This document shows positions 1-64,000 of a stretch of DNA of 64,000 nt, one piece after another (the stretch's first letter is position 1; every line of letters begins with the position of its first letter). The notes below the pieces were generated by a model. That model searched no databases. It had not been told where the DNA came from and worked only from the letters and a program-made list of their open reading frames with translations. A program made the translations under genes and the position numbers. The DNA is taken from positions 1 through 64,000 of the forward strand of contig JBIOXB010000014.1 of the NCBI GenBank assembly GCA_044869275.1. Reading direction: 5' to 3'. The DNA comes from a bacterium. GTDB lineage: Bacteria > Zhuqueibacterota > Zhuqueibacteria > Zhuqueibacterales > Zhuqueibacteraceae.

Positions 1-1
1 A

Positions 2-907
2 ACCGAGCGCCAGGCCGACAATGAGTATCACCGCTTGTATTTGGTCAAAAAAGAAGCTGATTTGACCGGCAATTATCTCGTCGACGCCAACGCCAATATC
101 GGCGGCGGCAGCATGGGGCCGCAAGGCGAGTGGCAGGTCAACATGGAATTTAACAACGAGGGCGGCAAAATTTTTGGCATCATCACCGGCGCGAATGTCA
201 ATAAGAGGCTGGCCATTTTGCTCGACGACAAAGTTGTGACCGCGCCGAATATCAATGAAAGAATTCCCAGCGGCCGCGCGGTGATTCACGGCAATATGGA
301 CGCGAACGAGGCACAGGATCTGGCCATCGTACTGCGCGCCGGCGCTTTGCAGGCGCCGATGCACGTCATCGAAGAGCGCACGGTGGGCCCATCTTTGGGG
401 CGCGATTCGATCGCGAAGGGTCAAACTTCGGCCATCATCGGGCTCGTGCTCGTCATGTTGTTCATGGCCATTTACTACAAGTTTTCTGGCATCATTGCCA
501 ACGTTGCGCTCCTGCTGAATCTGATGTTGACGATGGCGGTGCTGGCGCTGATGGGCGCCACATTAACGCTGCCCGGAGTCGCCGGGCTCATTTTGACCAT
601 CGGCATGGCGGTCGATGCCAACGTGCTCATCTTCGAGCGCATTCGCGAGGAACTGCGCGCGGGCAAAACCGTGAGCGCAGCCATCGACCAGGGCTATACG
701 CGCGCTTTTTGGACAATTTTTGATGCCAATATTTCAAATTTGCTCACGGCGCTGGTGCTGTATCAATTCGGCACCGGTCCCATACGCGGTTTCGCCGTAA
801 CCCTGTCCATCGGCATAACCGCGAGCATGTTCACCGCCATCGTGGTCACGCGCGTGGTTTTCGATTGGCTGACCTCGCGCCGCAAACTGGCTACGCTCAG
901 CATTTAG
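2..907 (+). CDS. secD: Protein translocase subunit SecD (5' truncated by window edge)
   Basis: Motifs LAIVLRAGAL, EERTVGPSLG, LTLPGVAGLILTIGMAVDANVLIFERIREE; frame open from window start; followed by secF. Confidence 0.97.
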   Translation, partial: TERQADNEYHRLYLVKKEADLTGNYLVDANANIGGGSMGPQGEWQVNMEFNNEGGKIFGIITGANVNKRLAILLDDKVVTAPNINERIPSGRAVIHGNMDANEAQDLAIVLRAGALQAPMHVIEERTVGPSLGRDSIAKGQTSAIIGLVLVMLFMAIYYKFSGIIANVALLLNLMLTMAVLALMGATLTLPGVAGLILTIGMAVDANVLIFERIREELRAGKTVSAAIDQGYTRAFWTIFDANISNLLTALVLYQFGTGPIRGFAVTLSIGITASMFTAIVVTRVVFDWLTSRRKLATLSI

Positions 908-941
908 GCGGTTGTCATCATTATTGAGGAGAAGTTTTTCC

Positions 942-1877
942 ATGCTGCAGTTTTTTCACGAAACCAATATCGACTTTCTCGGTATTCGCAGATACGCGAT
1001 TTCCTTGTCCGCAGTATTGATTCTGCTGGGCATCGTCTCTTTGATCCTCAAAGGCGGCCCGCGGTACGGCGTCGATTTTCTCGGCGGGACGGAAATCAAC
1101 ATTCACTTTCAACAACCACACCGCACCGCGGAGGTGCGCGAAGCGTTATCACAATTGGGATACGGCGAGGCGGAAATCAAGCAGTTTGGCGGCGCGAGCG
1201 ACTTTCTGATTCGCGTGCAGCAAGAGCAGGGCCAGGGCACACAGATCTCCGACAATATCCTCGAGGCCCTGCGCAAAGCTTTTCCCTCCGATGTTTTCAC
1301 CGTGCGTTCGATCGAAAGCGTCGGCCCCAAGATCGGGCAAGAACTGCGCACGAACGCGATTTGGGCCATTTTGATTTCGCTGGGCTTGCTGTTGGTGTAT
1401 ATCAGCATCCGCTTTGAATTCATTTTTGCCGTCGGCGCGATCATCGCCCTGTTTCACGACGTGATGATCACGCTCGGTTTTTTCTCCTTGTTCAACCTGG
1501 AGATCAGCCTGGCGGTGGTGGCCGCCTTCCTGACGCTCGTGGGTTATTCTTTGAACGATACCATCGTGGTGATGGATCGTATCCGGGAAAACAGCCGGCT
1601 GCTGCGGCGAGAAAATCGCAAAATCGAGCACATCATCAACCTCAGCATCAATCAAACGCTGGCGCGCACCATTCTGACCTCGCTCACGACTTTCATCGTG
1701 GTCGTCGTCCTGTTCTTTTTCGGCGGGGAAGTGATTCACAACTTCGCGTTTTGCATGCTGGTTGGCATTATCGCGGGCTCCTATTCCACGATCTACATCG
1801 CGGCTCCCGTGGTGGTAGAATGGTACAAAAAGCATGAAGTGCAAAAAGTCAAGCGCAGTCCGGTAGCGGTACGGTAG
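942..1877 (+). CDS. secF: Protein translocase subunit SecF
   Basis: GVDFLGGT, VGPKIGQEL, FHDV, GYSLNDTIVVMDRIREN motifs; ATG 942 preceded by GAGGAG. Confidence 0.97.
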   Translation: MLQFFHETNIDFLGIRRYAISLSAVLILLGIVSLILKGGPRYGVDFLGGTEINIHFQQPHRTAEVREALSQLGYGEAEIKQFGGASDFLIRVQQEQGQGTQISDNILEALRKAFPSDVFTVRSIESVGPKIGQELRTNAIWAILISLGLLLVYISIRFEFIFAVGAIIALFHDVMITLGFFSLFNLEISLAVVAAFLTLVGYSLNDTIVVMDRIRENSRLLRRENRKIEHIINLSINQTLARTILTSLTTFIVVVVLFFFGGEVIHNFAFCMLVGIIAGSYSTIYIAAPVVVEWYKKHEVQKVKRSPVAVR

Positions 1878-1952
1878 CTCATTCATTACGCATGACGCCT
1901 GACGAGTGTGCCATGAGGCGCCATTCGTAAAAAGTGAGGAACGAGGTGTGCC

Positions 1953-2291
1953 ATGACGATCACAGAAAAAGATTTGCGGGATATCGTCGTGCTGGAGCTT
2001 TCCGGCAAAATCATGGGCGGCCCGGATGCAGGCCTGCTCAATGACAAGCTGCACGAGCTGATCGATCAAAAGAAAACCAAGATCGTCGTCGATCTCGGGA
2101 AAGTGGATTGGATGAACAGTTCCGGCCTGGGCATCTTGATCGGCGGGTTGACTACCGTGCGCAACAACAAGGGCGAGCTCAAGCTCGCCAACGTCACGGA
2201 GCGCATTCAAAGCCTGCTCATGATCACTAAACTGATGACGGTTTTCGAAACCTACGAGAGTGTGGATAAGGCTGCCGCCAGCTTCAAGTGA
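1953..2291 (+). CDS. STAS-domain anti-sigma-factor antagonist (RsbV/SpoIIAA-like)
   Basis: 112 aa; VVDLGKVDWMNSSGLGIL with phosphorylatable Ser; GAGG RBS. Confidence 0.92.
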   Translation: MTITEKDLRDIVVLELSGKIMGGPDAGLLNDKLHELIDQKKTKIVVDLGKVDWMNSSGLGILIGGLTTVRNNKGELKLANVTERIQSLLMITKLMTVFETYESVDKAAASFK

Positions 2292-2381
2292 TGCGCTTGC
2301 TGGCCAATCTTTTCCCATGACCAGGCCGACTCCGAGACTCGAGTATCGACTCCGCGGCGCGCGACTGCGGGCGTCACATGA

Positions 2382-3752
<1,371 letters not shown>

Positions 3753-3815
3753 ATTCAGAGTTCTCCTCTGCAGGACGGCCACGCCAGAAGCAGCAAGCGA
3801 GAATACGAAGGAGCC

Positions 3816-4142
3816 ATGCAGATGATCATCACCTCCACTTCTTCGGTCGAAGGCAAGCAAATCAAGCGCTATTTGGGGATCGTCGCCGGCGAGGCGGTCA
3901 CGAGCTCGAATCTGGTTGACGACCTGCTGCGCAGTTTGAGGGGCATCATGGGGGGCAACACGGTGCGGCGCGAGCAGGACCTGATGAACGCGCGCAGCAT
4001 CGCCTTGAAGGAGATGGAAAAACGCGCCAGAGACCTGGGCGCCAACGCGGTGATCGGAGTCGATCTGGATTATGAAGTCATCGGCGGCAGTGAAGTGATC
4101 GTGATCGTGATTGCCAACGGCACCGCCGTGGAAGTAGCCTGA
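3816..4142 (+). CDS. ybjQ: UPF0145/YbjQ-family protein
   Basis: YLGIVAGEAV and LGANAVIGVDLDYE motifs; AAGGAG RBS. Confidence 0.9.
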   Translation: MQMIITSTSSVEGKQIKRYLGIVAGEAVTSSNLVDDLLRSLRGIMGGNTVRREQDLMNARSIALKEMEKRARDLGANAVIGVDLDYEVIGGSEVIVIVIANGTAVEVA

Positions 4143-4144
4143 GG

Positions 4145-4181
4145 TCAGTATCCAGTATCAAAACTGGATACTGGATACTGA
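4145..4181. repeat. Perfect 15-bp hairpin built from heptamer repeats (CAGTATC/CTGGATA)
   Basis: TCAGTATCCAGTATC (4145-4159) is the exact reverse complement of GATACTGGATACTGA (4167-4181). Confidence 0.8.
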
Positions 4182-4221
4182 GCACTTGCCATCCAATTAC
4201 ACACATAGAAAAATCAACCCT

Positions 4222-4788
4222 ATGACCCGCGATCAAGCTTACCAACTCATGTGTGCCTGGACGGCTTCCGACAGTTTGCGCAAGCATATGCTGGCGGTGG
4301 AAGCGGCCATGCGTTTTTACGCGCGCCGGTTCGGCGAAGACGAGGAAAAATGGGCCGTGGTGGGATTGTTGCACGACATGGACTATGAGAAGCATCCCTC
4401 CAAGGAAGAGCATCCTTTTCAAACCGTCAAGCTGCTGCGGGAAATGGGCGAGCCCGAAGAAATTGCCCGCGCGATTCTGGCGCATGCCGACTATTCCGGC
4501 GTGGCGCCCGAAACGCCGATGGAAAAGTCCATTCTCGCCGTGGATGAGATGTGCGGCTTCATTACCGCTGTGGCTTTGGTGCGGCCGAACAAAAGCGTGC
4601 TCGAAGTGGAGGTGAGCTCGGTCAGGAAAAAAATGAAAGACAAAGCCTTCGCTCGGCCGGTCAGCCGCGCAGACATGGCGCGCGGCGCTGAATTGCTGGG
4701 CCTCGATTTGGATGAGCACATCGCGAATTGCTTGGAAGCGATGAAGGCCGTCGCTCCCGCGCTGGGATTGGCCGGAGTCACCACGTGA
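4222..4788 (+). CDS. HDIG/HD-superfamily metal-dependent hydrolase
   Basis: LRKHMLAVEAAM, GLLHDMDYE, HP, AILAHA, AVDEMCGF, KDKAFA motifs. Confidence 0.9.
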   Translation: MTRDQAYQLMCAWTASDSLRKHMLAVEAAMRFYARRFGEDEEKWAVVGLLHDMDYEKHPSKEEHPFQTVKLLREMGEPEEIARAILAHADYSGVAPETPMEKSILAVDEMCGFITAVALVRPNKSVLEVEVSSVRKKMKDKAFARPVSRADMARGAELLGLDLDEHIANCLEAMKAVAPALGLAGVTT

Positions 4789-4839
4789 TCAAGGCGCTTT
4801 CATTACTGTACCGTTCTTTGAAAACCCGGAGGAGAAACA

Positions 4840-5019
4840 ATGACCCCCAAAACACAACGTTGGTTGGGCCTCGCTTTTGTTGTTGCAGCGGCCCTCATTG
4901 CAATTTTGAATCTGAAGCGCGTCGCCAATCTCAACATGTTCCCGTTGCCGACAATATTGATGGTTTTAGGTATCGCGCTGATCGTGCGCGCCAAGAAAAA
5001 GCTGCAGGACAAATCATAA
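4840..5019 (+). CDS. Small two-helix membrane protein (59 aa; below ORF-track cutoff)
   Basis: GGAGGAG RBS then ATG 4840; MTPKTQRWLGLAFVVAAALIAILNLKRVANLNMFPLPTILMVLGIALIVRAKKKLQDKS. Confidence 0.7.
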   Translation: MTPKTQRWLGLAFVVAAALIAILNLKRVANLNMFPLPTILMVLGIALIVRAKKKLQDKS

Positions 5020-5085
5020 TTTCTAGCACGCTCAGCTTTTCATTTTCAACGTAAACAGATTGGAAATTTTTCGAGGGAGAGCGAC

Positions 5086-6195
5086 ATGAAAGTCATCAAG
5101 CTCATGGCGGAGCACAATCACGAAGAGATCGTGTTCTGTCACGACAAGGACGCCGGCTTGCGCGCCATTATCGCCATTCACGACACCACGCTGGGGCCGT
5201 CCCTGGGCGGCGCGCGCATGTGGCCCTACAAGACCGAGGAGGAAGCGTTGCAGGACGTGCTCCGCCTCTCGCGCGGCATGACTTACAAAGCCGCGGCCGC
5301 AGGCCTGAATCTTGGCGGCGGCAAGGCCGTGATCATCGGCGACCCCCAATCGCAAAAAAGTGAAATACTGTTCCGGGCGTTCGGGCGATTTGTCGAAGGA
5401 CTGGCCGGGCGCTACATCACCGCGGAGGATGTGGGCACGGAAGTGCACGACATGGAATGGGTGCGCATGGAAACGCAGTGGGTCACGGGCATTTCCGAAG
5501 CGCTGGGGGGCAGCGGTGATCCTTCACCGGTCACCGCGCGCGGCGTTTATCACGGCATGAAAGCCGCGGTGGAGGAGGCTTTCGGCTCGCCCTCTCTGCG
5601 CGGGAAAAAAGTGGCGATCCAAGGCGCCGGGCACGTGGGCTACTATCTCGCGGAATTCCTGACACAGGAAAAGGCCAAGGTTTTTATCAGCGACATCCGG
5701 CCGGCCAAGGTCGAGAAAGCCGTGCAGCAGCTCGGCGTGGCCGCGGTGGAGCCCGAAAAGATCTTTGACGTCGAGGCAGACGTCTTCGCGCCCTGCGCGC
5801 TGGGGGCGATTATCAACGACGAGACCATTCCGCGTTTCAGCTTCAAAGTCATCGCCGGCGGCGCCAACAATCAGCTCAAAGATGAAAGACAACACGGCAA
5901 AATTCTGAAAGAGAAGAAAATCGTCTATGCGCCGGATTATGTGATCAATGCCGGCGGCTTGATCAACGTCGCGAATGAGATCGAAGGCTACAACCGCGAA
6001 AAAGCGCTCAAGCAGGCGGAAGAAATCTATCACATCGTGAAAAAGATTCTCGAGATCGCACGCCAGGAAGACGTACCCACCAACATCGCTTCCGACCGCC
6101 TGGCCGAGCGCCGCATCGAGCAGCTCGCCAAGCTCAAGCGCATGCATTTGCTCGAAACACCCAAGCATTTTCGCGGCAAGCGGCAAGCTTGGTAG
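5086..6195 (+). CDS. ldh: Leucine dehydrogenase (Glu/Leu/Phe/Val dehydrogenase family)
   Basis: IAIHDTTLGPSLGGARM, RLSRGMTYKAA, GGGKAV, YITAEDVGT, GAGHVG, YAPDYVINAGG. Confidence 0.95.
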   Translation: MKVIKLMAEHNHEEIVFCHDKDAGLRAIIAIHDTTLGPSLGGARMWPYKTEEEALQDVLRLSRGMTYKAAAAGLNLGGGKAVIIGDPQSQKSEILFRAFGRFVEGLAGRYITAEDVGTEVHDMEWVRMETQWVTGISEALGGSGDPSPVTARGVYHGMKAAVEEAFGSPSLRGKKVAIQGAGHVGYYLAEFLTQEKAKVFISDIRPAKVEKAVQQLGVAAVEPEKIFDVEADVFAPCALGAIINDETIPRFSFKVIAGGANNQLKDERQHGKILKEKKIVYAPDYVINAGGLINVANEIEGYNREKALKQAEEIYHIVKKILEIARQEDVPTNIASDRLAERRIEQLAKLKRMHLLETPKHFRGKRQAW

Positions 6196-6332
6196 ATTCA
6201 GGCGATTCAAAAACAGGAACGCGCGTATCTATTTTGCAGTAAGCAGTCACCAATCATCAAGCCATGAATTGCCAGCCATGAGCTGAGCATTGCTGGCGGG
6301 CGAGGGGCATTCTAGATCCGCAACGAGGGCAT

Positions 6333-7712
6333 ATGCGGGGTGCAGACATTACGGAAAAACGGCTTCATGAGCTTTGGCAACAGCAGAAAATACCGCGCGA
6401 GTATCTGCATACGCTCGAAGGCCAGCCCGTTGAAGTCGTCAATGCGGGGCAGTACAATCGAGATCGCGGCCCGGATTTCCGGCGTGCGACCCTGCGCGTA
6501 GCGGGCAAAATTCTGCAGGGTGATATTGAAATTCACGTTCATGCCGGAGATTGGAGCGCGCACGGGCACCATCTCGACCCGGCCTACAATGACGTGATTT
6601 TGCATCTCGCCCTTCTCGCTTCAGACTCTCCAGAAACTGATCGCACCATCGTGCGTGAGAATGGCCTGCCGGTTTTGCAGATGTTGGTGCCCGCGGAAAT
6701 CCTGTCTGTGCCACCGCCACAAAATGCTGCGCTTTTCATTTGCCCTTTGAGCTCTACTTCTACTGAAAAAATTCTATCCACCGTGCGGCACGCGGGCCAA
6801 TTACGGCTGGCAGCCAAAGCCAGCGCTTTTACCGAGCAATTGACTCAGTCCTCGTGGGATCAAGTGATCTATCGCGGCATTGCCGAAGCGCTGGGGTATG
6901 ACAAGAATCAAGAGGCCTTCCGCCGCCTGGCCGAATTGCTGCCGGTCGAATTGTTGTTTGCGGAATTGCGCGCGGTTCGCGACCTTGGTCCGGAAATCGT
7001 ATTGGACGCCCTGTTGTTCGGCGCGGCCGGTTTTCTCTCGCCCAACCCGAGCGACGCGGCCAGTGCAGCGTTTGTTTCGACGCGCCTGAAACTGTGGGAG
7101 GAATTGCGCCACACGCTGCAAATTCGCCCGCTGCGTCCGGAAGCCTGGCAATTCTTTCGTTTGCGACCGCCCAATTTCCCCACGCGCCGCCTGGCCGCTT
7201 TGAGCGCGTTGATTTTGAAATTCTATCGCGCCGGCATTTTGGAGCATTTGCTGAACGTAGTGGCCACACTCGGCCGTGAGCCGAAGAAGCTGACCCACGA
7301 GCTGCTGCAGCACGTCATCTGTCCGGCTGTGGGTCTCTGGCAGGCGCATTATGATTTGCAAAGCCAGCCACAACCCGCGCGCCGTATTGCCCAGGCGGGA
7401 GATTTGCTCGGCCGCGAGCGCGCGCTGGACATCGTGACCAACATTTTCATGCCGGTGCTGTGGCTGTATTACGGCGAAGCCGGCGACGGCGTTCTGCAGA
7501 GCCAGGTGCAGGAAGCTTACAGCACTCTGCCCAAATTGCAGGAAAACCAAATCACGCGGCGCATGCGGCAGCAGCTTTCCGAAACATTCCCCCTGCAGAA
7601 AAAGGTAGCCGAAGCAGCCCGCAGCCAGCAAGGTTTGATTCATTTGCACAAGGTCTTTTGCCGCCCCTTGCGCTGCCAGGAATGCCTGGCTTTGACAGAG
7701 GGCGAATATTGA
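6333..7712 (+). CDS. DUF2851-family protein
   Basis: EKRLHELW, GPDF, GDIEIH, W.AHGHHLDPAYNDVILH, WQFFRLRPPNFPTRRLA, QGLIHL and C-terminal C..C..C. Confidence 0.85.
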   Translation: MRGADITEKRLHELWQQQKIPREYLHTLEGQPVEVVNAGQYNRDRGPDFRRATLRVAGKILQGDIEIHVHAGDWSAHGHHLDPAYNDVILHLALLASDSPETDRTIVRENGLPVLQMLVPAEILSVPPPQNAALFICPLSSTSTEKILSTVRHAGQLRLAAKASAFTEQLTQSSWDQVIYRGIAEALGYDKNQEAFRRLAELLPVELLFAELRAVRDLGPEIVLDALLFGAAGFLSPNPSDAASAAFVSTRLKLWEELRHTLQIRPLRPEAWQFFRLRPPNFPTRRLAALSALILKFYRAGILEHLLNVVATLGREPKKLTHELLQHVICPAVGLWQAHYDLQSQPQPARRIAQAGDLLGRERALDIVTNIFMPVLWLYYGEAGDGVLQSQVQEAYSTLPKLQENQITRRMRQQLSETFPLQKKVAEAARSQQGLIHLHKVFCRPLRCQECLALTEGEY

Positions 7713-7749
7713 TTGTTCGTTCCGCTTTCCTGGATTTGTCAAACTCCTA

Positions 7750-7778
7750 TTGGCTATTTCCTTTGAAAATCTTATCTT
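7750..7778 (+). promoter_or_regulatory. Possible sigma70-type promoter for the secreted-protein cluster
   Basis: TTGGCT-N17-TATCTT in an AT-rich gap about 55 nt before ATG 7833. Confidence 0.3.
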
Positions 7779-7832
7779 GCCGCTCAACTTTACAGCCTGC
7801 TCTCATCGCTCACTTCAAAACGCGCGAGGATT

Positions 7833-10475
7833 ATGCCTGCCCCGAAACGTTGCTCACGCCGTCATTTTGCTGTGCTGGTGATTGCCGTCTTGATTCCTCT
7901 GAAAAACTTTGCACAATACCGTCCCGGGGTGAACAATCACGTCACACTGCTGAGTCAATTTGACAAGTATGGTGGGTACTCCAACATTTGGGGCTATACC
8001 GATGCACAGGGCCGGGAATATGCCTTGCTGGGGGCAGATCCGGGGCTTTCCATCGTGGAAATTAGCGACCCGCGGCATCCAGTCGAACGCGCCTTTGTGC
8101 CCGGGCCGGTATCGAGCTGGCGTGAAATCAAGACCCATTTGCACTATGCTTATGTGGTGAGCGAGGGCACTTCGCCGCAAGATTACACCGGCGTGCAGAT
8201 CGTGGATCTTTCCAGCTTGCCCGCTTCCGTTTCGTATCATTCCTACCGCTGGCCGAATGTCGATGCCGGCAATGCGCGGGCGCATACGGTTTCCATCGAC
8301 GAGGCCGGTTATCTCTACGTGCAAGGCGGCACGGCCACCCGCGGCACCGGTGGCGAACAAGGCGGCGTGCGCATTTTCAGCCTGGCTGATCCTGAAGCGC
8401 CTGCACCGGTAAGCTATTTCAGCAGCCGCTACGTGCACGATTCCTTTGTCAAACACGATCTTTTGTTTGACAGCAACATCAACAACGGCGGTTGGGTGGA
8501 TGTGCTCGATATTTCCGATCGCGACATACCCAAGTTGCTGACCTCGATTGTCTACCCGCAAGGCTTCTCACACAATGCCGGCACCACCGAGGACGGCGAT
8601 TATTTGATCACCACCGACGAGGTCAACGGCTATACCGTAAAATTTTGGGATATTCGCGTATTGTGGGATGGCAATCCCGCAAATGACGACAACGTCGAAC
8701 TCGTGGCGGAATATTTGAGCAATCCCGGTGAAATTGCGCACAACGTGCATGTGCGCGGCCAGCACGCGTATATCGCGCATTATGATGAAGGCGTGCGCGT
8801 CCTGGACATTTCCGATCCGCGCGATCCGGCGGAAGTGGGTTATTATCAAACACCCAGCGATTGGGGCGTTTATCCCTATTTTCCATCGGCCAATTTCGTG
8901 GTTTCGGATATTCCTTCGGGCTTGTACGTCGTGCGTTTTGACAGCGTGGCCGCAGGCGCGGTGCAAGGCACAATCACCAACGCCGAAACCGGCGAGCCGG
9001 TGCCGCGCGCGGCGATTCGTTTCGTGGAAGCGGACCGCCGCCTGCAATCTCAAACCGACGGCCGTTATCGCTTGCGCACCAGCGCAGGCGCGCACCAGAT
9101 CATTCTGCAAGCCTTTCCGTTCAAGACCGATACGGCGGCGATCCATCTCGCAGCAGACGAAACGCTCACGCTGGATCGCGCGCTGCAGCCTTTACTGCAC
9201 GCGAGCGCGATCAGGGGAACGGTGCACGACGCCGGCGGCAAGGGCATTCGCGCCAGACTCGCGCTGTTTGCCAGCAGCAATATTGTCGACGATTTCACGC
9301 TCACGACCGAATCGGATGCGCAGGGGAAGTTCGCGTTCGAGAATATCTTCTCCTCCTCGCCCCCGTTGTTGAGCTACGACCGGCTACTGGTCGAGCCGGA
9401 GATTCCCTTCGCCTCAAAATCCTTGCTGAATATCGCCGTTTCAGCGGACGCGCCCACGGTTCTGGATTTGGTCCTCGAGCCTGCGGATGTGCTGCTGGTG
9501 AATGACGATCCCAACGGCCAATATGGAAATTTTTACCTCGACGCGCTGGCGCAACTGGGTTTGACCGTTTATGTTTGGCAGCAAAACCAGCGCGGCCTGG
9601 CTCCGGTCAGCACCGTGCCGCGCTTCAAGCACCAGAGCCTGATTTGGTTCACGGGTGGCGCCGCGGGTGCAAGCGTACTGGCGCCCGCTGAACGCGACAG
9701 CCTGGCCGCGCATCTCGATCGCGGCGGGCGTTTGTTTCTCACCGGCCAAAATATTGCGGAGAGCTTGCAAGACAGCACGTTTTTGCGCGAGCGTTTGCAT
9801 TCCGGTTTCGTGCGCAATGTGACTGATTTCATTTTGCACGGCGTGGCGGGCGATCCCATTGGTGGTGCGCTGAGAAACATGGTCAATGCCGGCGGCGGAG
9901 GCGCAAACAACCAAACTTCACGCGACGAATTGCAGCCGTTGAGTTTGGCGGCGGCGTGCGTGGTATTTGATACCACGACGGGCCAGGTTGCAGGCGTGCG
10001 CGTGACAGATCCTGCGAATCAGTCGCGCCTGGTGTTCTTTGGCTTCGGGGCGGAGGCTATTGTGGCGCGCAGTGGTTATGCCTCACTTGCCACGGTGCTG
10101 CATAGCGTTTTGAATTGGCTGGACGGAACCACGGCCGTACATGAGCCGCAAAATCCCGCGGACAACCTGCCGCTACGTTTCGCATTGAGCGCGGCGTATC
10201 CAAATCCCCTGCGTCTGGAATCTGCCGGCGCGAGCGCTGCGCTGCGCTATCAACTGCCGGCGGAAAATCTGGCAGCAAAAGTCTCTCTAAAAATTTATGA
10301 CATTCTCGGCCGTGAAGTGCTCACGCTCGTGGACGCTGCTTACCGGCCAGGCACATTCACCGCGCGTTGGGACGGCCGCGACCGGCAAGGCGCTGCCGTC
10401 ATGAGCGGCGTTTACTTCTTGCAATTGACCGCAGGCCGTTTGCAGCAAATGCGCAAGTTCGCGGTGGTGAGATAA
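7833..10475 (+). CDS. Secreted LVIVD-repeat (choice-of-anchor B-like) beta-propeller protein with carboxypeptidase-regulatory-like Ig domains and T9SS-like/FlgD-Ig CTD
   Basis: Signal peptide; NIWGY...GREYAL, SWREIKT, AHNVHV, AHYDEGVRVLDISDP, WGVYPYFPS; C-term AYPNP...IYDILGREV...WDGRD...GVYF. Confidence 0.8.
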   Translation: MPAPKRCSRRHFAVLVIAVLIPLKNFAQYRPGVNNHVTLLSQFDKYGGYSNIWGYTDAQGREYALLGADPGLSIVEISDPRHPVERAFVPGPVSSWREIKTHLHYAYVVSEGTSPQDYTGVQIVDLSSLPASVSYHSYRWPNVDAGNARAHTVSIDEAGYLYVQGGTATRGTGGEQGGVRIFSLADPEAPAPVSYFSSRYVHDSFVKHDLLFDSNINNGGWVDVLDISDRDIPKLLTSIVYPQGFSHNAGTTEDGDYLITTDEVNGYTVKFWDIRVLWDGNPANDDNVELVAEYLSNPGEIAHNVHVRGQHAYIAHYDEGVRVLDISDPRDPAEVGYYQTPSDWGVYPYFPSANFVVSDIPSGLYVVRFDSVAAGAVQGTITNAETGEPVPRAAIRFVEADRRLQSQTDGRYRLRTSAGAHQIILQAFPFKTDTAAIHLAADETLTLDRALQPLLHASAIRGTVHDAGGKGIRARLALFASSNIVDDFTLTTESDAQGKFAFENIFSSSPPLLSYDRLLVEPEIPFASKSLLNIAVSADAPTVLDLVLEPADVLLVNDDPNGQYGNFYLDALAQLGLTVYVWQQNQRGLAPVSTVPRFKHQSLIWFTGGAAGASVLAPAERDSLAAHLDRGGRLFLTGQNIAESLQDSTFLRERLHSGFVRNVTDFILHGVAGDPIGGALRNMVNAGGGGANNQTSRDELQPLSLAAACVVFDTTTGQVAGVRVTDPANQSRLVFFGFGAEAIVARSGYASLATVLHSVLNWLDGTTAVHEPQNPADNLPLRFALSAAYPNPLRLESAGASAALRYQLPAENLAAKVSLKIYDILGREVLTLVDAAYRPGTFTARWDGRDRQGAAVMSGVYFLQLTAGRLQQMRKFAVVR

Positions 10476-10588
10476 AAACTTCGGCACCAACGGCGCTTGG
10501 GATAATGCAGCAGTGCGTTTCAATTCCTCCCTTTCCGTATAGCGCAGTAACTCATCCTAAGCTGAAACACAAGCCCAGCGAGGTAGTT

Positions 10589-11143
10589 ATGAACAAAAAA
10601 ACAGCGCTGCTATTTGCACTTGGATTGATGCTCGGCGCAGCCGGGCTGTTGCTGGTATTTGATCACAACGGCTCGAAACCGGCCCTAAATGCGCTCACGG
10701 CGGAGGTTGTTCCTCTGGATGTCGGTATTACACTGCCTTTGCAAATACGCTTGACGCCGCTGGCGGAAGCGGCGCCGGGGAAGGTCGTGCCAATGCAAGT
10801 GGAATGCACGCTGCAAATGCCCCAGGCTGAAGTTGCTCTGAAGCTTGAGTGGCCGCGCACGGCGCAACTCGCCGGCGGTGCAGCAGAATGGCGAGGCCTC
10901 ATGCGCCAAGGCGAGCCGCTGAAACTTGATTTTGCCCTGCGGTGGTCGGGCGCAGAGCCCGGCTACGTGTTCGCCAAAGCGGAAGTCTTCAAACCTGATG
11001 GTAACACCTTTACACAAGGCTCCAGCATATATCTAGATCCGCAACGGCGCGCGGAATCGGCGCAAGCGATGAGACCAGTGCAAGGCTATGCCGGTGCCGG
11101 GCAAATTCGTGTGCACCGATCCCAAGCAGAGAAAAAACAATAA
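10589..11143 (+). CDS. Hypothetical exported/membrane-anchored beta-rich protein
   Basis: GAGG RBS, ATG 10589, N-terminal hydrophobic helix, alternating beta-strand pattern. Confidence 0.7.
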   Translation: MNKKTALLFALGLMLGAAGLLLVFDHNGSKPALNALTAEVVPLDVGITLPLQIRLTPLAEAAPGKVVPMQVECTLQMPQAEVALKLEWPRTAQLAGGAAEWRGLMRQGEPLKLDFALRWSGAEPGYVFAKAEVFKPDGNTFTQGSSIYLDPQRRAESAQAMRPVQGYAGAGQIRVHRSQAEKKQ

Positions 11144-11164
11144 CGCCCCAAGGGAAGTGAAAAG

Positions 11165-13459
11165 ATGAAAATTTGGCACCCAGTCTTTCTTTGCAGCCTG
11201 GCGGCGCTCGCGGTACCGCGGAGCCTTTTCGCGGATTATACCGTTACCGGACGTTTTGCCTATCAAGATTTGAAATTGGATATCCGTGGCTTCACCGGCG
11301 AAAAACCGGAACGGCCCATCCGCCTCGCCGATGTTTTGATCATGGACACCAGCACGGGCGAGGTTCTGGCACAAGGCGCGACCGATCGCAACGGCGACTT
11401 CTCCATTCGTGTCGTCGCCAGCCAGAGTCGGGATGTTTCCGTCATCGTGGTGGCCAACAGCGCGAACACGCCGGATTTGCATCAAGCCGTGATGAGCGAC
11501 CCGCCTTCGGGCAGCAAAAACGGCACGACCCCGCATGCGTTCGAAGGCGGATTCTATTCCGGCCATTCGGCCACGCAAAATATCAGCATGGGCACGGCCG
11601 TCGCGCGTTACAGAGACGGCGGCGAGCCTTTCAATATCTATGACACCATGCTCGACCATGCGGATTTCATCGCGCTGCACATCGGCAGATGGCCGGAAGA
11701 AGCCATTAAAACGATCATCAATTTCAATTTGGGGGCGACCGGCGATTTTGCCTATTTTAGCTCCGGCGCCGGACCGGCAGGGGGCGTATTCTTGGGTCCG
11801 ATTTATGGCTACGATGACACCATCATCTTGCACGAGCTGGGGCACTATGTGCAGAGGAATTACGGCGATTTCTCCGACAATCCCGGCGGTACGCATTTTA
11901 TCGGCGACAATGCCCAGAACGCGCGCCTTTCCTGGGGCGAAGGCTGGCCGACTTTTTGGGGCTCACACATCCGCCAATTTCGTGGAGAGAATCATCCCAA
12001 TGTTTACGTGAACACGCTGGGCGACTCCACCCCCAACCGCATCAGCTTTTCGTACGATTTGGAGCTGCGCACCGGCGAAGGGGCGTCATCGGAAAACGCG
12101 GTGCAATCCGCATTGTGGGACATGACCGATGGACCGGATACGCCGGATTTTTCTCCGGGCGTGGATGACGAACCCGGCTTTCAGCTCACGCGTGACTTTT
12201 TTGAAACGCTGGTGGTGGCGGCTTTTGAGATGTCGTTCATCACACAAGAGCAGCGTACGTTTGAAGATTTTTACGATACCTGGAACACCGTCACTCCTGA
12301 CCCGCAAACCGCGGTATTGAATGACTTGTTGTTTTTCAATCACAATATCCGCTACCGCGCCGATGATTTTGAAGACGATGACACCCTGTCCCAGGCGTAT
12401 CATTTCTCCCATGTGGAAATCGGCAGCACCGTGAACACGCTGCGCACGCATTATCCCGCCGGCGACGAAGATTGGGTGGTCTTCGACGGCTTTGCGAGCG
12501 TCAAATACCGGCTCAGCACCAACACCATGCGCGACGGCGCCGATACGTTTTTGAGCGTGCACAGCGCGACGGGCGATCAGCTCGCCGCCAACGACAACAT
12601 CGGTGTGCCGACCCCCGGCACAGCCAATGCTTTTGAAGCCTTGCGCTCCGAAATCATTTATCAGCCGCCTCAAAACGGTCCAGTGTACGTGCGCTGCCGC
12701 CGCAGCACTTCCAATCGCGATTCAAAGTACGGCGCATACAATTTTGCCATTGCCGTGACGGAAGTGGGGGAGGCTGCTCCCAATATCGTGCTCTCTACAG
12801 CGGCGGTGGTTCTGAGCTTGAAACAGGAAGAAAAGACGGAGCGCACCGTGATCGTCAAAAACACCGGCACCAGCGATACCTTGCTCTATCAAATACAAGA
12901 ACAGCAACGCGATGGAACGCCATTCGATTTTACCTGGCTGCTTTCATCGCGTACTGAAGGAAGGCTGCCGCCGGGCGTTGCGGATACTGTCACGCTGCAG
13001 TTTGACGCCACGCAAGCCGGCCTGGGCCAAAACGTCGCCCGCCTGGAAACGCTCAGCAATGACCCCAACGCGGCGCGGCGCCCGATCGCCGTGGCGCTAA
13101 CGGTCACTCCCGGAACCACTGTGGCTGACTCCCGGCCCGAGGTTCTGCCCCTGACATTCGCGCTTGGCCAAAGCTATCCCAATCCTTTTTTTTCGAACGG
13201 GACCGCCGCCGGCGCAAATCGCATCTCCTACGACATTCCGGAGCAACACGCCGCCAGCGTACCGGTGTCTTTGCGCGTATATGATATTCTCGGCCGCGAA
13301 GTGCGCACCGTGGTCCATGAGATGAAAACCGCAGGCTCCCACGCCGCGAGCTGGGACGGTAACAACAATTTCGGAGAACCGGCGCCCAATGGCGTCTATT
13401 TCTATCGTTTGAAAGCCGGAGCGTTTACCGCCGTACGCAAATTAATTGTGGTGAGGTGA
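11165..13459 (+). CDS. Secreted gluzincin-like Zn metalloprotease with PPC-like and Ig domains and T9SS-like CTD
   Basis: Signal peptide; ILHELGHY (HEXXH) plus downstream SWGEGW; DDFEDDD/GDEDW PPC-like motif; SYPNPF...WDG...GVYFYRL CTD. Confidence 0.78.
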   Translation: MKIWHPVFLCSLAALAVPRSLFADYTVTGRFAYQDLKLDIRGFTGEKPERPIRLADVLIMDTSTGEVLAQGATDRNGDFSIRVVASQSRDVSVIVVANSANTPDLHQAVMSDPPSGSKNGTTPHAFEGGFYSGHSATQNISMGTAVARYRDGGEPFNIYDTMLDHADFIALHIGRWPEEAIKTIINFNLGATGDFAYFSSGAGPAGGVFLGPIYGYDDTIILHELGHYVQRNYGDFSDNPGGTHFIGDNAQNARLSWGEGWPTFWGSHIRQFRGENHPNVYVNTLGDSTPNRISFSYDLELRTGEGASSENAVQSALWDMTDGPDTPDFSPGVDDEPGFQLTRDFFETLVVAAFEMSFITQEQRTFEDFYDTWNTVTPDPQTAVLNDLLFFNHNIRYRADDFEDDDTLSQAYHFSHVEIGSTVNTLRTHYPAGDEDWVVFDGFASVKYRLSTNTMRDGADTFLSVHSATGDQLAANDNIGVPTPGTANAFEALRSEIIYQPPQNGPVYVRCRRSTSNRDSKYGAYNFAIAVTEVGEAAPNIVLSTAAVVLSLKQEEKTERTVIVKNTGTSDTLLYQIQEQQRDGTPFDFTWLLSSRTEGRLPPGVADTVTLQFDATQAGLGQNVARLETLSNDPNAARRPIAVALTVTPGTTVADSRPEVLPLTFALGQSYPNPFFSNGTAAGANRISYDIPEQHAASVPVSLRVYDILGREVRTVVHEMKTAGSHAASWDGNNNFGEPAPNGVYFYRLKAGAFTAVRKLIVVR

Positions 13460-13531
13460 CGTGCGGGAAACCTTCTTCATGGCATGAAATTTACACGTGA
13501 AAGAATAGCGCTTTTTAAGGAGACTGAAGTC

Positions 13532-14041
13532 ATGCAAGATCGCTGCAAAGCCACTTTCGCATTTCTGCTTTGGCTGGGTGCTCTATTTGCCGCGCCGGCA
13601 ATGGCCCAGGAAACGCGCCCGGTGACGACGCCAGAACTGGTCGCGCGCGCGCAGAAAATCATCCTCGGCGAAGTGATCGCGCAGTACAGCGCTTGGGACG
13701 ATCAAGGCCGCAATATTTACACCTACACCACACTGCGCGTGGAGCGCACGATCAAATCCGAGCACGCGGATACCGTGCTGATGATCCGACAGCTGGGCGG
13801 CAAAGTCGGGGCTATCGAGTCGCACGTTTCTGGCGCGCCGCAGTTTTTTCCCGGCGAGCGCACCCTGGTGATGTTGGGGCCATACACCGGCACACCGTAT
13901 TTTGATGTGATCGACTGGCATGCAGGAAAGTATGTGATCAAATCCATGGCCGGGCGTCAAGAGGAAATTCTGGCCGGACAAGGCCCCGGCAACGGCCAGC
14001 GGGTTGAAGATTTCATTACCACGCTGCGGAGGTATTTATGA
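13532..14041 (+). CDS. Small exported protein, partner of the downstream metalloprotease
   Basis: AAGGAG RBS; signal peptide ending AMA; ELVARAQKIILGEV...GGKVG...GAPQFFPGE; stop overlaps next ATG (ATGA). Confidence 0.75.
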   Translation: MQDRCKATFAFLLWLGALFAAPAMAQETRPVTTPELVARAQKIILGEVIAQYSAWDDQGRNIYTYTTLRVERTIKSEHADTVLMIRQLGGKVGAIESHVSGAPQFFPGERTLVMLGPYTGTPYFDVIDWHAGKYVIKSMAGRQEEILAGQGPGNGQRVEDFITTLRRYL

Positions 14042-16287
14042 GCGTGCGCCTGAAGCAGCTGTTTGCGATCGCCCTGCCCGCGACGCTGATCGTACTGGCT
14101 CTGGCCAGCATCATTTATCCCTTCTGCCTCATTCGTGACACCGGCCGGCAGAACGGTCAAAACCGCTGCTGCGATGGCCGCATCCGCTGGTGGCACTCGA
14201 ACACCCTGCCCGTGCCTATTACCATCAATCGCACCGGCTCCAGCCAGGCACCCGGAGAAGCCACAGCCAACGCCGTGCGCCGCGCCATGCTGACCTGGAA
14301 CGACGTTCCCTCCGCATTTTTTCAGTTCAGCGATGCCGGCTTGACGGACCAGGATACCCCCGGAAACGACAGCATCAACATCGTGGTTTTCGACGTTGCC
14401 GGCACGAATTTCCCCGTGGGCACTACGACCCTGGCATTTTCGAACACCTTCACCACCGACGATGCGCTCGGCTATCGCGCCATCGATTCCGACATGGTCT
14501 ATAACGCACGTGATTATCAATGGACTGCGGGCGGGGGCGGCCAAAATAGTTTTGATATCGAAACCGTCGCCTTACACGAATTCGGCCATCATCTCGGTTT
14601 GGATCATGCCGGCGGGCGGCGCGATATCGCCGCCGCCAGCTCGGGATGCGGACCAGTGCTGACGAGTGCGGTGATGTATTACGCCGTATCACAAGGGTCG
14701 ATCAAACGGAACCTGCATCCCGACGATATTGCCGGCATCGCACAAATCTACCCGGAATGGCAGGTGGAAGGCTTTGTCTTTGATGCAAGCGGCCAGTTGA
14801 TTGCCGATGCCGAGGTGCGATTTCAGGGAACGGTGGTTCCCAAAGACACCGTCGCGTTGACCACGCTGCGCACGGATCAAGACGGCCGCTATTTCGGGGC
14901 AGTGGTCAATCCGCAATTTACTATTTCCGTGCCGAGCTTCGGTTATCAATACACCGGGGAAGTTGCGGTCAATCTTTCTTCATCCGGTACCAAGAGCATT
15001 GATTTTCAATTGCAACCGCTCGCGCGCAGCAGCATACGCGGAGCGGTGCGCGATGCGGCCACCGGCCAGAGCCTCGCCGCGCGTGTGGAGTTATTCGTGG
15101 CAGATGAGGTCTTTCAAACGGTGCAAACCAATAATGGCGTTTACGAGTTTGCAGATCTGCCGGCCACCGATCCCGTGACCACGAATTATCAAAAAATCCG
15201 CGTCACACCGGAGCTGCCCTATCCGGTAAGGGAAACCACCCAGGAGCTGATCGTGCAATCCGGCCAGCCCACGGTGTCGAATTTTGATCTCTCGCCGGCC
15301 CAGGTGCTGCTCGTTGATCAAGACGGAGGGGCTGACTTCGAAAGATACTATATTGCCGCGCTCGAAACCCTGCGCACCAGCTACGTTGTTTGGAACAGCA
15401 ACGCGCAGGGAGCCGCCACCGCCGCGCTGAAGTTCTTTCCGAACAAACCCGTGCTTTGGTGGACGGGTAACAGCACCAACAATTTTCTTCTGCGCGCCGA
15501 GCGCGACAGCATCCGCGCCCATCTGCAGCGCGGCGGCAGCCTGTTTCTCACCGGCCAAAACGTGGCCGAGCATTTGACACAAAGCGACAGCGTGTTCCTG
15601 CGCGAAGTGTTGCGGGTGCGCTGGGGCGGAAACAATCGCGATCCTATCGTGCACGGCGTGAAAGGTGATCCGGTGGGCGAGGGGGTGCGCAACATCGCCC
15701 TGGGTGGCGGGGACGGGGCGCGCAATCAAACTTCACAGGATTTGCTGGTGCCGCAAGCGGGGGCGGAAGTATGCGTGGTTTTTGACACCACCAGAAACAA
15801 CCCCGCCGGCGTTAGTGTCGCAGAAGCAGTGCCGGGCGTGGCGGGCTCGCGCCTCGTGTTTTTTGGCTTTGGCCTGGAAGGCGTCAATGGCTTGCCCGCG
15901 GGTTTTGCCACACGCGAGAAAATATTGTCGAATGTGTCGCATTGGCTCACGAGTCTTTCCAGCTCCGTGGCAGCGCGTACGGGCGACTCCGGCGTCGCAG
16001 ATCATTTTCAGCTGCTGCCGAATTATCCGAATCCTTTCAACGGCAACACCGAAATCGCCTTTTTCATTCCCGTGCGCGCCGCAAACCGCAACGTCACGCT
16101 GAAAGTTTTTGACCCGTTGGGCCGTGAGCTGCGCACGCTCGTGAATGAACCTCTCCCCGCCGGTGAACACCGCGTACGCTGGGATGGCCGCGATCGCTCC
16201 GGCTCTCCCATGGCCACCGGCTTGTATTTTTATCAAATGGCAGCCGAACAATTCGTCGCCGTGCGCAAATTGCTTTATCTGAAATAA
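14038..16287 (+). CDS. Secreted matrixin-like (M10 metzincin) metalloprotease with Ig-like domains and T9SS-like CTD
   Basis: HEFGHHLGLDH (HEXXHXXGXXH), Met-turn SAVMYY, LHPDDIAGI; NYPNPFN...WDGRD...GLYFY CTD. Confidence 0.88.
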   Translation: MSVRLKQLFAIALPATLIVLALASIIYPFCLIRDTGRQNGQNRCCDGRIRWWHSNTLPVPITINRTGSSQAPGEATANAVRRAMLTWNDVPSAFFQFSDAGLTDQDTPGNDSINIVVFDVAGTNFPVGTTTLAFSNTFTTDDALGYRAIDSDMVYNARDYQWTAGGGGQNSFDIETVALHEFGHHLGLDHAGGRRDIAAASSGCGPVLTSAVMYYAVSQGSIKRNLHPDDIAGIAQIYPEWQVEGFVFDASGQLIADAEVRFQGTVVPKDTVALTTLRTDQDGRYFGAVVNPQFTISVPSFGYQYTGEVAVNLSSSGTKSIDFQLQPLARSSIRGAVRDAATGQSLAARVELFVADEVFQTVQTNNGVYEFADLPATDPVTTNYQKIRVTPELPYPVRETTQELIVQSGQPTVSNFDLSPAQVLLVDQDGGADFERYYIAALETLRTSYVVWNSNAQGAATAALKFFPNKPVLWWTGNSTNNFLLRAERDSIRAHLQRGGSLFLTGQNVAEHLTQSDSVFLREVLRVRWGGNNRDPIVHGVKGDPVGEGVRNIALGGGDGARNQTSQDLLVPQAGAEVCVVFDTTRNNPAGVSVAEAVPGVAGSRLVFFGFGLEGVNGLPAGFATREKILSNVSHWLTSLSSSVAARTGDSGVADHFQLLPNYPNPFNGNTEIAFFIPVRAANRNVTLKVFDPLGRELRTLVNEPLPAGEHRVRWDGRDRSGSPMATGLYFYQMAAEQFVAVRKLLYLK

Positions 16288-16339
16288 CTTCGCAAAGCGC
16301 AGAGGGCGGAGCGCATAGCGTCATGCAAGCTGCAAAATC

Positions 16340-16378
16340 AAGGGTGATGGAGTAATTCTCCATCGCCCTTTCCGTTTT
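16340..16378. terminator. Probable bidirectional intrinsic terminator between convergent genes
   Basis: 13-bp stem AAGGGTGATGGAG/CTCCATCGCCCTT (one G-U pair) with T-rich flanks on both strands. Confidence 0.65.
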
Positions 16379-18807
16379 CATTGCCCTCTTCCCGCCAGCA
16401 TCACATACACCGTGTGTAGAATGATTTTCAAATCCATCTTCAGCGACATGTTCTCCAAGTAAAACAAATCGTAGTGCAGTTTTTCCTTGACGCTTTCAAT
16501 GGTGGTGTCATACCCGCCTTTGACCTGCGCCCAACCCGTGATGCCAGGCTGCACGCGCAGGCGCCGGGCATATAGCGGGTATTCCTTGCGGAGTTGCTCG
16601 ACGAAGAAAGGCCGCTCCGGGCGCGGGCCGACGATGCTCATCTCGCCGCGCAGCACGTTGAGGAACTGGGGAATTTCATCGAGGCGCCACTTGCGAAGGA
16701 ATCGGCCCACGCGTGTAATGCGCGGGTCTCCTTTGTCCGCCCATTTCGGACCGGTGAGCTTTTCGGCATTCGCCACCATCGAACGAAATTTGACGATATT
16801 GAACAGCCGGCCGTCCTTTCCCATGCGCTCCTGCCGGTAAAAAACCGGGCCGGGTGATTCCAAGCGAATCGCGATCGCCAGCAAAAGCCACAGCGGCAGG
16901 CCTAAAATCAGAATCGTACCCGCCACGGCAACGTCGATGGCGCGTTTGGTCACGCGCTCCCAAGTGGGCATGTATTGCGGCAAGATTTCGATGACGGGAA
17001 AACCGTAGATCTGATTGGTGCGCGCCTGGCCGGTGATGATGCTGTACAAATCCGGCACGATCTTCAAACTCACAGGCAGGCCATCAGTCTGCGCGATCAC
17101 CTGCATCAGCGCGCGTTGATCATGCTGCTGCAACGCAATCAGCACTTCCTCCACTTCGTGCTTGCGAATGAGCTGCGAAAGTTGCGGTAAACGGCCCAGC
17201 AAGGGAATGCCTTGAAATTGCTTGCGCTCTTCGCTGGCGGCAATGTCGACGAATCCCACCACTTGAAAACCGAGCGCGGGGTATTTGCTCACTTCGGAAT
17301 ACAGCTCGCGCGCCTTGCGCCCCCAGCCGACGATCAGGGTGCGATGCACCCCCAGGCCGTTTTCCAGCAGATGCCGTTGAATCGTGCGCACGACCATCCG
17401 GCCGGTCGTGACGGCGCCGGCCACGAGCAAGCCGTAATTCAGCAGCAACATTCTGGTGCGGGGAAACGGATCTTGCCAATCATGCTCGAGATCGAAAGTA
17501 ATGAGAAAAATCAGCAAAACGCCGAGGGCCGTGGCCTTGAAAACGGCAAGGGCTTCATCAAACCGGGAGGCCGCATTCCACGCGCGATACAGGCCCGACA
17601 GCAGAAAAAGCAGGAACCAAAACACGAACACCAAATTCGCCAGAAGGAAGGCAGGCTCGAAATTCGTAAAGGAGAAAAGTCCCAGCTCGGCGCGCAAGTA
17701 GGTCCAGAGCATGAACGCCGCAACCAGGGCGACGTAATCGCTGGCGAGCACCGCGGTTTTTTCCAGCCACTTCGGAATGGCCGAGCCCCATTTTTGGGCG
17801 GTGATCAATCCCGCCATCGCGCCGACGCCAAAGGCCGCATGATCGGCGGCGAGCAGCCAGGGCAGGAGCGGAAGCTGCTGCCAGCGGCCTCGCGCGGCGA
17901 TGGCACACGCCACCGAGAAATTGTAAAGGCCATATGCCGATGCCCACACCAACACGAGCGCAGGATTGAAGAAGCCGGCGGCGGCGGCGAAGAGCAATGT
18001 CAGGGCAAACAACAGCATCAGTCCCGGCAGGGCGAAGCGCAAGCGAAATGCCGAAGCCTGTTTTTTCAAGCGATTGCTCCAGGCATAGCCATGCCACAGC
18101 GCATGCCCCAACAAGTCCAGAACGTGGCCGCGCCACGGCATGGTAGAAACGATCTTGGGGGAAACCCGGCAGCGATGGCCGTTTTGCGTCAGGCGCAGAG
18201 CGACTTCGTATTCGTTGCCCAGCATTTCATGCTCAAGCACGCCTGCTTGCTGCATCGCGGCGCGGCGCACGGCGGCGTGTTTGCAGCCTTCCACGCGCTC
18301 GGCAGGCGATTGCAAGTCCTGCGTCGCGATCGGCGTCACCCACGCGGAACCCAGCACCGCGGCGGCGGCGCTGGAGAAATAGCCTGTGGTGCGATAAATC
18401 GCCCGCCCGCCGATGAAATCGGATTTTTGTGCCTGTGCTTCCGCCACCACTTGCTCCACAAAATCATCGGCGAGCTCCGCGTTGGGATTGATCGGGATCA
18501 CCCAGTCTTCCGCATGCGCCGGCTCGCGCAGGCGGCGGGCGCTTTTCGCCGCGCGGCGATAAATACGGAATTGCGGATGGCCTTTGATGAACTCACGCAC
18601 GAGCTTGCGCGTGCCAGGAGGAGAATGATCGTCGAGAAACTCGATCTGTATGAGCGTGTGCGGGAAAGTTTGCCGAGCGAGCGCCGCCAGACAGTTTTCG
18701 AAATTCTGCAAGCGGCGGCGCAAGGGAATGATCAGAGTCACGAGCGGGTCTTCGGCACGCGGCCGGGGGGCGGCGAGAGAGAGGGGGCTAGGGAGGGGTG
18801 GCGTCAT
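16378..18807 (-). CDS. Fusion of a degenerate GT2 (ExoA-like) domain and a WcaJ/CpsE-type polyprenyl-phosphate sugar phosphotransferase
   Basis: C-term KRAIDV, KFRSM, DPRITRVGRFLRKWRLDEIPQFLNVLRGEMSIVGPRPE, PGITGWAQV; CoA-binding-like middle; N-term GT-A-like pattern; start set at ATG 18807. Confidence 0.88.
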   Translation of the reverse strand: MTPPLPSPLSLAAPRPRAEDPLVTLIIPLRRRLQNFENCLAALARQTFPHTLIQIEFLDDHSPPGTRKLVREFIKGHPQFRIYRRAAKSARRLREPAHAEDWVIPINPNAELADDFVEQVVAEAQAQKSDFIGGRAIYRTTGYFSSAAAAVLGSAWVTPIATQDLQSPAERVEGCKHAAVRRAAMQQAGVLEHEMLGNEYEVALRLTQNGHRCRVSPKIVSTMPWRGHVLDLLGHALWHGYAWSNRLKKQASAFRLRFALPGLMLLFALTLLFAAAAGFFNPALVLVWASAYGLYNFSVACAIAARGRWQQLPLLPWLLAADHAAFGVGAMAGLITAQKWGSAIPKWLEKTAVLASDYVALVAAFMLWTYLRAELGLFSFTNFEPAFLLANLVFVFWFLLFLLSGLYRAWNAASRFDEALAVFKATALGVLLIFLITFDLEHDWQDPFPRTRMLLLNYGLLVAGAVTTGRMVVRTIQRHLLENGLGVHRTLIVGWGRKARELYSEVSKYPALGFQVVGFVDIAASEERKQFQGIPLLGRLPQLSQLIRKHEVEEVLIALQQHDQRALMQVIAQTDGLPVSLKIVPDLYSIITGQARTNQIYGFPVIEILPQYMPTWERVTKRAIDVAVAGTILILGLPLWLLLAIAIRLESPGPVFYRQERMGKDGRLFNIVKFRSMVANAEKLTGPKWADKGDPRITRVGRFLRKWRLDEIPQFLNVLRGEMSIVGPRPERPFFVEQLRKEYPLYARRLRVQPGITGWAQVKGGYDTTIESVKEKLHYDLFYLENMSLKMDLKIILHTVYVMLAGRGQ

Positions 18808-18878
18808 AGGCTTCTCGCATCCATGCGCAGCACAACAGTTGTAGAGCGCGGGCAAGGCGCTCTACAACACCGCCAAGA

Positions 18879-20237
18879 TCAATGTTCTTCGTGATGCCGA
18901 AGATCTGCCGGAATCGAATTGTTGCCGCAGCCGAGCTTGACGACTTTGTGTTTGCCGTTTTTGACGCCTTTGGTGGCGTTGCGCGTGTCCACCACCAGCT
19001 TCGCGTGCCGGATGATTTCATCATACTCGTAATCGTCGTGATCGGTTGCAATGATGACGCAATCCGAGTTTTGCAGAAGCTGCGGCGTAAGGTTGCGCGA
19101 TTTGTAAGCTTTGCCGTTCACGCGCAGCGAGGGCACCCAGGGATCGTTGTATTCCAGCTTGTGGCCGCCGCGGTTGTAAAGCAACTCCATGATCTTGATT
19201 GCGGGAGAGTTGCGCACGTCATCGACGTTCTTCTTGAACGCCGCGCCAAGCACGAGAATCTTCGCGTCGCGAATGGCCACGCCGTGGTTCGACAGCGAGC
19301 GAATGATCAAATCCAAAACATAATAGGGCATGTTTTCGTTCGTCTGCGCCGCCAGTTCGATGAAGCTGGTGTGAAAATCGTATTCGCGCGCTTTCCAGCT
19401 CAAATAATATGGATCGACGAGAATACAATGCCCGCCGATGCCGGGCCCCGGGCGGAAGGGCATGAAGCCAAAGGGCTTGGTTGCCGCCGCGTCGACCACT
19501 TCCCAAATATCGACGCCTTCCATGCGATCACAGAGCTGGGCCAGTTCATTGACCAGTGCAATATTGACCGAGCGGAAAATGTTCTCGAGCAGCTTGGTCA
19601 TTTCCGCGGCTTTGGGATTGGAAAGCTCTTGCACCTGCACCACGACTTTGCGCGAGATCGCGCCGGCGAGTTTTGTGCAGTTTTTCGTCACGCCGCCGAC
19701 CACCACCGGCGTCGTCGCCGTGGTGAATTTCTTGTTTCCCGGATCGATGCGCTCCGGCGAAAACGCCAGATAGAAATCCTTTCCCGTTTTCAATTTTTTT
19801 GCTTCTAGAATCGGCTGCACGACTTTTTCGGTGGTTTCCGGATACGTCGTCGATTTCAGAATGATCAATTGTTCGCGCCGCAAACCCGAAGCGATGCCAT
19901 GGGCGGCATCGACGATGTAGGAAACATCAGGTTCTTTGTTATCGGTGAAAGGTGTCGGCACGCAAATAAAAATGACGTCCTGCTTGCCGATCGCGTGGTA
20001 GTCGCCCGCGGCGGACAGCTTGCCACTTTTCACCATTTCCTTGAGTTTCGCGGCCTCGACGTCGTCGATATAGTTTTCACCTTTGTTGAGCTTCGCAATC
20101 TTGCGCGGATCCAGATCGATGCCCAGCACCTCGAAACCCGCCTCGGCGTATTCCACCGCCAGCGGCAGGCCAACGTAACCCAAGCCGATCACACATATCT
20201 TCGCGGAATTGTCTTCAATTTTTTGCGCCAGCGTCAT
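18879..20237 (-). CDS. wbpA: Nucleotide-sugar (UDP-GlcNAc/GalNAc-type) 6-dehydrogenase, WbpA/WecC family
   Basis: GLGYVGLP, ICVPTP, FSPERIDPG, KLLENIFRSVNIALVNE, GIGGHC; exact substrate not determinable. Confidence 0.88.
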   Translation of the reverse strand: MTLAQKIEDNSAKICVIGLGYVGLPLAVEYAEAGFEVLGIDLDPRKIAKLNKGENYIDDVEAAKLKEMVKSGKLSAAGDYHAIGKQDVIFICVPTPFTDNKEPDVSYIVDAAHGIASGLRREQLIILKSTTYPETTEKVVQPILEAKKLKTGKDFYLAFSPERIDPGNKKFTTATTPVVVGGVTKNCTKLAGAISRKVVVQVQELSNPKAAEMTKLLENIFRSVNIALVNELAQLCDRMEGVDIWEVVDAAATKPFGFMPFRPGPGIGGHCILVDPYYLSWKAREYDFHTSFIELAAQTNENMPYYVLDLIIRSLSNHGVAIRDAKILVLGAAFKKNVDDVRNSPAIKIMELLYNRGGHKLEYNDPWVPSLRVNGKAYKSRNLTPQLLQNSDCVIIATDHDDYEYDEIIRHAKLVVDTRNATKGVKNGKHKVVKLGCGNNSIPADLRHHEEH

Positions 20238-20310
20238 AACCAATATTCCTTCCTTAAGGAAATCACAAGTCCTCAGCAATCATGCACCAAGACAAACGCA
20301 ACGGAGAGTC

Positions 20311-21315
20311 TTACAGCGCCCGTCCGTAATGATTCTTATAATATTCGAGGTATTCTCCGCTCTTCAGCTTTTCCCACCACCAGCGGTTTTCCATGTACCA
20401 GTCGATCGTGCGCGCCAGCGCCTGCTCCAGCAAGTGCTTGGGCTGCCAGCCCAGCGCCGCGATTTTGCCGGAATCCAGAGAATAACGGCGGTCGTGACCC
20501 AGGCGGTCTTTGACAAAAGTTTTGAGGCTCTGCGGCTTCTTCAAATAAGAAAGAATGAAGTCCGTGATGTGGAGATTGGCGCGCTCGCTGCCGCCGGCAA
20601 TGTTGTAGACTTCCCCATCCTGGCCGTGCTGCAGCAGGAACAAAATCGCATCGCAATGATCATCGACGTGAATCCAATCACGCACATTTTTACCGTCGCC
20701 GTAGATCGGGAGCGCATGATTCTCAAGCGCATTGGTCACGAACAAGGGAATGAGTTTTTCCGGATACTGATAAGGGCCGAAATTGTTGGAACAGCGCGTG
20801 ATGATCACCGGTACGCCGTAGGTGACGAAATATGAAAACGCCAGCCGGTCGGCACCCGCCTTGGAAGCGGAATAGGGGCTGGAGGGCATGAGCGTATCGG
20901 TTTCTTTGAAGCCGCGGCCTTCGGTGCTGCCATAGACTTCATCGGTCGAAACTTGAATGAACTTTTTTACGCCATGGCGGCGCGCCGCCTCCAGCAATAC
21001 AAAGACGCCGAAAATGTCCGTGCGAATGAATGCATCCGGGCCGCTGATGGAACGATCCACGTGGCTCTCCGCGGCAAAATTAACCACGACGTCGATGCCC
21101 GGCATCAGCTCGTCCACTAAAGCGGCGTCGCAAATATCGCCTTTGACGAAACGATAATTTGCATGGCCTTTCAAATCGCGCAGGTTTTCCAGATTCCCCG
21201 CATAGGTGAGTTTATCGAGATTGGTGACGCTGGTGTCGTCACGTTGGCGCAACAGATAGCGGATGAAATTACTACCAATGAATCCAGCTCCTCCGGTGAC
21301 CAAAAATTTTTGCAT
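20311..21315 (-). CDS. rfbB: dTDP-glucose 4,6-dehydratase
   Basis: TGGAGFIGSNF, DKLTYAGN, AAESHVDRSI, STDEVYG, YSASKA, DRLGHDRRY. Confidence 0.96.
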   Translation of the reverse strand: MQKFLVTGGAGFIGSNFIRYLLRQRDDTSVTNLDKLTYAGNLENLRDLKGHANYRFVKGDICDAALVDELMPGIDVVVNFAAESHVDRSISGPDAFIRTDIFGVFVLLEAARRHGVKKFIQVSTDEVYGSTEGRGFKETDTLMPSSPYSASKAGADRLAFSYFVTYGVPVIITRCSNNFGPYQYPEKLIPLFVTNALENHALPIYGDGKNVRDWIHVDDHCDAILFLLQHGQDGEVYNIAGGSERANLHITDFILSYLKKPQSLKTFVKDRLGHDRRYSLDSGKIAALGWQPKHLLEQALARTIDWYMENRWWWEKLKSGEYLEYYKNHYGRAL

Positions 21316-21383
21316 CTGAATATCCTTCTAGAATGTCGCCCAAGATGTTGATCATTCGATGCGAACACCGAATCAAAGGCGCC

Positions 21384-21412
21384 AATTTATACATTCAGAA
21401 ACTCAAAGTCAA
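21384..21412 (-). promoter_or_regulatory. Probable sigma70-type promoter for the rfbB-wbpA-wcaJ operon
   Basis: Minus strand TTGACT-N17-TAAATT (overlapping TGTATAAAT). Confidence 0.45.
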
Positions 21413-21474
21413 TAACTGCATGGCCGGGATTTCGCGGAGTAATTTAAGTTGTGAAAATACTGTAACCTCTTAAT

Positions 21475-23163
21475 TTAACTCTGCCGCCACGGTGCGCGCA
21501 AAACCTTGCCGGCAAGCTTGCCGGTAAATTTCTCCCGATCGATCACCATCTCGCCATTGACCACGACAAATTCGACACCGGTGGGATATTGCTGCGGTTC
21601 GGCCCAGGTGGCGCGATCATTTACCGTCTCCGGGTTGAAAACGGCAAGATCAGCACTATAACCCGGGCGAAGATGGCCGCGGTCGGGCAGGCCCAGCGCC
21701 TCCGCCGGCAACGCGGTAACCTTTCGAATCGCTTCCGGCAAACTCAGCAATTGCTCGGCGCGCACGTATTTGCCCAGGAGCCGCGGAAACGTTCCAAAGG
21801 AGCGGGGATGAGGCTTGCCGCGGCGCAACCGGCCCTCCACCGCCTGCGCCGAGCCGTCGCTGGCGATCATGCAGTCGGGATAAGATAAAACCTGGGCAGC
21901 TTCCTCCTCGTTCATCGCAAAGCCCACCATGCTGCCGCCGCCCTCCTCGGTGACGATCAGCTCGACGAGCTTGAGGTAGGCATTTTCCTCGTTGGCAATC
22001 TGCAGCATGTTCTTGCCTTCATAAAGCTGGCGCTCCGGATTTTTCGCCAAGCTCGACACCATCACCGCAGCCCAACCGCCGATTTTCTCAACGTCTTTCA
22101 GCACGGCGGTTTTAAGCGAATCTTGCCCGTCGGGGTCTTGCAAGCGCGCCACGAATTTTTCGCTGCCGCCCTCGCGGCTCCATAGAGGAAAAAGATTGGC
22201 AAGGTCGGTGCTGTAGGCAATGTAAGGATAGCGATCACAGGTCACCTGCATGCCCGTGGCGCGTGCCTCGTCGAGCTGCTTGAGCAGCGCGGACAGTTTA
22301 TGCCAGTTACGCTGGCCCGAGGCTTTGAGGTGCGAAACATGCAACGCCACGCTGGCGCCGCGCGCGATGCGAATCGCTTCTGCCAGCGCTTCGAGCACGG
22401 TATCATCTTCATTCCGCATATGGGTGGAATAAATGCCACGGCCGTTCATTGCCCGGCATATTTCGATAATCTCATTTTCATCGGCAAAACTGCCGGGCGT
22501 GTATTCCAGACCGGAAGAGATGCCATACGCGCCTTGGGCAAAAGCCTCGCGCGCGAGCGCTTGCATGCTGGAGATTTCTTCCACCGTTGCGGGGCGATTC
22601 TCGAGGCCGACGGCACAATGGCGCAATGCACCCTGCCCGACCATGCTCAACGCGTTGCCAACCAAGCCGCCTTTTTCCAACTGCTGGAAATAGCCGGCGA
22701 AATCTCTCCAATTCACTTCGAGCTGGAACCGTTCGCGCAAATCTTGTTGCAATTCCTCGCGCCTCGCGTCATGCAACGGCGCCATGGAATCGCCGTCCTG
22801 CCCCAGCACCTCGGTGGTAACGCCCTGGCGGATTTTAGACTGTGCCTCGCCGCCGAGCAGGAGCTCTTCATCGCTGTGCGAATGAAAATCGATGAAGCCC
22901 GGCGCCACGGCGAGGCCGTGGGCGTCAATCTTGCGCGCCGCAGGCCGATCTCTTATGTTTCCAATCTCGGCGATCTTGCCAGCTTTCGTGCCAATGTCGG
23001 CGGCAGCACCGGCCTGGCCGCTGCCATCGTAGAGCGTGCCGCCAACAATGATCAGATCAAAAGCTCGTGGGGATTGGCAGGCCAGATTCCAGAACGCCGA
23101 ACCGGCGAGCGCGGTGGCCGCGCTGGTTTTCATAAAATCGCGGCGCGTACAGGATTTAGTCAC
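21475..23163 (-). CDS. N-acyl-D-amino-acid deacylase (D-aminoacylase family amidohydrolase), Tat-exported, probably a lipoprotein
   Basis: APGFIDFHSHSD, SSGLEYTPG, HMRNE, SHLK, PHPRSFGTFPR; GTG start with GGAG RBS; TRRDFMK Tat motif and LAC lipobox. Confidence 0.88.
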   Translation of the reverse strand: MTKSCTRRDFMKTSAATALAGSAFWNLACQSPRAFDLIIVGGTLYDGSGQAGAAADIGTKAGKIAEIGNIRDRPAARKIDAHGLAVAPGFIDFHSHSDEELLLGGEAQSKIRQGVTTEVLGQDGDSMAPLHDARREELQQDLRERFQLEVNWRDFAGYFQQLEKGGLVGNALSMVGQGALRHCAVGLENRPATVEEISSMQALAREAFAQGAYGISSGLEYTPGSFADENEIIEICRAMNGRGIYSTHMRNEDDTVLEALAEAIRIARGASVALHVSHLKASGQRNWHKLSALLKQLDEARATGMQVTCDRYPYIAYSTDLANLFPLWSREGGSEKFVARLQDPDGQDSLKTAVLKDVEKIGGWAAVMVSSLAKNPERQLYEGKNMLQIANEENAYLKLVELIVTEEGGGSMVGFAMNEEEAAQVLSYPDCMIASDGSAQAVEGRLRRGKPHPRSFGTFPRLLGKYVRAEQLLSLPEAIRKVTALPAEALGLPDRGHLRPGYSADLAVFNPETVNDRATWAEPQQYPTGVEFVVVNGEMVIDREKFTGKLAGKVLRAPWRQS

Positions 23164-23267
23164 GAAATCACTCCACTGAAATAAAACTTGAGAATAAATG
23201 CCATAACGCCTATTTTGCGCTGTCGCCACAAAAGGTCTTGTTTCATCCTCCACTTCCGGACGGTGTT

Positions 23268-24980
23268 ATGCGCTGCAAAAAATGCCAGGCCGAAAACCCC
23301 ACGCGCTTTCAGCACTGTGGCGAATGCGGCGCGCCGCTGTATCTCGCGGTGCTGAAAGAGATCAATGAAAAACCCGAGATCGTGGCGCACTACGTTTTCG
23401 CCTCCGGCGCGACCCTCGGCCGGCACTACGACAACTCCATCGTTTTGCTCGATCCTTCGCTGTCACGCTATCACGCCCGCATCGATTATCAGGATGGACG
23501 CTTTTTCATCCAGGATTTGAGCAGCAGCAACGGCGTGCTGGTCAACGACGTCAAAGTCACACGGCGCGAGATCAAAGACTACGACCGCCTCGCGCTGGGC
23601 AAGATCATGCTGCTGTTTCGCACCTCCAGCCTGCTGGAGTTTGAAAAAGAGCGGATGCTGCCCACGCAGGATCGCTTTCTCGCGGCGATACAAAACATCA
23701 ATCAAAACGCCAAAAGCGCGGCGCTCTCCAATCGCGTGCTCGAAATCGCCGCGGAATTCGCGATTACGCTCACGCGCGCTGAGCGCGCCATCATCTTCTT
23801 GTATGACGAAAACCTCAAGCTGCGCCCCGCGGTCTGCCACAACCTCGCGCCCAAGGAACTGGCGCATGACGAATTCGAAGTGAGCCTGTCCGCGATAGCC
23901 GAAGCCGAAAGCAACGGCGAAATGCTCATGCGCGAGCAATTGCTCGACGATCCGCGCTTCGACGCGCAGCAAAGCATTCAGGCCCTGCGCTTAAACACCA
24001 TCATTTGCCTGCCCTTGAAATCGCCGCACGTGGTCGATATTTCCACGACGCAGGACGCGGGCACGGAACGGCTGTATGCCAAGGGCGTGCTCTTCGGCAT
24101 GCTCTATCTCGACAGCCGCCGGCCGTTGAAAGGCCTGCCACAGCATCGCCAAACCATGCTGCAGGTGCTCGCGGATCAAACTTCGCTCGCCATCGAAAAC
24201 GCGATTCTGCAGCGCGAGATGGAGGAGAAAAAAAATCTCAAACAGCAAATGCGCGCGGCCAAAGCCTTGCAGCAGCGCCTGTTTCCGGCGGCGAGCTTTG
24301 CGCACGAAAAATTCGAGATGGCGAATCACTATGCCCCCGCGCAGCAAATCGGCGGCGATTATCTCGCCTTTTTGCCGCTGGGCGATTCCCGTTTTGCGAT
24401 CGCCATCGGCGACGTGGTCGGCAAGGGCTTGCCGGCGGGATTGGTGGTGATGACGCTGCACGGCGGCTTGTACGCCGAAATCGCACATCAAGACGACGCG
24501 CTCGCCTTGCTGCGCAATCTTGACCGTCTGGTTTATGAATACGCCGAGGGCAAGGTCTTTGTGACATTCTTCCTGGGCATACTTGACGTGGAAAAAATGA
24601 CGCTGACCTATGCCAGTGCGGGACACAACCCTCCGCTTGTATATCGCGCCACGAAGCAAGAATGGCATGAATTGCGCGCCGCCGGAATCCCCTTGGGGCT
24701 CGATCCGGAAACGGAGCGCGGCAAGGGGACGATTCAACTGCAGGCAGGCGACGTGCTGACTTTTTACACCGACGGCATCACCGAAGCGCGCAACGCTCAC
24801 AACAAACAGTTTGGGGTGGAGGGCCTAAAAAAAGTGGTCAGTCATTGGCAGGCCGCGCAAAAGCGCGAAACGCAAACGCTGGGCGCGCTGATCAATGCCC
24901 TGCTTGAGCGCGTGCGTAATTTCGCAAAGCACCACACCTTGGAAGACGACACCACCATCATGGTGGTGGCGATCAAATAG
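23268..24980 (+). CDS. Zinc-ribbon/FHA/GAF/SpoIIE(PP2C) serine phosphatase, RsbU-like
   Basis: CKKC..CGEC; FHA GR..S..H..SSNG; GAF ICLPL..GMLYLDS; PP2C GGDY, GDVVGKG, YTDGITEA, EDDTT. Confidence 0.9.
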   Translation: MRCKKCQAENPTRFQHCGECGAPLYLAVLKEINEKPEIVAHYVFASGATLGRHYDNSIVLLDPSLSRYHARIDYQDGRFFIQDLSSSNGVLVNDVKVTRREIKDYDRLALGKIMLLFRTSSLLEFEKERMLPTQDRFLAAIQNINQNAKSAALSNRVLEIAAEFAITLTRAERAIIFLYDENLKLRPAVCHNLAPKELAHDEFEVSLSAIAEAESNGEMLMREQLLDDPRFDAQQSIQALRLNTIICLPLKSPHVVDISTTQDAGTERLYAKGVLFGMLYLDSRRPLKGLPQHRQTMLQVLADQTSLAIENAILQREMEEKKNLKQQMRAAKALQQRLFPAASFAHEKFEMANHYAPAQQIGGDYLAFLPLGDSRFAIAIGDVVGKGLPAGLVVMTLHGGLYAEIAHQDDALALLRNLDRLVYEYAEGKVFVTFFLGILDVEKMTLTYASAGHNPPLVYRATKQEWHELRAAGIPLGLDPETERGKGTIQLQAGDVLTFYTDGITEARNAHNKQFGVEGLKKVVSHWQAAQKRETQTLGALINALLERVRNFAKHHTLEDDTTIMVVAIK

Positions 24981-25189
24981 AAAAGTCCTGACATGATTCA
25001 GGGCTGGTATTTTTTAGCCCAAATGCGCGGTTCATTTTTCATACCCCTCCATCCTGCCATTCCGAAATCCCGAAGCGCCAGAGATTTCTCATAAGCAGTT
25101 TTTTATAGTCTTTTGACCACGGATGCCACGGATTAGGCGGATTTTAGTTCTGATCGACACGTCTCGCAGCAGCGTCACGCTCGACTCAT

Positions 25190-26443
25190 TCACATATTGC
25201 CGATGATCGCCTGGGCAAACTCCGAGCATTTGACTTCCTTCGCCCCCTCCATCAAGCGCGCAAAGTCATAGGTCACGATCTTCTGCTGAATCGTCTTCTC
25301 CAGGGCTTGGACAATCAAATTCGCCGCCTCGGTCCATCCCATGTAATTGAACATCATCGCTCCGGAAAGAATCACCGAGCCGGGATTGACTTTGTCGAGG
25401 CCGGCATACTTCGGCGCGGTGCCGTGCGTGGCTTCGAAAATGGCATGGCCCGTGCCGTAATTAATGTTCGCGCCAGGGGCGATGCCGATGCCGCCCACTT
25501 GCGCGGCAAGCGCGTCGGAGATGTAATCGCCGTTCAAATTCAAAGTGGCGATCACGTCATATTCTTCCGGGCGCGTGAGAATTTGCTGCAAGAAGGCGTC
25601 GGCAATCGCGTCTTTGATCAGAAGCTTTCCTGCCGGTGGCTTGCCGCCGCAGTCCTCCCATGGCACCACGCGATCGGCAAACTCCTGGCGCGCCAATGCG
25701 TAGCCCCAATCGCGAAAGCCGCCTTCGGTGAATTTCATGATGTTGCCCTTGTGCACCAGCGTGACCGACCGGCGCTTGTTCGCCAGGGCGTACTGGATCG
25801 CCGCGCGCACCAGCCGTTTGGAACCTTCCTCGGAAACCGGCTTGATGCCGACGCTCGAGGTTTCCGGAAAACGGATTTTCTTCACCTTCATTTCGGTTTG
25901 CAGCCAGTGCACGACTTTCTTCGCCTCCTCCGTGCCGGCGCGGAATTCAATGCCCGCATAAATGTCCTCCGTGTTCTCGCGAAAGATCACCATGTCAACT
26001 TTTTCCGGATGCTTCACCGGCGAGGGCACGCCCGGGAAATAACGCACCGGCCGCAAGCACACGTAGAGATCGAGCGTCTGCCGCAGCGCGACATTCAAAC
26101 TGCGAATGCCTTCGCCCACCGGCGTGGTCAGCGGGCCTTTGATGGCAACGCGATACGCCTTGACCGCCTCCAGCGTTTCCTCCGGCAGCCACATATTGGG
26201 CCCGTACACGGCCACGGCTTTTTCGCCGGCATACACTTCCATCCAATGCACACGCCGGCGTTGAGCGTACGCGCGTGCCACCGCGGCGTCCATCACCACT
26301 TGTGACGCGCGCCAGATATCGGGGCCGGTGCCGTCGCCTTCGATAAATGGAAGAATCGGATGGTCAGGAACTTGGAGCTGGTTGCCGCTGAATTGCATGA
26401 GCTGGCCACCGGCGGGAACTTTCACGTGGGAAGCATTCGCCAT
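25190..26443 (-). CDS. icd: Isocitrate dehydrogenase (NADP-dependent)
   Basis: [64 protein letters not shown]. Confidence 0.98.
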
Positions 26444-26468
26444 AATCCTCTCCTCGCGCTTTAACGCA

Positions 26469-26493
26469 GAAACCCCGAAAGCATCGGGGTTTC
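26469..26493 (-). terminator. Stem-loop between the STAS-HTH gene and icd
   Basis: Perfect 10-bp stem GAAACCCCGA/TCGGGGTTTC; only a weak U-tract. Confidence 0.4.
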
Positions 26494-26541
26494 ATCGGTC
26501 GTGGGTTGAATATCTTTGAAGGTAAGAATGTTTTCTTGCGA

Positions 26542-27222
26542 CTACATACGCTGCTTATAGAACTCGATGCGCTTGTCTTTGGAATCCAGGCCCAATTCCT
26601 TGAGCCGGCGGCGCACATCGAACCAGCCCATGCGATAGTTGCCGTAACGCGGCGTGGCCAGGAGCTGCTTGATCTTGAAGGTGCCGGCCTCGGGATTCTC
26701 GGCAACGATCGTGCGGATGTAATCCTCGAGGCCTTGTGCGGTTTTGTTTTTCGTGCCCGATACTTGTTCGGCCACGGCGGCGCGCGTGGCAGTCTTCACC
26801 ATAACGCCGTCGTCGCTGGCGGCTGCAGACGGTTTTCCGCTCGCGGGTTTCCGAGGCAGGCTGCTGCCCCTGTCGAAATCTTGCAGCGCCTCCTCGATCG
26901 TGTCGAAAGCCTTCAAGATGTAATGGAATTCGAGCAATTCGAAGACTTCATAAACATCCGGGATCATGCGCACCAGCTTGAGGTCGCCGCCTTTTTCGCG
27001 AATACCTTTGATCTCGCTGATGAAAATACCCCATCCCGCGCTGCTGATATAATCAACGTTGCCGAGGTCGATGATAATGTCGTACGTGCCCGCTTTCAAA
27101 AGCCCGTCCAGCGCATGCTCCAATTCAGCAGACGTGGTCGTGTCGATATAACCGCCTACTTTGATGATGGCGATATGGTGATTGACACCGGCTCTTTCCA
27201 CGGACACTTGAATACCTTCCAT
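26542..27222 (-). CDS. STAS anti-sigma antagonist fused via a linker to an HTH-like C-terminal domain
   Basis: GYIDTTT, IIDLGNVDYISSAGWG STAS motifs; low-complexity linker; C-term NPEAGTFKIKQLL...L.ELGLDS..KR; AGGAG RBS. Confidence 0.88.
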   Translation of the reverse strand: MEGIQVSVERAGVNHHIAIIKVGGYIDTTTSAELEHALDGLLKAGTYDIIIDLGNVDYISSAGWGIFISEIKGIREKGGDLKLVRMIPDVYEVFELLEFHYILKAFDTIEEALQDFDRGSSLPRKPASGKPSAAASDDGVMVKTATRAAVAEQVSGTKNKTAQGLEDYIRTIVAENPEAGTFKIKQLLATPRYGNYRMGWFDVRRRLKELGLDSKDKRIEFYKQRM

Positions 27223-27266
27223 GGTTCACTCCTGAGGCATACAAATTATATTTTGAACCATTGCGC

Positions 27267-27295
27267 AATATAAAGGAATGGTCACCAAAAGTCAA
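27267..27295 (-). promoter_or_regulatory. Sigma70-type promoter for the STAS-HTH gene
   Basis: Minus strand TTGACT-N17-TATATT, about 45 nt upstream of ATG 27222. Confidence 0.6.
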
Positions 27296-27432
27296 CACTG
27301 AATTAAGGTAAAAATGGCTTTGCGCACTAACAGAAAGAATACCCACCGACGGGCGGAATTGCGCAACGCCCGGGGGTTAAGTTTTCCCAAAAGCGCTCTT
27401 CCAGGAAACTGGCGCCCGAGCTGGCCGAATGG

Positions 27433-30400
27433 CTACGCCGTGACGGCGCGCTTCATCATCATGCGGCCGGCCAGCTCGATTTTCCGGCGAATATCGTCGC
27501 GGCTGGAGTCGATTTCCAGCACGCGCTGCCATTCTTTCATGGCCTCCATATATTCCCCACGATTGGCGTAAATGACCCCGATGTTCTCGTAGGCGGTGGT
27601 GTCGGAGGCGTCCAATTGTTTGACGCGCTGGTAGGCGCGCGCCGCCTCCTCGTACATGCGGTTGCGAAAATAGGCATTTCCCAAAATGCTATGCGCCTCC
27701 TTGAAATTGGGAAACAGCACGATGGCGCGCTCGAATTCGCGGATCGCTTCTTCAAACTGCTGCGCCCGGTAAAATCGCAAGCCCGCGATCAGCAATTGTT
27801 CGCGCTCGTCTTCGCTCGGTTCCGTGTGTCCCTGCTCTTTCGGTGGCAAAATCATGGCGGTGGTGTGCAGGCTTTGCGGCACGTCTGTGGTTGCTTCCTT
27901 GCCGTTGCCATTGAAATCGGGCGATCCGGCTGCCGGTCGCGCCAATTCCTCGCCGGCAAACGTTTCGCCCACCGCGGCCGCGGCCGTCAAATCCGGATCC
28001 TCTTCCAGCGGAACCGCAAGATTCTCAGTTCCCGCGTAGGTCATGAGTTCATCCAACTCCACAAAAGGCAATCCCACCTCGCCCTCGTGTTGTCTGCGAT
28101 CTTCCGGAGCTCCCTCGGCCTCCTCCGCTGTTTTGGAATCGGCGCCGGTCAAGTGCTCGCGCTCCAAGGTCTGATCCTCCCGCACCGGCAGCGCCTCGCC
28201 GGGGAGTGCACCGCTAAAAGAAAAATCGATTTCGCGGCGCAACAAATCATCCACCGCCGAAAAATCCTCGTCGCTTTTATGCCGCTCTTCGCCGCCCTGA
28301 AAAACTGAGAGCGCGCTCCCTTCTTCCTTTTGCAGTTCTGCAATCGACGCTGATGCCGGCGGCGAAGATTCGGCTGCGGGTGTTTCCGGATTCGCACTGG
28401 GGCGCTGCCCGTGAAACTCTTCCAACATCGTTCCCCCCGCAAACAAGTCTTCAAAACTGATCCCCACGGTATCCGTGTGAGAGACCGGGCGCACGACAGG
28501 TGGATTGCCGGCGCTGCGAATCTTCTCTTTGTCCAAAACTCGGGACGGCCCTTGCTCACGTGGCGGCGGGGACGCCGGTGTGTCAGGTGGAAGGGCTTCC
28601 TCACTTGCCAGCAATTCCTCGATCGGCGTAAACAGAGAAACGGTTTCAACCTCCGGCGTCGTTTCTTTCTTTTTGTGAACGACACGCGCTTCCGGAGCCT
28701 CACGCGCCGCCGGTGGCGCGGGGGGCGCTGCCGGCCTTTCTTTGCTCTCTTTTTTTGCCGGGGGAATGGCAGGCGGAGCCGGCGGCGGCATGGGCCGCGG
28801 CGGTTTTGCCGCGGACTCGAAGGCTCTCGAACGGTCCAAAATGACTTCACCGGACAGCGTGAGCAAGGGTGTGCCGGGCGGTTTCATCGGGCGCTTGGTG
28901 CGGCCACCGCGCGCGACAAAGCCTTCGCGCAATTGCCGGGTGTTCAGCCGGTTGCGCACCAACTCGTCGTAGATTTTGTTTTCCGGAATGAGAGTAGAGC
29001 CGTAAGCTTCGGTATTGAGCTCTTCACTGATGCGCTTCGCGCCGTATTCGGGATGGTTCTTGATGATGTCGAAAATCTTGACTTTGTCCTCGATCGCGAT
29101 GTGCTTGGCCTCCACCTCGATCTCCGCATCGACCTCGACGCTCTCCACGCCTCTTTCTTCGAATTCCTTTTTGTACTTGTTGTAATAAGCGTAGGTCGTG
29201 ATGCCCACCAACTCGCAGGCTTCGCGGATGCTTTTGCCTCCGACAATGAATTGGTGCGCCTGTTTCGCGCGCTGCAACTCCACCTTTTCGGGCGAGGTTT
29301 TTTCTTTGATGGCAACGAGTGTGATGTCGTCGGATTGCATTTCGCCGGCGGTGAACGAGAGAATCTCGTCTTTGATCTTCTCCACAAACGGCTTCACGCG
29401 CAGAACGCCGTTCTCGCGGATAATCTTCAGCAGGCGCTCTTCGCCGAACAGGTCGCGCTGCGCGTTCATCGCTTCGGTAATGCCGTCCGTATAAATGAAA
29501 AGAATGTCATCCTCCGCCAGCTGAATGGTGTCGCTTTCGATCGATTTACGGAACAATTCGTCGTCGGGCAGGCGAATGCCGACGGGAAACCCGCGCGGAT
29601 TCAGGTAATAAGTCTTCTTCGAGCTCGGGCGATAGAGAATCATGGGGTTGTGGCCGGCGCTGGCATAATTCAGGCGGCGGCGCTTGCTGTCGATGATGAC
29701 GTAAAAAAGGGTGACGAACATGCCCCTTTTCATGTCATCGATGACGGTCTTGTTCACGCGCGCCAGCACTTCCGCGGCGTCTTTCACGCCCCGTGCTTCG
29801 GTGCGCAGCGCCTGGCGTATCATGGTCATCACCAAACTGCCGGGTACGCCTTTGCCGGAAACGTCTGCGACCACCACGCCGAGCGTGTCTTTGTCCACTT
29901 CCACGAAATCATAATAATCGCCGCCGACTTCGCGCGCCGCCTCATAATGGCTCGCGAGCTCGTAGCCGTCCAATTCCGGAAACTCACGCGGCAGCAGGGT
30001 TTGCTGAATCTCCTGCGCCACCTGCATTTCCTTTTGCAGGCGCTCCTGGTCGGCCAGGCTTTTTTGTGATTCGCGGAACTTGCTGGTGATCTCGGAAAAC
30101 GCCTGGGCGATTTCGCCGATTTCGGTGGAGGAGTCGATGTCCATCTCGTCGCCCATTTCGCCGTGGTCGGCGAGGCGCACCCATTCGGCCAGGCGATGCA
30201 ACGGCGTCATCAGGATATAAACCAAAGCGAACGCGCCGACGCAGCCCAACAAAATCACCGAGGCCGCCACGCGTGCGTATTCCCAGCGCACCGCGGCGAT
30301 GCGGTCATCCACATAAGCCTTGTAGGCGCGGATGTGCAGCGTGCGCTCTTCCGGCGGATCGCCGCGCGTTTGCAGCTTGGTGATCACGTCGTAAACTTCG

Positions 30401-31332
30401 AAGCGCGTCGTTTGCTCGTCCGGGCCTTTGTGCTCGACTTCATACAACGAGGTATTTTTATCGATCTTTTGCTTCTCGGATACGGCGGCGGCAAATTTGC
30501 CAAAAAAAAGTTCCTGATTGTTGTGTCCGACGATGTTGCCCAGCGGATCCACCAGCGCGATTTCGTACAACAATTCCTGGCGGTCCTTGTAAGCGTCGTG
30601 CAGCAGCTTGCAAATCTCATTGCCCAAAAAGTCGTTCAACAGGGCAGGATTGTATTCCAGGTTGCGCGTGACTTCGGCATCGACACTGCGCAAGGAAGTC
30701 AGCAATCTATTGAATTCGGTTTCCTTGGCCTCGTAATGAAAATACAAATACCCCACTGCGACGAGGGCGATCAACGCCAGACACGTACGCACCCAGTATT
30801 TCGCTTTGAGCGAGAAGGGGATCGCTTTGACTGCGGACTTGAAGACGGGAATGCCGAAGAAGGACTTTTTGGGGCTGACCGTCTCGAAGCTTTTGGTCAT
30901 GCGCAGCTCATTGCCCTCTTCCGTGCGGCGATAGTCGATCTCGTCCATGAGCTTGCGCATCATGAAAATGCCCAAGCCGCCCTTTTTGCCAATTTGCACG
31001 TAGCGCTGCAAGTCCGGGTCTTGCACGCGGCGGGGGTCGAAGAACTTGCCTTGATCGATCAGGCAGATGGTGAGGCTTTGCTTGCGAATCAGCGCGCGAA
31101 TGGTGATGAAGCCTTCGCCGCCGGCCTCGCGATAAGCGTGGCGCATGAGATTGGTGCTGGCTTCATCCACGGCCAGCTTGAAAGCATTGACGACCTTGTC
31201 GGGGAAGGTATATTTCCTGCCGATGCGCACGACGAAATCGCGCATATCCACCAGGTGATCGGTGTGGGCAGGAACCTTGAGTTCTTCTTTTATGATTTGT
31301 TTGAACAACTCGCTACTCCGCGACCGCGCCAA
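27433..31332 (-). CDS. Membrane-bound bifunctional partner-switching regulator: RsbW-type HATPase kinase, TM, extracytoplasmic domain, TM, HAMP, SpoIIE PP2C, tandem HTH, disordered linker, TPR
   Basis: LAVDEASTNLMRHAY, DQG, GGLGIF; two hydrophobic helices; EIGEIAQAF HAMP; GGDYYD, ADVSGKG, YTDGITEA, SDDIT; C-terminal TPRs; TTG start. Confidence 0.88.
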   Translation of the reverse strand: MARSRSSELFKQIIKEELKVPAHTDHLVDMRDFVVRIGRKYTFPDKVVNAFKLAVDEASTNLMRHAYREAGGEGFITIRALIRKQSLTICLIDQGKFFDPRRVQDPDLQRYVQIGKKGGLGIFMMRKLMDEIDYRRTEEGNELRMTKSFETVSPKKSFFGIPVFKSAVKAIPFSLKAKYWVRTCLALIALVAVGYLYFHYEAKETEFNRLLTSLRSVDAEVTRNLEYNPALLNDFLGNEICKLLHDAYKDRQELLYEIALVDPLGNIVGHNNQELFFGKFAAAVSEKQKIDKNTSLYEVEHKGPDEQTTRFEVYDVITKLQTRGDPPEERTLHIRAYKAYVDDRIAAVRWEYARVAASVILLGCVGAFALVYILMTPLHRLAEWVRLADHGEMGDEMDIDSSTEIGEIAQAFSEITSKFRESQKSLADQERLQKEMQVAQEIQQTLLPREFPELDGYELASHYEAAREVGGDYYDFVEVDKDTLGVVVADVSGKGVPGSLVMTMIRQALRTEARGVKDAAEVLARVNKTVIDDMKRGMFVTLFYVIIDSKRRRLNYASAGHNPMILYRPSSKKTYYLNPRGFPVGIRLPDDELFRKSIESDTIQLAEDDILFIYTDGITEAMNAQRDLFGEERLLKIIRENGVLRVKPFVEKIKDEILSFTAGEMQSDDITLVAIKEKTSPEKVELQRAKQAHQFIVGGKSIREACELVGITTYAYYNKYKKEFEERGVESVEVDAEIEVEAKHIAIEDKVKIFDIIKNHPEYGAKRISEELNTEAYGSTLIPENKIYDELVRNRLNTRQLREGFVARGGRTKRPMKPPGTPLLTLSGEVILDRSRAFESAAKPPRPMPPPAPPAIPPAKKESKERPAAPPAPPAAREAPEARVVHKKKETTPEVETVSLFTPIEELLASEEALPPDTPASPPPREQGPSRVLDKEKIRSAGNPPVVRPVSHTDTVGISFEDLFAGGTMLEEFHGQRPSANPETPAAESSPPASASIAELQKEEGSALSVFQGGEERHKSDEDFSAVDDLLRREIDFSFSGALPGEALPVREDQTLEREHLTGADSKTAEEAEGAPEDRRQHEGEVGLPFVELDELMTYAGTENLAVPLEEDPDLTAAAAVGETFAGEELARPAAGSPDFNGNGKEATTDVPQSLHTTAMILPPKEQGHTEPSEDEREQLLIAGLRFYRAQQFEEAIREFERAIVLFPNFKEAHSILGNAYFRNRMYEEAARAYQRVKQLDASDTTAYENIGVIYANRGEYMEAMKEWQRVLEIDSSRDDIRRKIELAGRMMMKRAVTA

Positions 31333-31585
31333 AGATCGTCAAAAAAGGGCCATCAGCTACGCACCGTTCCGGCTCCACGCCCGAGAGGGGGAGGCCGTTT
31401 TTCCAATCCCCAGTTTCGCTTGCAACCATGCCCTTCCCGGGGGCGGGACAGCCATCGTACAGCGGAACAAAGTGAAGGCGGTTTTTGGCAACCGCCTTCA
31501 AAAATCGTCAATTCAAATCAAAGTTGCAAGGAAGGATTTTCGAGGCTGCCATGCCCGCAGGGCAATTTGGGGGCCTCGTGCCACG

Positions 31586-33592
31586 CTACTTCCGGTTCAG
31601 CTTGTCACGTGCTTGATCGATCGCGTCGAGAATGTATTTGTTAAAGCGATCTTCCGTCTGAATCTCTTCGAGAATCTTCAGGGCCGCAGCGTAGTTTCCG
31701 CCCTGGCTCAAGCGCGCGGCTTCGGTGAAGCGCTGGCGCAATTTTTCCGTGGCGAATTCTTTGACTTTCGCGTTTAGGCGCGACTCGGCATCAAAGATGT
31801 AACGCTTCGCCAGCGGATTGCCCGGATCCGTCTTCAACACCTCTTGGAAGGAGCTGACCGCCGAGCGATAATCCCGGCTGTTATAATATTGCACGCCCTG
31901 CGTGACCAAATCCTTCACATTCAATTGTGTTTGCAATTTGGCCACCAAGTTGGTGATTTCGTTTTTCTGGCTGGCGCTCAGACTGCCGTCGCTCAAGGCG
32001 CGGTTGTAAAGCTGCACCGCTTCGCTCAACTTGCCCTGTGCCTCCAGGCTGCGCGCGCGCTTGAGCAAGTCGGTGACTCGACCATCGAGTTCGCGCTGCG
32101 TTTCGTTGATCAATTCCTTCAAGCGTGGATTGTTGGGCGCGCGGTTCAAACCGATCTGCCATTCGCGAATGGCTTCGCGGTAATCGCCGGCGGTGAAATA
32201 GTCCATACCGCTTTTGATTTGCGCGGCCACGGCCAAGCTGTCCAATTCGCGTGTCTTTTTGGCCGCGGCAATCTTTTCCAGTTCTTTTTCCTTCAAGCGT
32301 TGCTCTTCCGCGAGCTTCTCTTCGGATTTTCCGGCCCACTTGCGCGCGTCTTCATCGCCGGGGAAGATGCGGCTGGCCTCGGTATAGCGCAGCTGCGCCT
32401 GGAAATATTCACGGCGTTGAAAGTACTCGTTGCCATCTTCCATGGCCTTGGCAAAATCCGCTTGATTCTGCAAATGCAATTGGCGCTTGACTTGATTTTC
32501 GGCGCGATCCTGTTCTTTGCGGCGCTCGGCCTCGATCAGCTCGGTTTTGGTTTTGCCGAGCTGCATGGTGATGCTGATGCGATGCGGCGCGTTCAGGCCC
32601 TCGGTGCCGTTGACATCATTGGAGTAGTTTGCCATGGCGTAGTCAATGGTGAAGTTCTGATACGTCACGCCGGCGCCAAAGCTGAACACCTGGCCGTTAC
32701 TCCCCAGGCGCAGCATGGCGCGGTTTTGATACACATACTCGGCGCCAAATTGCAGGCGGCTGGGCGTGCCTTCCACGCTGTTTTTGAAATTGAACAGCAG
32801 ATTCACCACGTCCGCGCCGTCGCCCAGATGCACGGGTTTGGCAAGCGAAGCGCGAAACGTGCGCGGTGGAATATCGGTTTCCGTGTCCAGACGCAAACGC
32901 GGCTCGATCAGATTTTGTATGGCCACACCCAGGGACAAATCCTGCCAAATGCCTTCGCCCAGGTGTGGGCGGTAAATAAATCCCAAGTCAAACGATACGC
33001 CCGTGGCCGCGTCAATATCCGTAAACGTCTGGCGATCATATTTGATCGTCCCCCCCACGGACAGGGCGAAAGGAAATTCCTTGGCGTATGAAATCAAAAA
33101 CTGATCCTGGCCGAAAGTGGCAATGCCGGTTTCCTGGCTGGTCAAGTCTCTGCCCTGCACATCACCGACGTCCCAATGCAGCCAGGCCACGCCAAAAGTG
33201 CCCACGCGCAGGCTCGGATGCGCATAGCCGACATAGTTGTATTTCGCGCCGGCCATCAAGGGCGCATAGAACAAGGTGACATTCTTGCGCTGCAGCAATT
33301 CCAAACCGGCAGCATTCCAAAATATCGTCGTGGCATCGACCGGCATGGCAATCGTAGCGCCGCCCAATCCAATGGATCGCGCACCCGCGCCCAATGCGAA
33401 GATGGATTCCCGGCCGGCAGTTTGCGCCTGCCCGGTATGCGGCAGCAAATGGAGGAAACTGCACATCAAGCCAAAGACGATTGCGTGCCAGCCCAGCGCA
33501 CGGCGTTTGGCTTTGGAATTGCCCCGCGCATCAGCCTTGCCTTGCATTCTTTTCATTTCATCACCTGAGGATTGCAATGCTCGTGCTTTCAT
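31586..33592 (-). CDS. PorV/PorQ-family outer-membrane beta-barrel fused to a coiled-coil/TPR region
   Basis: ALGAGARSIGLGGA...DATTIFWNAAGL PorV-like N-motif; amphipathic strands ending IDYA..HRIS; multiple TPRs; ATG overlaps giant gene stop (TAATG); alternative start 33556. Confidence 0.8.
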   Translation of the reverse strand: MKARALQSSGDEMKRMQGKADARGNSKAKRRALGWHAIVFGLMCSFLHLLPHTGQAQTAGRESIFALGAGARSIGLGGATIAMPVDATTIFWNAAGLELLQRKNVTLFYAPLMAGAKYNYVGYAHPSLRVGTFGVAWLHWDVGDVQGRDLTSQETGIATFGQDQFLISYAKEFPFALSVGGTIKYDRQTFTDIDAATGVSFDLGFIYRPHLGEGIWQDLSLGVAIQNLIEPRLRLDTETDIPPRTFRASLAKPVHLGDGADVVNLLFNFKNSVEGTPSRLQFGAEYVYQNRAMLRLGSNGQVFSFGAGVTYQNFTIDYAMANYSNDVNGTEGLNAPHRISITMQLGKTKTELIEAERRKEQDRAENQVKRQLHLQNQADFAKAMEDGNEYFQRREYFQAQLRYTEASRIFPGDEDARKWAGKSEEKLAEEQRLKEKELEKIAAAKKTRELDSLAVAAQIKSGMDYFTAGDYREAIREWQIGLNRAPNNPRLKELINETQRELDGRVTDLLKRARSLEAQGKLSEAVQLYNRALSDGSLSASQKNEITNLVAKLQTQLNVKDLVTQGVQYYNSRDYRSAVSSFQEVLKTDPGNPLAKRYIFDAESRLNAKVKEFATEKLRQRFTEAARLSQGGNYAAALKILEEIQTEDRFNKYILDAIDQARDKLNRK

Positions 33593-36500
33593 TACTTCAC
33601 CACCGCGACTTTGGTCGTGACCGTGCCAGCGCTGGTCTTCAACACGGCCATATAGACGCCATTGAAAACCAGATCGCCATTGCCGTTCCTGCCGTCCCAT
33701 TCGATGAAGCCCTGGCTCACCCCGTTGGTGCGCGCGCCGGCTTTGCCCTGGGGATCGGTCGATTTGAAGGACTTGGTATAAACCAATTCTCCCAGCAGGG
33801 TAAAGATGCGGAAATCCACCTCGGAGTCCTGCGGCAGGGAGTAGTTGAACGTCGTCCGGCCGTTGCGCACCGTGGAGAACGGGTTCGGATAATTGTAGAA
33901 TGAATCTTCGTAATTGGCGCTCGACAGCACCGCGGCCACGGAAGTGATCGTGCCGCCCGCGAGATTGACCTGCACCTGCTTTGACGGTGAGTCCGCGTTT
34001 TCTGCAATAATATCGTTGCCGCTGCGCACCGTCAGGAAGAAATCATCGGCGGTCGCGGCATTGGCCACGTCAACCAAAATCGTGGCTTGCTTCGAAGCGC
34101 CGCCGAAAACCGTGTCGATGATCGCGAAGTTGAGCGTCAGCGGATTCGTATTCGGAATCTCTGTCAGTTGCCCGAGCACCTTGTTCGGATCATCGCCGGC
34201 CACCACTTGCACGCGCGCGACCGCCGCGTTGGGCGGCAGGTCCTGGTTTTGACTATTGACGACGTAAAACTTCAGAGTTTTCATCACGATATTGCTGGAG
34301 CCTTCATTGCCTTCGTTGCGCCAATCCAGTGCCAGCACGGGAATGCCCTTCTGCTGGCTGATCACCGGTCCGGCTTTAATGCCCTGGCTCGCGCTGATAT
34401 CGGTCACCGTCAAGATCGTCTCTTCGGTGCGGATGTTCAGAGTCCTTTCCACGACGCTCGCCGGTGCTTCATCACCCGTGTTCCTGTCGTTGGGATAAGG
34501 CTTATTCAACGTCAGCGTGATCACCTCCGCAACCACGGAGGGGGTGTTGCGCGCCGTGACCTGCCATCTGGCTTGGCTGTTAATCGTGGTTTTGGCCAAC
34601 GGTTCGGCGGTGGTGTACCCGGCCGGCAAAACCAGGTTGATACTCCCGGCGCCCACGGTATCTGCCTCGCCTCGATTTTCCAAGATTGCCGTGATTTCGA
34701 ACGGCTGCCCGATGCTGGCAACATTATCCAATGCTACCGATTGCGGATATGTAATGGAGGCGGACAAGAACAAGTCTGCGCTTTCGACGATGTCAACCAC
34801 CAAATTCGACGAGATGGAGCTCACTTCGCTGCCGCTGTTGGCATCCTTGCCAGTGACGGTGACGTAAATCTGTTGCTGCGACAGCCGGTTACGCGGCGCC
34901 CGCATCTGCCAAACACGCGAGGTTTCGACGTCCAAGCTGTCAAACCTTTGGATTCTGTCCGCTTCATTGACAAAACTGAACCCTGCTGGCACAACCAGTT
35001 CTGCGCGCAACGTCGTCAGATTGCGCCCTTTAATCAGGGCACGAACTCTGAATTCTTGTTGCGTGCTCAACGTATTGTCCGCTGCCCCAGCCGGCTCGTA
35101 AATATAGAGTTGATCTACAAATAAAGTGCCAACCGAGTCCGTGCGCACGGCTTTGTTGATGACAGAATTGTCAATTCCGCGATTCCATACTGCCGGGCCG
35201 CCACTATTCTCATCATTCAACCGATTCAGCAATTGCACAGTCAGTATGCTTTCCGGTGTCGGTATGGGTGGCGCTTGCGCAATCCATTCCACCACGCCAG
35301 AGCTACCACTTGAGATGTAGATTTTCTTCTCCAGGTCGTCTGTGGTAGTAACACCAGTTTCACCCAATTGCAGACGAACGGTGGCAGTGTCAACCGCGGC
35401 AGCCACACCCTGGTTAGCCAAAGTCGCCCGAATCGTGAACGTCTGATCGACAGTCAATGCGCCGGTCGTATCCTGGCCCGGCTTGATAAGCTTGACAGAA
35501 AAATCAAGCGTGGCTTGCTGGACGGCTTGAACACGCACGGTGTCGCTGTTCGTCACTGGTACACCTGTGCCATTCTCGGTGACTCCTTCAGCCTTGATGA
35601 TAAACGAGCGTGTATCCACCGGTGCACCCGGCACTAGTATCTCCCAGCTTTCTTGCGCGGAGAAATCAAAAATCGTGGCTGACGAACCGGATCTGAACTC
35701 GTATCCAGTGTTGGAGGGCAAAGTCAACGTGATTTTCTTTTGTGCCAAGTCTTTGCTGAAAGCCAGGGAAGATTCAATCTTGAAAGTCTGGCCGGTGGAG
35801 ACCACGCCGTCCTTCGCGCCTTCGGGGTCGATAATGACGGATTTACTGATATTCAAATTTGAGAACACGACGTTCACCAAAGCACTATCGGCGGACTTCG
35901 CTACTATCGCGCTTGCGGCACTATTCAGATCCCTGGGCACCGTGGTCATATTCACAGCCAGTGGGCCTGCGGTAGCGGAATCCGGTGCCTGTAGCCTCCA
36001 CACCACTCTCTGACCCGGGTTGAATGGCTGTTCCATGCCGGGATCGAGGATGGTGAATCCGCTGCCTTCCGGCAGGCTGAGGGTGAGGCGGCCGGATTGA
36101 TCCACCTCGGCAGCATTCGGAAGGTTACTTACTTCGGCGTTCAGCTCAAATATCTGATTCGTGGTCAGATTATTGAAATCAGCATTGACCTCAAGCGCCA
36201 GCTCTGCCGGCAATTGGATGCGGACTTGCGCCGTGGTATCGGCGCCGCGATTGATGTTCGCACGGCCGCCGCTGATGGCCGCGGTGGCATCCAGAACTCG
36301 CGCGACGAAATTTTCCGGCTGATTGTCCGGAGTTGCCGCGGCGATTACCTCAAATCTGATCTGGCGCTGTTGTCGTTGCGGCAGAGAAACAATGGTTTGC
36401 TGCTGCGCTGGAATGTGCGAGCTGTTGGTGCTGGAAACCAGTTCGACCAGGACGTCTCTCACGTCTTCCAGACTGCTGTTTTCAACTTCGACTTCGATGG

Positions 36501-39500
36501 CAAAATTCTGATTGGTATTGACGGAGCCGACGTTCGAGTTTTGGAAGAAATGATTCACGATCGGCCGCGTGAAGGTGATTTTCACCGAGGCGATGGTTTC
36601 GATTCTGACTTCCCCATTCTTCTCTGCGCTCAAGGCCAAATTATTATTTCGATCCTTGCCCGCGATCAGAGCGTGAATCGTGGCCGCGCCGCCGCGCCGG
36701 CCGGTATTATCCACGCGATACAGCAACGTGTCAATCTCCCCGCCGGGCAAAATCAAATTGCCGTTGCGCGAGAGAAACGCAGGAGGCACGATGGTGTAAT
36801 CGTTCTGCTGCGCTCCGTCAATCGTGATGGTGAGATTATCGTCGATAGGCGGATTGAGCGCAATGGCCGCGCCGCCGTTGTTGCGCAGCACCACGGGAAT
36901 CGTCCAGGGATTGTTCGACTCGGCCGGCACCACTGCAGCAGAAGGATTGACGCTCACAATTGCCAGCTCGGCACGCCGCTGCACGATCACGTCTTCGGTG
37001 TTATCGACGGGCTGCTCTTGTTGCGCCGTCGTGCGGGTATTGTGCGCCTTGGCTGAAATAATCGTGGCGGTGAATCTTTCACCGTTGTTTTCCTGGTTGC
37101 TCGCCATCACGGCAAAAACTACGCTTTGGGGTGAGCCGGAGGAAACGCTGGGTATGAGCTTGTCGCTGGGAGGATTGATCGTAGAACTGCCGTTGGAAGA
37201 CAGCCGGACGATCACGCTGTCCGCCGCCTCCCCGCCGCGGTTTTCAACTTCCACTCGCACTTCAAAGGGCTGGCCGATGTTCACGCGCGGAGCATTCGGC
37301 GCGGAAGCCGGCACGATCGCCGTGCTGGTGAGGCGCAAGCTCGCCGCGGTCTGTACGGTGACGAAGCTGCTACCGCCGCTTTGTGTATCGTCCGAACGAG
37401 GATCGTCGCTATTCACCTCGATGGCGCCAATTTGGCCTGTGATGTTGTTCTGGCCCACTTGCGAGCCGGTTTGCGCGATCTCGAATCTCAGCGTACGCTC
37501 GCTGTTGCCCGCAATGATGTCGCCGCCCCCCACCAATGCCGTCGGCTGAGGCATGAAATAGCCTGCGTTCGGTGAAAAAGTGAGGCGAGTCACCGCTTGG
37601 TCAAATGACACGCGTACACCGCTGCCGCCGTTGTTCCTCACCAGCATGTCAACCGACCACACTTGCGTTTGGTTCACGGTCACGGTTTGCTGCGAGGGAG
37701 TCAACGAAACGATGTTCAGCGCCGCCCGCGATTGTACCTCGAAGCTGCCGTTGTTGCCGCTGCTCCGCGCCTCAAGCTTTTGATTGTTGGAGAGATCGAC
37801 GACGCGAATATAGCCCTCTACCGTGGTGCCTCCGATTTTCTCGCCAGTCTTGCGAATCTCAAAACGCAATGAATCACGGGCCCCAGCGGCCAAATTGGTA
37901 TTGTTGGAGCCCAAAAATCTGCTAGGTGTTACAACATCAAAATCTCTGGTGACATCTCCGCCATTCAACAATCGCAAGCCCACGCTATCGAGCTGCGCGG
38001 GAGAATTGCCGTTGTTGGCCACGGTCATCACGATGCTCCAGGGCTTTAACATCCCGGCGGTGACCTTGGTCTGCGTGGAATGCATGCTGATCACCTGCAA
38101 GTTCGCCGGCGCGGTGACGCGCAATTCATTGCTCGCAAAAGTGACGTCGGAAGAGTAATTGTTGCCGTTGTGCGCGCCGCGCAACTGGAGCGTCGGCGCG
38201 TAAGCAGTCTGCGGCATGTTCACCGGAATGTTCTCTCCCACGAAGGTTAACGTGGTATCGCCCGGTGGAATGCTTCTCACCTTGTTAAGATCCAGATCGG
38301 CGCTGAAAGTGACGCCGCTGCCGAACACAAATCTCGTGGGCGTGGGAGTCGCCGTCAAATCCAAGGTGGCGGTGCCGCTGTTGCGCACGCGAACTCTGAA
38401 AGCGTATTGCGTGCCGTTGTTGACGGTTTTCGGGGTGAGGCTGTTGGGAATGTAAGTCACGTTGGGTGACGTTTGCACCGTTACGGATGAGCCATTATTG
38501 GTCGCAACGCGCGAAGCGCTGCTATTGAGCTCCGTCGCCGCCACTTTAGCCCAAATGAATGCCAGGCCGGGGGCAGTGCCCGTCGTGTTCACGGAGAAGC
38601 GCAAGCTGTCCGTGGTATTGCCGGCTAAATTCAACGAGCCCGTGCCCAGCCAGCTCGGCTGCACCAGGCTCGAGGCATAGCCGGATTGAAAAGCATTGCC
38701 GATACGGAAGCGCACGTTCGTGGAGGTATCCACTTTCACGCTGACCGTGCTGCCGCCTTGATTGCGCACCACCAGTGTAATCTGCCAGGGATTGGTCTGC
38801 TCGGCCGTAACCGAGGGCCGCGAGGCGCGCACCTGTTGGATGACGAGATCGGCCGGGGTCTGCGACTCAATCGGCGTGCTCACCGGCGCAGAGGCGATTG
38901 GCGGGCCGCTGGGATTGTTGTAATCCGTGCCTTTGAGGCGCAGCGAAACTGGCAGCGAGCCGATTTGGTTGCCGCTGCGCGTGACGGTGACTCTCAGGGC
39001 TTTCACTTCATTCGCCGCGATAATCGAATCGCCATCGAGAAATGCCGTGGGATAGCTGAAGTTAAAAGCCGGGTCGCTGCCCACGGTCACTCGGGTGGAA
39101 TCCGTCGAGTAACGAACCGCGCTCTGGCCGGTATTGGTAACGTTCGCGGTGATGGTCCATGGCGAGGTTTGGTTCCGTGTGATGGTGGTTTGCGAGAATT
39201 GCAAAGCGCCACTAATATCCAGCGTACCGCGCATCTGCACCGTCACTTCACCCGAACCACTGTCATTGGTGTTGTCGGATAGGGGCTGGCCCGCGCCGTC
39301 CGTGCCCGCGACAAAGCCGACGATAGTGGCCCTGCCGGCACTAAGACCGGTTTGCGTAATGCGGAACGTCAAAGCGCCAGTAGCATTGCCCGGCAAAACC
39401 GTGCCGCCGCCGTCCAATGCCGTGGGATGTTGAATGCCATACTGCGAAGTCAAATCAACAGCGCCGATGATGAAATGGATAAGCGTCTTGTCCTGAGCGA

Positions 39501-42500
39501 GACTCAGATTTACCGGCGAGTCGGCAGAGTTTTGTAATTCCATGCGCACGGTCCACGGACGCGTCATGTTCGCGGTGACGCTGGGCTGCGAGACCGTGAT
39601 TTGCGTGATACCGAAGGCATTGCCCGGAATGACGGTCCAGCTATCGGGGGTGGTGGCGCCGTTCAAATCATGGGCAGAGGCGCCGGAGTTGGCATCATGG
39701 CCATAGGCTTCGGCGTCGATCACAATGTCGCCCAGCACTGCACCGGTGCGCACATTGACCACGAAACTAAAATCCGCCGTGCCGTTGCCGGAAATACTCC
39801 CAGGATTGTTACTGTTGGGGATGACGGCGTATCCGATCGATTGATCGACCGCGCCCTGACGGAAGCGCAAACGAACGCTGTCGATCACGGCGTCGGCGGA
39901 AAACTGCACGCCCGAATTGTTCGCCACAGTCACGTTGACCGCAATGCCGTTTTGCCCGCCCGCCACGGTCGTGGGCGCAGTGTTCACGATTTGCACCGCA
40001 AGCTGTGCCGGGCGTAGCACCTGCCACGTATCCGTGGCGTTCGCGCCGAGATCATTGACCGGAGTGCCATTCACGGTGCCTGAGATGTCACCATCGATAG
40101 TGATCATCTCGAGAGCCGCGTTATTGCCAACGGCAACGTTGAAATTCAGATTAACCGTGCCATTACCTGCAATAGTTGTGGGGTTATTTGCCGCCGGTGT
40201 CACGATGTAATCCGTGTTGCGGGGCTGCGTGCCGGTAAAAGTCAAGCCGCCTTGCAAAGCTTGGATCGGCGTGGTGCCCAAATTCTGCACGGACATGCTC
40301 ACACTGGCGCCGGTTTGGCCGCGCGTGACAAAAGAAGGCACGGCAACAATCTGTATAATGCTCAAGCTGCCCAGATTAATCGTCGTGCTGCCAGTCGCGC
40401 CTAAACCACTGTTCACACCGATGGTGGCGACACCGCCAGCAATGCCGGCGCGGAAGGTAAAGCTCAAGCGGCTCTGGGCATTGGTTTGAATCTGCTTTCC
40501 CGGCGTCACCGGATCGACGTCCGGGTCTGTAATCTCACCTGAGGCTGGAGGTGTTACCGCCACGGTAAAACGGCGATTGGGACCGACTTCATTATTATCC
40601 GCATCGCGAATGACCGAACTGATCACAATGGCGGTGGCTGTGCCATTCGCCGGCAGACTGTTCGGATTAGGCGTCAAATCCACCGTGCCGCTGGGATTGC
40701 CGGGCCGAACCGTGATTTGGCCGGTGGCATCCGAAATAACGCCGCCGGTATAAGTTCCGACGATCGTCCCATTCACGGAGCCGTTCGCCGCTCCCAGAGA
40801 AGGCGAAAATGTGAGCGAGGAGCCGGTCGCGCTCACGGCCGGAGAGAGGTTGCCGGTGTTCGACCAGGTGACATTCACGTCGCCAAGAAAATTGTTGCCG
40901 GCGTCATAACCTGCGGCATGAATTGTAACCGCGGAATCCGTGGTCATGTTATACACGCCAAAAACCTCGCCGCCGCGATTGGCGGCGGTGCGCAACTCGA
41001 CTCTCGCCACCACGCCGCTCACCACCGTGATCGTGCCGCTGTTGCCATCGATCACCGTGGCAGTCGGGTGATTGGCGCGAATGGATCCGCTGCCGATCGT
41101 CCCGGCGGTAAAGACGGTTGAGAGGCCATTGGCATTATTGACGGTGCCCATGCTGCCATCGACCGCCCAACCCACGATTTCATCGCCTCTGTAGTTGTTC
41201 TCGGCATCAAAGCCACCGGCGTGAACCGTGAGTTGCTGGCCGGGATTCATCGTGATATCGCCTTGCGGCGCGGTGGCGCCGGTACCGCCGGACAGCACTA
41301 CGACGCGATGCAGCGGGCCGACCGTGATGTTGATCGTACCCGTGGTGTCAAAACCTGCCGCGGCATGCGTGGCGCGAATCGTGCCATTCGCCGGCGCGAG
41401 CGTGGGCTGAAAGGTGAAGTTGGTGACGCCTGTGGCAGTGACCACTGGAGCCAGCGTGCCGGCGCTGCTCCAGTTCACGGCTTCGTCGCGAATGTAATTG
41501 CCGTCGAAATCAAAACCGGCGGCGTAAAGGCGCAGCTCCTGAATGGCACTCAGGGATTTATTGCCCAGCTCGGCACCCTGACCGCCGGGGTTCTCAAAAA
41601 CTTTAATGTAAGAAAGCTGGCCGGGATTGACGGTGATGATGCCGGTCAAATCACTCCCCGCCGAGGCATGATCCGCGCGAATCTGGCCGCGTCCGGTTTT
41701 TGTCGGGTTGAAAGTCGTGCTGGTGCCGCTCAATGGAGAAACGCCGCCAATGGGGTCACCCGTGATCGTCCAATTCACCGTGACGTCATTCTTATAATTA
41801 TTATCCGCGTCAAAACCGCCGGCGTGCACGGTAAACGATTCGTCCGTGGTCACGGAGCGCTCGTCCACCGGAAGCAGATTGCCGGCATCGCCGGTGAGAA
41901 TGGTGAGGTGATGCAAATTGCCCGTGATCACCGTAATCACGCCGCTGGAATCGTCGCGCGCCGAGACATGGTTCGCCACGAGGCGCGCCGCGCCGGGCCG
42001 TGTCAAGGTCAAATTGGTCGAAGCGCCGTTCGTGGGATTCAAAGCGCCGATGGCTTCACCCAAGATGCTCCAATCCACCGTTTGATCGCCGAGGTAATTG
42101 TTCTGCGCATCATAACCGGCGGCATGGACTTGAACCAGGTCGTCTGTGGTCCGGGACAGGTTGCCAAGCTCAGAGCCCTGGCCGGCGGGCCCAAGCACGA
42201 CCTTTACGTAGCTCAAATTGCCGCTCTGCACCGTGATCGTGCCGGTGGCGTCATCGTCCAATGAGGCGTGGTTCGCCGTGATCACACCCGAACCGGCAGT
42301 TGTGGCCGTAAAGCGCGTGCCGATGCCGGTCGTCGGAATGAGGGTGCCGATTGGAGTGCTCAGTTCCCACGTCACGCTAACGTCTGTAATGCGATTATTG
42401 TCGCGATCAAAACTGCTGGCGTGCATATCCAGGGGAGGATCGCCTGTGACCAAAGTTGCGTTGTTGACTTCACTGCCATTGCCGGAGAGGCCGGCCAGAA

Positions 42501-45500
42501 TTTTCACGCGCACCGGTGCACCCACCGCAACCGTAAACAGGTTTGTGCTGTCGTCCAGTGCCGTGGCATGATTCGCCACGATGCGGCCCGAACCCGGCAC
42601 TTGCGGGTCAAACTCCGTCGAAACATTGATCGCGGGTGAGACCACGCCGATGCCGTTGCGCGCGATCCACGTCACCGTGTAATCGCCGAGATAATTATTT
42701 GAGGCATCGTAACCGGCCGCGTGCAACGTGAGCTGGCCGTCGGTGGTGAGATTTCTGCCGGTGAAGCGCGTGCCGTCGCCGCTGCTGCCTTCCACAATAC
42801 GCACGCGGAAGAGATTGCCGCTCGATACCGTGATCGTGCCCGTGAAGCCATCGATCAAAGTGGGATGATCGGCATTGATCACCCCGGTGCCGGCAGTCGA
42901 GGCCGTGAGGCGGGTGGTCACGCCGTTATTCTGTGACAGTGAACCGATATTGCCGGTAACGTTCCAGCTCACGGACACGTCTTGCATATAGTTGCCATCT
43001 GCATCAAAGCTCGCCGCATGCACGTCCTGGGTCTGGCCAGTGGTCAGATTCAGCGTGGTAATCTCACCGATATTGCCGGAGGTGCCGGTCAAAACTTTCA
43101 CACGATACCCTGCGCCGGGATTGACCGTGATCACACCCGAGCTGTCGTCAATGGCCGAGGCATGATTCGCGACAATTCTACCCGTACCGGTGGTGTTGGC
43201 GTAAAACGTGGTCGAGGCGGCATTCGTGGCCGGATCGAAGATCCCGATGTTGGCGGTGATCTGTGCGACCAGCCAATTCACGTTTTGATCGCCGGTGTAA
43301 TTGCCGAATGCGTCATAACCCGCGGCATGCACCGCCAGGATCTGATCCGCGGTCAAAGTCTTCGTGGCCAGCTCTGCCGGCGCGTCGCCGCTGCTGCCTT
43401 CCACCACCTTGACGCGCTGCAAGGGTCCGGCAATCACGTTGAATTGGTTGGACTGGCCGCTCTTACCGCCGCCACTAACGTTGAGAAACACCCCGTCCTG
43501 TTTTTTCGTGAGGCGCGCATTATTGACCGTTACCACGGTGCCGTTCATCGCCACGCTCGACGGCGTCAATGTGCTCGTGGCATCGCCCAACGCAACCGTG
43601 CCGTTGAAATTGACGTCGTTGCCGCTGGCGTCTTTAGCCGTGATCGTAAAACTGAAATTCGTGCCCGCTTGTTGCGTGGGAATGGTGCTGAACACGAAAT
43701 GATCCAGGCCCGAGGCGCTGACGTTGAAACTGGTGGAGTTGCCGCTGTGACCCGCGCCATCCGTGACATTGATGATGCGACTGCTGCCCGTCGCCGCAAT
43801 GGTGACACTTACCGTGCGCACGCCGGCGCTGAAGGCACCGCTGGTTGAGGGCGTAATCGTGCCGGAATTCAAGGAAATCGTGACCGCTCCGCTGAAACCG
43901 GTCACGGTATTGTCGAATTGGTCTTGCGCCGTTATTGTAATCGGGAAGCTTTGCCCGGCAATTTGATCTGCAACCGTGGAAATGGCGAATTTGCTCAACG
44001 CCGCCGGGGCGACATTGAAAGTGTTCGATGGGTTGGTTTTGCCCAAGCCGGTGACCGTGAGGCGATTGCTCGTGAAGCTTTTGGTAATGGTGAAATTCTG
44101 TGTCAGAATCCCGGCGGTAAAATTGTTGCTGGTGGCGGGCGCAATCGAGCTGCTCAAATCGGAAAGCGACACGGTGCCGGTAAAATTCGTGACCGTGTTG
44201 TTGCTGGCATCTTTCGCCGTAACCGTGATATTGAATTGCACACCCGCGGTTTGATTGCCGATGGTGCTGATTTCAAAATGATCCACGGTCTGCGCCTGCA
44301 CGTTGAAGGCGTTCGAATTGCCGCTTCTCACCGGCGAGCCACCGCTCACGCTGATGATATTGGCCGTGCGCGCCTGAGTGATGGTGACACCTTCCGTGCG
44401 CACACCGCCAATGAATGTGCCGCTGGCAGCGGGGGCGATGGTGCCGGTCAGGTCCGAAATCGTCACCGTGCCGGTGAAATCGGTTTTGAGATTGTTTTGT
44501 GCGTCGCGCGCACGCATGGTGACACTGAACGGCGCACCCGTGGCCTGGTCGGATATCATGTCCAGCGTGAAGCCATTCAACGCGCCGGGATTGACATTGA
44601 ACAAATTCGAGGTGCCGCTGCGGGCCGGCGCGCCGCCGGTTGCCGTGAGCTGATTATCGTTGCGGGTGAGATTTACGGTCACGTTTTGCGAGGCCAGCAC
44701 GCCGCCCGACAAAGACGCGCTGGTGACGCTGATGCCAGTCAAATCCGTTATCGTCACCGTTTGGTTGAAATTGGCGACAGTGTTATTGAACGCATCCTGC
44801 GCCACGACGCGAATCGCGAAGGTCGTGCCCGCGGTTTGCGCGCCGATATTGGCGTCGCTCGTATTCGTCACTCGGAAATGATCCAGCAGCGCGTGCGTCA
44901 CTGTAAAGCTGCTGCTCTGAGCGGTTTTACCGCTGCCACTGGCAAAAATCACGACATTATTCTGCGCCCGGGTAATGCGCGCATTATTAATCGTCACTGC
45001 AGATTGATTGCTGAACACCAACGGCGAGGCCGTCAAAGTGTTCGTGTTGTCACTCAGAGTCACCGTACCGGAATGCGGGATATTGTTGTTGTTGGCATCC
45101 TGTGCCGTCACGGTCACGCTGAAATTTTGCCCGGCAATTTGATTGCCGACCGCGGCGATCACGAAATGATCCAGTGCGCCGGCATTGACATTGAACACAT
45201 TCGACTGTCCGGCCTTGCCGGCGCTGGCGATCGTGATCCTCGTGCTTGTGGCCGGCTGCGTGAAAGTCACCGTCTCCGCGCGCATGCCTCCGGCAAACGC
45301 CCCGCTGGTGGCAGGCCCCACCGTGCCCACAGTGGCGCCGATCGTGGCCGTGCCATTGAAACCGGTGACGGTGTTGTTCAAGGTATCCTGTGCCGTGAAG
45401 GTGACCGGAAAGCCGGTGCCGGCAGTCTGGGGCGTCGCAATGTTCGAAACCGCAAAATGATGCAGTGCGTTTGGATTCACCGTGAACACATTAGTGCTGC

Positions 45501-46251
45501 CAAACTGTCCCGTGGCCGCGGTTGCCGTGATCACCCTGCCCGTGCCTGCCAAATCGGTTCTCACCGCTTGCGTGAGTGCACCCTGCGCAAATGCGGCACT
45601 GGTGGGCGGAATCACTGTACCCTGATTCGCGGTGAACGTGACTATGCCGGCAAAAGATTTGACCACGTTTTCATAATCGTCGCGCGCCGACATCACCAGA
45701 TTGAAATTCACGCCCGCGACCGGCGGCGTGGTAATATTATTGATTGTGAAATGATCCAGTGGCCCGTGAATGATTCTGAACGCCGGCGAGGTGGCGGAGT
45801 CTATGCGCACATTCGCCGCGGTGAGCGTTTCAATAAAAAGGCGGAAGGTGTCCGCCACTGTGGAATTATAAACGATCGCCAATTTGATTTGCGCGGAATC
45901 GCCCGCCGCCAGGGCCGTGCCGGTATTGTCGCGCGTGAGCGTCAACACGTGATTCACGTTTTGGATGCTCGCGTAGCCTCCATTCAGCCCGCTATCGTTG
46001 ATCACGGCGGCAACCGCGGAATCGGTAAAACCCGGAGGGAACGTGATACGAAGCTTGCCGTCGGCAGGAATACCGGTCCCCGTGAGGCTGCTGCGGAATT
46101 TAATGGTATAAAGCGCGCCCGAGCCGGCGGTGGAATCCGAGGGCGTGACATTGACTCGGGAGAGCAGGCCTTGTCCCATGCCCGGCGCCGCCGCGATCAT
46201 CACGGCCAGACCAGCCCAGCGCAAGAATTTCCTTGGACGATGCGTCATCAT
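33592..46251 (-). CDS. Giant (4219 aa) repetitive Ig-like surface protein/adhesin with T9SS-like/FlgD-Ig CTD
   Basis: Signal peptide; three families of about 100-130-aa beta-sandwich repeats; C-term FYNYPNPF...IFTLLGELV...WDGRNGNG..V.NGVY...KVAVVK. Confidence 0.9.
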   Translation of the reverse strand: MMTHRPRKFLRWAGLAVMIAAAPGMGQGLLSRVNVTPSDSTAGSGALYTIKFRSSLTGTGIPADGKLRITFPPGFTDSAVAAVINDSGLNGGYASIQNVNHVLTLTRDNTGTALAAGDSAQIKLAIVYNSTVADTFRLFIETLTAANVRIDSATSPAFRIIHGPLDHFTINNITTPPVAGVNFNLVMSARDDYENVVKSFAGIVTFTANQGTVIPPTSAAFAQGALTQAVRTDLAGTGRVITATAATGQFGSTNVFTVNPNALHHFAVSNIATPQTAGTGFPVTFTAQDTLNNTVTGFNGTATIGATVGTVGPATSGAFAGGMRAETVTFTQPATSTRITIASAGKAGQSNVFNVNAGALDHFVIAAVGNQIAGQNFSVTVTAQDANNNNIPHSGTVTLSDNTNTLTASPLVFSNQSAVTINNARITRAQNNVVIFASGSGKTAQSSSFTVTHALLDHFRVTNTSDANIGAQTAGTTFAIRVVAQDAFNNTVANFNQTVTITDLTGISVTSASLSGGVLASQNVTVNLTRNDNQLTATGGAPARSGTSNLFNVNPGALNGFTLDMISDQATGAPFSVTMRARDAQNNLKTDFTGTVTISDLTGTIAPAASGTFIGGVRTEGVTITQARTANIISVSGGSPVRSGNSNAFNVQAQTVDHFEISTIGNQTAGVQFNITVTAKDASNNTVTNFTGTVSLSDLSSSIAPATSNNFTAGILTQNFTITKSFTSNRLTVTGLGKTNPSNTFNVAPAALSKFAISTVADQIAGQSFPITITAQDQFDNTVTGFSGAVTISLNSGTITPSTSGAFSAGVRTVSVTIAATGSSRIINVTDGAGHSGNSTSFNVSASGLDHFVFSTIPTQQAGTNFSFTITAKDASGNDVNFNGTVALGDATSTLTPSSVAMNGTVVTVNNARLTKKQDGVFLNVSGGGKSGQSNQFNVIAGPLQRVKVVEGSSGDAPAELATKTLTADQILAVHAAGYDAFGNYTGDQNVNWLVAQITANIGIFDPATNAASTTFYANTTGTGRIVANHASAIDDSSGVITVNPGAGYRVKVLTGTSGNIGEITTLNLTTGQTQDVHAASFDADGNYMQDVSVSWNVTGNIGSLSQNNGVTTRLTASTAGTGVINADHPTLIDGFTGTITVSSGNLFRVRIVEGSSGDGTRFTGRNLTTDGQLTLHAAGYDASNNYLGDYTVTWIARNGIGVVSPAINVSTEFDPQVPGSGRIVANHATALDDSTNLFTVAVGAPVRVKILAGLSGNGSEVNNATLVTGDPPLDMHASSFDRDNNRITDVSVTWELSTPIGTLIPTTGIGTRFTATTAGSGVITANHASLDDDATGTITVQSGNLSYVKVVLGPAGQGSELGNLSRTTDDLVQVHAAGYDAQNNYLGDQTVDWSILGEAIGALNPTNGASTNLTLTRPGAARLVANHVSARDDSSGVITVITGNLHHLTILTGDAGNLLPVDERSVTTDESFTVHAGGFDADNNYKNDVTVNWTITGDPIGGVSPLSGTSTTFNPTKTGRGQIRADHASAGSDLTGIITVNPGQLSYIKVFENPGGQGAELGNKSLSAIQELRLYAAGFDFDGNYIRDEAVNWSSAGTLAPVVTATGVTNFTFQPTLAPANGTIRATHAAAGFDTTGTINITVGPLHRVVVLSGGTGATAPQGDITMNPGQQLTVHAGGFDAENNYRGDEIVGWAVDGSMGTVNNANGLSTVFTAGTIGSGSIRANHPTATVIDGNSGTITVVSGVVARVELRTAANRGGEVFGVYNMTTDSAVTIHAAGYDAGNNFLGDVNVTWSNTGNLSPAVSATGSSLTFSPSLGAANGSVNGTIVGTYTGGVISDATGQITVRPGNPSGTVDLTPNPNSLPANGTATAIVISSVIRDADNNEVGPNRRFTVAVTPPASGEITDPDVDPVTPGKQIQTNAQSRLSFTFRAGIAGGVATIGVNSGLGATGSTTINLGSLSIIQIVAVPSFVTRGQTGASVSMSVQNLGTTPIQALQGGLTFTGTQPRNTDYIVTPAANNPTTIAGNGTVNLNFNVAVGNNAALEMITIDGDISGTVNGTPVNDLGANATDTWQVLRPAQLAVQIVNTAPTTVAGGQNGIAVNVTVANNSGVQFSADAVIDSVRLRFRQGAVDQSIGYAVIPNSNNPGSISGNGTADFSFVVNVRTGAVLGDIVIDAEAYGHDANSGASAHDLNGATTPDSWTVIPGNAFGITQITVSQPSVTANMTRPWTVRMELQNSADSPVNLSLAQDKTLIHFIIGAVDLTSQYGIQHPTALDGGGTVLPGNATGALTFRITQTGLSAGRATIVGFVAGTDGAGQPLSDNTNDSGSGEVTVQMRGTLDISGALQFSQTTITRNQTSPWTITANVTNTGQSAVRYSTDSTRVTVGSDPAFNFSYPTAFLDGDSIIAANEVKALRVTVTRSGNQIGSLPVSLRLKGTDYNNPSGPPIASAPVSTPIESQTPADLVIQQVRASRPSVTAEQTNPWQITLVVRNQGGSTVSVKVDTSTNVRFRIGNAFQSGYASSLVQPSWLGTGSLNLAGNTTDSLRFSVNTTGTAPGLAFIWAKVAATELNSSASRVATNNGSSVTVQTSPNVTYIPNSLTPKTVNNGTQYAFRVRVRNSGTATLDLTATPTPTRFVFGSGVTFSADLDLNKVRSIPPGDTTLTFVGENIPVNMPQTAYAPTLQLRGAHNGNNYSSDVTFASNELRVTAPANLQVISMHSTQTKVTAGMLKPWSIVMTVANNGNSPAQLDSVGLRLLNGGDVTRDFDVVTPSRFLGSNNTNLAAGARDSLRFEIRKTGEKIGGTTVEGYIRVVDLSNNQKLEARSSGNNGSFEVQSRAALNIVSLTPSQQTVTVNQTQVWSVDMLVRNNGGSGVRVSFDQAVTRLTFSPNAGYFMPQPTALVGGGDIIAGNSERTLRFEIAQTGSQVGQNNITGQIGAIEVNSDDPRSDDTQSGGSSFVTVQTAASLRLTSTAIVPASAPNAPRVNIGQPFEVRVEVENRGGEAADSVIVRLSSNGSSTINPPSDKLIPSVSSGSPQSVVFAVMASNQENNGERFTATIISAKAHNTRTTAQQEQPVDNTEDVIVQRRAELAIVSVNPSAAVVPAESNNPWTIPVVLRNNGGAAIALNPPIDDNLTITIDGAQQNDYTIVPPAFLSRNGNLILPGGEIDTLLYRVDNTGRRGGAATIHALIAGKDRNNNLALSAEKNGEVRIETIASVKITFTRPIVNHFFQNSNVGSVNTNQNFAIEVEVENSSLEDVRDVLVELVSSTNSSHIPAQQQTIVSLPQRQQRQIRFEVIAAATPDNQPENFVARVLDATAAISGGRANINRGADTTAQVRIQLPAELALEVNADFNNLTTNQIFELNAEVSNLPNAAEVDQSGRLTLSLPEGSGFTILDPGMEQPFNPGQRVVWRLQAPDSATAGPLAVNMTTVPRDLNSAASAIVAKSADSALVNVVFSNLNISKSVIIDPEGAKDGVVSTGQTFKIESSLAFSKDLAQKKITLTLPSNTGYEFRSGSSATIFDFSAQESWEILVPGAPVDTRSFIIKAEGVTENGTGVPVTNSDTVRVQAVQQATLDFSVKLIKPGQDTTGALTVDQTFTIRATLANQGVAAAVDTATVRLQLGETGVTTTDDLEKKIYISSGSSGVVEWIAQAPPIPTPESILTVQLLNRLNDENSGGPAVWNRGIDNSVINKAVRTDSVGTLFVDQLYIYEPAGAADNTLSTQQEFRVRALIKGRNLTTLRAELVVPAGFSFVNEADRIQRFDSLDVETSRVWQMRAPRNRLSQQQIYVTVTGKDANSGSEVSSISSNLVVDIVESADLFLSASITYPQSVALDNVASIGQPFEITAILENRGEADTVGAGSINLVLPAGYTTAEPLAKTTINSQARWQVTARNTPSVVAEVITLTLNKPYPNDRNTGDEAPASVVERTLNIRTEETILTVTDISASQGIKAGPVISQQKGIPVLALDWRNEGNEGSSNIVMKTLKFYVVNSQNQDLPPNAAVARVQVVAGDDPNKVLGQLTEIPNTNPLTLNFAIIDTVFGGASKQATILVDVANAATADDFFLTVRSGNDIIAENADSPSKQVQVNLAGGTITSVAAVLSSANYEDSFYNYPNPFSTVRNGRTTFNYSLPQDSEVDFRIFTLLGELVYTKSFKSTDPQGKAGARTNGVSQGFIEWDGRNGNGDLVFNGVYMAVLKTSAGTVTTKVAVVK
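40702..43428 (-). repeat. 9 tandem repeats of about 101 aa (type B) in the giant protein
   Basis: Consensus G.L..V.(I/V)..G..G...(H/Y)A.G(Y/F)D...NY..D..V.W...G.I.A.H....TG.ITV. Confidence 0.85.
43429..45765 (-). repeat. 8 tandem Ig-like repeats of about 97 aa (type A) in the giant protein
   Basis: Consensus LDHF.I..I..Q.AG..F..T.TA.D..NN....F.GTV..; eight copies counted in the translation. Confidence 0.85.
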
Positions 46252-46287
46252 GACACGAATGCTCTATTTTAGATTAAGGGGGAGGCG

Positions 46288-46800
46288 TTATTGATTCGTC
46301 TTCCGCACGAATTGGATCGGATAACTCTTTTTTCCCGCGGCGGCATTTCCCGAGGCACTTCTCTGCATGAACGTGACCTCGAGGTTGCCGGCCAGCGTCG
46401 CCGGACTGGTGATCAATCCCAGCATCAGCTCCACTTGCCGGCCTGGCGGAATGGCTGCACCCAAGCCGGTGCGCCGCACGCGCACGAGGCTGCCCTCGCG
46501 CGTGAGCTTGAAGCCGCCGTTGATGGTGGTCGAGCTGGCTATTTCCAGCAGGCGCAAATCGAGCGCGGCAGGAAACTCAAAAACCAGCTCGGCTTGTGTG
46601 TCGAGCGTATCGGCCGTGGTGTAGCGAATTTCGTACAACGAGGGTTTGCCTGCCTCAGCTCTGAGGGCTTGCATGCTGAACGCAGGGGAGGCATCATTTG
46701 GGCGGGCGCTCGACCGCTCTTGCGCTATCACCGCGAAAGCGGAGGCAAGCAAGGCGAGCGGCACCATGAGTGGCAGCCTGCGAAGGCTCAGGCTTCTCAT
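46288..46800 (-). CDS. Small exported protein paralogous to the giant protein's N-terminal domain
   Basis: AGGAG RBS, signal peptide; AGKPSLYEIRY..FP..INGGF..RRTGLGAAIPPG aligns with giant AGSGALYTIKF..FP..LNGGY..TRDNTGTALAAG. Confidence 0.8.
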   Translation of the reverse strand: MRSLSLRRLPLMVPLALLASAFAVIAQERSSARPNDASPAFSMQALRAEAGKPSLYEIRYTTADTLDTQAELVFEFPAALDLRLLEIASSTTINGGFKLTREGSLVRVRRTGLGAAIPPGRQVELMLGLITSPATLAGNLEVTFMQRSASGNAAAGKKSYPIQFVRKTNQ

Positions 46801-46896
46801 CGGTTCAACTCCTGTCTCATCCATGTGACGTTGTTTTATCATGGAACATGAAAGTAGGGTTTAACTCAATAAAATTGCGATTTCGCAACCATTTTC

Positions 46897-46913
46897 TGCA
46901 AACATCACGCCAG
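46897..46913 (-). promoter_or_regulatory. Sigma54 (RpoN) -24/-12 promoter candidate
   Basis: Minus strand CTGGCGTGATGTTTGCA, exact GG-N10-GC spacing, about 100 nt upstream of the first gene of the giant-protein operon. Confidence 0.6.
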
Positions 46914-47129
46914 CAAGGACTTAGCGCGCATGAGCAAATGTAAATGCTTTTGAATCAAGCGCGAATACCATGCTTCTTTGTCTTTGATTCTCCCATCGGT
47001 GAGGCACATGTCGAATCAAAGCGATACTATGTCCAGAATTGATCAAAATCGCGGCTGGCGCTTCGAAGAGATAACGAATGATTTTGAACGTGAGGCGAAA
47101 ATGGAGGCAAACCGTAAAAGGTTCAACAA

Positions 47130-48263
47130 CTATTTCAGCATCGCCCGAAGCAAATACACAAAGCTCTTGCTGTCATTTTCCGTGAGCTTCAGATTCCTTT
47201 CCGCACGCTTGTATTCCGGGTTGATCTTCACCGCTTGCCGGAACTCCTCCAGGGCGCGCAGGAACAAATTCCGGGACTGAATCAAATAAGCAATGCCGAG
47301 GTGATTGTGTAGGTCGGGGTATTCGGGGAAGTCTTGCGCCGCGGCGAGCAAGCGTCCGGCGTATGTTTGAATGTATGCCTCATCCCGGCTTTTGCCGCCA
47401 AACATGAATTTCAAATAAAACTCGTTTTCGAGAATCTTATCCGGCGCCGCGGAGGTTTCTTCGCGGGCGTTTTGCAGGTGGATGATCGCCTCGACATGAT
47501 CTTTCCTTGCCAATGCCGCGTGCGCCTCTTGTATTTTAAGAGAATGCTGCGGCGGCGCTCCCGGCGGTATCAGTGCCTCAAGCAGATCCTGCGCGCGCTT
47601 GAGGCGCGTGGACGGCGGCGGCGGATGATCCTGCAACGGTTGCGGCCCCTGCAAAGTGAGCAGCAACGTCAGCGCGAGCAGCAAATGGGTTTGTGAAAAC
47701 CTGGGGTTGAGACGCAACGCCGCTTCGAAACAGGACAGCGCTTCCAGCAGGCGTTCCTGCTCGAGCAAGGCAAGGCCGAGATCGTGATGCAAATCGGGAT
47801 ACTCCGGCGCCAGCTCCAGGCCACGGCGGAACATTTCCTCAGCTTGGACGAAGTCCCGCTGGCGCAAAAAGGCGCGCCCCAGGCCCTGATGCGCCTCCGG
47901 CATCTCCGGACCCAGCTCGACTGCCTGCCGCAACACGGCCAGGGCTTCTTCGGGTAAGTTCTTTTCCAGGAAAAAAGCGCCCAAGCGCAGGTAGGAAGGA
48001 CAATGCTTGGTGCGGCGGACTCTTTCCGCGATATGAAACAGCAATTCCATCTCCGCCATCACTTCCAGATGGAACTGTTGCAGCTTCGGCGAGAGGCTTT
48101 GGGGATTGGTCTCGCCCGGGCAAAGCAGCTCGTGCTGGTCAATGACGCGGCCTCGCTCGAATACATGCGAGACGAATTTCTGCTTGCCCGCGGAATACGT
48201 CGTCTGTACGTGAAAGCGATGCCCGCCGGCTGCCACGTCGCCGTTCAGTCCTAATTGCTGCAT
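47130..48263 (-). CDS. Tetratricopeptide repeat protein with an N-terminal beta-rich domain
   Basis: Repeated YPDLH..LG and A...P TPR motifs; N-term RFHVQT...SHVFERGRVI. Confidence 0.82.
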   Translation of the reverse strand: MQQLGLNGDVAAGGHRFHVQTTYSAGKQKFVSHVFERGRVIDQHELLCPGETNPQSLSPKLQQFHLEVMAEMELLFHIAERVRRTKHCPSYLRLGAFFLEKNLPEEALAVLRQAVELGPEMPEAHQGLGRAFLRQRDFVQAEEMFRRGLELAPEYPDLHHDLGLALLEQERLLEALSCFEAALRLNPRFSQTHLLLALTLLLTLQGPQPLQDHPPPPSTRLKRAQDLLEALIPPGAPPQHSLKIQEAHAALARKDHVEAIIHLQNAREETSAAPDKILENEFYLKFMFGGKSRDEAYIQTYAGRLLAAAQDFPEYPDLHNHLGIAYLIQSRNLFLRALEEFRQAVKINPEYKRAERNLKLTENDSKSFVYLLRAMLK

Positions 48264-48306
48264 GCTCCTCTCTCCTGATCCCATCCCTCAGCATGTTACA
48301 GAATAG

Positions 48307-48666
48307 TCACTCGCCTTCACTTTTCCCCTGCGAGGGAGAGGGGAGGGGAGCTTTGGAAGTCGATGATTTCTTGGTTGCTTCGCTCGAGGTTTTCTTATCC
48401 GGCGTCTTTTCGCCGGAGACGGTGCCGTTTCCGGCTTGGGCTTTCTCCTCGCCGGATTCAGATTTGCCCTCGCCAGACTTCGCAGGCTTTTTGTAGTCGG
48501 TTAAATAAAAACCCGAGCCCTTGAAAATCAGTCCCGCGCCGCCATGAATCCGGCGTTTGACGGGCCCGCCGCACTTCGGGCAGGTATCCGCCGGCGGCTC
48601 CGAAATGCTTTGAAACAATTCGAAAGTATCGCTGCAGGCTTCGCAATCATAGTCGTAGGTTGGCAT
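48307..48666 (-). CDS. FmdB-family zinc-ribbon protein
   Basis: MPTYDYDC..C...CPKCGG...FKGSGFYLTDY with a charged disordered tail. Confidence 0.92.
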   Translation of the reverse strand: MPTYDYDCEACSDTFELFQSISEPPADTCPKCGGPVKRRIHGGAGLIFKGSGFYLTDYKKPAKSGEGKSESGEEKAQAGNGTVSGEKTPDKKTSSEATKKSSTSKAPLPSPSQGKSEGE

Positions 48667-48845
48667 AGTGGAACTCCATTACAGAATCACTAAATGTTGG
48701 CAGTCAATTTGACAAGATAACGATGAAATGCAAGGGGAAATTCGTCGAGTTTCTGTCAAGCTTATTTCTGCCTCTTTTCCCGAGGCAGGCGAAAGACGGC
48801 AGCTGGCCCTTCCGGCCCCCGGAATGGCGAGCGGGCCGGGCAGCC

Positions 48846-50048
48846 TTAAGACTGAGAAATCTCCGTGCAGGCGCGCAGCAGCCGTCGCGTACCCTCTTGC
48901 AGATTCTCCATGGAAGTTGCATACGACAGGCGCAAATGCTGCGGCGCGCCGAAAGCCTCGCCGCTCACCATGGCCACGCCCACATGCTCGATCAGCATTT
49001 TGCACAAAGTGGAGGGCGTGTCAATATGTTCGCCCTTCCAGGTTTTTCCGAGCAAAGAAGCGACATTAAACAAAACATAAAACGCCCCACCCGGGCGGCG
49101 CACGGTGACACCCGGCATTTCGCTCAGCGCAGCGCAGGTGAAATTTCGCCGCCGCTCGAATTGCTCACGCATTTTCAGCAGCTCGGTTTCATCTCCTAAA
49201 ATGGCCGCGAGCCCGGCCGCTTGTGAAATGGAACATGGATTCGAAGTCGTATGGCTTTGAATTTTGGCTATGGCTTGCGTCAGCGCCAGCGGGGCGGCGA
49301 CGTAGCCCAGCCGCCAGCCGGTCATGGCATAGGCTTTAGAAAAGCCATTCACCAACAACAAGCGATCGTACAATGCAGAAAACGTGGCCATGCTGGTGGT
49401 GGCAAGCCCGCCGTACACCAGCTTCAGATAAATTTCATCTGACAGCAGAAAAGTTTCGTGACGCGCGAGCACGGCAGCAAGGGCTTCCAATTCATTCGTG
49501 GCATATACCGCGCCGGTGGGATTACCGGGATTGTTCAGAATCACGAGCTTGGTGCGTGGCGTGAGCGCCTGCGCCAACTGCTCGGCCGTGATTTTGAAGC
49601 CGTTGCTTTCAGCGCCGGCCACGAACTTCGGGACCGCGGCCGCCATCTTCACCTGCTCGGGATAGCTCACCCAATAAGGCGAGGGAATGAGCACCTCATC
49701 GCCGGGATTGCAGAGCGCGAGAATGGCGTTGTGAATCGCCTGTTTCGCGCCAGTGGACACCACGATTTGCCGGGATTCGTATTGTGCCCCGGTTTCCTGC
49801 CGGATTTTCTGGCAAATCGCCTCGCGCAAAGCGAGGGTGCCGACATTGGGCGTGTATTTCGTTTTGCCTTGCTGAATTGCGGCAATGCCCGCGGCTTTCA
49901 CATGCTCCGGCGTATCAAAATCCGGCTCGCCCACACCCAAATCAATGACGACCTTGCCTTGCTTGCGCATCTCAGCGACGAGCGTGGTCACGGCCAAGGT
50001 CTCGGAGGGCAGTATACGTTTTGCGAACTCGGATTCTTGAAAGTGCAT
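48846..50048 (-). CDS. aspC: Aspartate aminotransferase (class I/II PLP-dependent)
   Basis: GEPDFDTP, GAKQA, PYWVSY, NNPGNPTG, SDEIY, NGFSKAYAMTGWRLGY. Confidence 0.93.
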   Translation of the reverse strand: MHFQESEFAKRILPSETLAVTTLVAEMRKQGKVVIDLGVGEPDFDTPEHVKAAGIAAIQQGKTKYTPNVGTLALREAICQKIRQETGAQYESRQIVVSTGAKQAIHNAILALCNPGDEVLIPSPYWVSYPEQVKMAAAVPKFVAGAESNGFKITAEQLAQALTPRTKLVILNNPGNPTGAVYATNELEALAAVLARHETFLLSDEIYLKLVYGGLATTSMATFSALYDRLLLVNGFSKAYAMTGWRLGYVAAPLALTQAIAKIQSHTTSNPCSISQAAGLAAILGDETELLKMREQFERRRNFTCAALSEMPGVTVRRPGGAFYVLFNVASLLGKTWKGEHIDTPSTLCKMLIEHVGVAMVSGEAFGAPQHLRLSYATSMENLQEGTRRLLRACTEISQS

Positions 50049-50060
50049 GCTGGTCCTTCA

Positions 50061-50187
50061 AATTATCAATTGACAATTCATCGTTGGCAATTGGCAGTTA
50101 ACGATTCGCCACTAACGATTGAAATTCGACGACCAAGAATTGTGAATTGTCAAGGGAGAACGGTCAATTGTCAATTGCTAATTGATA
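50061..50187. repeat. Heptamer-periodic (AATTGNC/CAATTGT) palindromic intergenic element
   Basis: Left arm AATTATC AATTGAC AATTCAT...; right arm GAATTGT GAATTGT ... CAATTGT CAATTGC TAATTGA; TTGACAATTCA pairs with TGAATTGTCAA. Confidence 0.7.
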
Positions 50188-50198
50188 TTATGAATCTC

Positions 50199-51176
50199 TC
50201 ACGACAAAATCGAACAAATACACGCAACATTCACGATATCATCCGCCGAGCAGCCACGCGAGAGATCATTGATCGGCTTGGCGAAGCCCTGCAGAATGGG
50301 CCCAATGGCGTGATAGCCCGCGAGGCGCTGCGTCAGTTTGTAGGCGATGTTGCCCGCGTCCAAATCCGGAAAGACCAGGACATTCGCATTGCCCTGCACG
50401 CGGCTGTCCGGCGCTTTGCGTTTCGCCACCTCCGGAACCAGGGCGCTGTCAATCTGCAATTCACCGTCGATTTGCAGGGCCGGAGCGATGGCGCGCGCCA
50501 GTTCCGTTGCTTCCCGCACTTTGTCCACGCGGGCGTGGCGGGCGCTGCCCTTGGTGGAAAAGGAAAGCATCGCGACCACGGGGATTTCGCCGGTCAGCTG
50601 TTCGTGCCTGCTTGCCGACGCCACGGCGATTTGTGCGAGTTGTTGCGGTGTGGGATCGGGCACGACCGCGCAATCGGCATAGGTCAAAACTTTGCCCGTG
50701 GCCGGAGACACCATCTCAAACGTGCTGGAAGCCAAATCGTTCCCCGGGGCCAGCCCAATCAGCTTCAGCCCGGCACGGAGCACCTCGGCCGTGGAAGACA
50801 CCGCGCCCGCAATCGCACCCTGCGCTTTATCGAATTTGACGTACGCTGCCGCAAAGAACAGCGGCTCGTATAGGATTGATTGCAGCCAGGCGCGCAATTT
50901 CACCGGTTCAGAAGCCGCTCTGCAATAATGCTCGATCCAACCCGCCAATTCGGGCGCGTGTCGCGGATCGACAATTTCCACCTCTTGCGGTGCGTGCGGA
51001 TCTTGCGCCAAGGCCGCCGTTACCTTGTCATATTCGCCCACCAGCACGGGAATGGCGAGGCGCTCGGCCAGGAGCATGTTCACGGCTTGCAGCACGCGCG
51101 GCTCGGTCGCTTCGGGGAACACCAGGCGGCGGGAGCGTGCCTGCGCGCGGCGGCGGAGAGAGGTGATGAAATTCAT
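50199..51176 (-). CDS. pta: Phosphate acetyltransferase (short PTA_PTB form)
   Basis: [63 protein letters not shown]. Confidence 0.93.
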
Positions 51177-51661
51177 GACTGCTTCCCGAACTTCTGCCGC
51201 AATCTTTCACGCACGAGCGGCGGCACGAAACTGTCCACTTCGCCGCCGAAACGCGCGACTTCTTTCACGATGGTCGAATTCAAATACGTGTAGCGTTCAT
51301 GCGACATCAAAAAAATCGTGGCGATGCCGTTGGAGAGCTTGCGATTGACCAGCGCCATTTGAAACTCGTACTCAAAATCCGAAATCGCGCGCAAGCCGCG
51401 AATCAACGCTTGTGCGCCGCGCGCGGCGGCATATTCCACCAGTAAGCCGGTGAAGCTGTCCACTTCGACGTTGGCAAACGGCGCGGCGGCCTGCCGGATC
51501 ATCTCGACGCGCTCGGCCGTAGAGAACAGCGCCGTCTTGGCGGAATTCGTGGCCACGGCAACAATAACGCGATCGAAAAGCTGGGCCGCGCGCTCGATAA
51601 TGTCGAGATGGCCGTTGGTGATCGGGTCGAAGGTTCCGGGGTAGATGGCCAGTCGCATCAC
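51173..51661 (-). CDS. coaD: Phosphopantetheine adenylyltransferase
   Basis: [27 protein letters not shown]. Confidence 0.98.
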
Positions 51662-52203
51662 GTTTTCCTTCGGTAAAATCGCGCCGCAGTTTCGCCGATC
51701 AGGCGTTCCCTGGTTAACTGGAGCTGTTCCACCTGCGGAGCAGGGAGGCGCGCCGAGGTTTCGAGCACGATCAAGCCATCAACGGCCAAAACGGGGTGCG
51801 GCTGCATCAGCGCGAGCAAAGCTTGGTGTTGCGAAAACTCGTAAGGCGGGTCAGCCAAGATTAAAGCATACGGCGCGTGTTTCGGGCGCGCCAAAAAAAG
51901 AAACGCATCTTCGAGTATCACTCGGCCGTGATCCTCAAGATGCGTCCTGCTTAAATTCGTTTGAATCGCGGCGAAGCTCTCCCGGCTTTTGTCCACGAAA
52001 TCAGCCCATTCGGCTCCACGACTGAGCGCTTCGATGCCCAGCGTGCCGGCGCCGGCATAGAGGTCCAGCACGCGCGTGTGGAGGGGAAAATCGCCGAGCA
52101 TGTCGAAGATCACCGTGCGCGCCCGGTCGCTGGTGGGGCGAACCTCGCGGCCCGGCGGCGTGATCAGCGCATGCCCTTTGCGCGCTCCGGCAATGACGCG
52201 CAT
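51658..52203 (-). CDS. rsmD: 16S rRNA m2G966 methyltransferase
   Basis: MRVIAG, RPTSDR, LDLYAGAGTLGIEALSRGA, ADPPY. Confidence 0.96.
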   Translation of the reverse strand: MRVIAGARKGHALITPPGREVRPTSDRARTVIFDMLGDFPLHTRVLDLYAGAGTLGIEALSRGAEWADFVDKSRESFAAIQTNLSRTHLEDHGRVILEDAFLFLARPKHAPYALILADPPYEFSQHQALLALMQPHPVLAVDGLIVLETSARLPAPQVEQLQLTRERLIGETAARFYRRKT

Positions 52204-52208
52204 TTCTT

Positions 52209-53372
52209 TTACATCTCGACGTAGCCGAGATGCATGACCAAATCCAGCACTTCGGAATTCAAACTACGGCGATCCGAAGGGCTGACGATGATCTTTGAAA
52301 CCGCGACGCTGAAATTGCTGCTGCCCAGTGTGTTGAGCAGCGAGAGCACGCTCGCTTTGCTGCCGGTAAATTGAATCTGCATCGGGATGCGGCCCAAATC
52401 GTCGCCGCTCACGCCCTCGCCGATGCTGAAACGCTTCAGCGTCAGGCCGCTATTTTGCCCTTGCTGTTTCACCCATTCGGCAAACTGGTTGGCGCCCATG
52501 CGATTCAGGCTGCCGCGCAGACCCGCCATGCCGGCTTGGGGATCCATCTTGCCCGAAAGCACCGCGGTGCTGCGCATGCCGCTCTCGGTGGCGACATTCG
52601 ATGTCGAAACCGCTTTCAACTGCATGGGCGAAACATTGCGTTGAATCACGGCGCTCAGCTCGCTCGTGGTCGCGTCGGAGGGCGAAAGGAATTCCACCAA
52701 GAAGTTGTTGTTGCCGTAATACGTGATCAGCGTGAACCCGTTGGCGGCGGAAAATGAGTTCGTCAACGCATTCACGGTTTGGGTGCTGAGCCAGGTCGAG
52801 GCAATCAAATCCCTTTCCAACGGCGACAGAGCTGCGGCGCTGGGGGGTGGTGCGGTAGTCGTCACCGAAGGCTGATTCGCCGCCATGCCGGTCGAGGTTG
52901 AAGGCTGGCCGGCAGAGGGTTGCGATTCAGCAGGCGGTGTCGTGAGGGCACCCGGCGCCGTTTCCGTGCCCGCGGGCTGCTCGGAACTTGGTTGGTCCAA
53001 CGGAGATTCTGCCGGTGCCTCAGTCACTTCAGGCTCGATCACGGCCGGCTCTTCCTTTTGCACGATGATGGGCGGCTTTTTCGCCCCACGCGGAATCAGG
53101 AAAAACACCGCGGTGAGTGCGGCGAGAATCAGGCCCAAAACGATAAGATACGCTTTGGTGCGCGAGGAGCTGTCGCCGTATAACTCCGAGGGCTTGCGCG
53201 CGAACTTGGGTGCGGGTGGCTGTTTTTGATAGCTTCTCGCGCCCGTTTCTTTGTATGGGGGAGGATCGTCTTTCAGAATCGGGTCATCGAGGCTCACCGT
53301 TTTGGCGAAGCTGGATTCTCGCTGGCGATCCTCGCTGTTTTCGTCCTCACCCATGAGGTTGATGTCGACCAT
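52209..53372 (-). CDS. Bitopic membrane protein, putative PilN/PilO-like fusion
   Basis: N-terminal MVDINL motif, one TM, Pro/Ser/Thr linker, C-term FTGS...LLNTL..V.VSKIIVS PilO/GspM-like pattern; directly follows pilM; GGAGG RBS. Confidence 0.55.
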   Translation of the reverse strand: MVDINLMGEDENSEDRQRESSFAKTVSLDDPILKDDPPPYKETGARSYQKQPPAPKFARKPSELYGDSSSRTKAYLIVLGLILAALTAVFFLIPRGAKKPPIIVQKEEPAVIEPEVTEAPAESPLDQPSSEQPAGTETAPGALTTPPAESQPSAGQPSTSTGMAANQPSVTTTAPPPSAAALSPLERDLIASTWLSTQTVNALTNSFSAANGFTLITYYGNNNFLVEFLSPSDATTSELSAVIQRNVSPMQLKAVSTSNVATESGMRSTAVLSGKMDPQAGMAGLRGSLNRMGANQFAEWVKQQGQNSGLTLKRFSIGEGVSGDDLGRIPMQIQFTGSKASVLSLLNTLGSSNFSVAVSKIIVSPSDRRSLNSEVLDLVMHLGYVEM

Positions 53373-53402
53373 AACCGGCCTCCACTCGATGATTGTTTTG
53401 TC

Positions 53403-54371
53403 CTAAGAAAAGTTCTTCAGCGCAGCTCCGATGCAGACGGCAAAGCTTTCCGGGTGCGTCTGCGCCAAAGGATCCGCTGCTTGATCTTCCATTTTGAGTT
53501 TGCGAAACGGATTGACGCGCTCAATGCGGATCTTGTGCGTCTCCTGCAAAGCGTGCACGATCTGATCGGAAACGTTGTCGCCGTGCAAGTAGATCGCGTT
53601 CAACTCCTCCACACCTTTGCCAAGTTTTTGATCCAAAATGATGCGGCGCAGCTCCTTGGAAAGCAGCCGCGGTAAAAACATTTCGTCCGCATGCGGCGAA
53701 GCGGCCTGCTCTTCCAGGGGATAATCCACTTCCTGCACGAGCAAGAACGTTTTGTCTTTGACCAGGGCAAATTGCAGATTGTCTTTGCGCAGATCGACCA
53801 GTGCGGTGTAAGCCTCGCGGACGGATTCATAGTTCGATTGCAGGGCGCGATGTGCCGCGAAGACATCGACTTCGATGGCCGAGATGCGCAGATCGGTTTC
53901 GCGAAAGACCTTTTTCAGAAAATTGACGGCGGCACGGCGCACGGCGACGATGATGGCTTCGGCGTATTCCTGGTCGGGCGAGGAGGGTACGTGCTCAAAG
54001 TCGATGATGTATTCGTCGCGAGGATTGATGAAGCACTGTTCAATTTCCCAATGCACGTGATCTTGCAGGCGCTGGCCTTTCAAGCTGCTATCCACCGGCA
54101 CCTTTTTAATCGACACCATGTTGGAGTCGAGGGTAAAAGTCGCCTGTTGTGCCTGAAAGCTCGAAATCTCGTACAAGCGGTTGATATCTTCGGCGAATTT
54201 GTGGGTCAGGGCCTCGTCCTTGAACACGGAGAATTGAAAGGGAATCTTGACCTTGCCTTGCGAGAGTTTGGTGATTTTTGCTTCGCCATTGGCCGGCTGC
54301 AATTCCGTCATACGCAGCGCCGTATCCCGGATGCTTATCCCGATCACTCCCCGGTTTGCGTCATTTGCCAT
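53403..54371 (-). CDS. pilM: PilM-like actin-fold type IV pilus assembly protein
   Basis: IGISI, WEIEQ, YIIDF, IEVDVFA, ALVDL, IYLHG, RVNPF, FAVCIGAALK; canonical nucleotide-binding motifs look degenerate. Confidence 0.75.
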   Translation of the reverse strand: MANDANRGVIGISIRDTALRMTELQPANGEAKITKLSQGKVKIPFQFSVFKDEALTHKFAEDINRLYEISSFQAQQATFTLDSNMVSIKKVPVDSSLKGQRLQDHVHWEIEQCFINPRDEYIIDFEHVPSSPDQEYAEAIIVAVRRAAVNFLKKVFRETDLRISAIEVDVFAAHRALQSNYESVREAYTALVDLRKDNLQFALVKDKTFLLVQEVDYPLEEQAASPHADEMFLPRLLSKELRRIILDQKLGKGVEELNAIYLHGDNVSDQIVHALQETHKIRIERVNPFRKLKMEDQAADPLAQTHPESFAVCIGAALKNFS

Positions 54372-54583
54372 AGCCTGTTTTTTCGATCTAGGTCTTAGAA
54401 AAATGCTCCACGGTCAGGCTTGGCGGCTGGCCAATCCGTCCGTGAGGAGGTCTGCCTTGGTTTTTCTTTCTGCCCTGGGTCTGATCATTTTGCTGTCGCA
54501 GCCCCGTAAAAGTTAATCTATCTGCAAAACCAAGCATTTGCCGAAACTGAGAGACAAATTCTTTGCCACGGTCCTGCCGGGCT

Positions 54584-55015
54584 TCACTGCAACACCACCC
54601 AATCCTTCAAAGCTTCGAGCTTGCGTTTGCCTATACCCTTGACTTTGGCCAGGTCTTCCCAACGCCGGAATTTCCCGTTCTGTTCGCGGTAGGCAACCAG
54701 GCGCTGCGCCATAGCCGCACCGATGCCGGGCAAGGCGATCAACTCCGCGGGTGTGGCGGTGTTGATATTGATCCGTTTGCGCGCTGCTGCTGGTATTGCA
54801 GACGGCGCGGTCAGTCCACGCACTTGCGGGACGGAATCAACTCTAGCCGTATCCGGCTCCAATTGCCGGGAGAAGATTTGAAACTGAGCCGCCAAGGCCG
54901 GAGCCACTGGCGGCGGTGGCTGCTGCCGCCGGTAATACAAAATCACACACCCGGCTCCAAAACTTGCCAGCAGGAACACCATGGCGCGCTGCTGGATCTT
55001 CGTAAAACCCCACAT
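54584..55015 (-). CDS. comEA: ComEA-family helix-hairpin-helix DNA-binding protein
   Basis: N-terminal TM; ININTAT..EL..LPGIG...A...YREQNGKF...DL.KVKGIG. Confidence 0.9.
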   Translation of the reverse strand: MWGFTKIQQRAMVFLLASFGAGCVILYYRRQQPPPPVAPALAAQFQIFSRQLEPDTARVDSVPQVRGLTAPSAIPAAARKRININTATPAELIALPGIGAAMAQRLVAYREQNGKFRRWEDLAKVKGIGKRKLEALKDWVVLQ

Positions 55016-55114
55016 GGCCCCGGCTCCCCAAATTGAACCCGCCGCATCCGTTCAATCCGCTTAATCCGTTTACATTTCTTTCATGAGCTGAATAATCATT
55101 CCTGGCTTTTTCAA

Positions 55115-56245
55115 CTAGTTCTCCCGATTCCGCTTCAGCGTGCCCCTCCAATCCGTGGGCGGACGAATCACCTCGGACTTCGACAATTGTTGGAACAATT
55201 CGCGTTCTTTCAAAGGCAATTTGTGCGGAATCCAAACCGTGATGCGCACCAGTTGATCGCCACGGCCATAGCCGTTCAAGTGCGGAATGCCCTTGCCGCG
55301 CATGCGCAAAATTTTTCCGGATTGCGTGCCGGCCCCGATCTCCAGCACGGCCTGGCCTTCGATGGTCGGCACTTCCACGCGATCACCCGTCACGGCTTGT
55401 ACGATGCTCACCGGCAGATCCAGCAGAATATCATCGCCGTGGCGTTCGAACAACTCGTGCTCTTTTTCATCGATCAGGACGATGACGTCGCCGGGCGGCC
55501 CGCCCTTGGGGCCGGCATGGCCTTCACCGCGCACGGTGAGATAATTGCCGGTGGCCACGCCCGCCGGAATCTCGAGAGTGAGCGTGGTTTCCTCTTCGTG
55601 ACGGCCCTCGCCTTTGCATTCGCGGCAGGGGTCGCGCACGATGCGGCCCTCGCCGTTGCATTGCTGGCAGGCGGTGACATTGATGAATTGCCCGAAGAGC
55701 GAGCGCGAAACCTGCCTTCGCTCTCCGCTGCCGCCGCAGGCCGGACATCTTACGCTTTCACTGCCGGGCTGTGCACCCGAGCCGCCGCAAGAATGGCAGC
55801 GAATCTGATGCTTGATTTTGACTTTCTTGGTGACGCCCGTGGCAATCTCTTCCAGTGACAGCTTCAAGCGGATTTGCAGGTCGCTGCCGCGCAACTGACC
55901 GCCGGCGGTCCGGCCCGAACGGCCCGCGCCGAAGAAATCTGCGAAAATGCCTTCAGACATGAAGGTGCGCAGCGCATCCGCCAAATCAAACTCGAACTCC
56001 TGCGTGGTGCTGTAGCCACCGCGCGCACCCTCGTGGCCGTAGCGATCGTAGCGTGCGCGCTTGTCGGCATCGCGTAGAACTTCATAAGCCTCGGCGGCTT
56101 CCTTGAATTTTTCCTCCGCCGTCTTATCCCCGGGATTGCGATCGGGATGGAACTGCATCGCCAGCTTGCGATATGCTTTCTTGACATCGTCTTCCGACGC
56201 GTTGCGGGCAACTCCCAGAACTTCGTAATAATCACGCTTGGCCAT
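55115..56245 (-). CDS. dnaJ: Molecular chaperone DnaJ
   Basis: [11 protein letters not shown] motif, four CxxCxGxG zinc-finger repeats. Confidence 0.98.
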
Positions 56246-56275
56246 GGCGCCTCATTTCACCGCAGGAACATTCGC

Positions 56276-57127
56276 TCATTTGCTGACAATCACTCTCGCC
56301 GGGCGCAGCACCCGGTCGCGATAGGTGTAACCTCTCGTCTGCTCCTCCAGCACGATGCCGGCCGGTTTGCCTTCCACCGCCATCTCCGTCAAGGCGTCGT
56401 GTAAATTGGGGTCAAACTCCGCGCCCACTGCCTGAATGGGCGCGAGGCCGCGGTCGGCCAGCACTTTGGCGAATTTTTGCTGAATCAACCGCACCCCTTC
56501 CAGCAGCGATTCATGATTTTGCGATTCGGCTTTGGTGTTGAGCGAGCGTTCCAGATCGTCGAGCACGGGCAGAAGCTCTCCCACCAGTTCCGCGAAGGCG
56601 GATTGCACGCGATTGTTGAAATCCCGGTCGATGCGTTTACGATAATTGTCGAATTCCGCGGCCAGGCGCAGATATTTATCCCGCAGCGCTTCGTTGTCGC
56701 TCACGGCCTTCTCGAGATCGGCTTTCATTTTTTTGATCTCGGGGGCCGGCGCTTTGCGCCGCAACTTGTTTTTCAGCTTCTCGGCAACGCTCTCGGAAGC
56801 TCCGGATTCAACGGCCTCCGCCGAGGTTCCTGCACCCTCTTCGTCGTCGGAAACAACCTCCGCCTCACCCAATTCTTCTTGCCAAGCTTCGGCTTCCCCA
56901 CCGCCTGCGCTTTCAGATTCAGCCGCGCCGTTGTCATTTTGACCGGCTTCTAACCCCGTTTCAACGCGTGGCTCGGGCGAAACCAGAGATGGGGTGTCAG
57001 CAATGTCGTCGCCGCCATGGCTCATTTCCGGCCGGGATTCATTTTGCTTTTGTTCCGGGCCAGCCGGCTCGTCCGCCAGCCGTGCCTGTTTTTGCTCAAA
57101 AGAGTTATTTTGAAATTCCGTGGTCAT
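56276..57127 (-). CDS. grpE: Nucleotide exchange factor GrpE with a long acidic N-terminal extension
   Basis: YLRLAAEFDNYRKR, LLPVLDDLER, FDPNLHDA, GY...DRVLRPARV; exact start uncertain. Confidence 0.93.
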   Translation of the reverse strand: MTTEFQNNSFEQKQARLADEPAGPEQKQNESRPEMSHGGDDIADTPSLVSPEPRVETGLEAGQNDNGAAESESAGGGEAEAWQEELGEAEVVSDDEEGAGTSAEAVESGASESVAEKLKNKLRRKAPAPEIKKMKADLEKAVSDNEALRDKYLRLAAEFDNYRKRIDRDFNNRVQSAFAELVGELLPVLDDLERSLNTKAESQNHESLLEGVRLIQQKFAKVLADRGLAPIQAVGAEFDPNLHDALTEMAVEGKPAGIVLEEQTRGYTYRDRVLRPARVIVSK

Positions 57128-57218
57128 TATGATGATCTTTGATTGACTGGTGTTCTTTCTGTGTGATATACTTGTCCTGCTGGAGGTGCTTTCAAATGGA
57201 GCAAGACGAAACTTTAGC

Positions 57219-58283
57219 TCACCCCACCGCCGTGCCGGTGTTTTCATCCAAAACCTGGGTGAGCACTTTCGCCATGAAATCGACCAGTGCCACAACTTTG
57301 GCATAACGCATGCGCGTCGGTCCCAGCACACCGAGCGTGCCGGCCACGCTGCCGACATGATAGGAGGCCGTGATCACGCTGCAATTCTTGATGAGCTCCT
57401 CCCGATTCTCGTCCCCGATGGCGATAGTCAATTCGTTCGCATTCTCTTGCTGGTCGAATAATTGAATGACAATGTTTTTGCTTTCCAGCAAATGCAAAAA
57501 ACTGGAGAGCTTGTCGTAGTCGCTGAATTCCGGTTGGCGCATGAGGTTGTTGGTGCCACCGAAATGCAGGCTGCGCAGCTCGACTTGGTCGATGATGGGC
57601 ACCGCCGCGCGCGCCACCGAACGCACAAAATCCGGGTTCACGCCCTCACCCAGATCGCGAATGCGGCTGTCCAGCGTGTGCTTGATTTCCCTCAAACTCA
57701 GGCCGTGCAAGCGCTCGTTGATGACCCCCGCGGTTTTTTCCAGCACTTCGCGCGATACCTCGGCTTCCATCTTCAACATGATGGTCTGTACCAAACCCGA
57801 TTGAATCGACAGCACCATCAACACTTTCTTTTCCGCGATGGGCACCAGCTCGATTTTTTCAAAGATGCCCTCGAAAAAGCGCGGCGACAGCACCACCCCA
57901 AGCTGCTCGGAAATGCGTGCCAGCGTTTGCGAAGCCGCATCCAAAATCGAGTCCACTTCCTGCGACACGTGCACGAGCTGGCTCAAGACATGGCGCCGCT
58001 CCTGCTCCGACAGCTCCTCGACATTCATGAGAGAATCGACGTACAGGCGATAGCCTTTGTCGGTGGGCACCCGCCCCGAGGAAGTATGAGGATGCGTCAA
58101 CAGTCCCTTCTCTTCCAAATCTCCCATCACGTTGCGGATCGTCGCTGGGCTCAAAGACATGCCAAACTTTTTTGCGGTCAGGCGCGAACCCACTGGCACC
58201 GCATGCCGGATAAAGTCCTCCACCACGGAATTCAGAACCATCCGTTCGCGTTCCGAGAGAAGGTCAGGTGTAGGCATTGTCAT
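57219..58283 (-). CDS. hrcA: Heat-inducible transcription repressor HrcA
   Basis: PVGSR, SPATIRNVMGDLEEKG, PHTSSGRVPTDKGYRLYVD, GVLGPTRMRY. Confidence 0.96.
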   Translation of the reverse strand: MTMPTPDLLSERERMVLNSVVEDFIRHAVPVGSRLTAKKFGMSLSPATIRNVMGDLEEKGLLTHPHTSSGRVPTDKGYRLYVDSLMNVEELSEQERRHVLSQLVHVSQEVDSILDAASQTLARISEQLGVVLSPRFFEGIFEKIELVPIAEKKVLMVLSIQSGLVQTIMLKMEAEVSREVLEKTAGVINERLHGLSLREIKHTLDSRIRDLGEGVNPDFVRSVARAAVPIIDQVELRSLHFGGTNNLMRQPEFSDYDKLSSFLHLLESKNIVIQLFDQQENANELTIAIGDENREELIKNCSVITASYHVGSVAGTLGVLGPTRMRYAKVVALVDFMAKVLTQVLDENTGTAVG

Positions 58284-58337
58284 ATGAAATCAAAGACTTC
58301 TTGTGCAAACTGACAAAACTACATCACAAATCATGCC

Positions 58338-58367
58338 AAGATACTACAATCGCGCCAGTAATGTCAA
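58338..58367 (-). promoter_or_regulatory. Probable sigma70-type promoter for hrcA-grpE-dnaJ
   Basis: Minus strand TTGACA-N18-TATCTT. Confidence 0.45.
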
Positions 58368-58441
58368 GCAAAAATTCCAATGCTCAGCCCACTGATCTTA
58401 CGGAAAAACAGCAATTTTAAAGCGTAACGAGGGACTTCAAG

Positions 58442-58921
58442 TCAGATTTCGTTTTTGTAAGGTCCCCCTGCAGTTTGACTCGAGCTGAGCCAGTTTATGG
58501 GTTCGAATTGTTCACAAATAAACCCTAAAGAATCAGCACTCGTTGCCGTTTCCAGTGAGTGTAAGAGCCGGCGCAAATAGACGCGAAATCTTTCCATTGC
58601 CAAGCCGGCAAAATTAGGCGGGGCCATCTCCAGTTTCGCCAGGGCGTTTTTCAAATGCTTGATGGCGCCATGGCGGATACCGCGCCGCCATTGGTGATGC
58701 GCCGCTGCGGCTTGAATCAGCCCTTGCACAAAGTACCGCCAGGGCTCACGATGGCGCTGCCAGATTTTTTCCCACGCTTCGTGCGACTCCCAAAACTCGC
58801 CGGCATTGAACAAAGCCACGCCCTCGCGCAAATCGGTGAGATCTTCTTCACTCAGCTTCGGCGTGAGCTGCGCGGCGTTTGGGGGCGCCGGGCGCAGGCG
58901 GTACGGGTTCGACGATTTCAC
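58442..58921 (-). CDS. DUF309-family protein
   Basis: GVALFNAGEFWESHEAWEKIW, VQGLIQAAAAHH; start uncertain (GTG 58921 overlaps the upstream ferredoxin). Confidence 0.8.
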   Translation of the reverse strand: MKSSNPYRLRPAPPNAAQLTPKLSEEDLTDLREGVALFNAGEFWESHEAWEKIWQRHREPWRYFVQGLIQAAAAHHQWRRGIRHGAIKHLKNALAKLEMAPPNFAGLAMERFRVYLRRLLHSLETATSADSLGFICEQFEPINWLSSSQTAGGPYKNEI

Positions 58922-59240
58922 CGAGCACCGTGTGAATGGTCCATTCTTCCGCTTTGCGATAGCCTTCGTCAAAATCCAACATGCTGATCGTTTCCCACGG
59001 GCAGTATTTGGCGCACAGCGTGCAGCCGATACAGCGCGGCAAATCCACTTCCACCAAACGATGCACGGTGGGCGCTTGGGGATCGGGTCCCGGCACGATC
59101 AGAATGCAATCCGCCGGGCAAAAATCGATGCACACCATGCAGCCCGTGCAACCACCTTGATCGATCACCGCCAGTTGCTTGGGACGCCGCGTCTTGCGCA
59201 ATTCAATGGGCTTTTCATATTTCGGATCTTTGAAGGCCAT
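58848..59240 (-). CDS. 2x[4Fe-4S] dicluster ferredoxin-like protein
   Basis: CTGCMVCIDFCP and CIGCTLCAKYCP motifs. Confidence 0.9.
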   Translation of the reverse strand: MAFKDPKYEKPIELRKTRRPKQLAVIDQGGCTGCMVCIDFCPADCILIVPGPDPQAPTVHRLVEVDLPRCIGCTLCAKYCPWETISMLDFDEGYRKAEEWTIHTVLGEIVEPVPPAPGAPKRRAAHAEAE

Positions 59241-59331
59241 GCCTCTTTCTCCGGATTCATTGTGCGCGCTGCTGGTGAAACTCTATCAATCGGGGAAATT
59301 TAAGAATTTTTTGCTGAAAAACAACACGCGG

Positions 59332-62051
<2,720 letters not shown>

Positions 62052-62112
62052 CAGAGGCCTCCTCCGCTTATAGTCCCTTAGAATCGCCGCTTAATTAACT
62101 TGCCCGTATTTT

Positions 62113-62193
62113 GAAACCGCTAATTAGCGCGAATGTACATTAGTACACTAGTATGCTCTCCATTCACGGCTATTAGCGTGCATTCGCGGTTTG
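62113..62193. repeat. Nonamer-periodic imperfect palindrome upstream of pyk
   Basis: AAACCGCTAAT (62114-62124) pairs with ATTCGCGGTTT (62182-62192); internal CGCGAAT/ATTAGCG units. Confidence 0.6.
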
Positions 62194-62283
62194 AGAAATG
62201 GGAAAGTTATTTAATTCTCAATCCTTAACTTGACAATTCTATTAAACTCCACCATGGCGGCAGATCTGAACGCCAAACGACAC

Positions 62284-63633
62284 TTATTCCCCCACCAGCA
62301 TGATGTGCAAATCCATCACATTAGTGCCGGTCGGGCCGGTGATGAACAGATCGCCGAGCTTTTGAAAAAAAGTATAGCTATCATTGTCGCGCAAATAGCT
62401 GCTGAAAAAGCGCAATCCCAGCGCGCGCGCCCGTGCCACGGAATTGCCGTCGGCAAAAGCGCCCGCAGCATCCGTGGGCCCGTCGATGCCATCCGTACCC
62501 GCGGCGAGAAAAACGCACTCCGGCAAGCCGTCGATATCCAGCGCCACCGACAAGGCCATTTCCTGATTGCGTCCGCCCTTGCCGCCGTGATTTCGTACGG
62601 TGACGGTGGACTCGCCGCCTGCTAAAATGCATGCCGGCGTATGCAACGGCTGCTCCGAGCTGACCACATTGTGCAGGATCGCCGCATACAAACGGCCGAG
62701 GTCGCGCGCTTCACCTTGCACGCGATTCGCCAAAACGAGCGTATGGTATCCCATGCTGCGCGCGTGGCGCTCGCATGCGGCCAGCGCATCCGCATTGCAA
62801 CCGATGATGCCGTAATGGCTGCGCGCGAAAACGGGATCGCGCGGCTTGGGCGTTTCCGAAATGCGGCCCATGCAGCCGTTCTTGATGTGCTTCTGCACGG
62901 CCAGTGGCAGCTTTGGCCAGATGCCATACAATACCAAAATGCGTTCAGCGTCGGCAAAGGTGGAAGGATCGGCGACGGTCGGGCCGGAGGCAATGATGTC
63001 CATCGGATCACCAATGACATCGGAGAGGATCAGGGTCATGATCGCCGCGGGATAAGCCGCGCGCGCGAGCTGGCCGCCTTTGATGCGCGACAAATGTTTG
63101 CGCACGGTATTGATCTCATGAATGGCGACGCCATGCGACAACAGCAAATCCGTGACTTGCTGCTCCTCTGCCAAGCGCAACGATTCCGCCGGCAGCGGCA
63201 GCAGCGCCGATCCGCCGCCCGAAATCAAACAAATCACCAGATCGTCTTCCTGAGCGGTTTCCGCCAGCTTCAAAATATGCCGCGCGGCGTCCTCACCGCG
63301 CACATCCGGAAGGGGATGGCCCGCCTCCAAAACCTTGATGTGGCGCAATTCTGCGCCGCACGGCGCATTGGACACGACGGCGCCAGCGGTGACGAGCTCG
63401 CCCAATTGCGCTTCCACGGCGCGCGCCATGGGAACTGCGGCTTTGCCCGCGCCGATGACGAACAAGCAGCGAAAATCGCGCAGATCATAGATTTCGCCGG
63501 CGAGGCGCAAGAAGTCGCCTTCGCGCTGCAGCACGCGGGCCACCGCGGCTTCGGGTTCGACCGCGGCCACACCGGCCCAAAAGATTTCTTTGGCATGTTG
63601 CCGCAACCGCTTGAGTTCGGGCGTGAGCATCAT
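62284..63633 (-). CDS. ttuD: Glycerate 2-kinase (MOFRL/TtuD family)
   Basis: GAGKAA, AGHPLPD, LISGGGSAL, RKHLSRIKGG, IASGPT, GGRNQE, GTDGIDG, TGPTGTNVMD. Confidence 0.9.
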   Translation of the reverse strand: MMLTPELKRLRQHAKEIFWAGVAAVEPEAAVARVLQREGDFLRLAGEIYDLRDFRCLFVIGAGKAAVPMARAVEAQLGELVTAGAVVSNAPCGAELRHIKVLEAGHPLPDVRGEDAARHILKLAETAQEDDLVICLISGGGSALLPLPAESLRLAEEQQVTDLLLSHGVAIHEINTVRKHLSRIKGGQLARAAYPAAIMTLILSDVIGDPMDIIASGPTVADPSTFADAERILVLYGIWPKLPLAVQKHIKNGCMGRISETPKPRDPVFARSHYGIIGCNADALAACERHARSMGYHTLVLANRVQGEARDLGRLYAAILHNVVSSEQPLHTPACILAGGESTVTVRNHGGKGGRNQEMALSVALDIDGLPECVFLAAGTDGIDGPTDAAGAFADGNSVARARALGLRFFSSYLRDNDSYTFFQKLGDLFITGPTGTNVMDLHIMLVGE

Positions 63634-63680
63634 AACGGAGGCGATGGTTGATGAGCCACGGGAAAACACCGGAAACTATT

Positions 63681-64000
63681 TTACGGCCAAATGCTCGGGT
63701 CCTCCGCGAGCTTCTGCTCGACAGCCAGCAAGCGGTCTTTGTAGGCCTTGATGCTAAAGCCGAAATGATAAGCCGCCTGTAAAAAATCGGAGGCGAGATT
63801 GTAGCGTTCACGATCTTCGGGTTTCGCCAGGACTTCTTCGATCAGCGGAGACAGGCGCTCCTGCATGAGCGCGAAAATCTGATTTTGAATCGCCTCCAGA
63901 CGGAGATCGAGCTTCAAGCGCTGCGCGACTTCGATCAACATAAGCAGCAGGCGGCAGGTTTCCGCTTTGAAATCGTGCTGCAAATCTTCGCAGCGTTTTT
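63681..64000 (-). CDS. C-terminal part of a helical protein (5' end outside window); possibly a DUF3536/GH57-type C-terminus
   Basis: Frame open to the window end, co-oriented with and close to ttuD; only weak family resemblance (LDLRLEAIQN). Confidence 0.5.
   Translation of the reverse strand, partial: KRCEDLQHDFKAETCRLLLMLIEVAQRLKLDLRLEAIQNQIFALMQERLSPLIEEVLAKPEDRERYNLASDFLQAAYHFGFSIKAYKDRLLAVEQKLAEDPSIWP

Follow-up and report, generated by a model that had tools for sequence, protein, structure and literature searches.

We judge a locus in a KSB1 (Zhuqueibacterota) bacterium to be a trans-envelope form of partner switching that has not been described before, and we put the probability that it works as such a circuit, with a T9SS shuttle as its base, at about 0.5; the signal, direction and output of this circuit we infer. 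The reading is carried by a predicted contact between the TPR arm of a PorV-family protein and the periplasmic Cache domain of a kinase/phosphatase sensor, and by the conservation of their gene order. The initial annotation of this DNA (the window, a stretch of 64,000 nucleotides analysed as a whole) had proposed a surface-sensing circuit of five genes, which is borne out in part: the synteny, the predicted arm-sensor contact and a promoter-like site of the STAS gene are supported, whereas the HTH output is doubtful and the five-gene unit and the special PorV do not hold.

Gene products of the locus

All five co-oriented genes that had been annotated are present on the minus strand, as are the TAATG overlap at 33592 that couples the giant gene to PorV-TPR and the gaps of 253 bp (PorV-TPR/sensor) and 210 bp (sensor/STAS-HTH).

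47130-48284, minus strand: TPR protein with a weak RomY-like N-terminus, outside the range first annotated
46898-46912, minus strand: promoter motif of sigma54 type (-24/-12), GG-N10-GC, 5′ of the small gene
46288-46842, minus strand: small exported protein, 184 aa
33592-46251, minus strand: giant repeat protein, 4219 aa
about 33595-33936, minus strand: putative T9SS-type C-terminal sorting domain (CTD) of the giant, TIGR04183 just below cut-off
31586-33592, minus strand: PorV-TPR, 668 aa
32558-33592, minus strand: residues 1-345 of PorV-TPR, a PorV/PorQ-family barrel preceded by an export signal at the N-terminus
31586-32557, minus strand: residues 346-668 of PorV-TPR, the helical/TPR arm, in which TPR hairpins alternate with long helices
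about 31601-31765, minus strand: predicted docking TPR of the arm, from the complex model
31473-31500, minus strand: putative terminator-like hairpin between PorV-TPR and sensor, 11-bp stem
27433-31332, minus strand: inner-membrane sensor, 1299 aa
30277-30741, minus strand: sCache of the sensor, residues 198-352
28843-29289, minus strand: bipartite HTH of the sensor, with an IS481/IS3-like HTH match at residues 688-801
27267-27295, minus strand: motif of a sigma70-type promoter, TTGACT-17-TATATT, ahead of the STAS gene
26542-27222, minus strand: STAS-HTH protein, 226 aa

The sensor probably starts at a TTG at 31308, which is preceded by GGAG and agrees with the family consensus start, and its gap to PorV-TPR would then be 277 bp. 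The RomY-like TPR gene (NF053858 20 bits, under the cut-off of 50) is a probable sixth member of the locus; it lies upstream in KSB1, whereas many Krumholzibacteriota have it 3′ of the sensor, flanked by parA and two STAS genes, and in L214 it follows the STAS gene.

The giant protein contains two families of ~100-aa beta-rich repeats, for which weak Pfam matches and composition suggest an Ig fold, and ends in a putative CTD at residues 4121-4217 (TIGR04183 22 bits vs cut-off 23, E 1e-4); a profile search gave no CHU_C match. The CTD-bearing ORFs of relatives, as called, range from 1248 to 5300 aa, some being fragments of split genes. The small protein is homologous, as a protein on its own, to the first domain of the giant (hhalign probability 95%, E 3.8e-8) with a hydrophobic N-terminal stretch at 23-41, and in genomes without the small gene the giant often still starts with a domain of this type. 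It matched none of the family profiles searched; against the BslA/BslB hydrophobin it had an Atlas feature score of 0.90, and an alignment search returned no PDB or PF17735 match.

SprA and PorU, our criterion for a T9SS translocon, are both encoded in the genome with scores over cut-off, while PorM/GldM and PorN/GldN were not found in this 94% complete genome, the controls being equally silent. PorV-TPR scores 114.6 bits against the PorV/PorQ family (NF033709, cut-off 90) and carries TPRs in addition; it was rejected as a PorV equivalog, the general shuttle (NF033710, 52 vs 250), as PorP/SprF (TIGR03519, 22 vs 90.55) and as a PorE-like partner (NF052230, 21 vs 600, TPR part only). In a single-sequence model the barrel stays below a pLDDT of 50. 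The giant is probably held by this outer-membrane barrel, from which PorU could free it by cleaving the CTD, and the arm presumably lies in the periplasm, as the topology of PorV would have it; profile searches of the arm found no OmpA-type wall-binding domain. The suggested dedicated PorV, TAATG-coupled to the giant gene, is not special to this locus: the genome has ~20 PorV-family genes, most of them after a CTD-type cargo gene, and such pairs of cargo and own PorV are routine here.

The sensor comprises, in order, an RsbW-like Ser kinase, TM, sCache, TM, HAMP, PP2C, the bipartite HTH, an acidic/Pro linker and TPR, with the TM helices at 180-198 and 355-373 and the C-terminal TPR at about 1175-1290. 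The kinase (HATPase_c_2 at 21-147; PF13581 98.8 bits; closest PDB match RsbW, E 2e-20) has its N, G1 and G2 boxes preserved across the homologs (138-142 of 142), and the phosphatase (SpoIIE at 481-676, PF07228 169.6 bits) keeps its four motifs, including the metal-binding aspartates, in 131-142 of 142; these intact catalytic motifs suggest that both Ser kinase and PP2C activity would be found. The HAMP match is weak, as is a profile match to SiaA (NF038263), and the Cache domain is poorly conserved at 27% mean column identity.

With the STAS domain (13-112; TIGR00377 60.7 vs cut-off 53.45), the kinase, the PP2C/SpoIIE and the STAS with conserved Ser of an RsbW/RsbU/RsbV-type module are all present. 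The motif Y[IV]SSxGWG is found in 142 of 143 STAS homologs, and the predicted phospho-acceptor is Ser61 in YISSAGWG, a register that we assume from the RsbV/SpoIIAA motif. Of 150 distinct sensors, 22 carry a STAS of this GWG type as a fused domain. The C-terminal HTH of the STAS protein is homologous to the second HTH of the sensor (hhalign probability 95%, E 3.5e-8), and this shared HTH had been taken as the output; at most Krumholzibacteriota loci, however, the free STAS is without an HTH, and we consider a DNA-binding HTH a doubtful output.

Members of the sensor HTH match HTH_28 (37/44) and HTH_21 (38/44) with weak E-values, and its model is helical and HTH-like (pLDDT 81.5) with weak fold matches (Z ≤5.9), the top VIA match, Tc3 transposase (Z 5.9, rmsd 9.6, 100 aligned), being tied with unrelated HTHs. 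The bipartite HTH resembles the DNA-binding domains of IS481/IS3/Tc1-type transposases but, unlike these, is near-universal, mostly single-copy in the phylum, strongly conserved and without a DDE core. An IS481/IS3 transposase was rejected on the missing core, as NF033577 matched at positions 2-112 only and no rve match was found.

The predicted arm-Cache contact

That the TPR arm contacts the extracytoplasmic domain of the sensor had been conjecture, and the predicted contact passes both a controlled complex prediction and a held-out covariation test. The arm's last TPR and the periplasmic Cache reached a complex prediction score of 0.77, against 0.01 for the best of three controls, with an interface modelled at arm residues 265-319, 100% agreement of contacts between runs and a partner pLDDT of at least 86. 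Of 157 solved complexes 116 attain the mark set for this score, as do 2 of 215 mismatched pairs; with our own alignments these counts apply only approximately. TPR and Cache folds are common, so the test may also be passed through likeness to solved complexes.

In 103 locus pairs outside the model's alignment, the held-out sequences being kin of the modelled ones, the 25 listed contacts have a mean MI-APC z of 0.84, which none of 6416 shifted registers reaches (0.003 ± 0.21). Swapping partners between nearest neighbours halves this value to 0.42, so that half of the signal survives. The top-ranked covarying pairs fall outside the predicted interface (0-1 of the top 25-100 inside, chance level), interface columns are no more conserved than other columns, and the 39 pairs used for the model gave no covariation signal. 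We regard it as likely that the arm's last TPR docks on the sensor Cache as modelled; that this contact is used from the outside in has even odds.

Conservation and transcription of the locus

Of the phylum's 145 genomes, 141 encode the sensor, and the PorV-TPR gene lies directly upstream of it at 138 of the 143 distinct sensor loci with room upstream, Krumholzibacteriota included. A CTD gene is adjacent in 120 of 125 loci, and a STAS gene is within 3.5 kb of the sensor in 119 of 130. Among 81 Krumholzibacteriota genomes, all of which have SprA, arm and sensor are found in the identical 40, a 40/41 split that probably reflects few events among kin. A lack of synteny in other genomes, which the initial annotation had named as refuting its proposal, is not what is seen: the genes stay together throughout the phylum and also in a second one, where their order is kept with different flanks. 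Four paralogous sensors have no neighbouring arm gene.

Second copies of small-giant-PorV-sensor (n = 4) form one clade in the PorV tree and in the sensor tree, apart from the resident copies; these trees indicate that the four genes moved as a block without the STAS gene. The five genes do not behave as one unit, since these copies leave the STAS gene behind, arm and sensor are kept at two loci without an adjacent giant gene, and the small gene is missing from many lineages.

The sigma54-type motif, which follows the consensus GG-N10-GC, is found 5′ of the small/giant gene at 34 of 45 loci (34/39 KSB1-type, 0/6 Krumholzibacteriota), against a mean of 0.6 in shuffles, 0 on the reverse strand, at most 1 at wrong spacings and a genome background of 4.7% of genes; the genome has rpoN and 46 sigma54-activator matches. 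A sigma70-like motif lies within 150 nt upstream at 71 of 94 STAS-HTH loci, a count without shuffle control. Separate transcription of the last two genes, which had been raised, is backed for the STAS gene by a promoter-like site of its own, whereas the long gap before the sensor is lineage-specific, PorV-TPR and sensor being tightly coupled in 73 of 102 loci.

The reported absence of a sigma factor gene is confirmed, as no sigma domain was seen among 37 ORFs scanned across the window. For SigB/F/G, 0 of 81 KSB1 genomes score over the TIGR02980 cut-off, vs 1 of 14 control genomes, and a canonical SigB/SigF Rsb system was rejected because neither the window nor, over this cut-off, these 81 genomes show a cognate SigB/F/G. 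The genome has 34 Sigma70_r2 matches, so a sigma target could lie elsewhere.

Signal flow, alternatives and known systems

Known T9SS biology and the gene coupling suggest that the giant would be exported via SprA and passed to its own PorV-family barrel. The C-terminal arm of the barrel (~320 residues) would span the periplasm and, as predicted with support from covariation, dock on the Cache by its last TPR. The state of barrel and cargo (loaded or empty, pulled or slack) may then shift the Cache-TM-HAMP axis and with it the balance of Ser kinase and PP2C, which, judging by domains and motifs, would set Ser61 phosphorylation in STAS proteins of the GWG type. A sigma factor of SigB/F type is probably not the output; more speculatively, the output would most likely run via STAS partners and the transposase-like bipartite HTH of the sensor, with possible feedback to the sigma54-driven surface-protein operon or to surface behaviour. 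The fullest version, phylum-wide surface sensing in which filament load or occupancy is relayed by the TPR arm to a sigma-less Ser kinase/phosphatase, with domesticated transposase HTHs on sensor and STAS and feedback at the sigma54 promoter, is tentative.

If the sole purpose of the arm-sensor contact were to anchor the giant or set its position, much as PorE ties PorP-cargo complexes to the wall, no signal would pass through the arm and the Cache would sense a small molecule or nothing. sCache domains do usually bind small molecules, but the poor conservation of this one is unlike a fixed ligand pocket. The arm has no wall-binding domain, so the sensor could serve as its anchor, parA and the RomY-like TPR gene stand at Krumholzibacteriota loci, and cargo-shuttle-PorE triads are described as static anchors in the cited part of PMC12618676. 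Against this, the docked Cache sits directly on TM-HAMP-PP2C and both enzymes are conserved, and a purely static role appears unlikely.

The identical arm-Cache contact would also suffice for control from the inside out, in which the cytoplasmic phospho-state alters HAMP-Cache so that the shuttle holds, displays or releases the giant. LapD/LapG/LapA operates in this way through HAMP, PorU is present in the genome, and the linker, TPR or fused STAS give the sensor sizeable cytoplasmic regions that could receive input. However, the enzymes of LapD are degenerate, whereas the homologs of the sensor preserve both active sites (131-142 of 142), as an output role would lead one to expect, and a profile search found no periplasmic protease gene at the locus; we think this direction quite unlikely.

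An unexported CTD or the small protein could instead bind the Cache in the periplasm and tune T9SS or operon expression, the arm not being the messenger, for which the binding of PorY by the PorA CTD is a precedent (cited part of PMC12152298). The small protein has an export signal and no CTD and may therefore stay periplasmic. Such a checkpoint is very improbable given that the small gene is absent from many lineages, that arm and sensor persist without an adjacent giant, and that the arm comes through the complex prediction. An adhesin-shuttle pair beside an independent partner-switching pair, co-regulated and kept together by genome inertia with no physical link, would fit the synteny of the entire KSB1 region, housekeeping neighbours (pilM, pilO, rsmD, coaD, idh) included, the different promoter types of operon and STAS gene and the hairpin before the sensor in this genome, but is hardly credible beside an order kept in another phylum with different flanks, a block moved as a unit, identical profiles of arm and sensor, and the complex prediction and covariation results.

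A trans-envelope partner switch has relatives among known systems. In FecA-FecR-FecI the periplasmic extension of an outer-membrane barrel touches an inner-membrane transducer encoded beside it, as the arm is predicted to do here; the barrel is of another kind, the arm is a C-terminal TPR rather than an N-terminal signalling domain, and a phospho-switch takes the place of anti-sigma proteolysis with no adjacent ECF sigma. TonB-dependent cell-surface signalling was rejected, the locus holding no TonB-dependent receptor, FecR-like anti-sigma or ECF sigma.

Kinase/phosphatase fusions are already known from SypE. As far as the cited passages describe it (PMC3610818, PMC8256260), SypE-SypA of Vibrio fischeri shares with our locus an N-terminal Ser kinase and PP2C in one polypeptide, a STAS target, no known sigma target and a tie to a surface/biofilm locus. 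Unlike SypE, which is controlled by a central REC, the sensor has TM-sCache-TM-HAMP between its enzymes and then the HTH, for which it was rejected as a SypE-type dual regulator, and an outer-membrane protein is the predicted source of its input. SiaABCD of Pseudomonas aeruginosa likewise sets a PP2C/kinase balance on an anti-sigma-antagonist-like protein and controls biofilm, with separate kinase and phosphatase, a diguanylate cyclase as proposed output and no outer-membrane arm in the part cited (PMC7647112). On the secretion side, the Type B CTD/PorP-SprF/PorE triad also pairs a large adhesin gene with a barrel shuttle of its own encoded after it, and has a periplasmic partner (parts of PMC12618676, PMC9143113); here the barrel is PorV/PorQ-like, not PorP, and the periplasmic part, which is fused to it and lacks a wall-binding domain, would according to the prediction extend to a signalling enzyme. 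In PorA-PorY-PorX-SigP of Porphyromonas gingivalis a T9SS component signals periplasmically to an inner-membrane sensor, there by a cargo CTD ligand, a His kinase and an ECF sigma, here by a shuttle arm and Ser kinase/PP2C (cited part of PMC12152298).

Little is established on how bacteria with a T9SS monitor their surface proteins, and the shuttle barrels count as carriers or anchors of a passive kind. Nearly every KSB1 genome has the locus, which also occurs in further uncultured phyla with SprA, and the arm-Cache claim can be tested cheaply with two small soluble domains and no culture of the organism. If it is true, a T9SS secretion shuttle would double as a signal receptor through its contact with an inner-membrane phospho-switch, a new envelope-signalling route beside TonB-type surface signalling, and sigma-less partner switching would gain a defined physical input, which is absent for SypE. 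Should the full surface-sensing reading hold, it would constitute a new class of trans-envelope signalling.

Composition and conservation of the locus

The five genes of the locus lie on the minus strand:

46288-46842, minus strand: small protein
33592-46251, minus strand: giant protein
31586-33592, minus strand: PorV-TPR, a PorV/PorQ-family barrel followed by a helical/TPR C-terminal part (residues 346-668, the arm)
27433-31332, minus strand: sensor, a predicted inner-membrane Ser kinase with TM-Cache-TM-HAMP, PP2C, bipartite HTH and TPR parts
26542-27222, minus strand: STAS-HTH, the predicted substrate of the sensor

An ORF check of the window matched the initial annotation for all five ORFs, the TAATG overlap and both intergenic gaps, and its domain calls stand in profile searches: PorV-TPR matches the PorV/PorQ family over cut-off, the sensor contains HATPase_c_2, HAMP, SpoIIE and TPR domains, and the last gene encodes a STAS domain, with the T9SS-type C-terminal sorting domain (CTD) of the giant reaching 22 bits vs a cut-off of 23. 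In the sensor, two TM helices (180-198 and 355-373) flank one Cache domain, which makes up the periplasmic part (sCache_3_2 matched in 3 of 38 close members, and over cut-off in several distant homologs). The sensor HTH is bipartite and transposase-like, the second half being homologous to the tail of the STAS protein; fold searches with the sensor HTH gave no Foldseek match at E 0.001 or better and only weak VIA matches (Z at most 5.9), and an Atlas search with the STAS HTH gave no usable match. Folding full PorV-TPR without an alignment yielded an arm of long helices linked by TPR hairpins, for which a fold search returned generic TPR matches, and an unusable barrel part. By pairwise comparisons the giant contains at least two families of ∼100-aa repeats, and the small protein is a free-standing copy of its first domain; a BslA-like character of the small protein was searched for and obtained no confirmation.

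Sensor neighbourhoods were drawn from the window's class, named genomes, other classes, a second phylum (Krumholzibacteriota) and metagenomes, giving 150 distinct sensors after deduplication. The arm gene adjoins the sensor in 138 of the 143 loci with room upstream; of the five exceptions, four are second, paralogous sensors and the fifth is an in-frame fusion. The arm gene is directly preceded by a CTD gene in 120/125 (the giant is still nearby in three of the five misses and missing at loci L198 and L221), and a STAS gene lies ≤3.5 kb downstream of the sensor in 119/130. The proposed gene-neighbourhood check did not refute the idea, synteny being kept in both KSB1 (Zhuqueibacterota) and Krumholzibacteriota. 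Inside KSB1 the housekeeping neighbours are syntenic too, which weakens the synteny argument there; in Krumholzibacteriota the giant-PorV-sensor order is kept and the flanks are different. Downstream, loci of the latter phylum also carry parA, two STAS genes and a TPR gene, and their sensors are often fused to three GWG-type STAS domains. In a sample of 81 genomes, whose assignment to the second phylum was inferred from near-identical loci, sensor and arm occur in the identical 40 genomes and the T9SS component SprA in all 81; this shared profile may reflect few events, kin not being independent. A second small-giant-PorV-sensor block, without STAS, is found in four genomes and forms one clade in both the PorV and sensor trees. 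Three results exceed genome inertia, namely the order kept with other flanks, the identical arm/sensor profile and the block copies without STAS, and arm and sensor are therefore the tightest pair.

Among named records the closest sensor homologs are from KSB1 or Zhuqueibacter, with Krumholzibacteriota as a more distant group and distant full-length homologs in Eisenbacteria and Zixibacteria. The sensor HTH region is present in 141/145 genomes of the window's phylum, mostly in single copy; in a distant metagenome scan most matches were generic SpoIIE genes, with full-length relatives at 9 of 80 loci.

Several variants were seen. One locus (L095:1-5361), in which PorV-TPR and the sensor form one continuous reading frame of 1786 aa, was discounted as evidence, being a single case with the docking TPR (the last of the arm) missing; from this one instance it reads as a deletion or misassembly. 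Paralogous sensors without an arm gene occur at G031:C6, G036:C23 and G036:C35 (contigs of two other genomes) and at loci L186 and L187; four of them sit behind an unrelated gene of 253-270 aa, two of these four are 1926-1990 aa long, and the G031:C6 sensor has lost its first HTH. One KSB1 family (L181-L183, L104) has no STAS at the locus. The TPR/RomY-like gene (47130..48284 in the window, minus strand) is also absent in L182, L183 and L104, where the upstream side is visible, and in the four second copies of the small-giant-PorV-sensor block; the STAS and TPR/RomY-like genes may act together.

Predicted contact between arm and Cache domain

The initial annotation had the TPR arm contacting the extracytoplasmic domain of the sensor, and this contact passes a controlled complex prediction. 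The arm (346-668) and the Cache domain (198-352), with a 38-row alignment for each, gave a complex score of 0.77, compared with 0.01 for the best of three controls; 100% of contacts were common to the runs and partner pLDDT did not fall below 86. The score mark is met by 116/157 solved complexes vs 2/215 mismatched pairs, counts that are valid only roughly here. In the predicted interface the last TPR of the arm lies against Cache residues 233-241 and 262-278. The model supports binding of the Cache domain by the arm, and the prediction may echo likeness to solved complexes.

Covariation was checked on 142 aligned arm-sensor pairs. Unsupervised ranking by mean-field DCA and MI-APC did not recover the interface among the top pairs, and interface columns are no more conserved than others. 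For the 103 pairs that had not entered the alignment behind the model, mean z over the 25 listed contacts is 0.84, vs 0.003 ± 0.21 over 6416 shifted registers, and swapping nearest-neighbour partners lowers z to 0.42; the other 39, on which the model was built, show no covariation signal. Covariation support for the contact is modest and partly phylogenetic. From PorV topology we take the arm to lie probably in the periplasm, the barrel part of the model having given no usable fold.

Proposed phospho-switch, output and expression

The catalytic motifs of the sensor, kinase boxes as well as PP2C aspartates, are conserved in 131-142 of 142 homologs, and 142/143 STAS homologs retain the loop YISSxGWG. 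SypE-SypA of Vibrio fischeri, as described in PMC3610818, has the same design as this switch, SypE having a REC input where the sensor here has a membrane Cache-HAMP instead. No SigB/F/G-type sigma exceeded the cut-off in 81 KSB1 genomes, and the window's genome has 34 Sigma70_r2 matches; partner switching without a sigma is already known (PMC8256260). The suggested role of the shared HTH as the output is the weakest step of the model: in most Krumholzibacteriota the free STAS proteins carry no HTH, and the HTH fold matches are weak.

Elsewhere in the window's genome (G000) a second GWG-type STAS-HTH gene (G000:C79:19405-20175) is flanked by genes which we take to be glycogen-synthase-like and capsule-export-like, and the gene next after it has a sigma54-type motif; its product is a possible second substrate tying the switch to polysaccharide export. 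Within the window, an FHA-GAF-SpoIIE phosphatase gene (23238-24980) lies 1.6 kb away from STAS-HTH, a position shared, among the loci compared, only within the genus, and a further small STAS gene is found close to the window's start (1953-2291). Roadblock/LC7 genes are located at G000:C96:45487-46359 and C184:29588-31166, one of them adjoined by a small GTPase; in the light of PMC9481161, their products are possible partners of the RomY-like domain.

Two candidate expression signals were located at the locus:

46912-46898, minus strand: sigma54-type motif GG-N10-GC upstream of the first gene (small)
27221-27261, minus strand: inverted repeat (8 bp) by which the start codon region of STAS would pair with the predicted 5′ end of its mRNA

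The sigma54-type motif precedes the first gene in 34/45 loci. Shuffled sequences average 0.6, the reverse strand gives 0, wrong spacings yield at most 1 (1/45 in the wrong-spacer scan), and 0/148 sensors have it upstream; the genome background is 4.7%, and the motif was found in 0/6 Krumholzibacteriota loci. RpoN and 46 sigma54 activator matches are present in the window's genome. Motifs before PorV (15/126) were rejected, almost all being a coding artefact of the N-G-V-Y-L-A codons of the CTD. The STAS gene has its own sigma70-type site. The sensor follows PorV closely in 73/102 loci, and the gap before the sensor in the window, with its terminator-like hairpin, is therefore a local feature. 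In the inverted repeat, a GGTTC...GAACC core with variable spacing is kept in all 14 loci of the window's family that were compared, which suggests, at the level of sequence, a leader hairpin that may govern STAS translation. A second small and giant pair (G000:C120:8921-16315; 163 aa and 2060 aa, with a similar CTD) has a near-consensus sigma54 motif and no PorV or sensor behind it; its giant may share the arm-bearing barrel.

Secretion context and standing of the locus

SprA and PorU are present in the window's genome, as are 20 PorV-family genes over cut-off. Most of these lie directly 3′ of a gene with a CTD-like tail, so cargo with its own barrel is ordinary in this genome; only two of the 20 carry a tail of ∼300 residues. 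The unusual part of the locus is the arm, not the dedicated barrel. Cognate shuttles are likewise usual in Flavobacterium, according to PMC12618676.

Two more PorV-family barrels behind CTD-type genes (G000:C11:23062-24975 and C34:25604-27079) have C-terminal tails of ∼305 and 147 aa, and three further exported proteins ending in FlgD_ig/CTD, one a matrixin-type peptidase, are encoded at 7833-16287 of the window. SprA, found throughout the 81 second-phylum genomes, also occurs in G000, where GldM and GldN went undetected in searches whose controls were silent too; KSB1 and the second phylum may have a T9SS without the known motor, subject to those silent controls.

A literature search, with supplements and subscription journals outside its scope, found no description of the locus, and the main text of the KSB1-phylum paper mentions none of secretion, T9SS, sigma or adhesin. 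The locus resembles SypE-SypA joined to cell-surface signalling, and it belongs to none of the named known families compared. It is real, ancient and undescribed within the literature covered; that it represents a new class of trans-envelope signalling we consider rather unlikely, with a probability of roughly 0.3.

Follow-up and report, generated by a model that had tools for sequence, protein, structure and literature searches.

A tandem helix-turn-helix (HTH) module that matches the N-terminus of IS481-like DDE transposases is fused in frame behind the phosphatase domain of a membrane-bound partner-switching sensor of the phylum Zhuqueibacterota. The second half of this module, D2, is found again at the C-terminus of STAS proteins, including the probable substrate encoded beside the sensor. 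The sensor gene was analysed in a 64 000 nt stretch of genomic DNA (the window). This partner-switch variant is real, conserved and transposase-related, and is undescribed in the literature searched.

Architecture of the sensor and its neighbourhood

As the initial annotation had read it, the frame of the sensor gene is intact. The protein comprises, in order, an RsbW-like kinase, a transmembrane helix (TM1), a periplasmic sensor, TM2, HAMP, PP2C, the transposase-like module, a low-complexity region and TPRs. The start codon is probably 8 codons downstream of the first TTG, and the database copy has 1291 aa. The features of the sensor gene and of the adjacent STAS gene are as follows.

27433..31332, minus strand: sensor host gene, an unbroken ORF of 1299 aa counted from the first TTG
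30892..31272, minus strand: RsbW/SpoIIAB-type Ser kinase domain, aa 21-147 (HATPase_c_2, E 3e-28, Pfam)
30208..30795, minus strand: two probable membrane helices, aa ~180-198 and ~354-375, flanking the periplasmic domain (hydropathy/sequence)
29305..30045, minus strand: PP2C/SpoIIE phosphatase domain, aa 481-676 (PF07228, E 1e-49)
28905..29280, minus strand: transposase-like segment, aa 685-809 (~685-810), a tandem HTH directly after the SpoIIE/PP2C domain
29146..29283, minus strand: HTH1, aa 684-729, the first HTH (Pfam, IS481 profile, model, transposase alignment)
29098..29145, minus strand: inter-HTH linker, aa 730-745, acidic here and basic in transposases (pLDDT <50)
28903..29097, minus strand: D2, aa 746-810, the second HTH plus a fourth helix, the portion common to the STAS proteins
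28837..28902, minus strand: basic, Pro-containing conserved tail, aa 811-832 (61% mean identity)
27478..27807, minus strand: C-terminal TPR repeats (Pfam), preceded by an unconserved low-complexity region of ~340 aa
27267..27295, minus strand: sigma-70-type promoter of STAS1, -35/-10 boxes with a 17-nt spacer (conserved motif)
26542..27222, minus strand: STAS1, an anti-anti-sigma-type STAS protein with C-terminal D2 (STAS E 1e-17; D2 profile E 2e-14)
~26557-26730, minus strand: D2 of STAS1, aa ~165-222 (D2 profile)

Judged by their sequence motifs, the kinase, PP2C and STAS components of the system are intact. The kinase N-box, G1 and G2 motifs are present in 88, 90 and 90 of 90 orthologues, respectively, and the four PP2C catalytic motifs in 90, 90, 90 and 85 of the 90. 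The membrane helix at aa ~354-375 was found by a hydropathy scan and that at aa ~180-198, which falls under the scan threshold, by reading the sequence by eye; the topology predicted from Pfam and hydropathy places the HTH module on the cytoplasmic side. The periplasmic domain is poorly conserved, with a mean identity of 17% to the window protein among 89 full-length orthologues. A Pfam scan of the sensor found no REC family, and HAMP and the membrane helices occupy its centre. The neighbouring genes encode a TPR/PorP-like protein, a 4219-aa surface protein and isocitrate dehydrogenase. No immune operon adjoins the sensor gene, and no partner gene other than STAS1 is conserved beside it.

Relation of the module to IS481-like transposases

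The initial annotation placed an HTH segment directly behind the PP2C domain, and the peptides that it quoted are present there, at aa 685-809. It likened this segment to the two-HTH N-terminus of IS481 transposases, and profile searches bore this out. Positions 2-112 of the 284 in the NCBIfam IS481 profile (NF033577) match aa 688-801, with E values of 4.7e-5 for the whole protein and 1.1e-6 for the segment; this profile outranks IS3 on the sensor and reaches E 1.4e-16 on an orthologue of the other class. The Pfam families occur in the order that had been predicted, as weak matches below the cut-off in a 147-aa segment: HTH_23 (E 0.004) and HTH_28 (E 0.018) in the first half, HTH_21 (E 0.024) in the second half and HTH_32 (E 0.16) spanning the join. 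These matches were seen again in 22-25 of 32 orthologue segments, and orthologues of the other class (ORFs of 1076-1230 aa) exceed the HTH_32 cut-off, at up to 37.7 against 33.7 bits.

When 1.84 billion representatives were searched by profile, 832 matched at E <=0.001, and the best 150 of these were examined. Among the matches listed, a PP2C tail lies directly before the module in 83 of the 137 classified, and 22 of the 57 scanned with Pfam are GT2 glycosyltransferases with a duplicated module. One representative match, P0287, belongs to an unnamed family whose members have 329 aa and contain rve and HTH_32; the best 120 of its 2053 matches were examined (P0294-P0412; source labels Thermoleophilaceae and Solirubrobacteraceae), and it is the nearest transposase family found. 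The best profile for this family is IS481, at 175-197 bits in the five members tested and below the cut-off of 224; by these scores the family is IS481-like, not certified IS481.

By BLASTP, the segment shares 27% identity over 122 aa (pairwise E 1e-13) with an intact 329-aa transposase that carries rve, HTH_32 and the catalytic residues D159/D226/E262. The profile alignment starts at transposase residues 2-4, and the BLASTP alignment ends at residue 142, 17 residues short of catalytic D159, so that the first part of the tail is still alignable with the transposase immediately ahead of its catalytic core. The spacing of the HTHs, the loop insertion in D2 and the fourth helix are equal in the module and the 329-aa transposases. 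In the reverse direction, a profile of 103 of these transposases, searched against 55,164 ORFs of the source genome, placed the sensor at the top (E 5e-10), followed by a STAS-D2 protein (E 0.005). Because the profiles match in both search directions, homology of the module to the N-terminus of IS481-like DDE transposases is confirmed at the sequence level, and the module begins and ends where a transposase N-terminus lacking the catalytic core would.

The initial annotation had seen no DDE/rve core, and the wider search agrees: the rve motif is absent from 90 of 90 full-length orthologues, and the source genome (94% complete) gave no rve match. The inverted repeats seen between 28600 and 29600 are short and imperfect (10-21 nt, 71-90%) and all lie within the ORF, in a comparison made without a shuffle control. 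Element ends, if old, would have decayed. The tandem module is present in a single copy in the source genome, and tblastn of the segment against plasmids gave a best E of 0.9. The sensor segment is not an IS481 element: it has no core and is not mobile.

The initial annotation had also proposed structure searches. The AlphaFold2 model of the module, built from an alignment with one row from an unpublished genome (G001), consists of three helices, then a linker of low confidence, then four more helices (mean pLDDT 80). Foldseek found no significant match to this model (best E 0.5, TnsB; 0.6, Pax5). VIA fold comparison gave weak matches to SETMAR (Z 5.6, rmsd 3.5, 57 aligned) and Tc3 (Z 5.2, rmsd 9.0, 101 aligned); Pax5, Pax6, TnsB and IstA are also among the weak fold matches. 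A PDB sequence search with the module profile returned antibody and acetyltransferase noise only, and one with the 329-aa transposase returned weak integrase-core rows only, with none for the N-terminus among the 60 matches listed.

Distribution, conservation and selection

Homologues are labelled KSB1/Zhuqueibacterota and Calditrichota. The initial annotation had made its reading depend on a profile match and on conservation among orthologues; the IS481 match was found, and the segment is retained in 58 of 61 related genomes, with 50-94% identity and no internal stop. With the D2 profile, matches were found in 166 of the phylum's 167 genomes and in all 105 of good quality, mostly three per genome; the genome tallies include two unpublished genomes, G001 and G014. 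Remoter kinase-PP2C-module fusions carry the source labels Spirochaetota, Eisenbacteria and Krumholzibacteriota (20 looked up, few of them labelled).

Averaged over the 89 full-length orthologues, identity to the window protein is 77% for PP2C, 71% for D2, 65% for the kinase and 58% for HTH1. Both HTHs and their spacing are retained in nearly all orthologues, and the junction between PP2C and the module is conserved and of fixed length. Pooled dN/dS, another check that had been suggested, is 0.13 for D2, 0.13 for PP2C, 0.24 for HTH1 and 0.18 for the whole module; these values come from the 23 of 4005 pairs past the saturation filter (25 non-independent sequences, dS about 0.8-1.5), none of which includes the window sequence. 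The module is conserved and under purifying selection.

A neutral remnant of an IS insertion has next to no chance of being the correct reading, being contradicted by the retention in related genomes, by the module dN/dS and by an identity that is higher in D2 than in the kinase.

STAS proteins carrying D2 and their promoters

STAS1 is the probable substrate of the sensor. Two further STAS proteins ending in D2 are encoded on contigs C79 and C123 of the source genome, in which D2 is found on 3 of 16 STAS matches against 1 of 29 SpoIIE matches. There are usually two D2-bearing STAS proteins per genome, and three in this one. This second HTH on STAS substrates is a feature beyond those in the initial annotation. 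The STAS-D2 gene comes after the sensor in 66 of the 70 loci with enough flank, and sensor and STAS domains are joined in one chain with a single D2 in 7 of 141 representatives among the matches listed. In the long paralogues examined, HTH1 is missing and D2 retained in five of five. The presence of D2 on STAS proteins, the D2-only paralogues and the single D2 of the fused chains make D2 look like the functional core of the module.

The model of STAS1 D2 has four helices (pLDDT 82) and, by DSSP, no strand. The top rows in VIA are winged HTHs, with ArgR at Z 5.9 (rmsd 2.9, 59 aligned); fold searches of the model gave no significant match. Complex prediction for the sensor module with STAS1 D2, from 88-row alignments, scored 0.00 twice and counts neither for nor against binding.

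The sigma-70-type promoter motif of STAS1 recurs in 69 of the 80 orthologous intergenic regions; each of 20 shuffles gave 0-5. STAS2, another of the D2-bearing proteins, heads a wza-wzc polysaccharide cluster, and a sigma-54-type box precedes it in 27 of 29 loci, against 0-1 in shuffles. Upstream of this box there is a repeat in 17 of the 29 loci. Because the source genome has 46 strong sigma-54 activator matches, the repeat fits a sigma-54 activator site more simply than an operator. Motif scans around the sensor, STAS1 and the STAS2-wza gap yielded motifs of promoter type only and no conserved operator-like repeat; the gap is short and unconserved, and most of the sequence ahead of the sensor gene is coding, with top words that resembled coding signal. 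SigB, SigF and SigG gave no match past the cut-off in the source genome.

Charge of the module

In domains of this type, a basic linker and a basic third helix generally make the DNA contacts. The mean net charge of the whole module is +15 in six transposases of the 329-aa family and +11 in eight other IS481-like transposases; in sensors it is +6.7 (23 other PP2C fusions), +1.6 (eight of the other class) and -2.4 (ten of the own class). The linker has a net charge of -6 in the window protein, and the group means run from -5.5 in the own class through -2.5 and -0.3 to +3.3 in the 329-aa transposases. For D2 the net charge is +0.8 in sensors (88), +6.0 in STAS1 (88), +8.7 in STAS2 (29) and +7.9 in transposases (94). 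The third helix of the sensor D2 has an invariant Glu (88/88) where transposases have Val and, next to it, a majority Asp where they have Arg.

The recognition helices of the window protein are neutral (+1 and 0), while its fourth helix and tail are basic (+2) and the HTH1 third helix of the other class is at +3.5. The charge pattern leans against DNA binding by the sensor module and towards DNA binding by the STAS proteins; in the other class and in sensors beyond the phylum, DNA binding may persist. Across 88 pairs, the charge of the module shows no correlation with that of STAS1 D2 (Spearman -0.08, p 0.46), which argues against simple electrostatic pairing of the partners.

Origin of the module

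The most parsimonious account of the module, and a very probable one, is that it was captured from a transposase. To judge from the boundaries, transposase to host is the likeliest direction. The initial annotation had proposed that a transposase DNA-binding module was co-opted; the homology, the missing core and the purifying selection uphold this, but the origin is read from the boundaries and DNA binding by the sensor is disfavoured by charge.

In a quick tree (81 rows, IS630 outgroup), the PP2C modules all group together (92), and the 329-aa family is their sister (95). A careful tree of 60 rows, which left out 21 of the 81 (including near-duplicates and two very long branches), supports the PP2C clade at 96/93 and the 329-aa family as its sister at only 80/78. 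A constrained tree that holds PP2C and GT2-type modules together lies 7.9 log-likelihood units above the free tree (AU p 0.68), so that the trees do not fix donor or direction. The 329-aa family, as a donor identified by its sister position, is not upheld by the AU test. This family is the top transposase match of the analysis's own profile, which biases the comparison.

Both the better score of the constrained tree, with its single clade of PP2C and GT2-type modules, and the bias in the choice of the 329-aa family would suit a different, improbable origin. The module could belong to a long-standing family of host domains related to IS481 transposases by common ancestry, or stem from one capture then shuffled onto PP2C, STAS and GT2 proteins, with no direct capture from the 329-aa family. 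This concerns the origin only. It is opposed by a match that begins at the first residues of the transposase and stops 17 residues before the first catalytic Asp, and by per-module scores of 54-73 bits for the 329-aa family (best 120 of 2053 matches) against <=53 for any single duplicated module. In both IS630-rooted free trees, moreover, the sensor modules are nested among IS481-like sequences, with weak deep support.

Possible function of the module

The best explanation, at a little below an even chance, is that the module derives from a transposase and now makes protein contacts on the sensor, and that the HTH carried by the STAS proteins is the likely output. An IS481-like DDE transposase would have supplied its first ~140 residues, fixed long ago in frame after the sensor PP2C, and D2 would also have been placed at the C-terminus of STAS proteins. 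By analogy with RsbW/RsbV/RsbU and SypE/SypA, a periplasmic signal would shift the kinase/phosphatase balance on the conserved Ser of the STAS partners. The own-class sensor copy would no longer grip DNA as a transposase would, and may serve as a contact surface by which the cognate STAS-D2 partners are retained or singled out from the many paralogous switches. The basic D2 on the STAS proteins would be the output, acting on DNA or another polyanion, and the resulting switch would have no need of a SigB/F-type sigma factor, like CapK/CapS. The shared D2 on 1 of 29 SpoIIE and 3 of 16 STAS matches, the charge gradient, the loss of HTH1 in paralogues and the lack of SigB/F/G matches speak for this explanation; the charges that do not co-vary, the lack of an operator and the basic modules (+6.7) outside the phylum speak against it. 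PPM phosphatases are described as able to choose STAS substrates via their own loops, with no extra domain (the part of bioRxiv 2024.05.03.592459 available), which also counts against it.

The main rival, unlikely as it appears, is that the tandem HTH of the sensor still binds DNA. The sensor, tied to the membrane, would then work at promoters as a regulator or a chromosome anchor, jointly with the STAS-D2 proteins. In favour are the retention of the two HTHs at constant spacing in nearly all orthologues, a predicted topology that leaves the module cytoplasmic, the basic character of its fourth helix and tail and, overall, of sensors of other phyla, and atlas feature neighbours that are HTH_32/28/Tnp_1 clusters (0.94-0.95). 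DNA binding by the sensor is hard to square with the acidic linker and near-neutral recognition helices of the window protein, the acidic substitutions in the D2 third helix, the loss of HTH1 in all five paralogues and motif scans in which no conserved operator was found.

Decidedly unlikely is a phylum-wide, sigma-free switch made from transposase parts in which the STAS HTH would bind DNA, while the acidic sensor copy would be a DNA-mimicking decoy that holds the STAS proteins until their phosphorylation state releases them. Surface-protein and exopolysaccharide genes would then be under its control.

The D2s of sensor and STAS proteins might instead bind a common third partner, such as a sigma-54 activator, Wzc-type polysaccharide machinery or RNA, and not each other. 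This is hardly probable, since the two differ in charge and third helix, which is difficult to reconcile with one ligand, and only STAS1 is conserved beside the sensor. The position of STAS2 at the head of the wza-wzc cluster behind its sigma-54-type box and the related duplicated modules on GT2 glycosyltransferases would nevertheless fit, as would the role of SypA, the substrate of the analogous SypE, which is described as acting downstream on polysaccharide biofilm (PMC10120452, in part).

It is most improbable that the module is an intramolecular or homodimer element regulating PP2C, as a lid or dimerization helix bundle, with the STAS copies serving STAS self-association: the fixed, conserved junction and a D2 as constrained as PP2C are in keeping with it, but the 28 other SpoIIE matches in the genome do without the module, and the same domain on the neighbouring substrate would be left unexplained.

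Comparison with known systems

The sensor module resembles the N-terminus of the IS481 family (NF033577; HTH_23/28 with HTH_32/21) in its two HTHs and their matching spacing. Unlike IS481 transposases, the sensor has no DDE core and a fixed chromosomal position, with no clear element ends seen, and it differs from the 329-aa transposases in its acidic linker and the acidic substitutions in the D2 third helix. General background on the IS481 family is provided by PMC10045372, in the part available.

The sensor/STAS system belongs to neither SypE/SypA nor CapK/CapS. Like SypE/SypA of Vibrio fischeri, as described in the part of PMC10120452 available, it combines an N-terminal Ser kinase with a C-terminal Ser phosphatase in a single chain and has a downstream STAS substrate, here predicted, and a polysaccharide locus in the system. 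The same description gives SypE a central REC, unlike the TM-periplasmic-TM-HAMP centre of the sensor, and SypA a single STAS domain, whereas here both the sensor and the STAS sides bear a transposase-type HTH. The output of SypA is described as unknown in the available part of PMC4517449.

CapK/CapS, in the part of PMC13373217 available, likewise pairs an anti-sigma-type kinase with a STAS protein that has a C-terminal HTH, encoded by adjacent genes; phosphorylation controls the STAS-HTH protein directly, and a sigma factor is not needed. CapK is a soluble, ssDNA-activated HTH-STAS-GHKL protein, whereas the sensor is a membrane kinase with a phosphatase. The HTH of CapS is winged, and CapS acts through palindromes to repress the immune operons beside it (same source), whereas STAS1 D2 is modelled as four helices with no strand, and no immune operon or palindromic operator was found here.

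The system shares intact kinase, PP2C and STAS motifs with RsbW/RsbV/RsbU and SpoIIAB/SpoIIAA/SpoIIE. It differs from these switches in the fusion of kinase and phosphatase across the membrane, in the extra HTH modules and in a genome with no SigB/F/G match past the cut-off.

Host capture of transposase DNA-binding domains is well documented in eukaryotes, and the Pax paired domain has been linked to a transposase DNA-binding domain. As far as SETMAR and CENP-B are described in the sources available, they too join a bipartite transposase HTH to a host enzyme or regulator. Unlike these captures, the present one is bacterial, IS481-type and membrane-bound, and DNA binding by the enzyme may be lost. 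In the literature searched, which left most subscription journals outside, no description of the module-sensor fusion was found, nor any bacterial capture of a transposase DNA-binding domain in a signalling enzyme. The available part of the phylum description (PMC11683472) makes no mention of five terms relevant to this system.

The captured domain is carried by 166 of 167 genomes of the phylum, on both enzyme and substrate, with a graded loss of basic charge from the transposases to the own class of the sensor. These features make a change of function testable with few purified domains. For STAS proteins with a role downstream of their kinase, D2 supplies a specific candidate for the output domain, and the system is a rare bacterial case of part of a mobile element built into a signalling switch.

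Genes surrounding the sensor

Two genes lie upstream of the sensor, and a second PP2C-type phosphatase is encoded nearby.

31586–46251, minus strand: two genes upstream of the sensor, encoding a 704-aa TPR protein and a 4219-aa surface protein
23238–24980, plus strand: second PP2C protein (zinc ribbon–FHA–GAF–SpoIIE), in which the module is absent

The TPR protein has weak PorP/UPF0164 similarity. The surface protein is rich in repeats and has a C-terminus similar to a type IX secretion signal.

Partner-switching components and D2 proteins

The whole genome gives 29 SpoIIE, 16 STAS and 10 strong RsbW-like matches, together with 46 strong matches to sigma-54 activators; genome-wide, there was no match to SigB/F/G above the cut-off and none to the DDE transposase catalytic core (rve). 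D2, the second HTH of the module plus a fourth helix, is also carried by two STAS proteins encoded outside the window.

G000:C79:19453–20172 (L047 5406–6176): STAS2, with D2
G000:C123:14149–16101 (L027 1–1728): STAS3, ~600 aa, the middle being a long low-complexity stretch

A sigma-54-type box is located 5' of STAS2 in 27 of 29 loci, and in 17 of 29 there is a conserved direct/inverted repeat ~100–140 nt farther upstream than this box. STAS2 is flanked by a glycogen-synthase-like gene on one side and a wza–wzc–epimerase–sugar transferase cluster on the other. Amongst the four D2 copies in the genome, STAS3 has the most transposase-like third helix. Among the representative proteins matched by profile search, two STAS proteins of ~385 aa (P0273 and P0285) contain D2 twice, with a charged, coiled-coil-like stretch between the copies.

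Five paralogous sensors (L028–L032; 1262–1993 aa) lack HTH1 and retain a drifted D2. The kinase G2 motif was sought in these and is absent from all five; they are possibly kinase-dead.

Transposases and fusions carrying the module

The IS481-like transposases P0294–P0412 form a large, uniform family of 329-aa proteins (2053 matches), which does not reach the NCBIfam IS481 cut-off (five members scored). GT2 glycosyltransferases of 560–2950 aa amongst P0236–P0291 (e.g. P0256) bear two N-terminal copies of the tandem-HTH module; one with the duplicated module has the source label Patescibacteria. The modules on these enzymes are strongly basic (+14 per module). The sensor module and STAS domains are joined in one chain in P0194, P0197, P0200, P0215, P0216 (source label Krumholzibacteriota), P0218 and P0201, the last with three STAS domains (Pfam).
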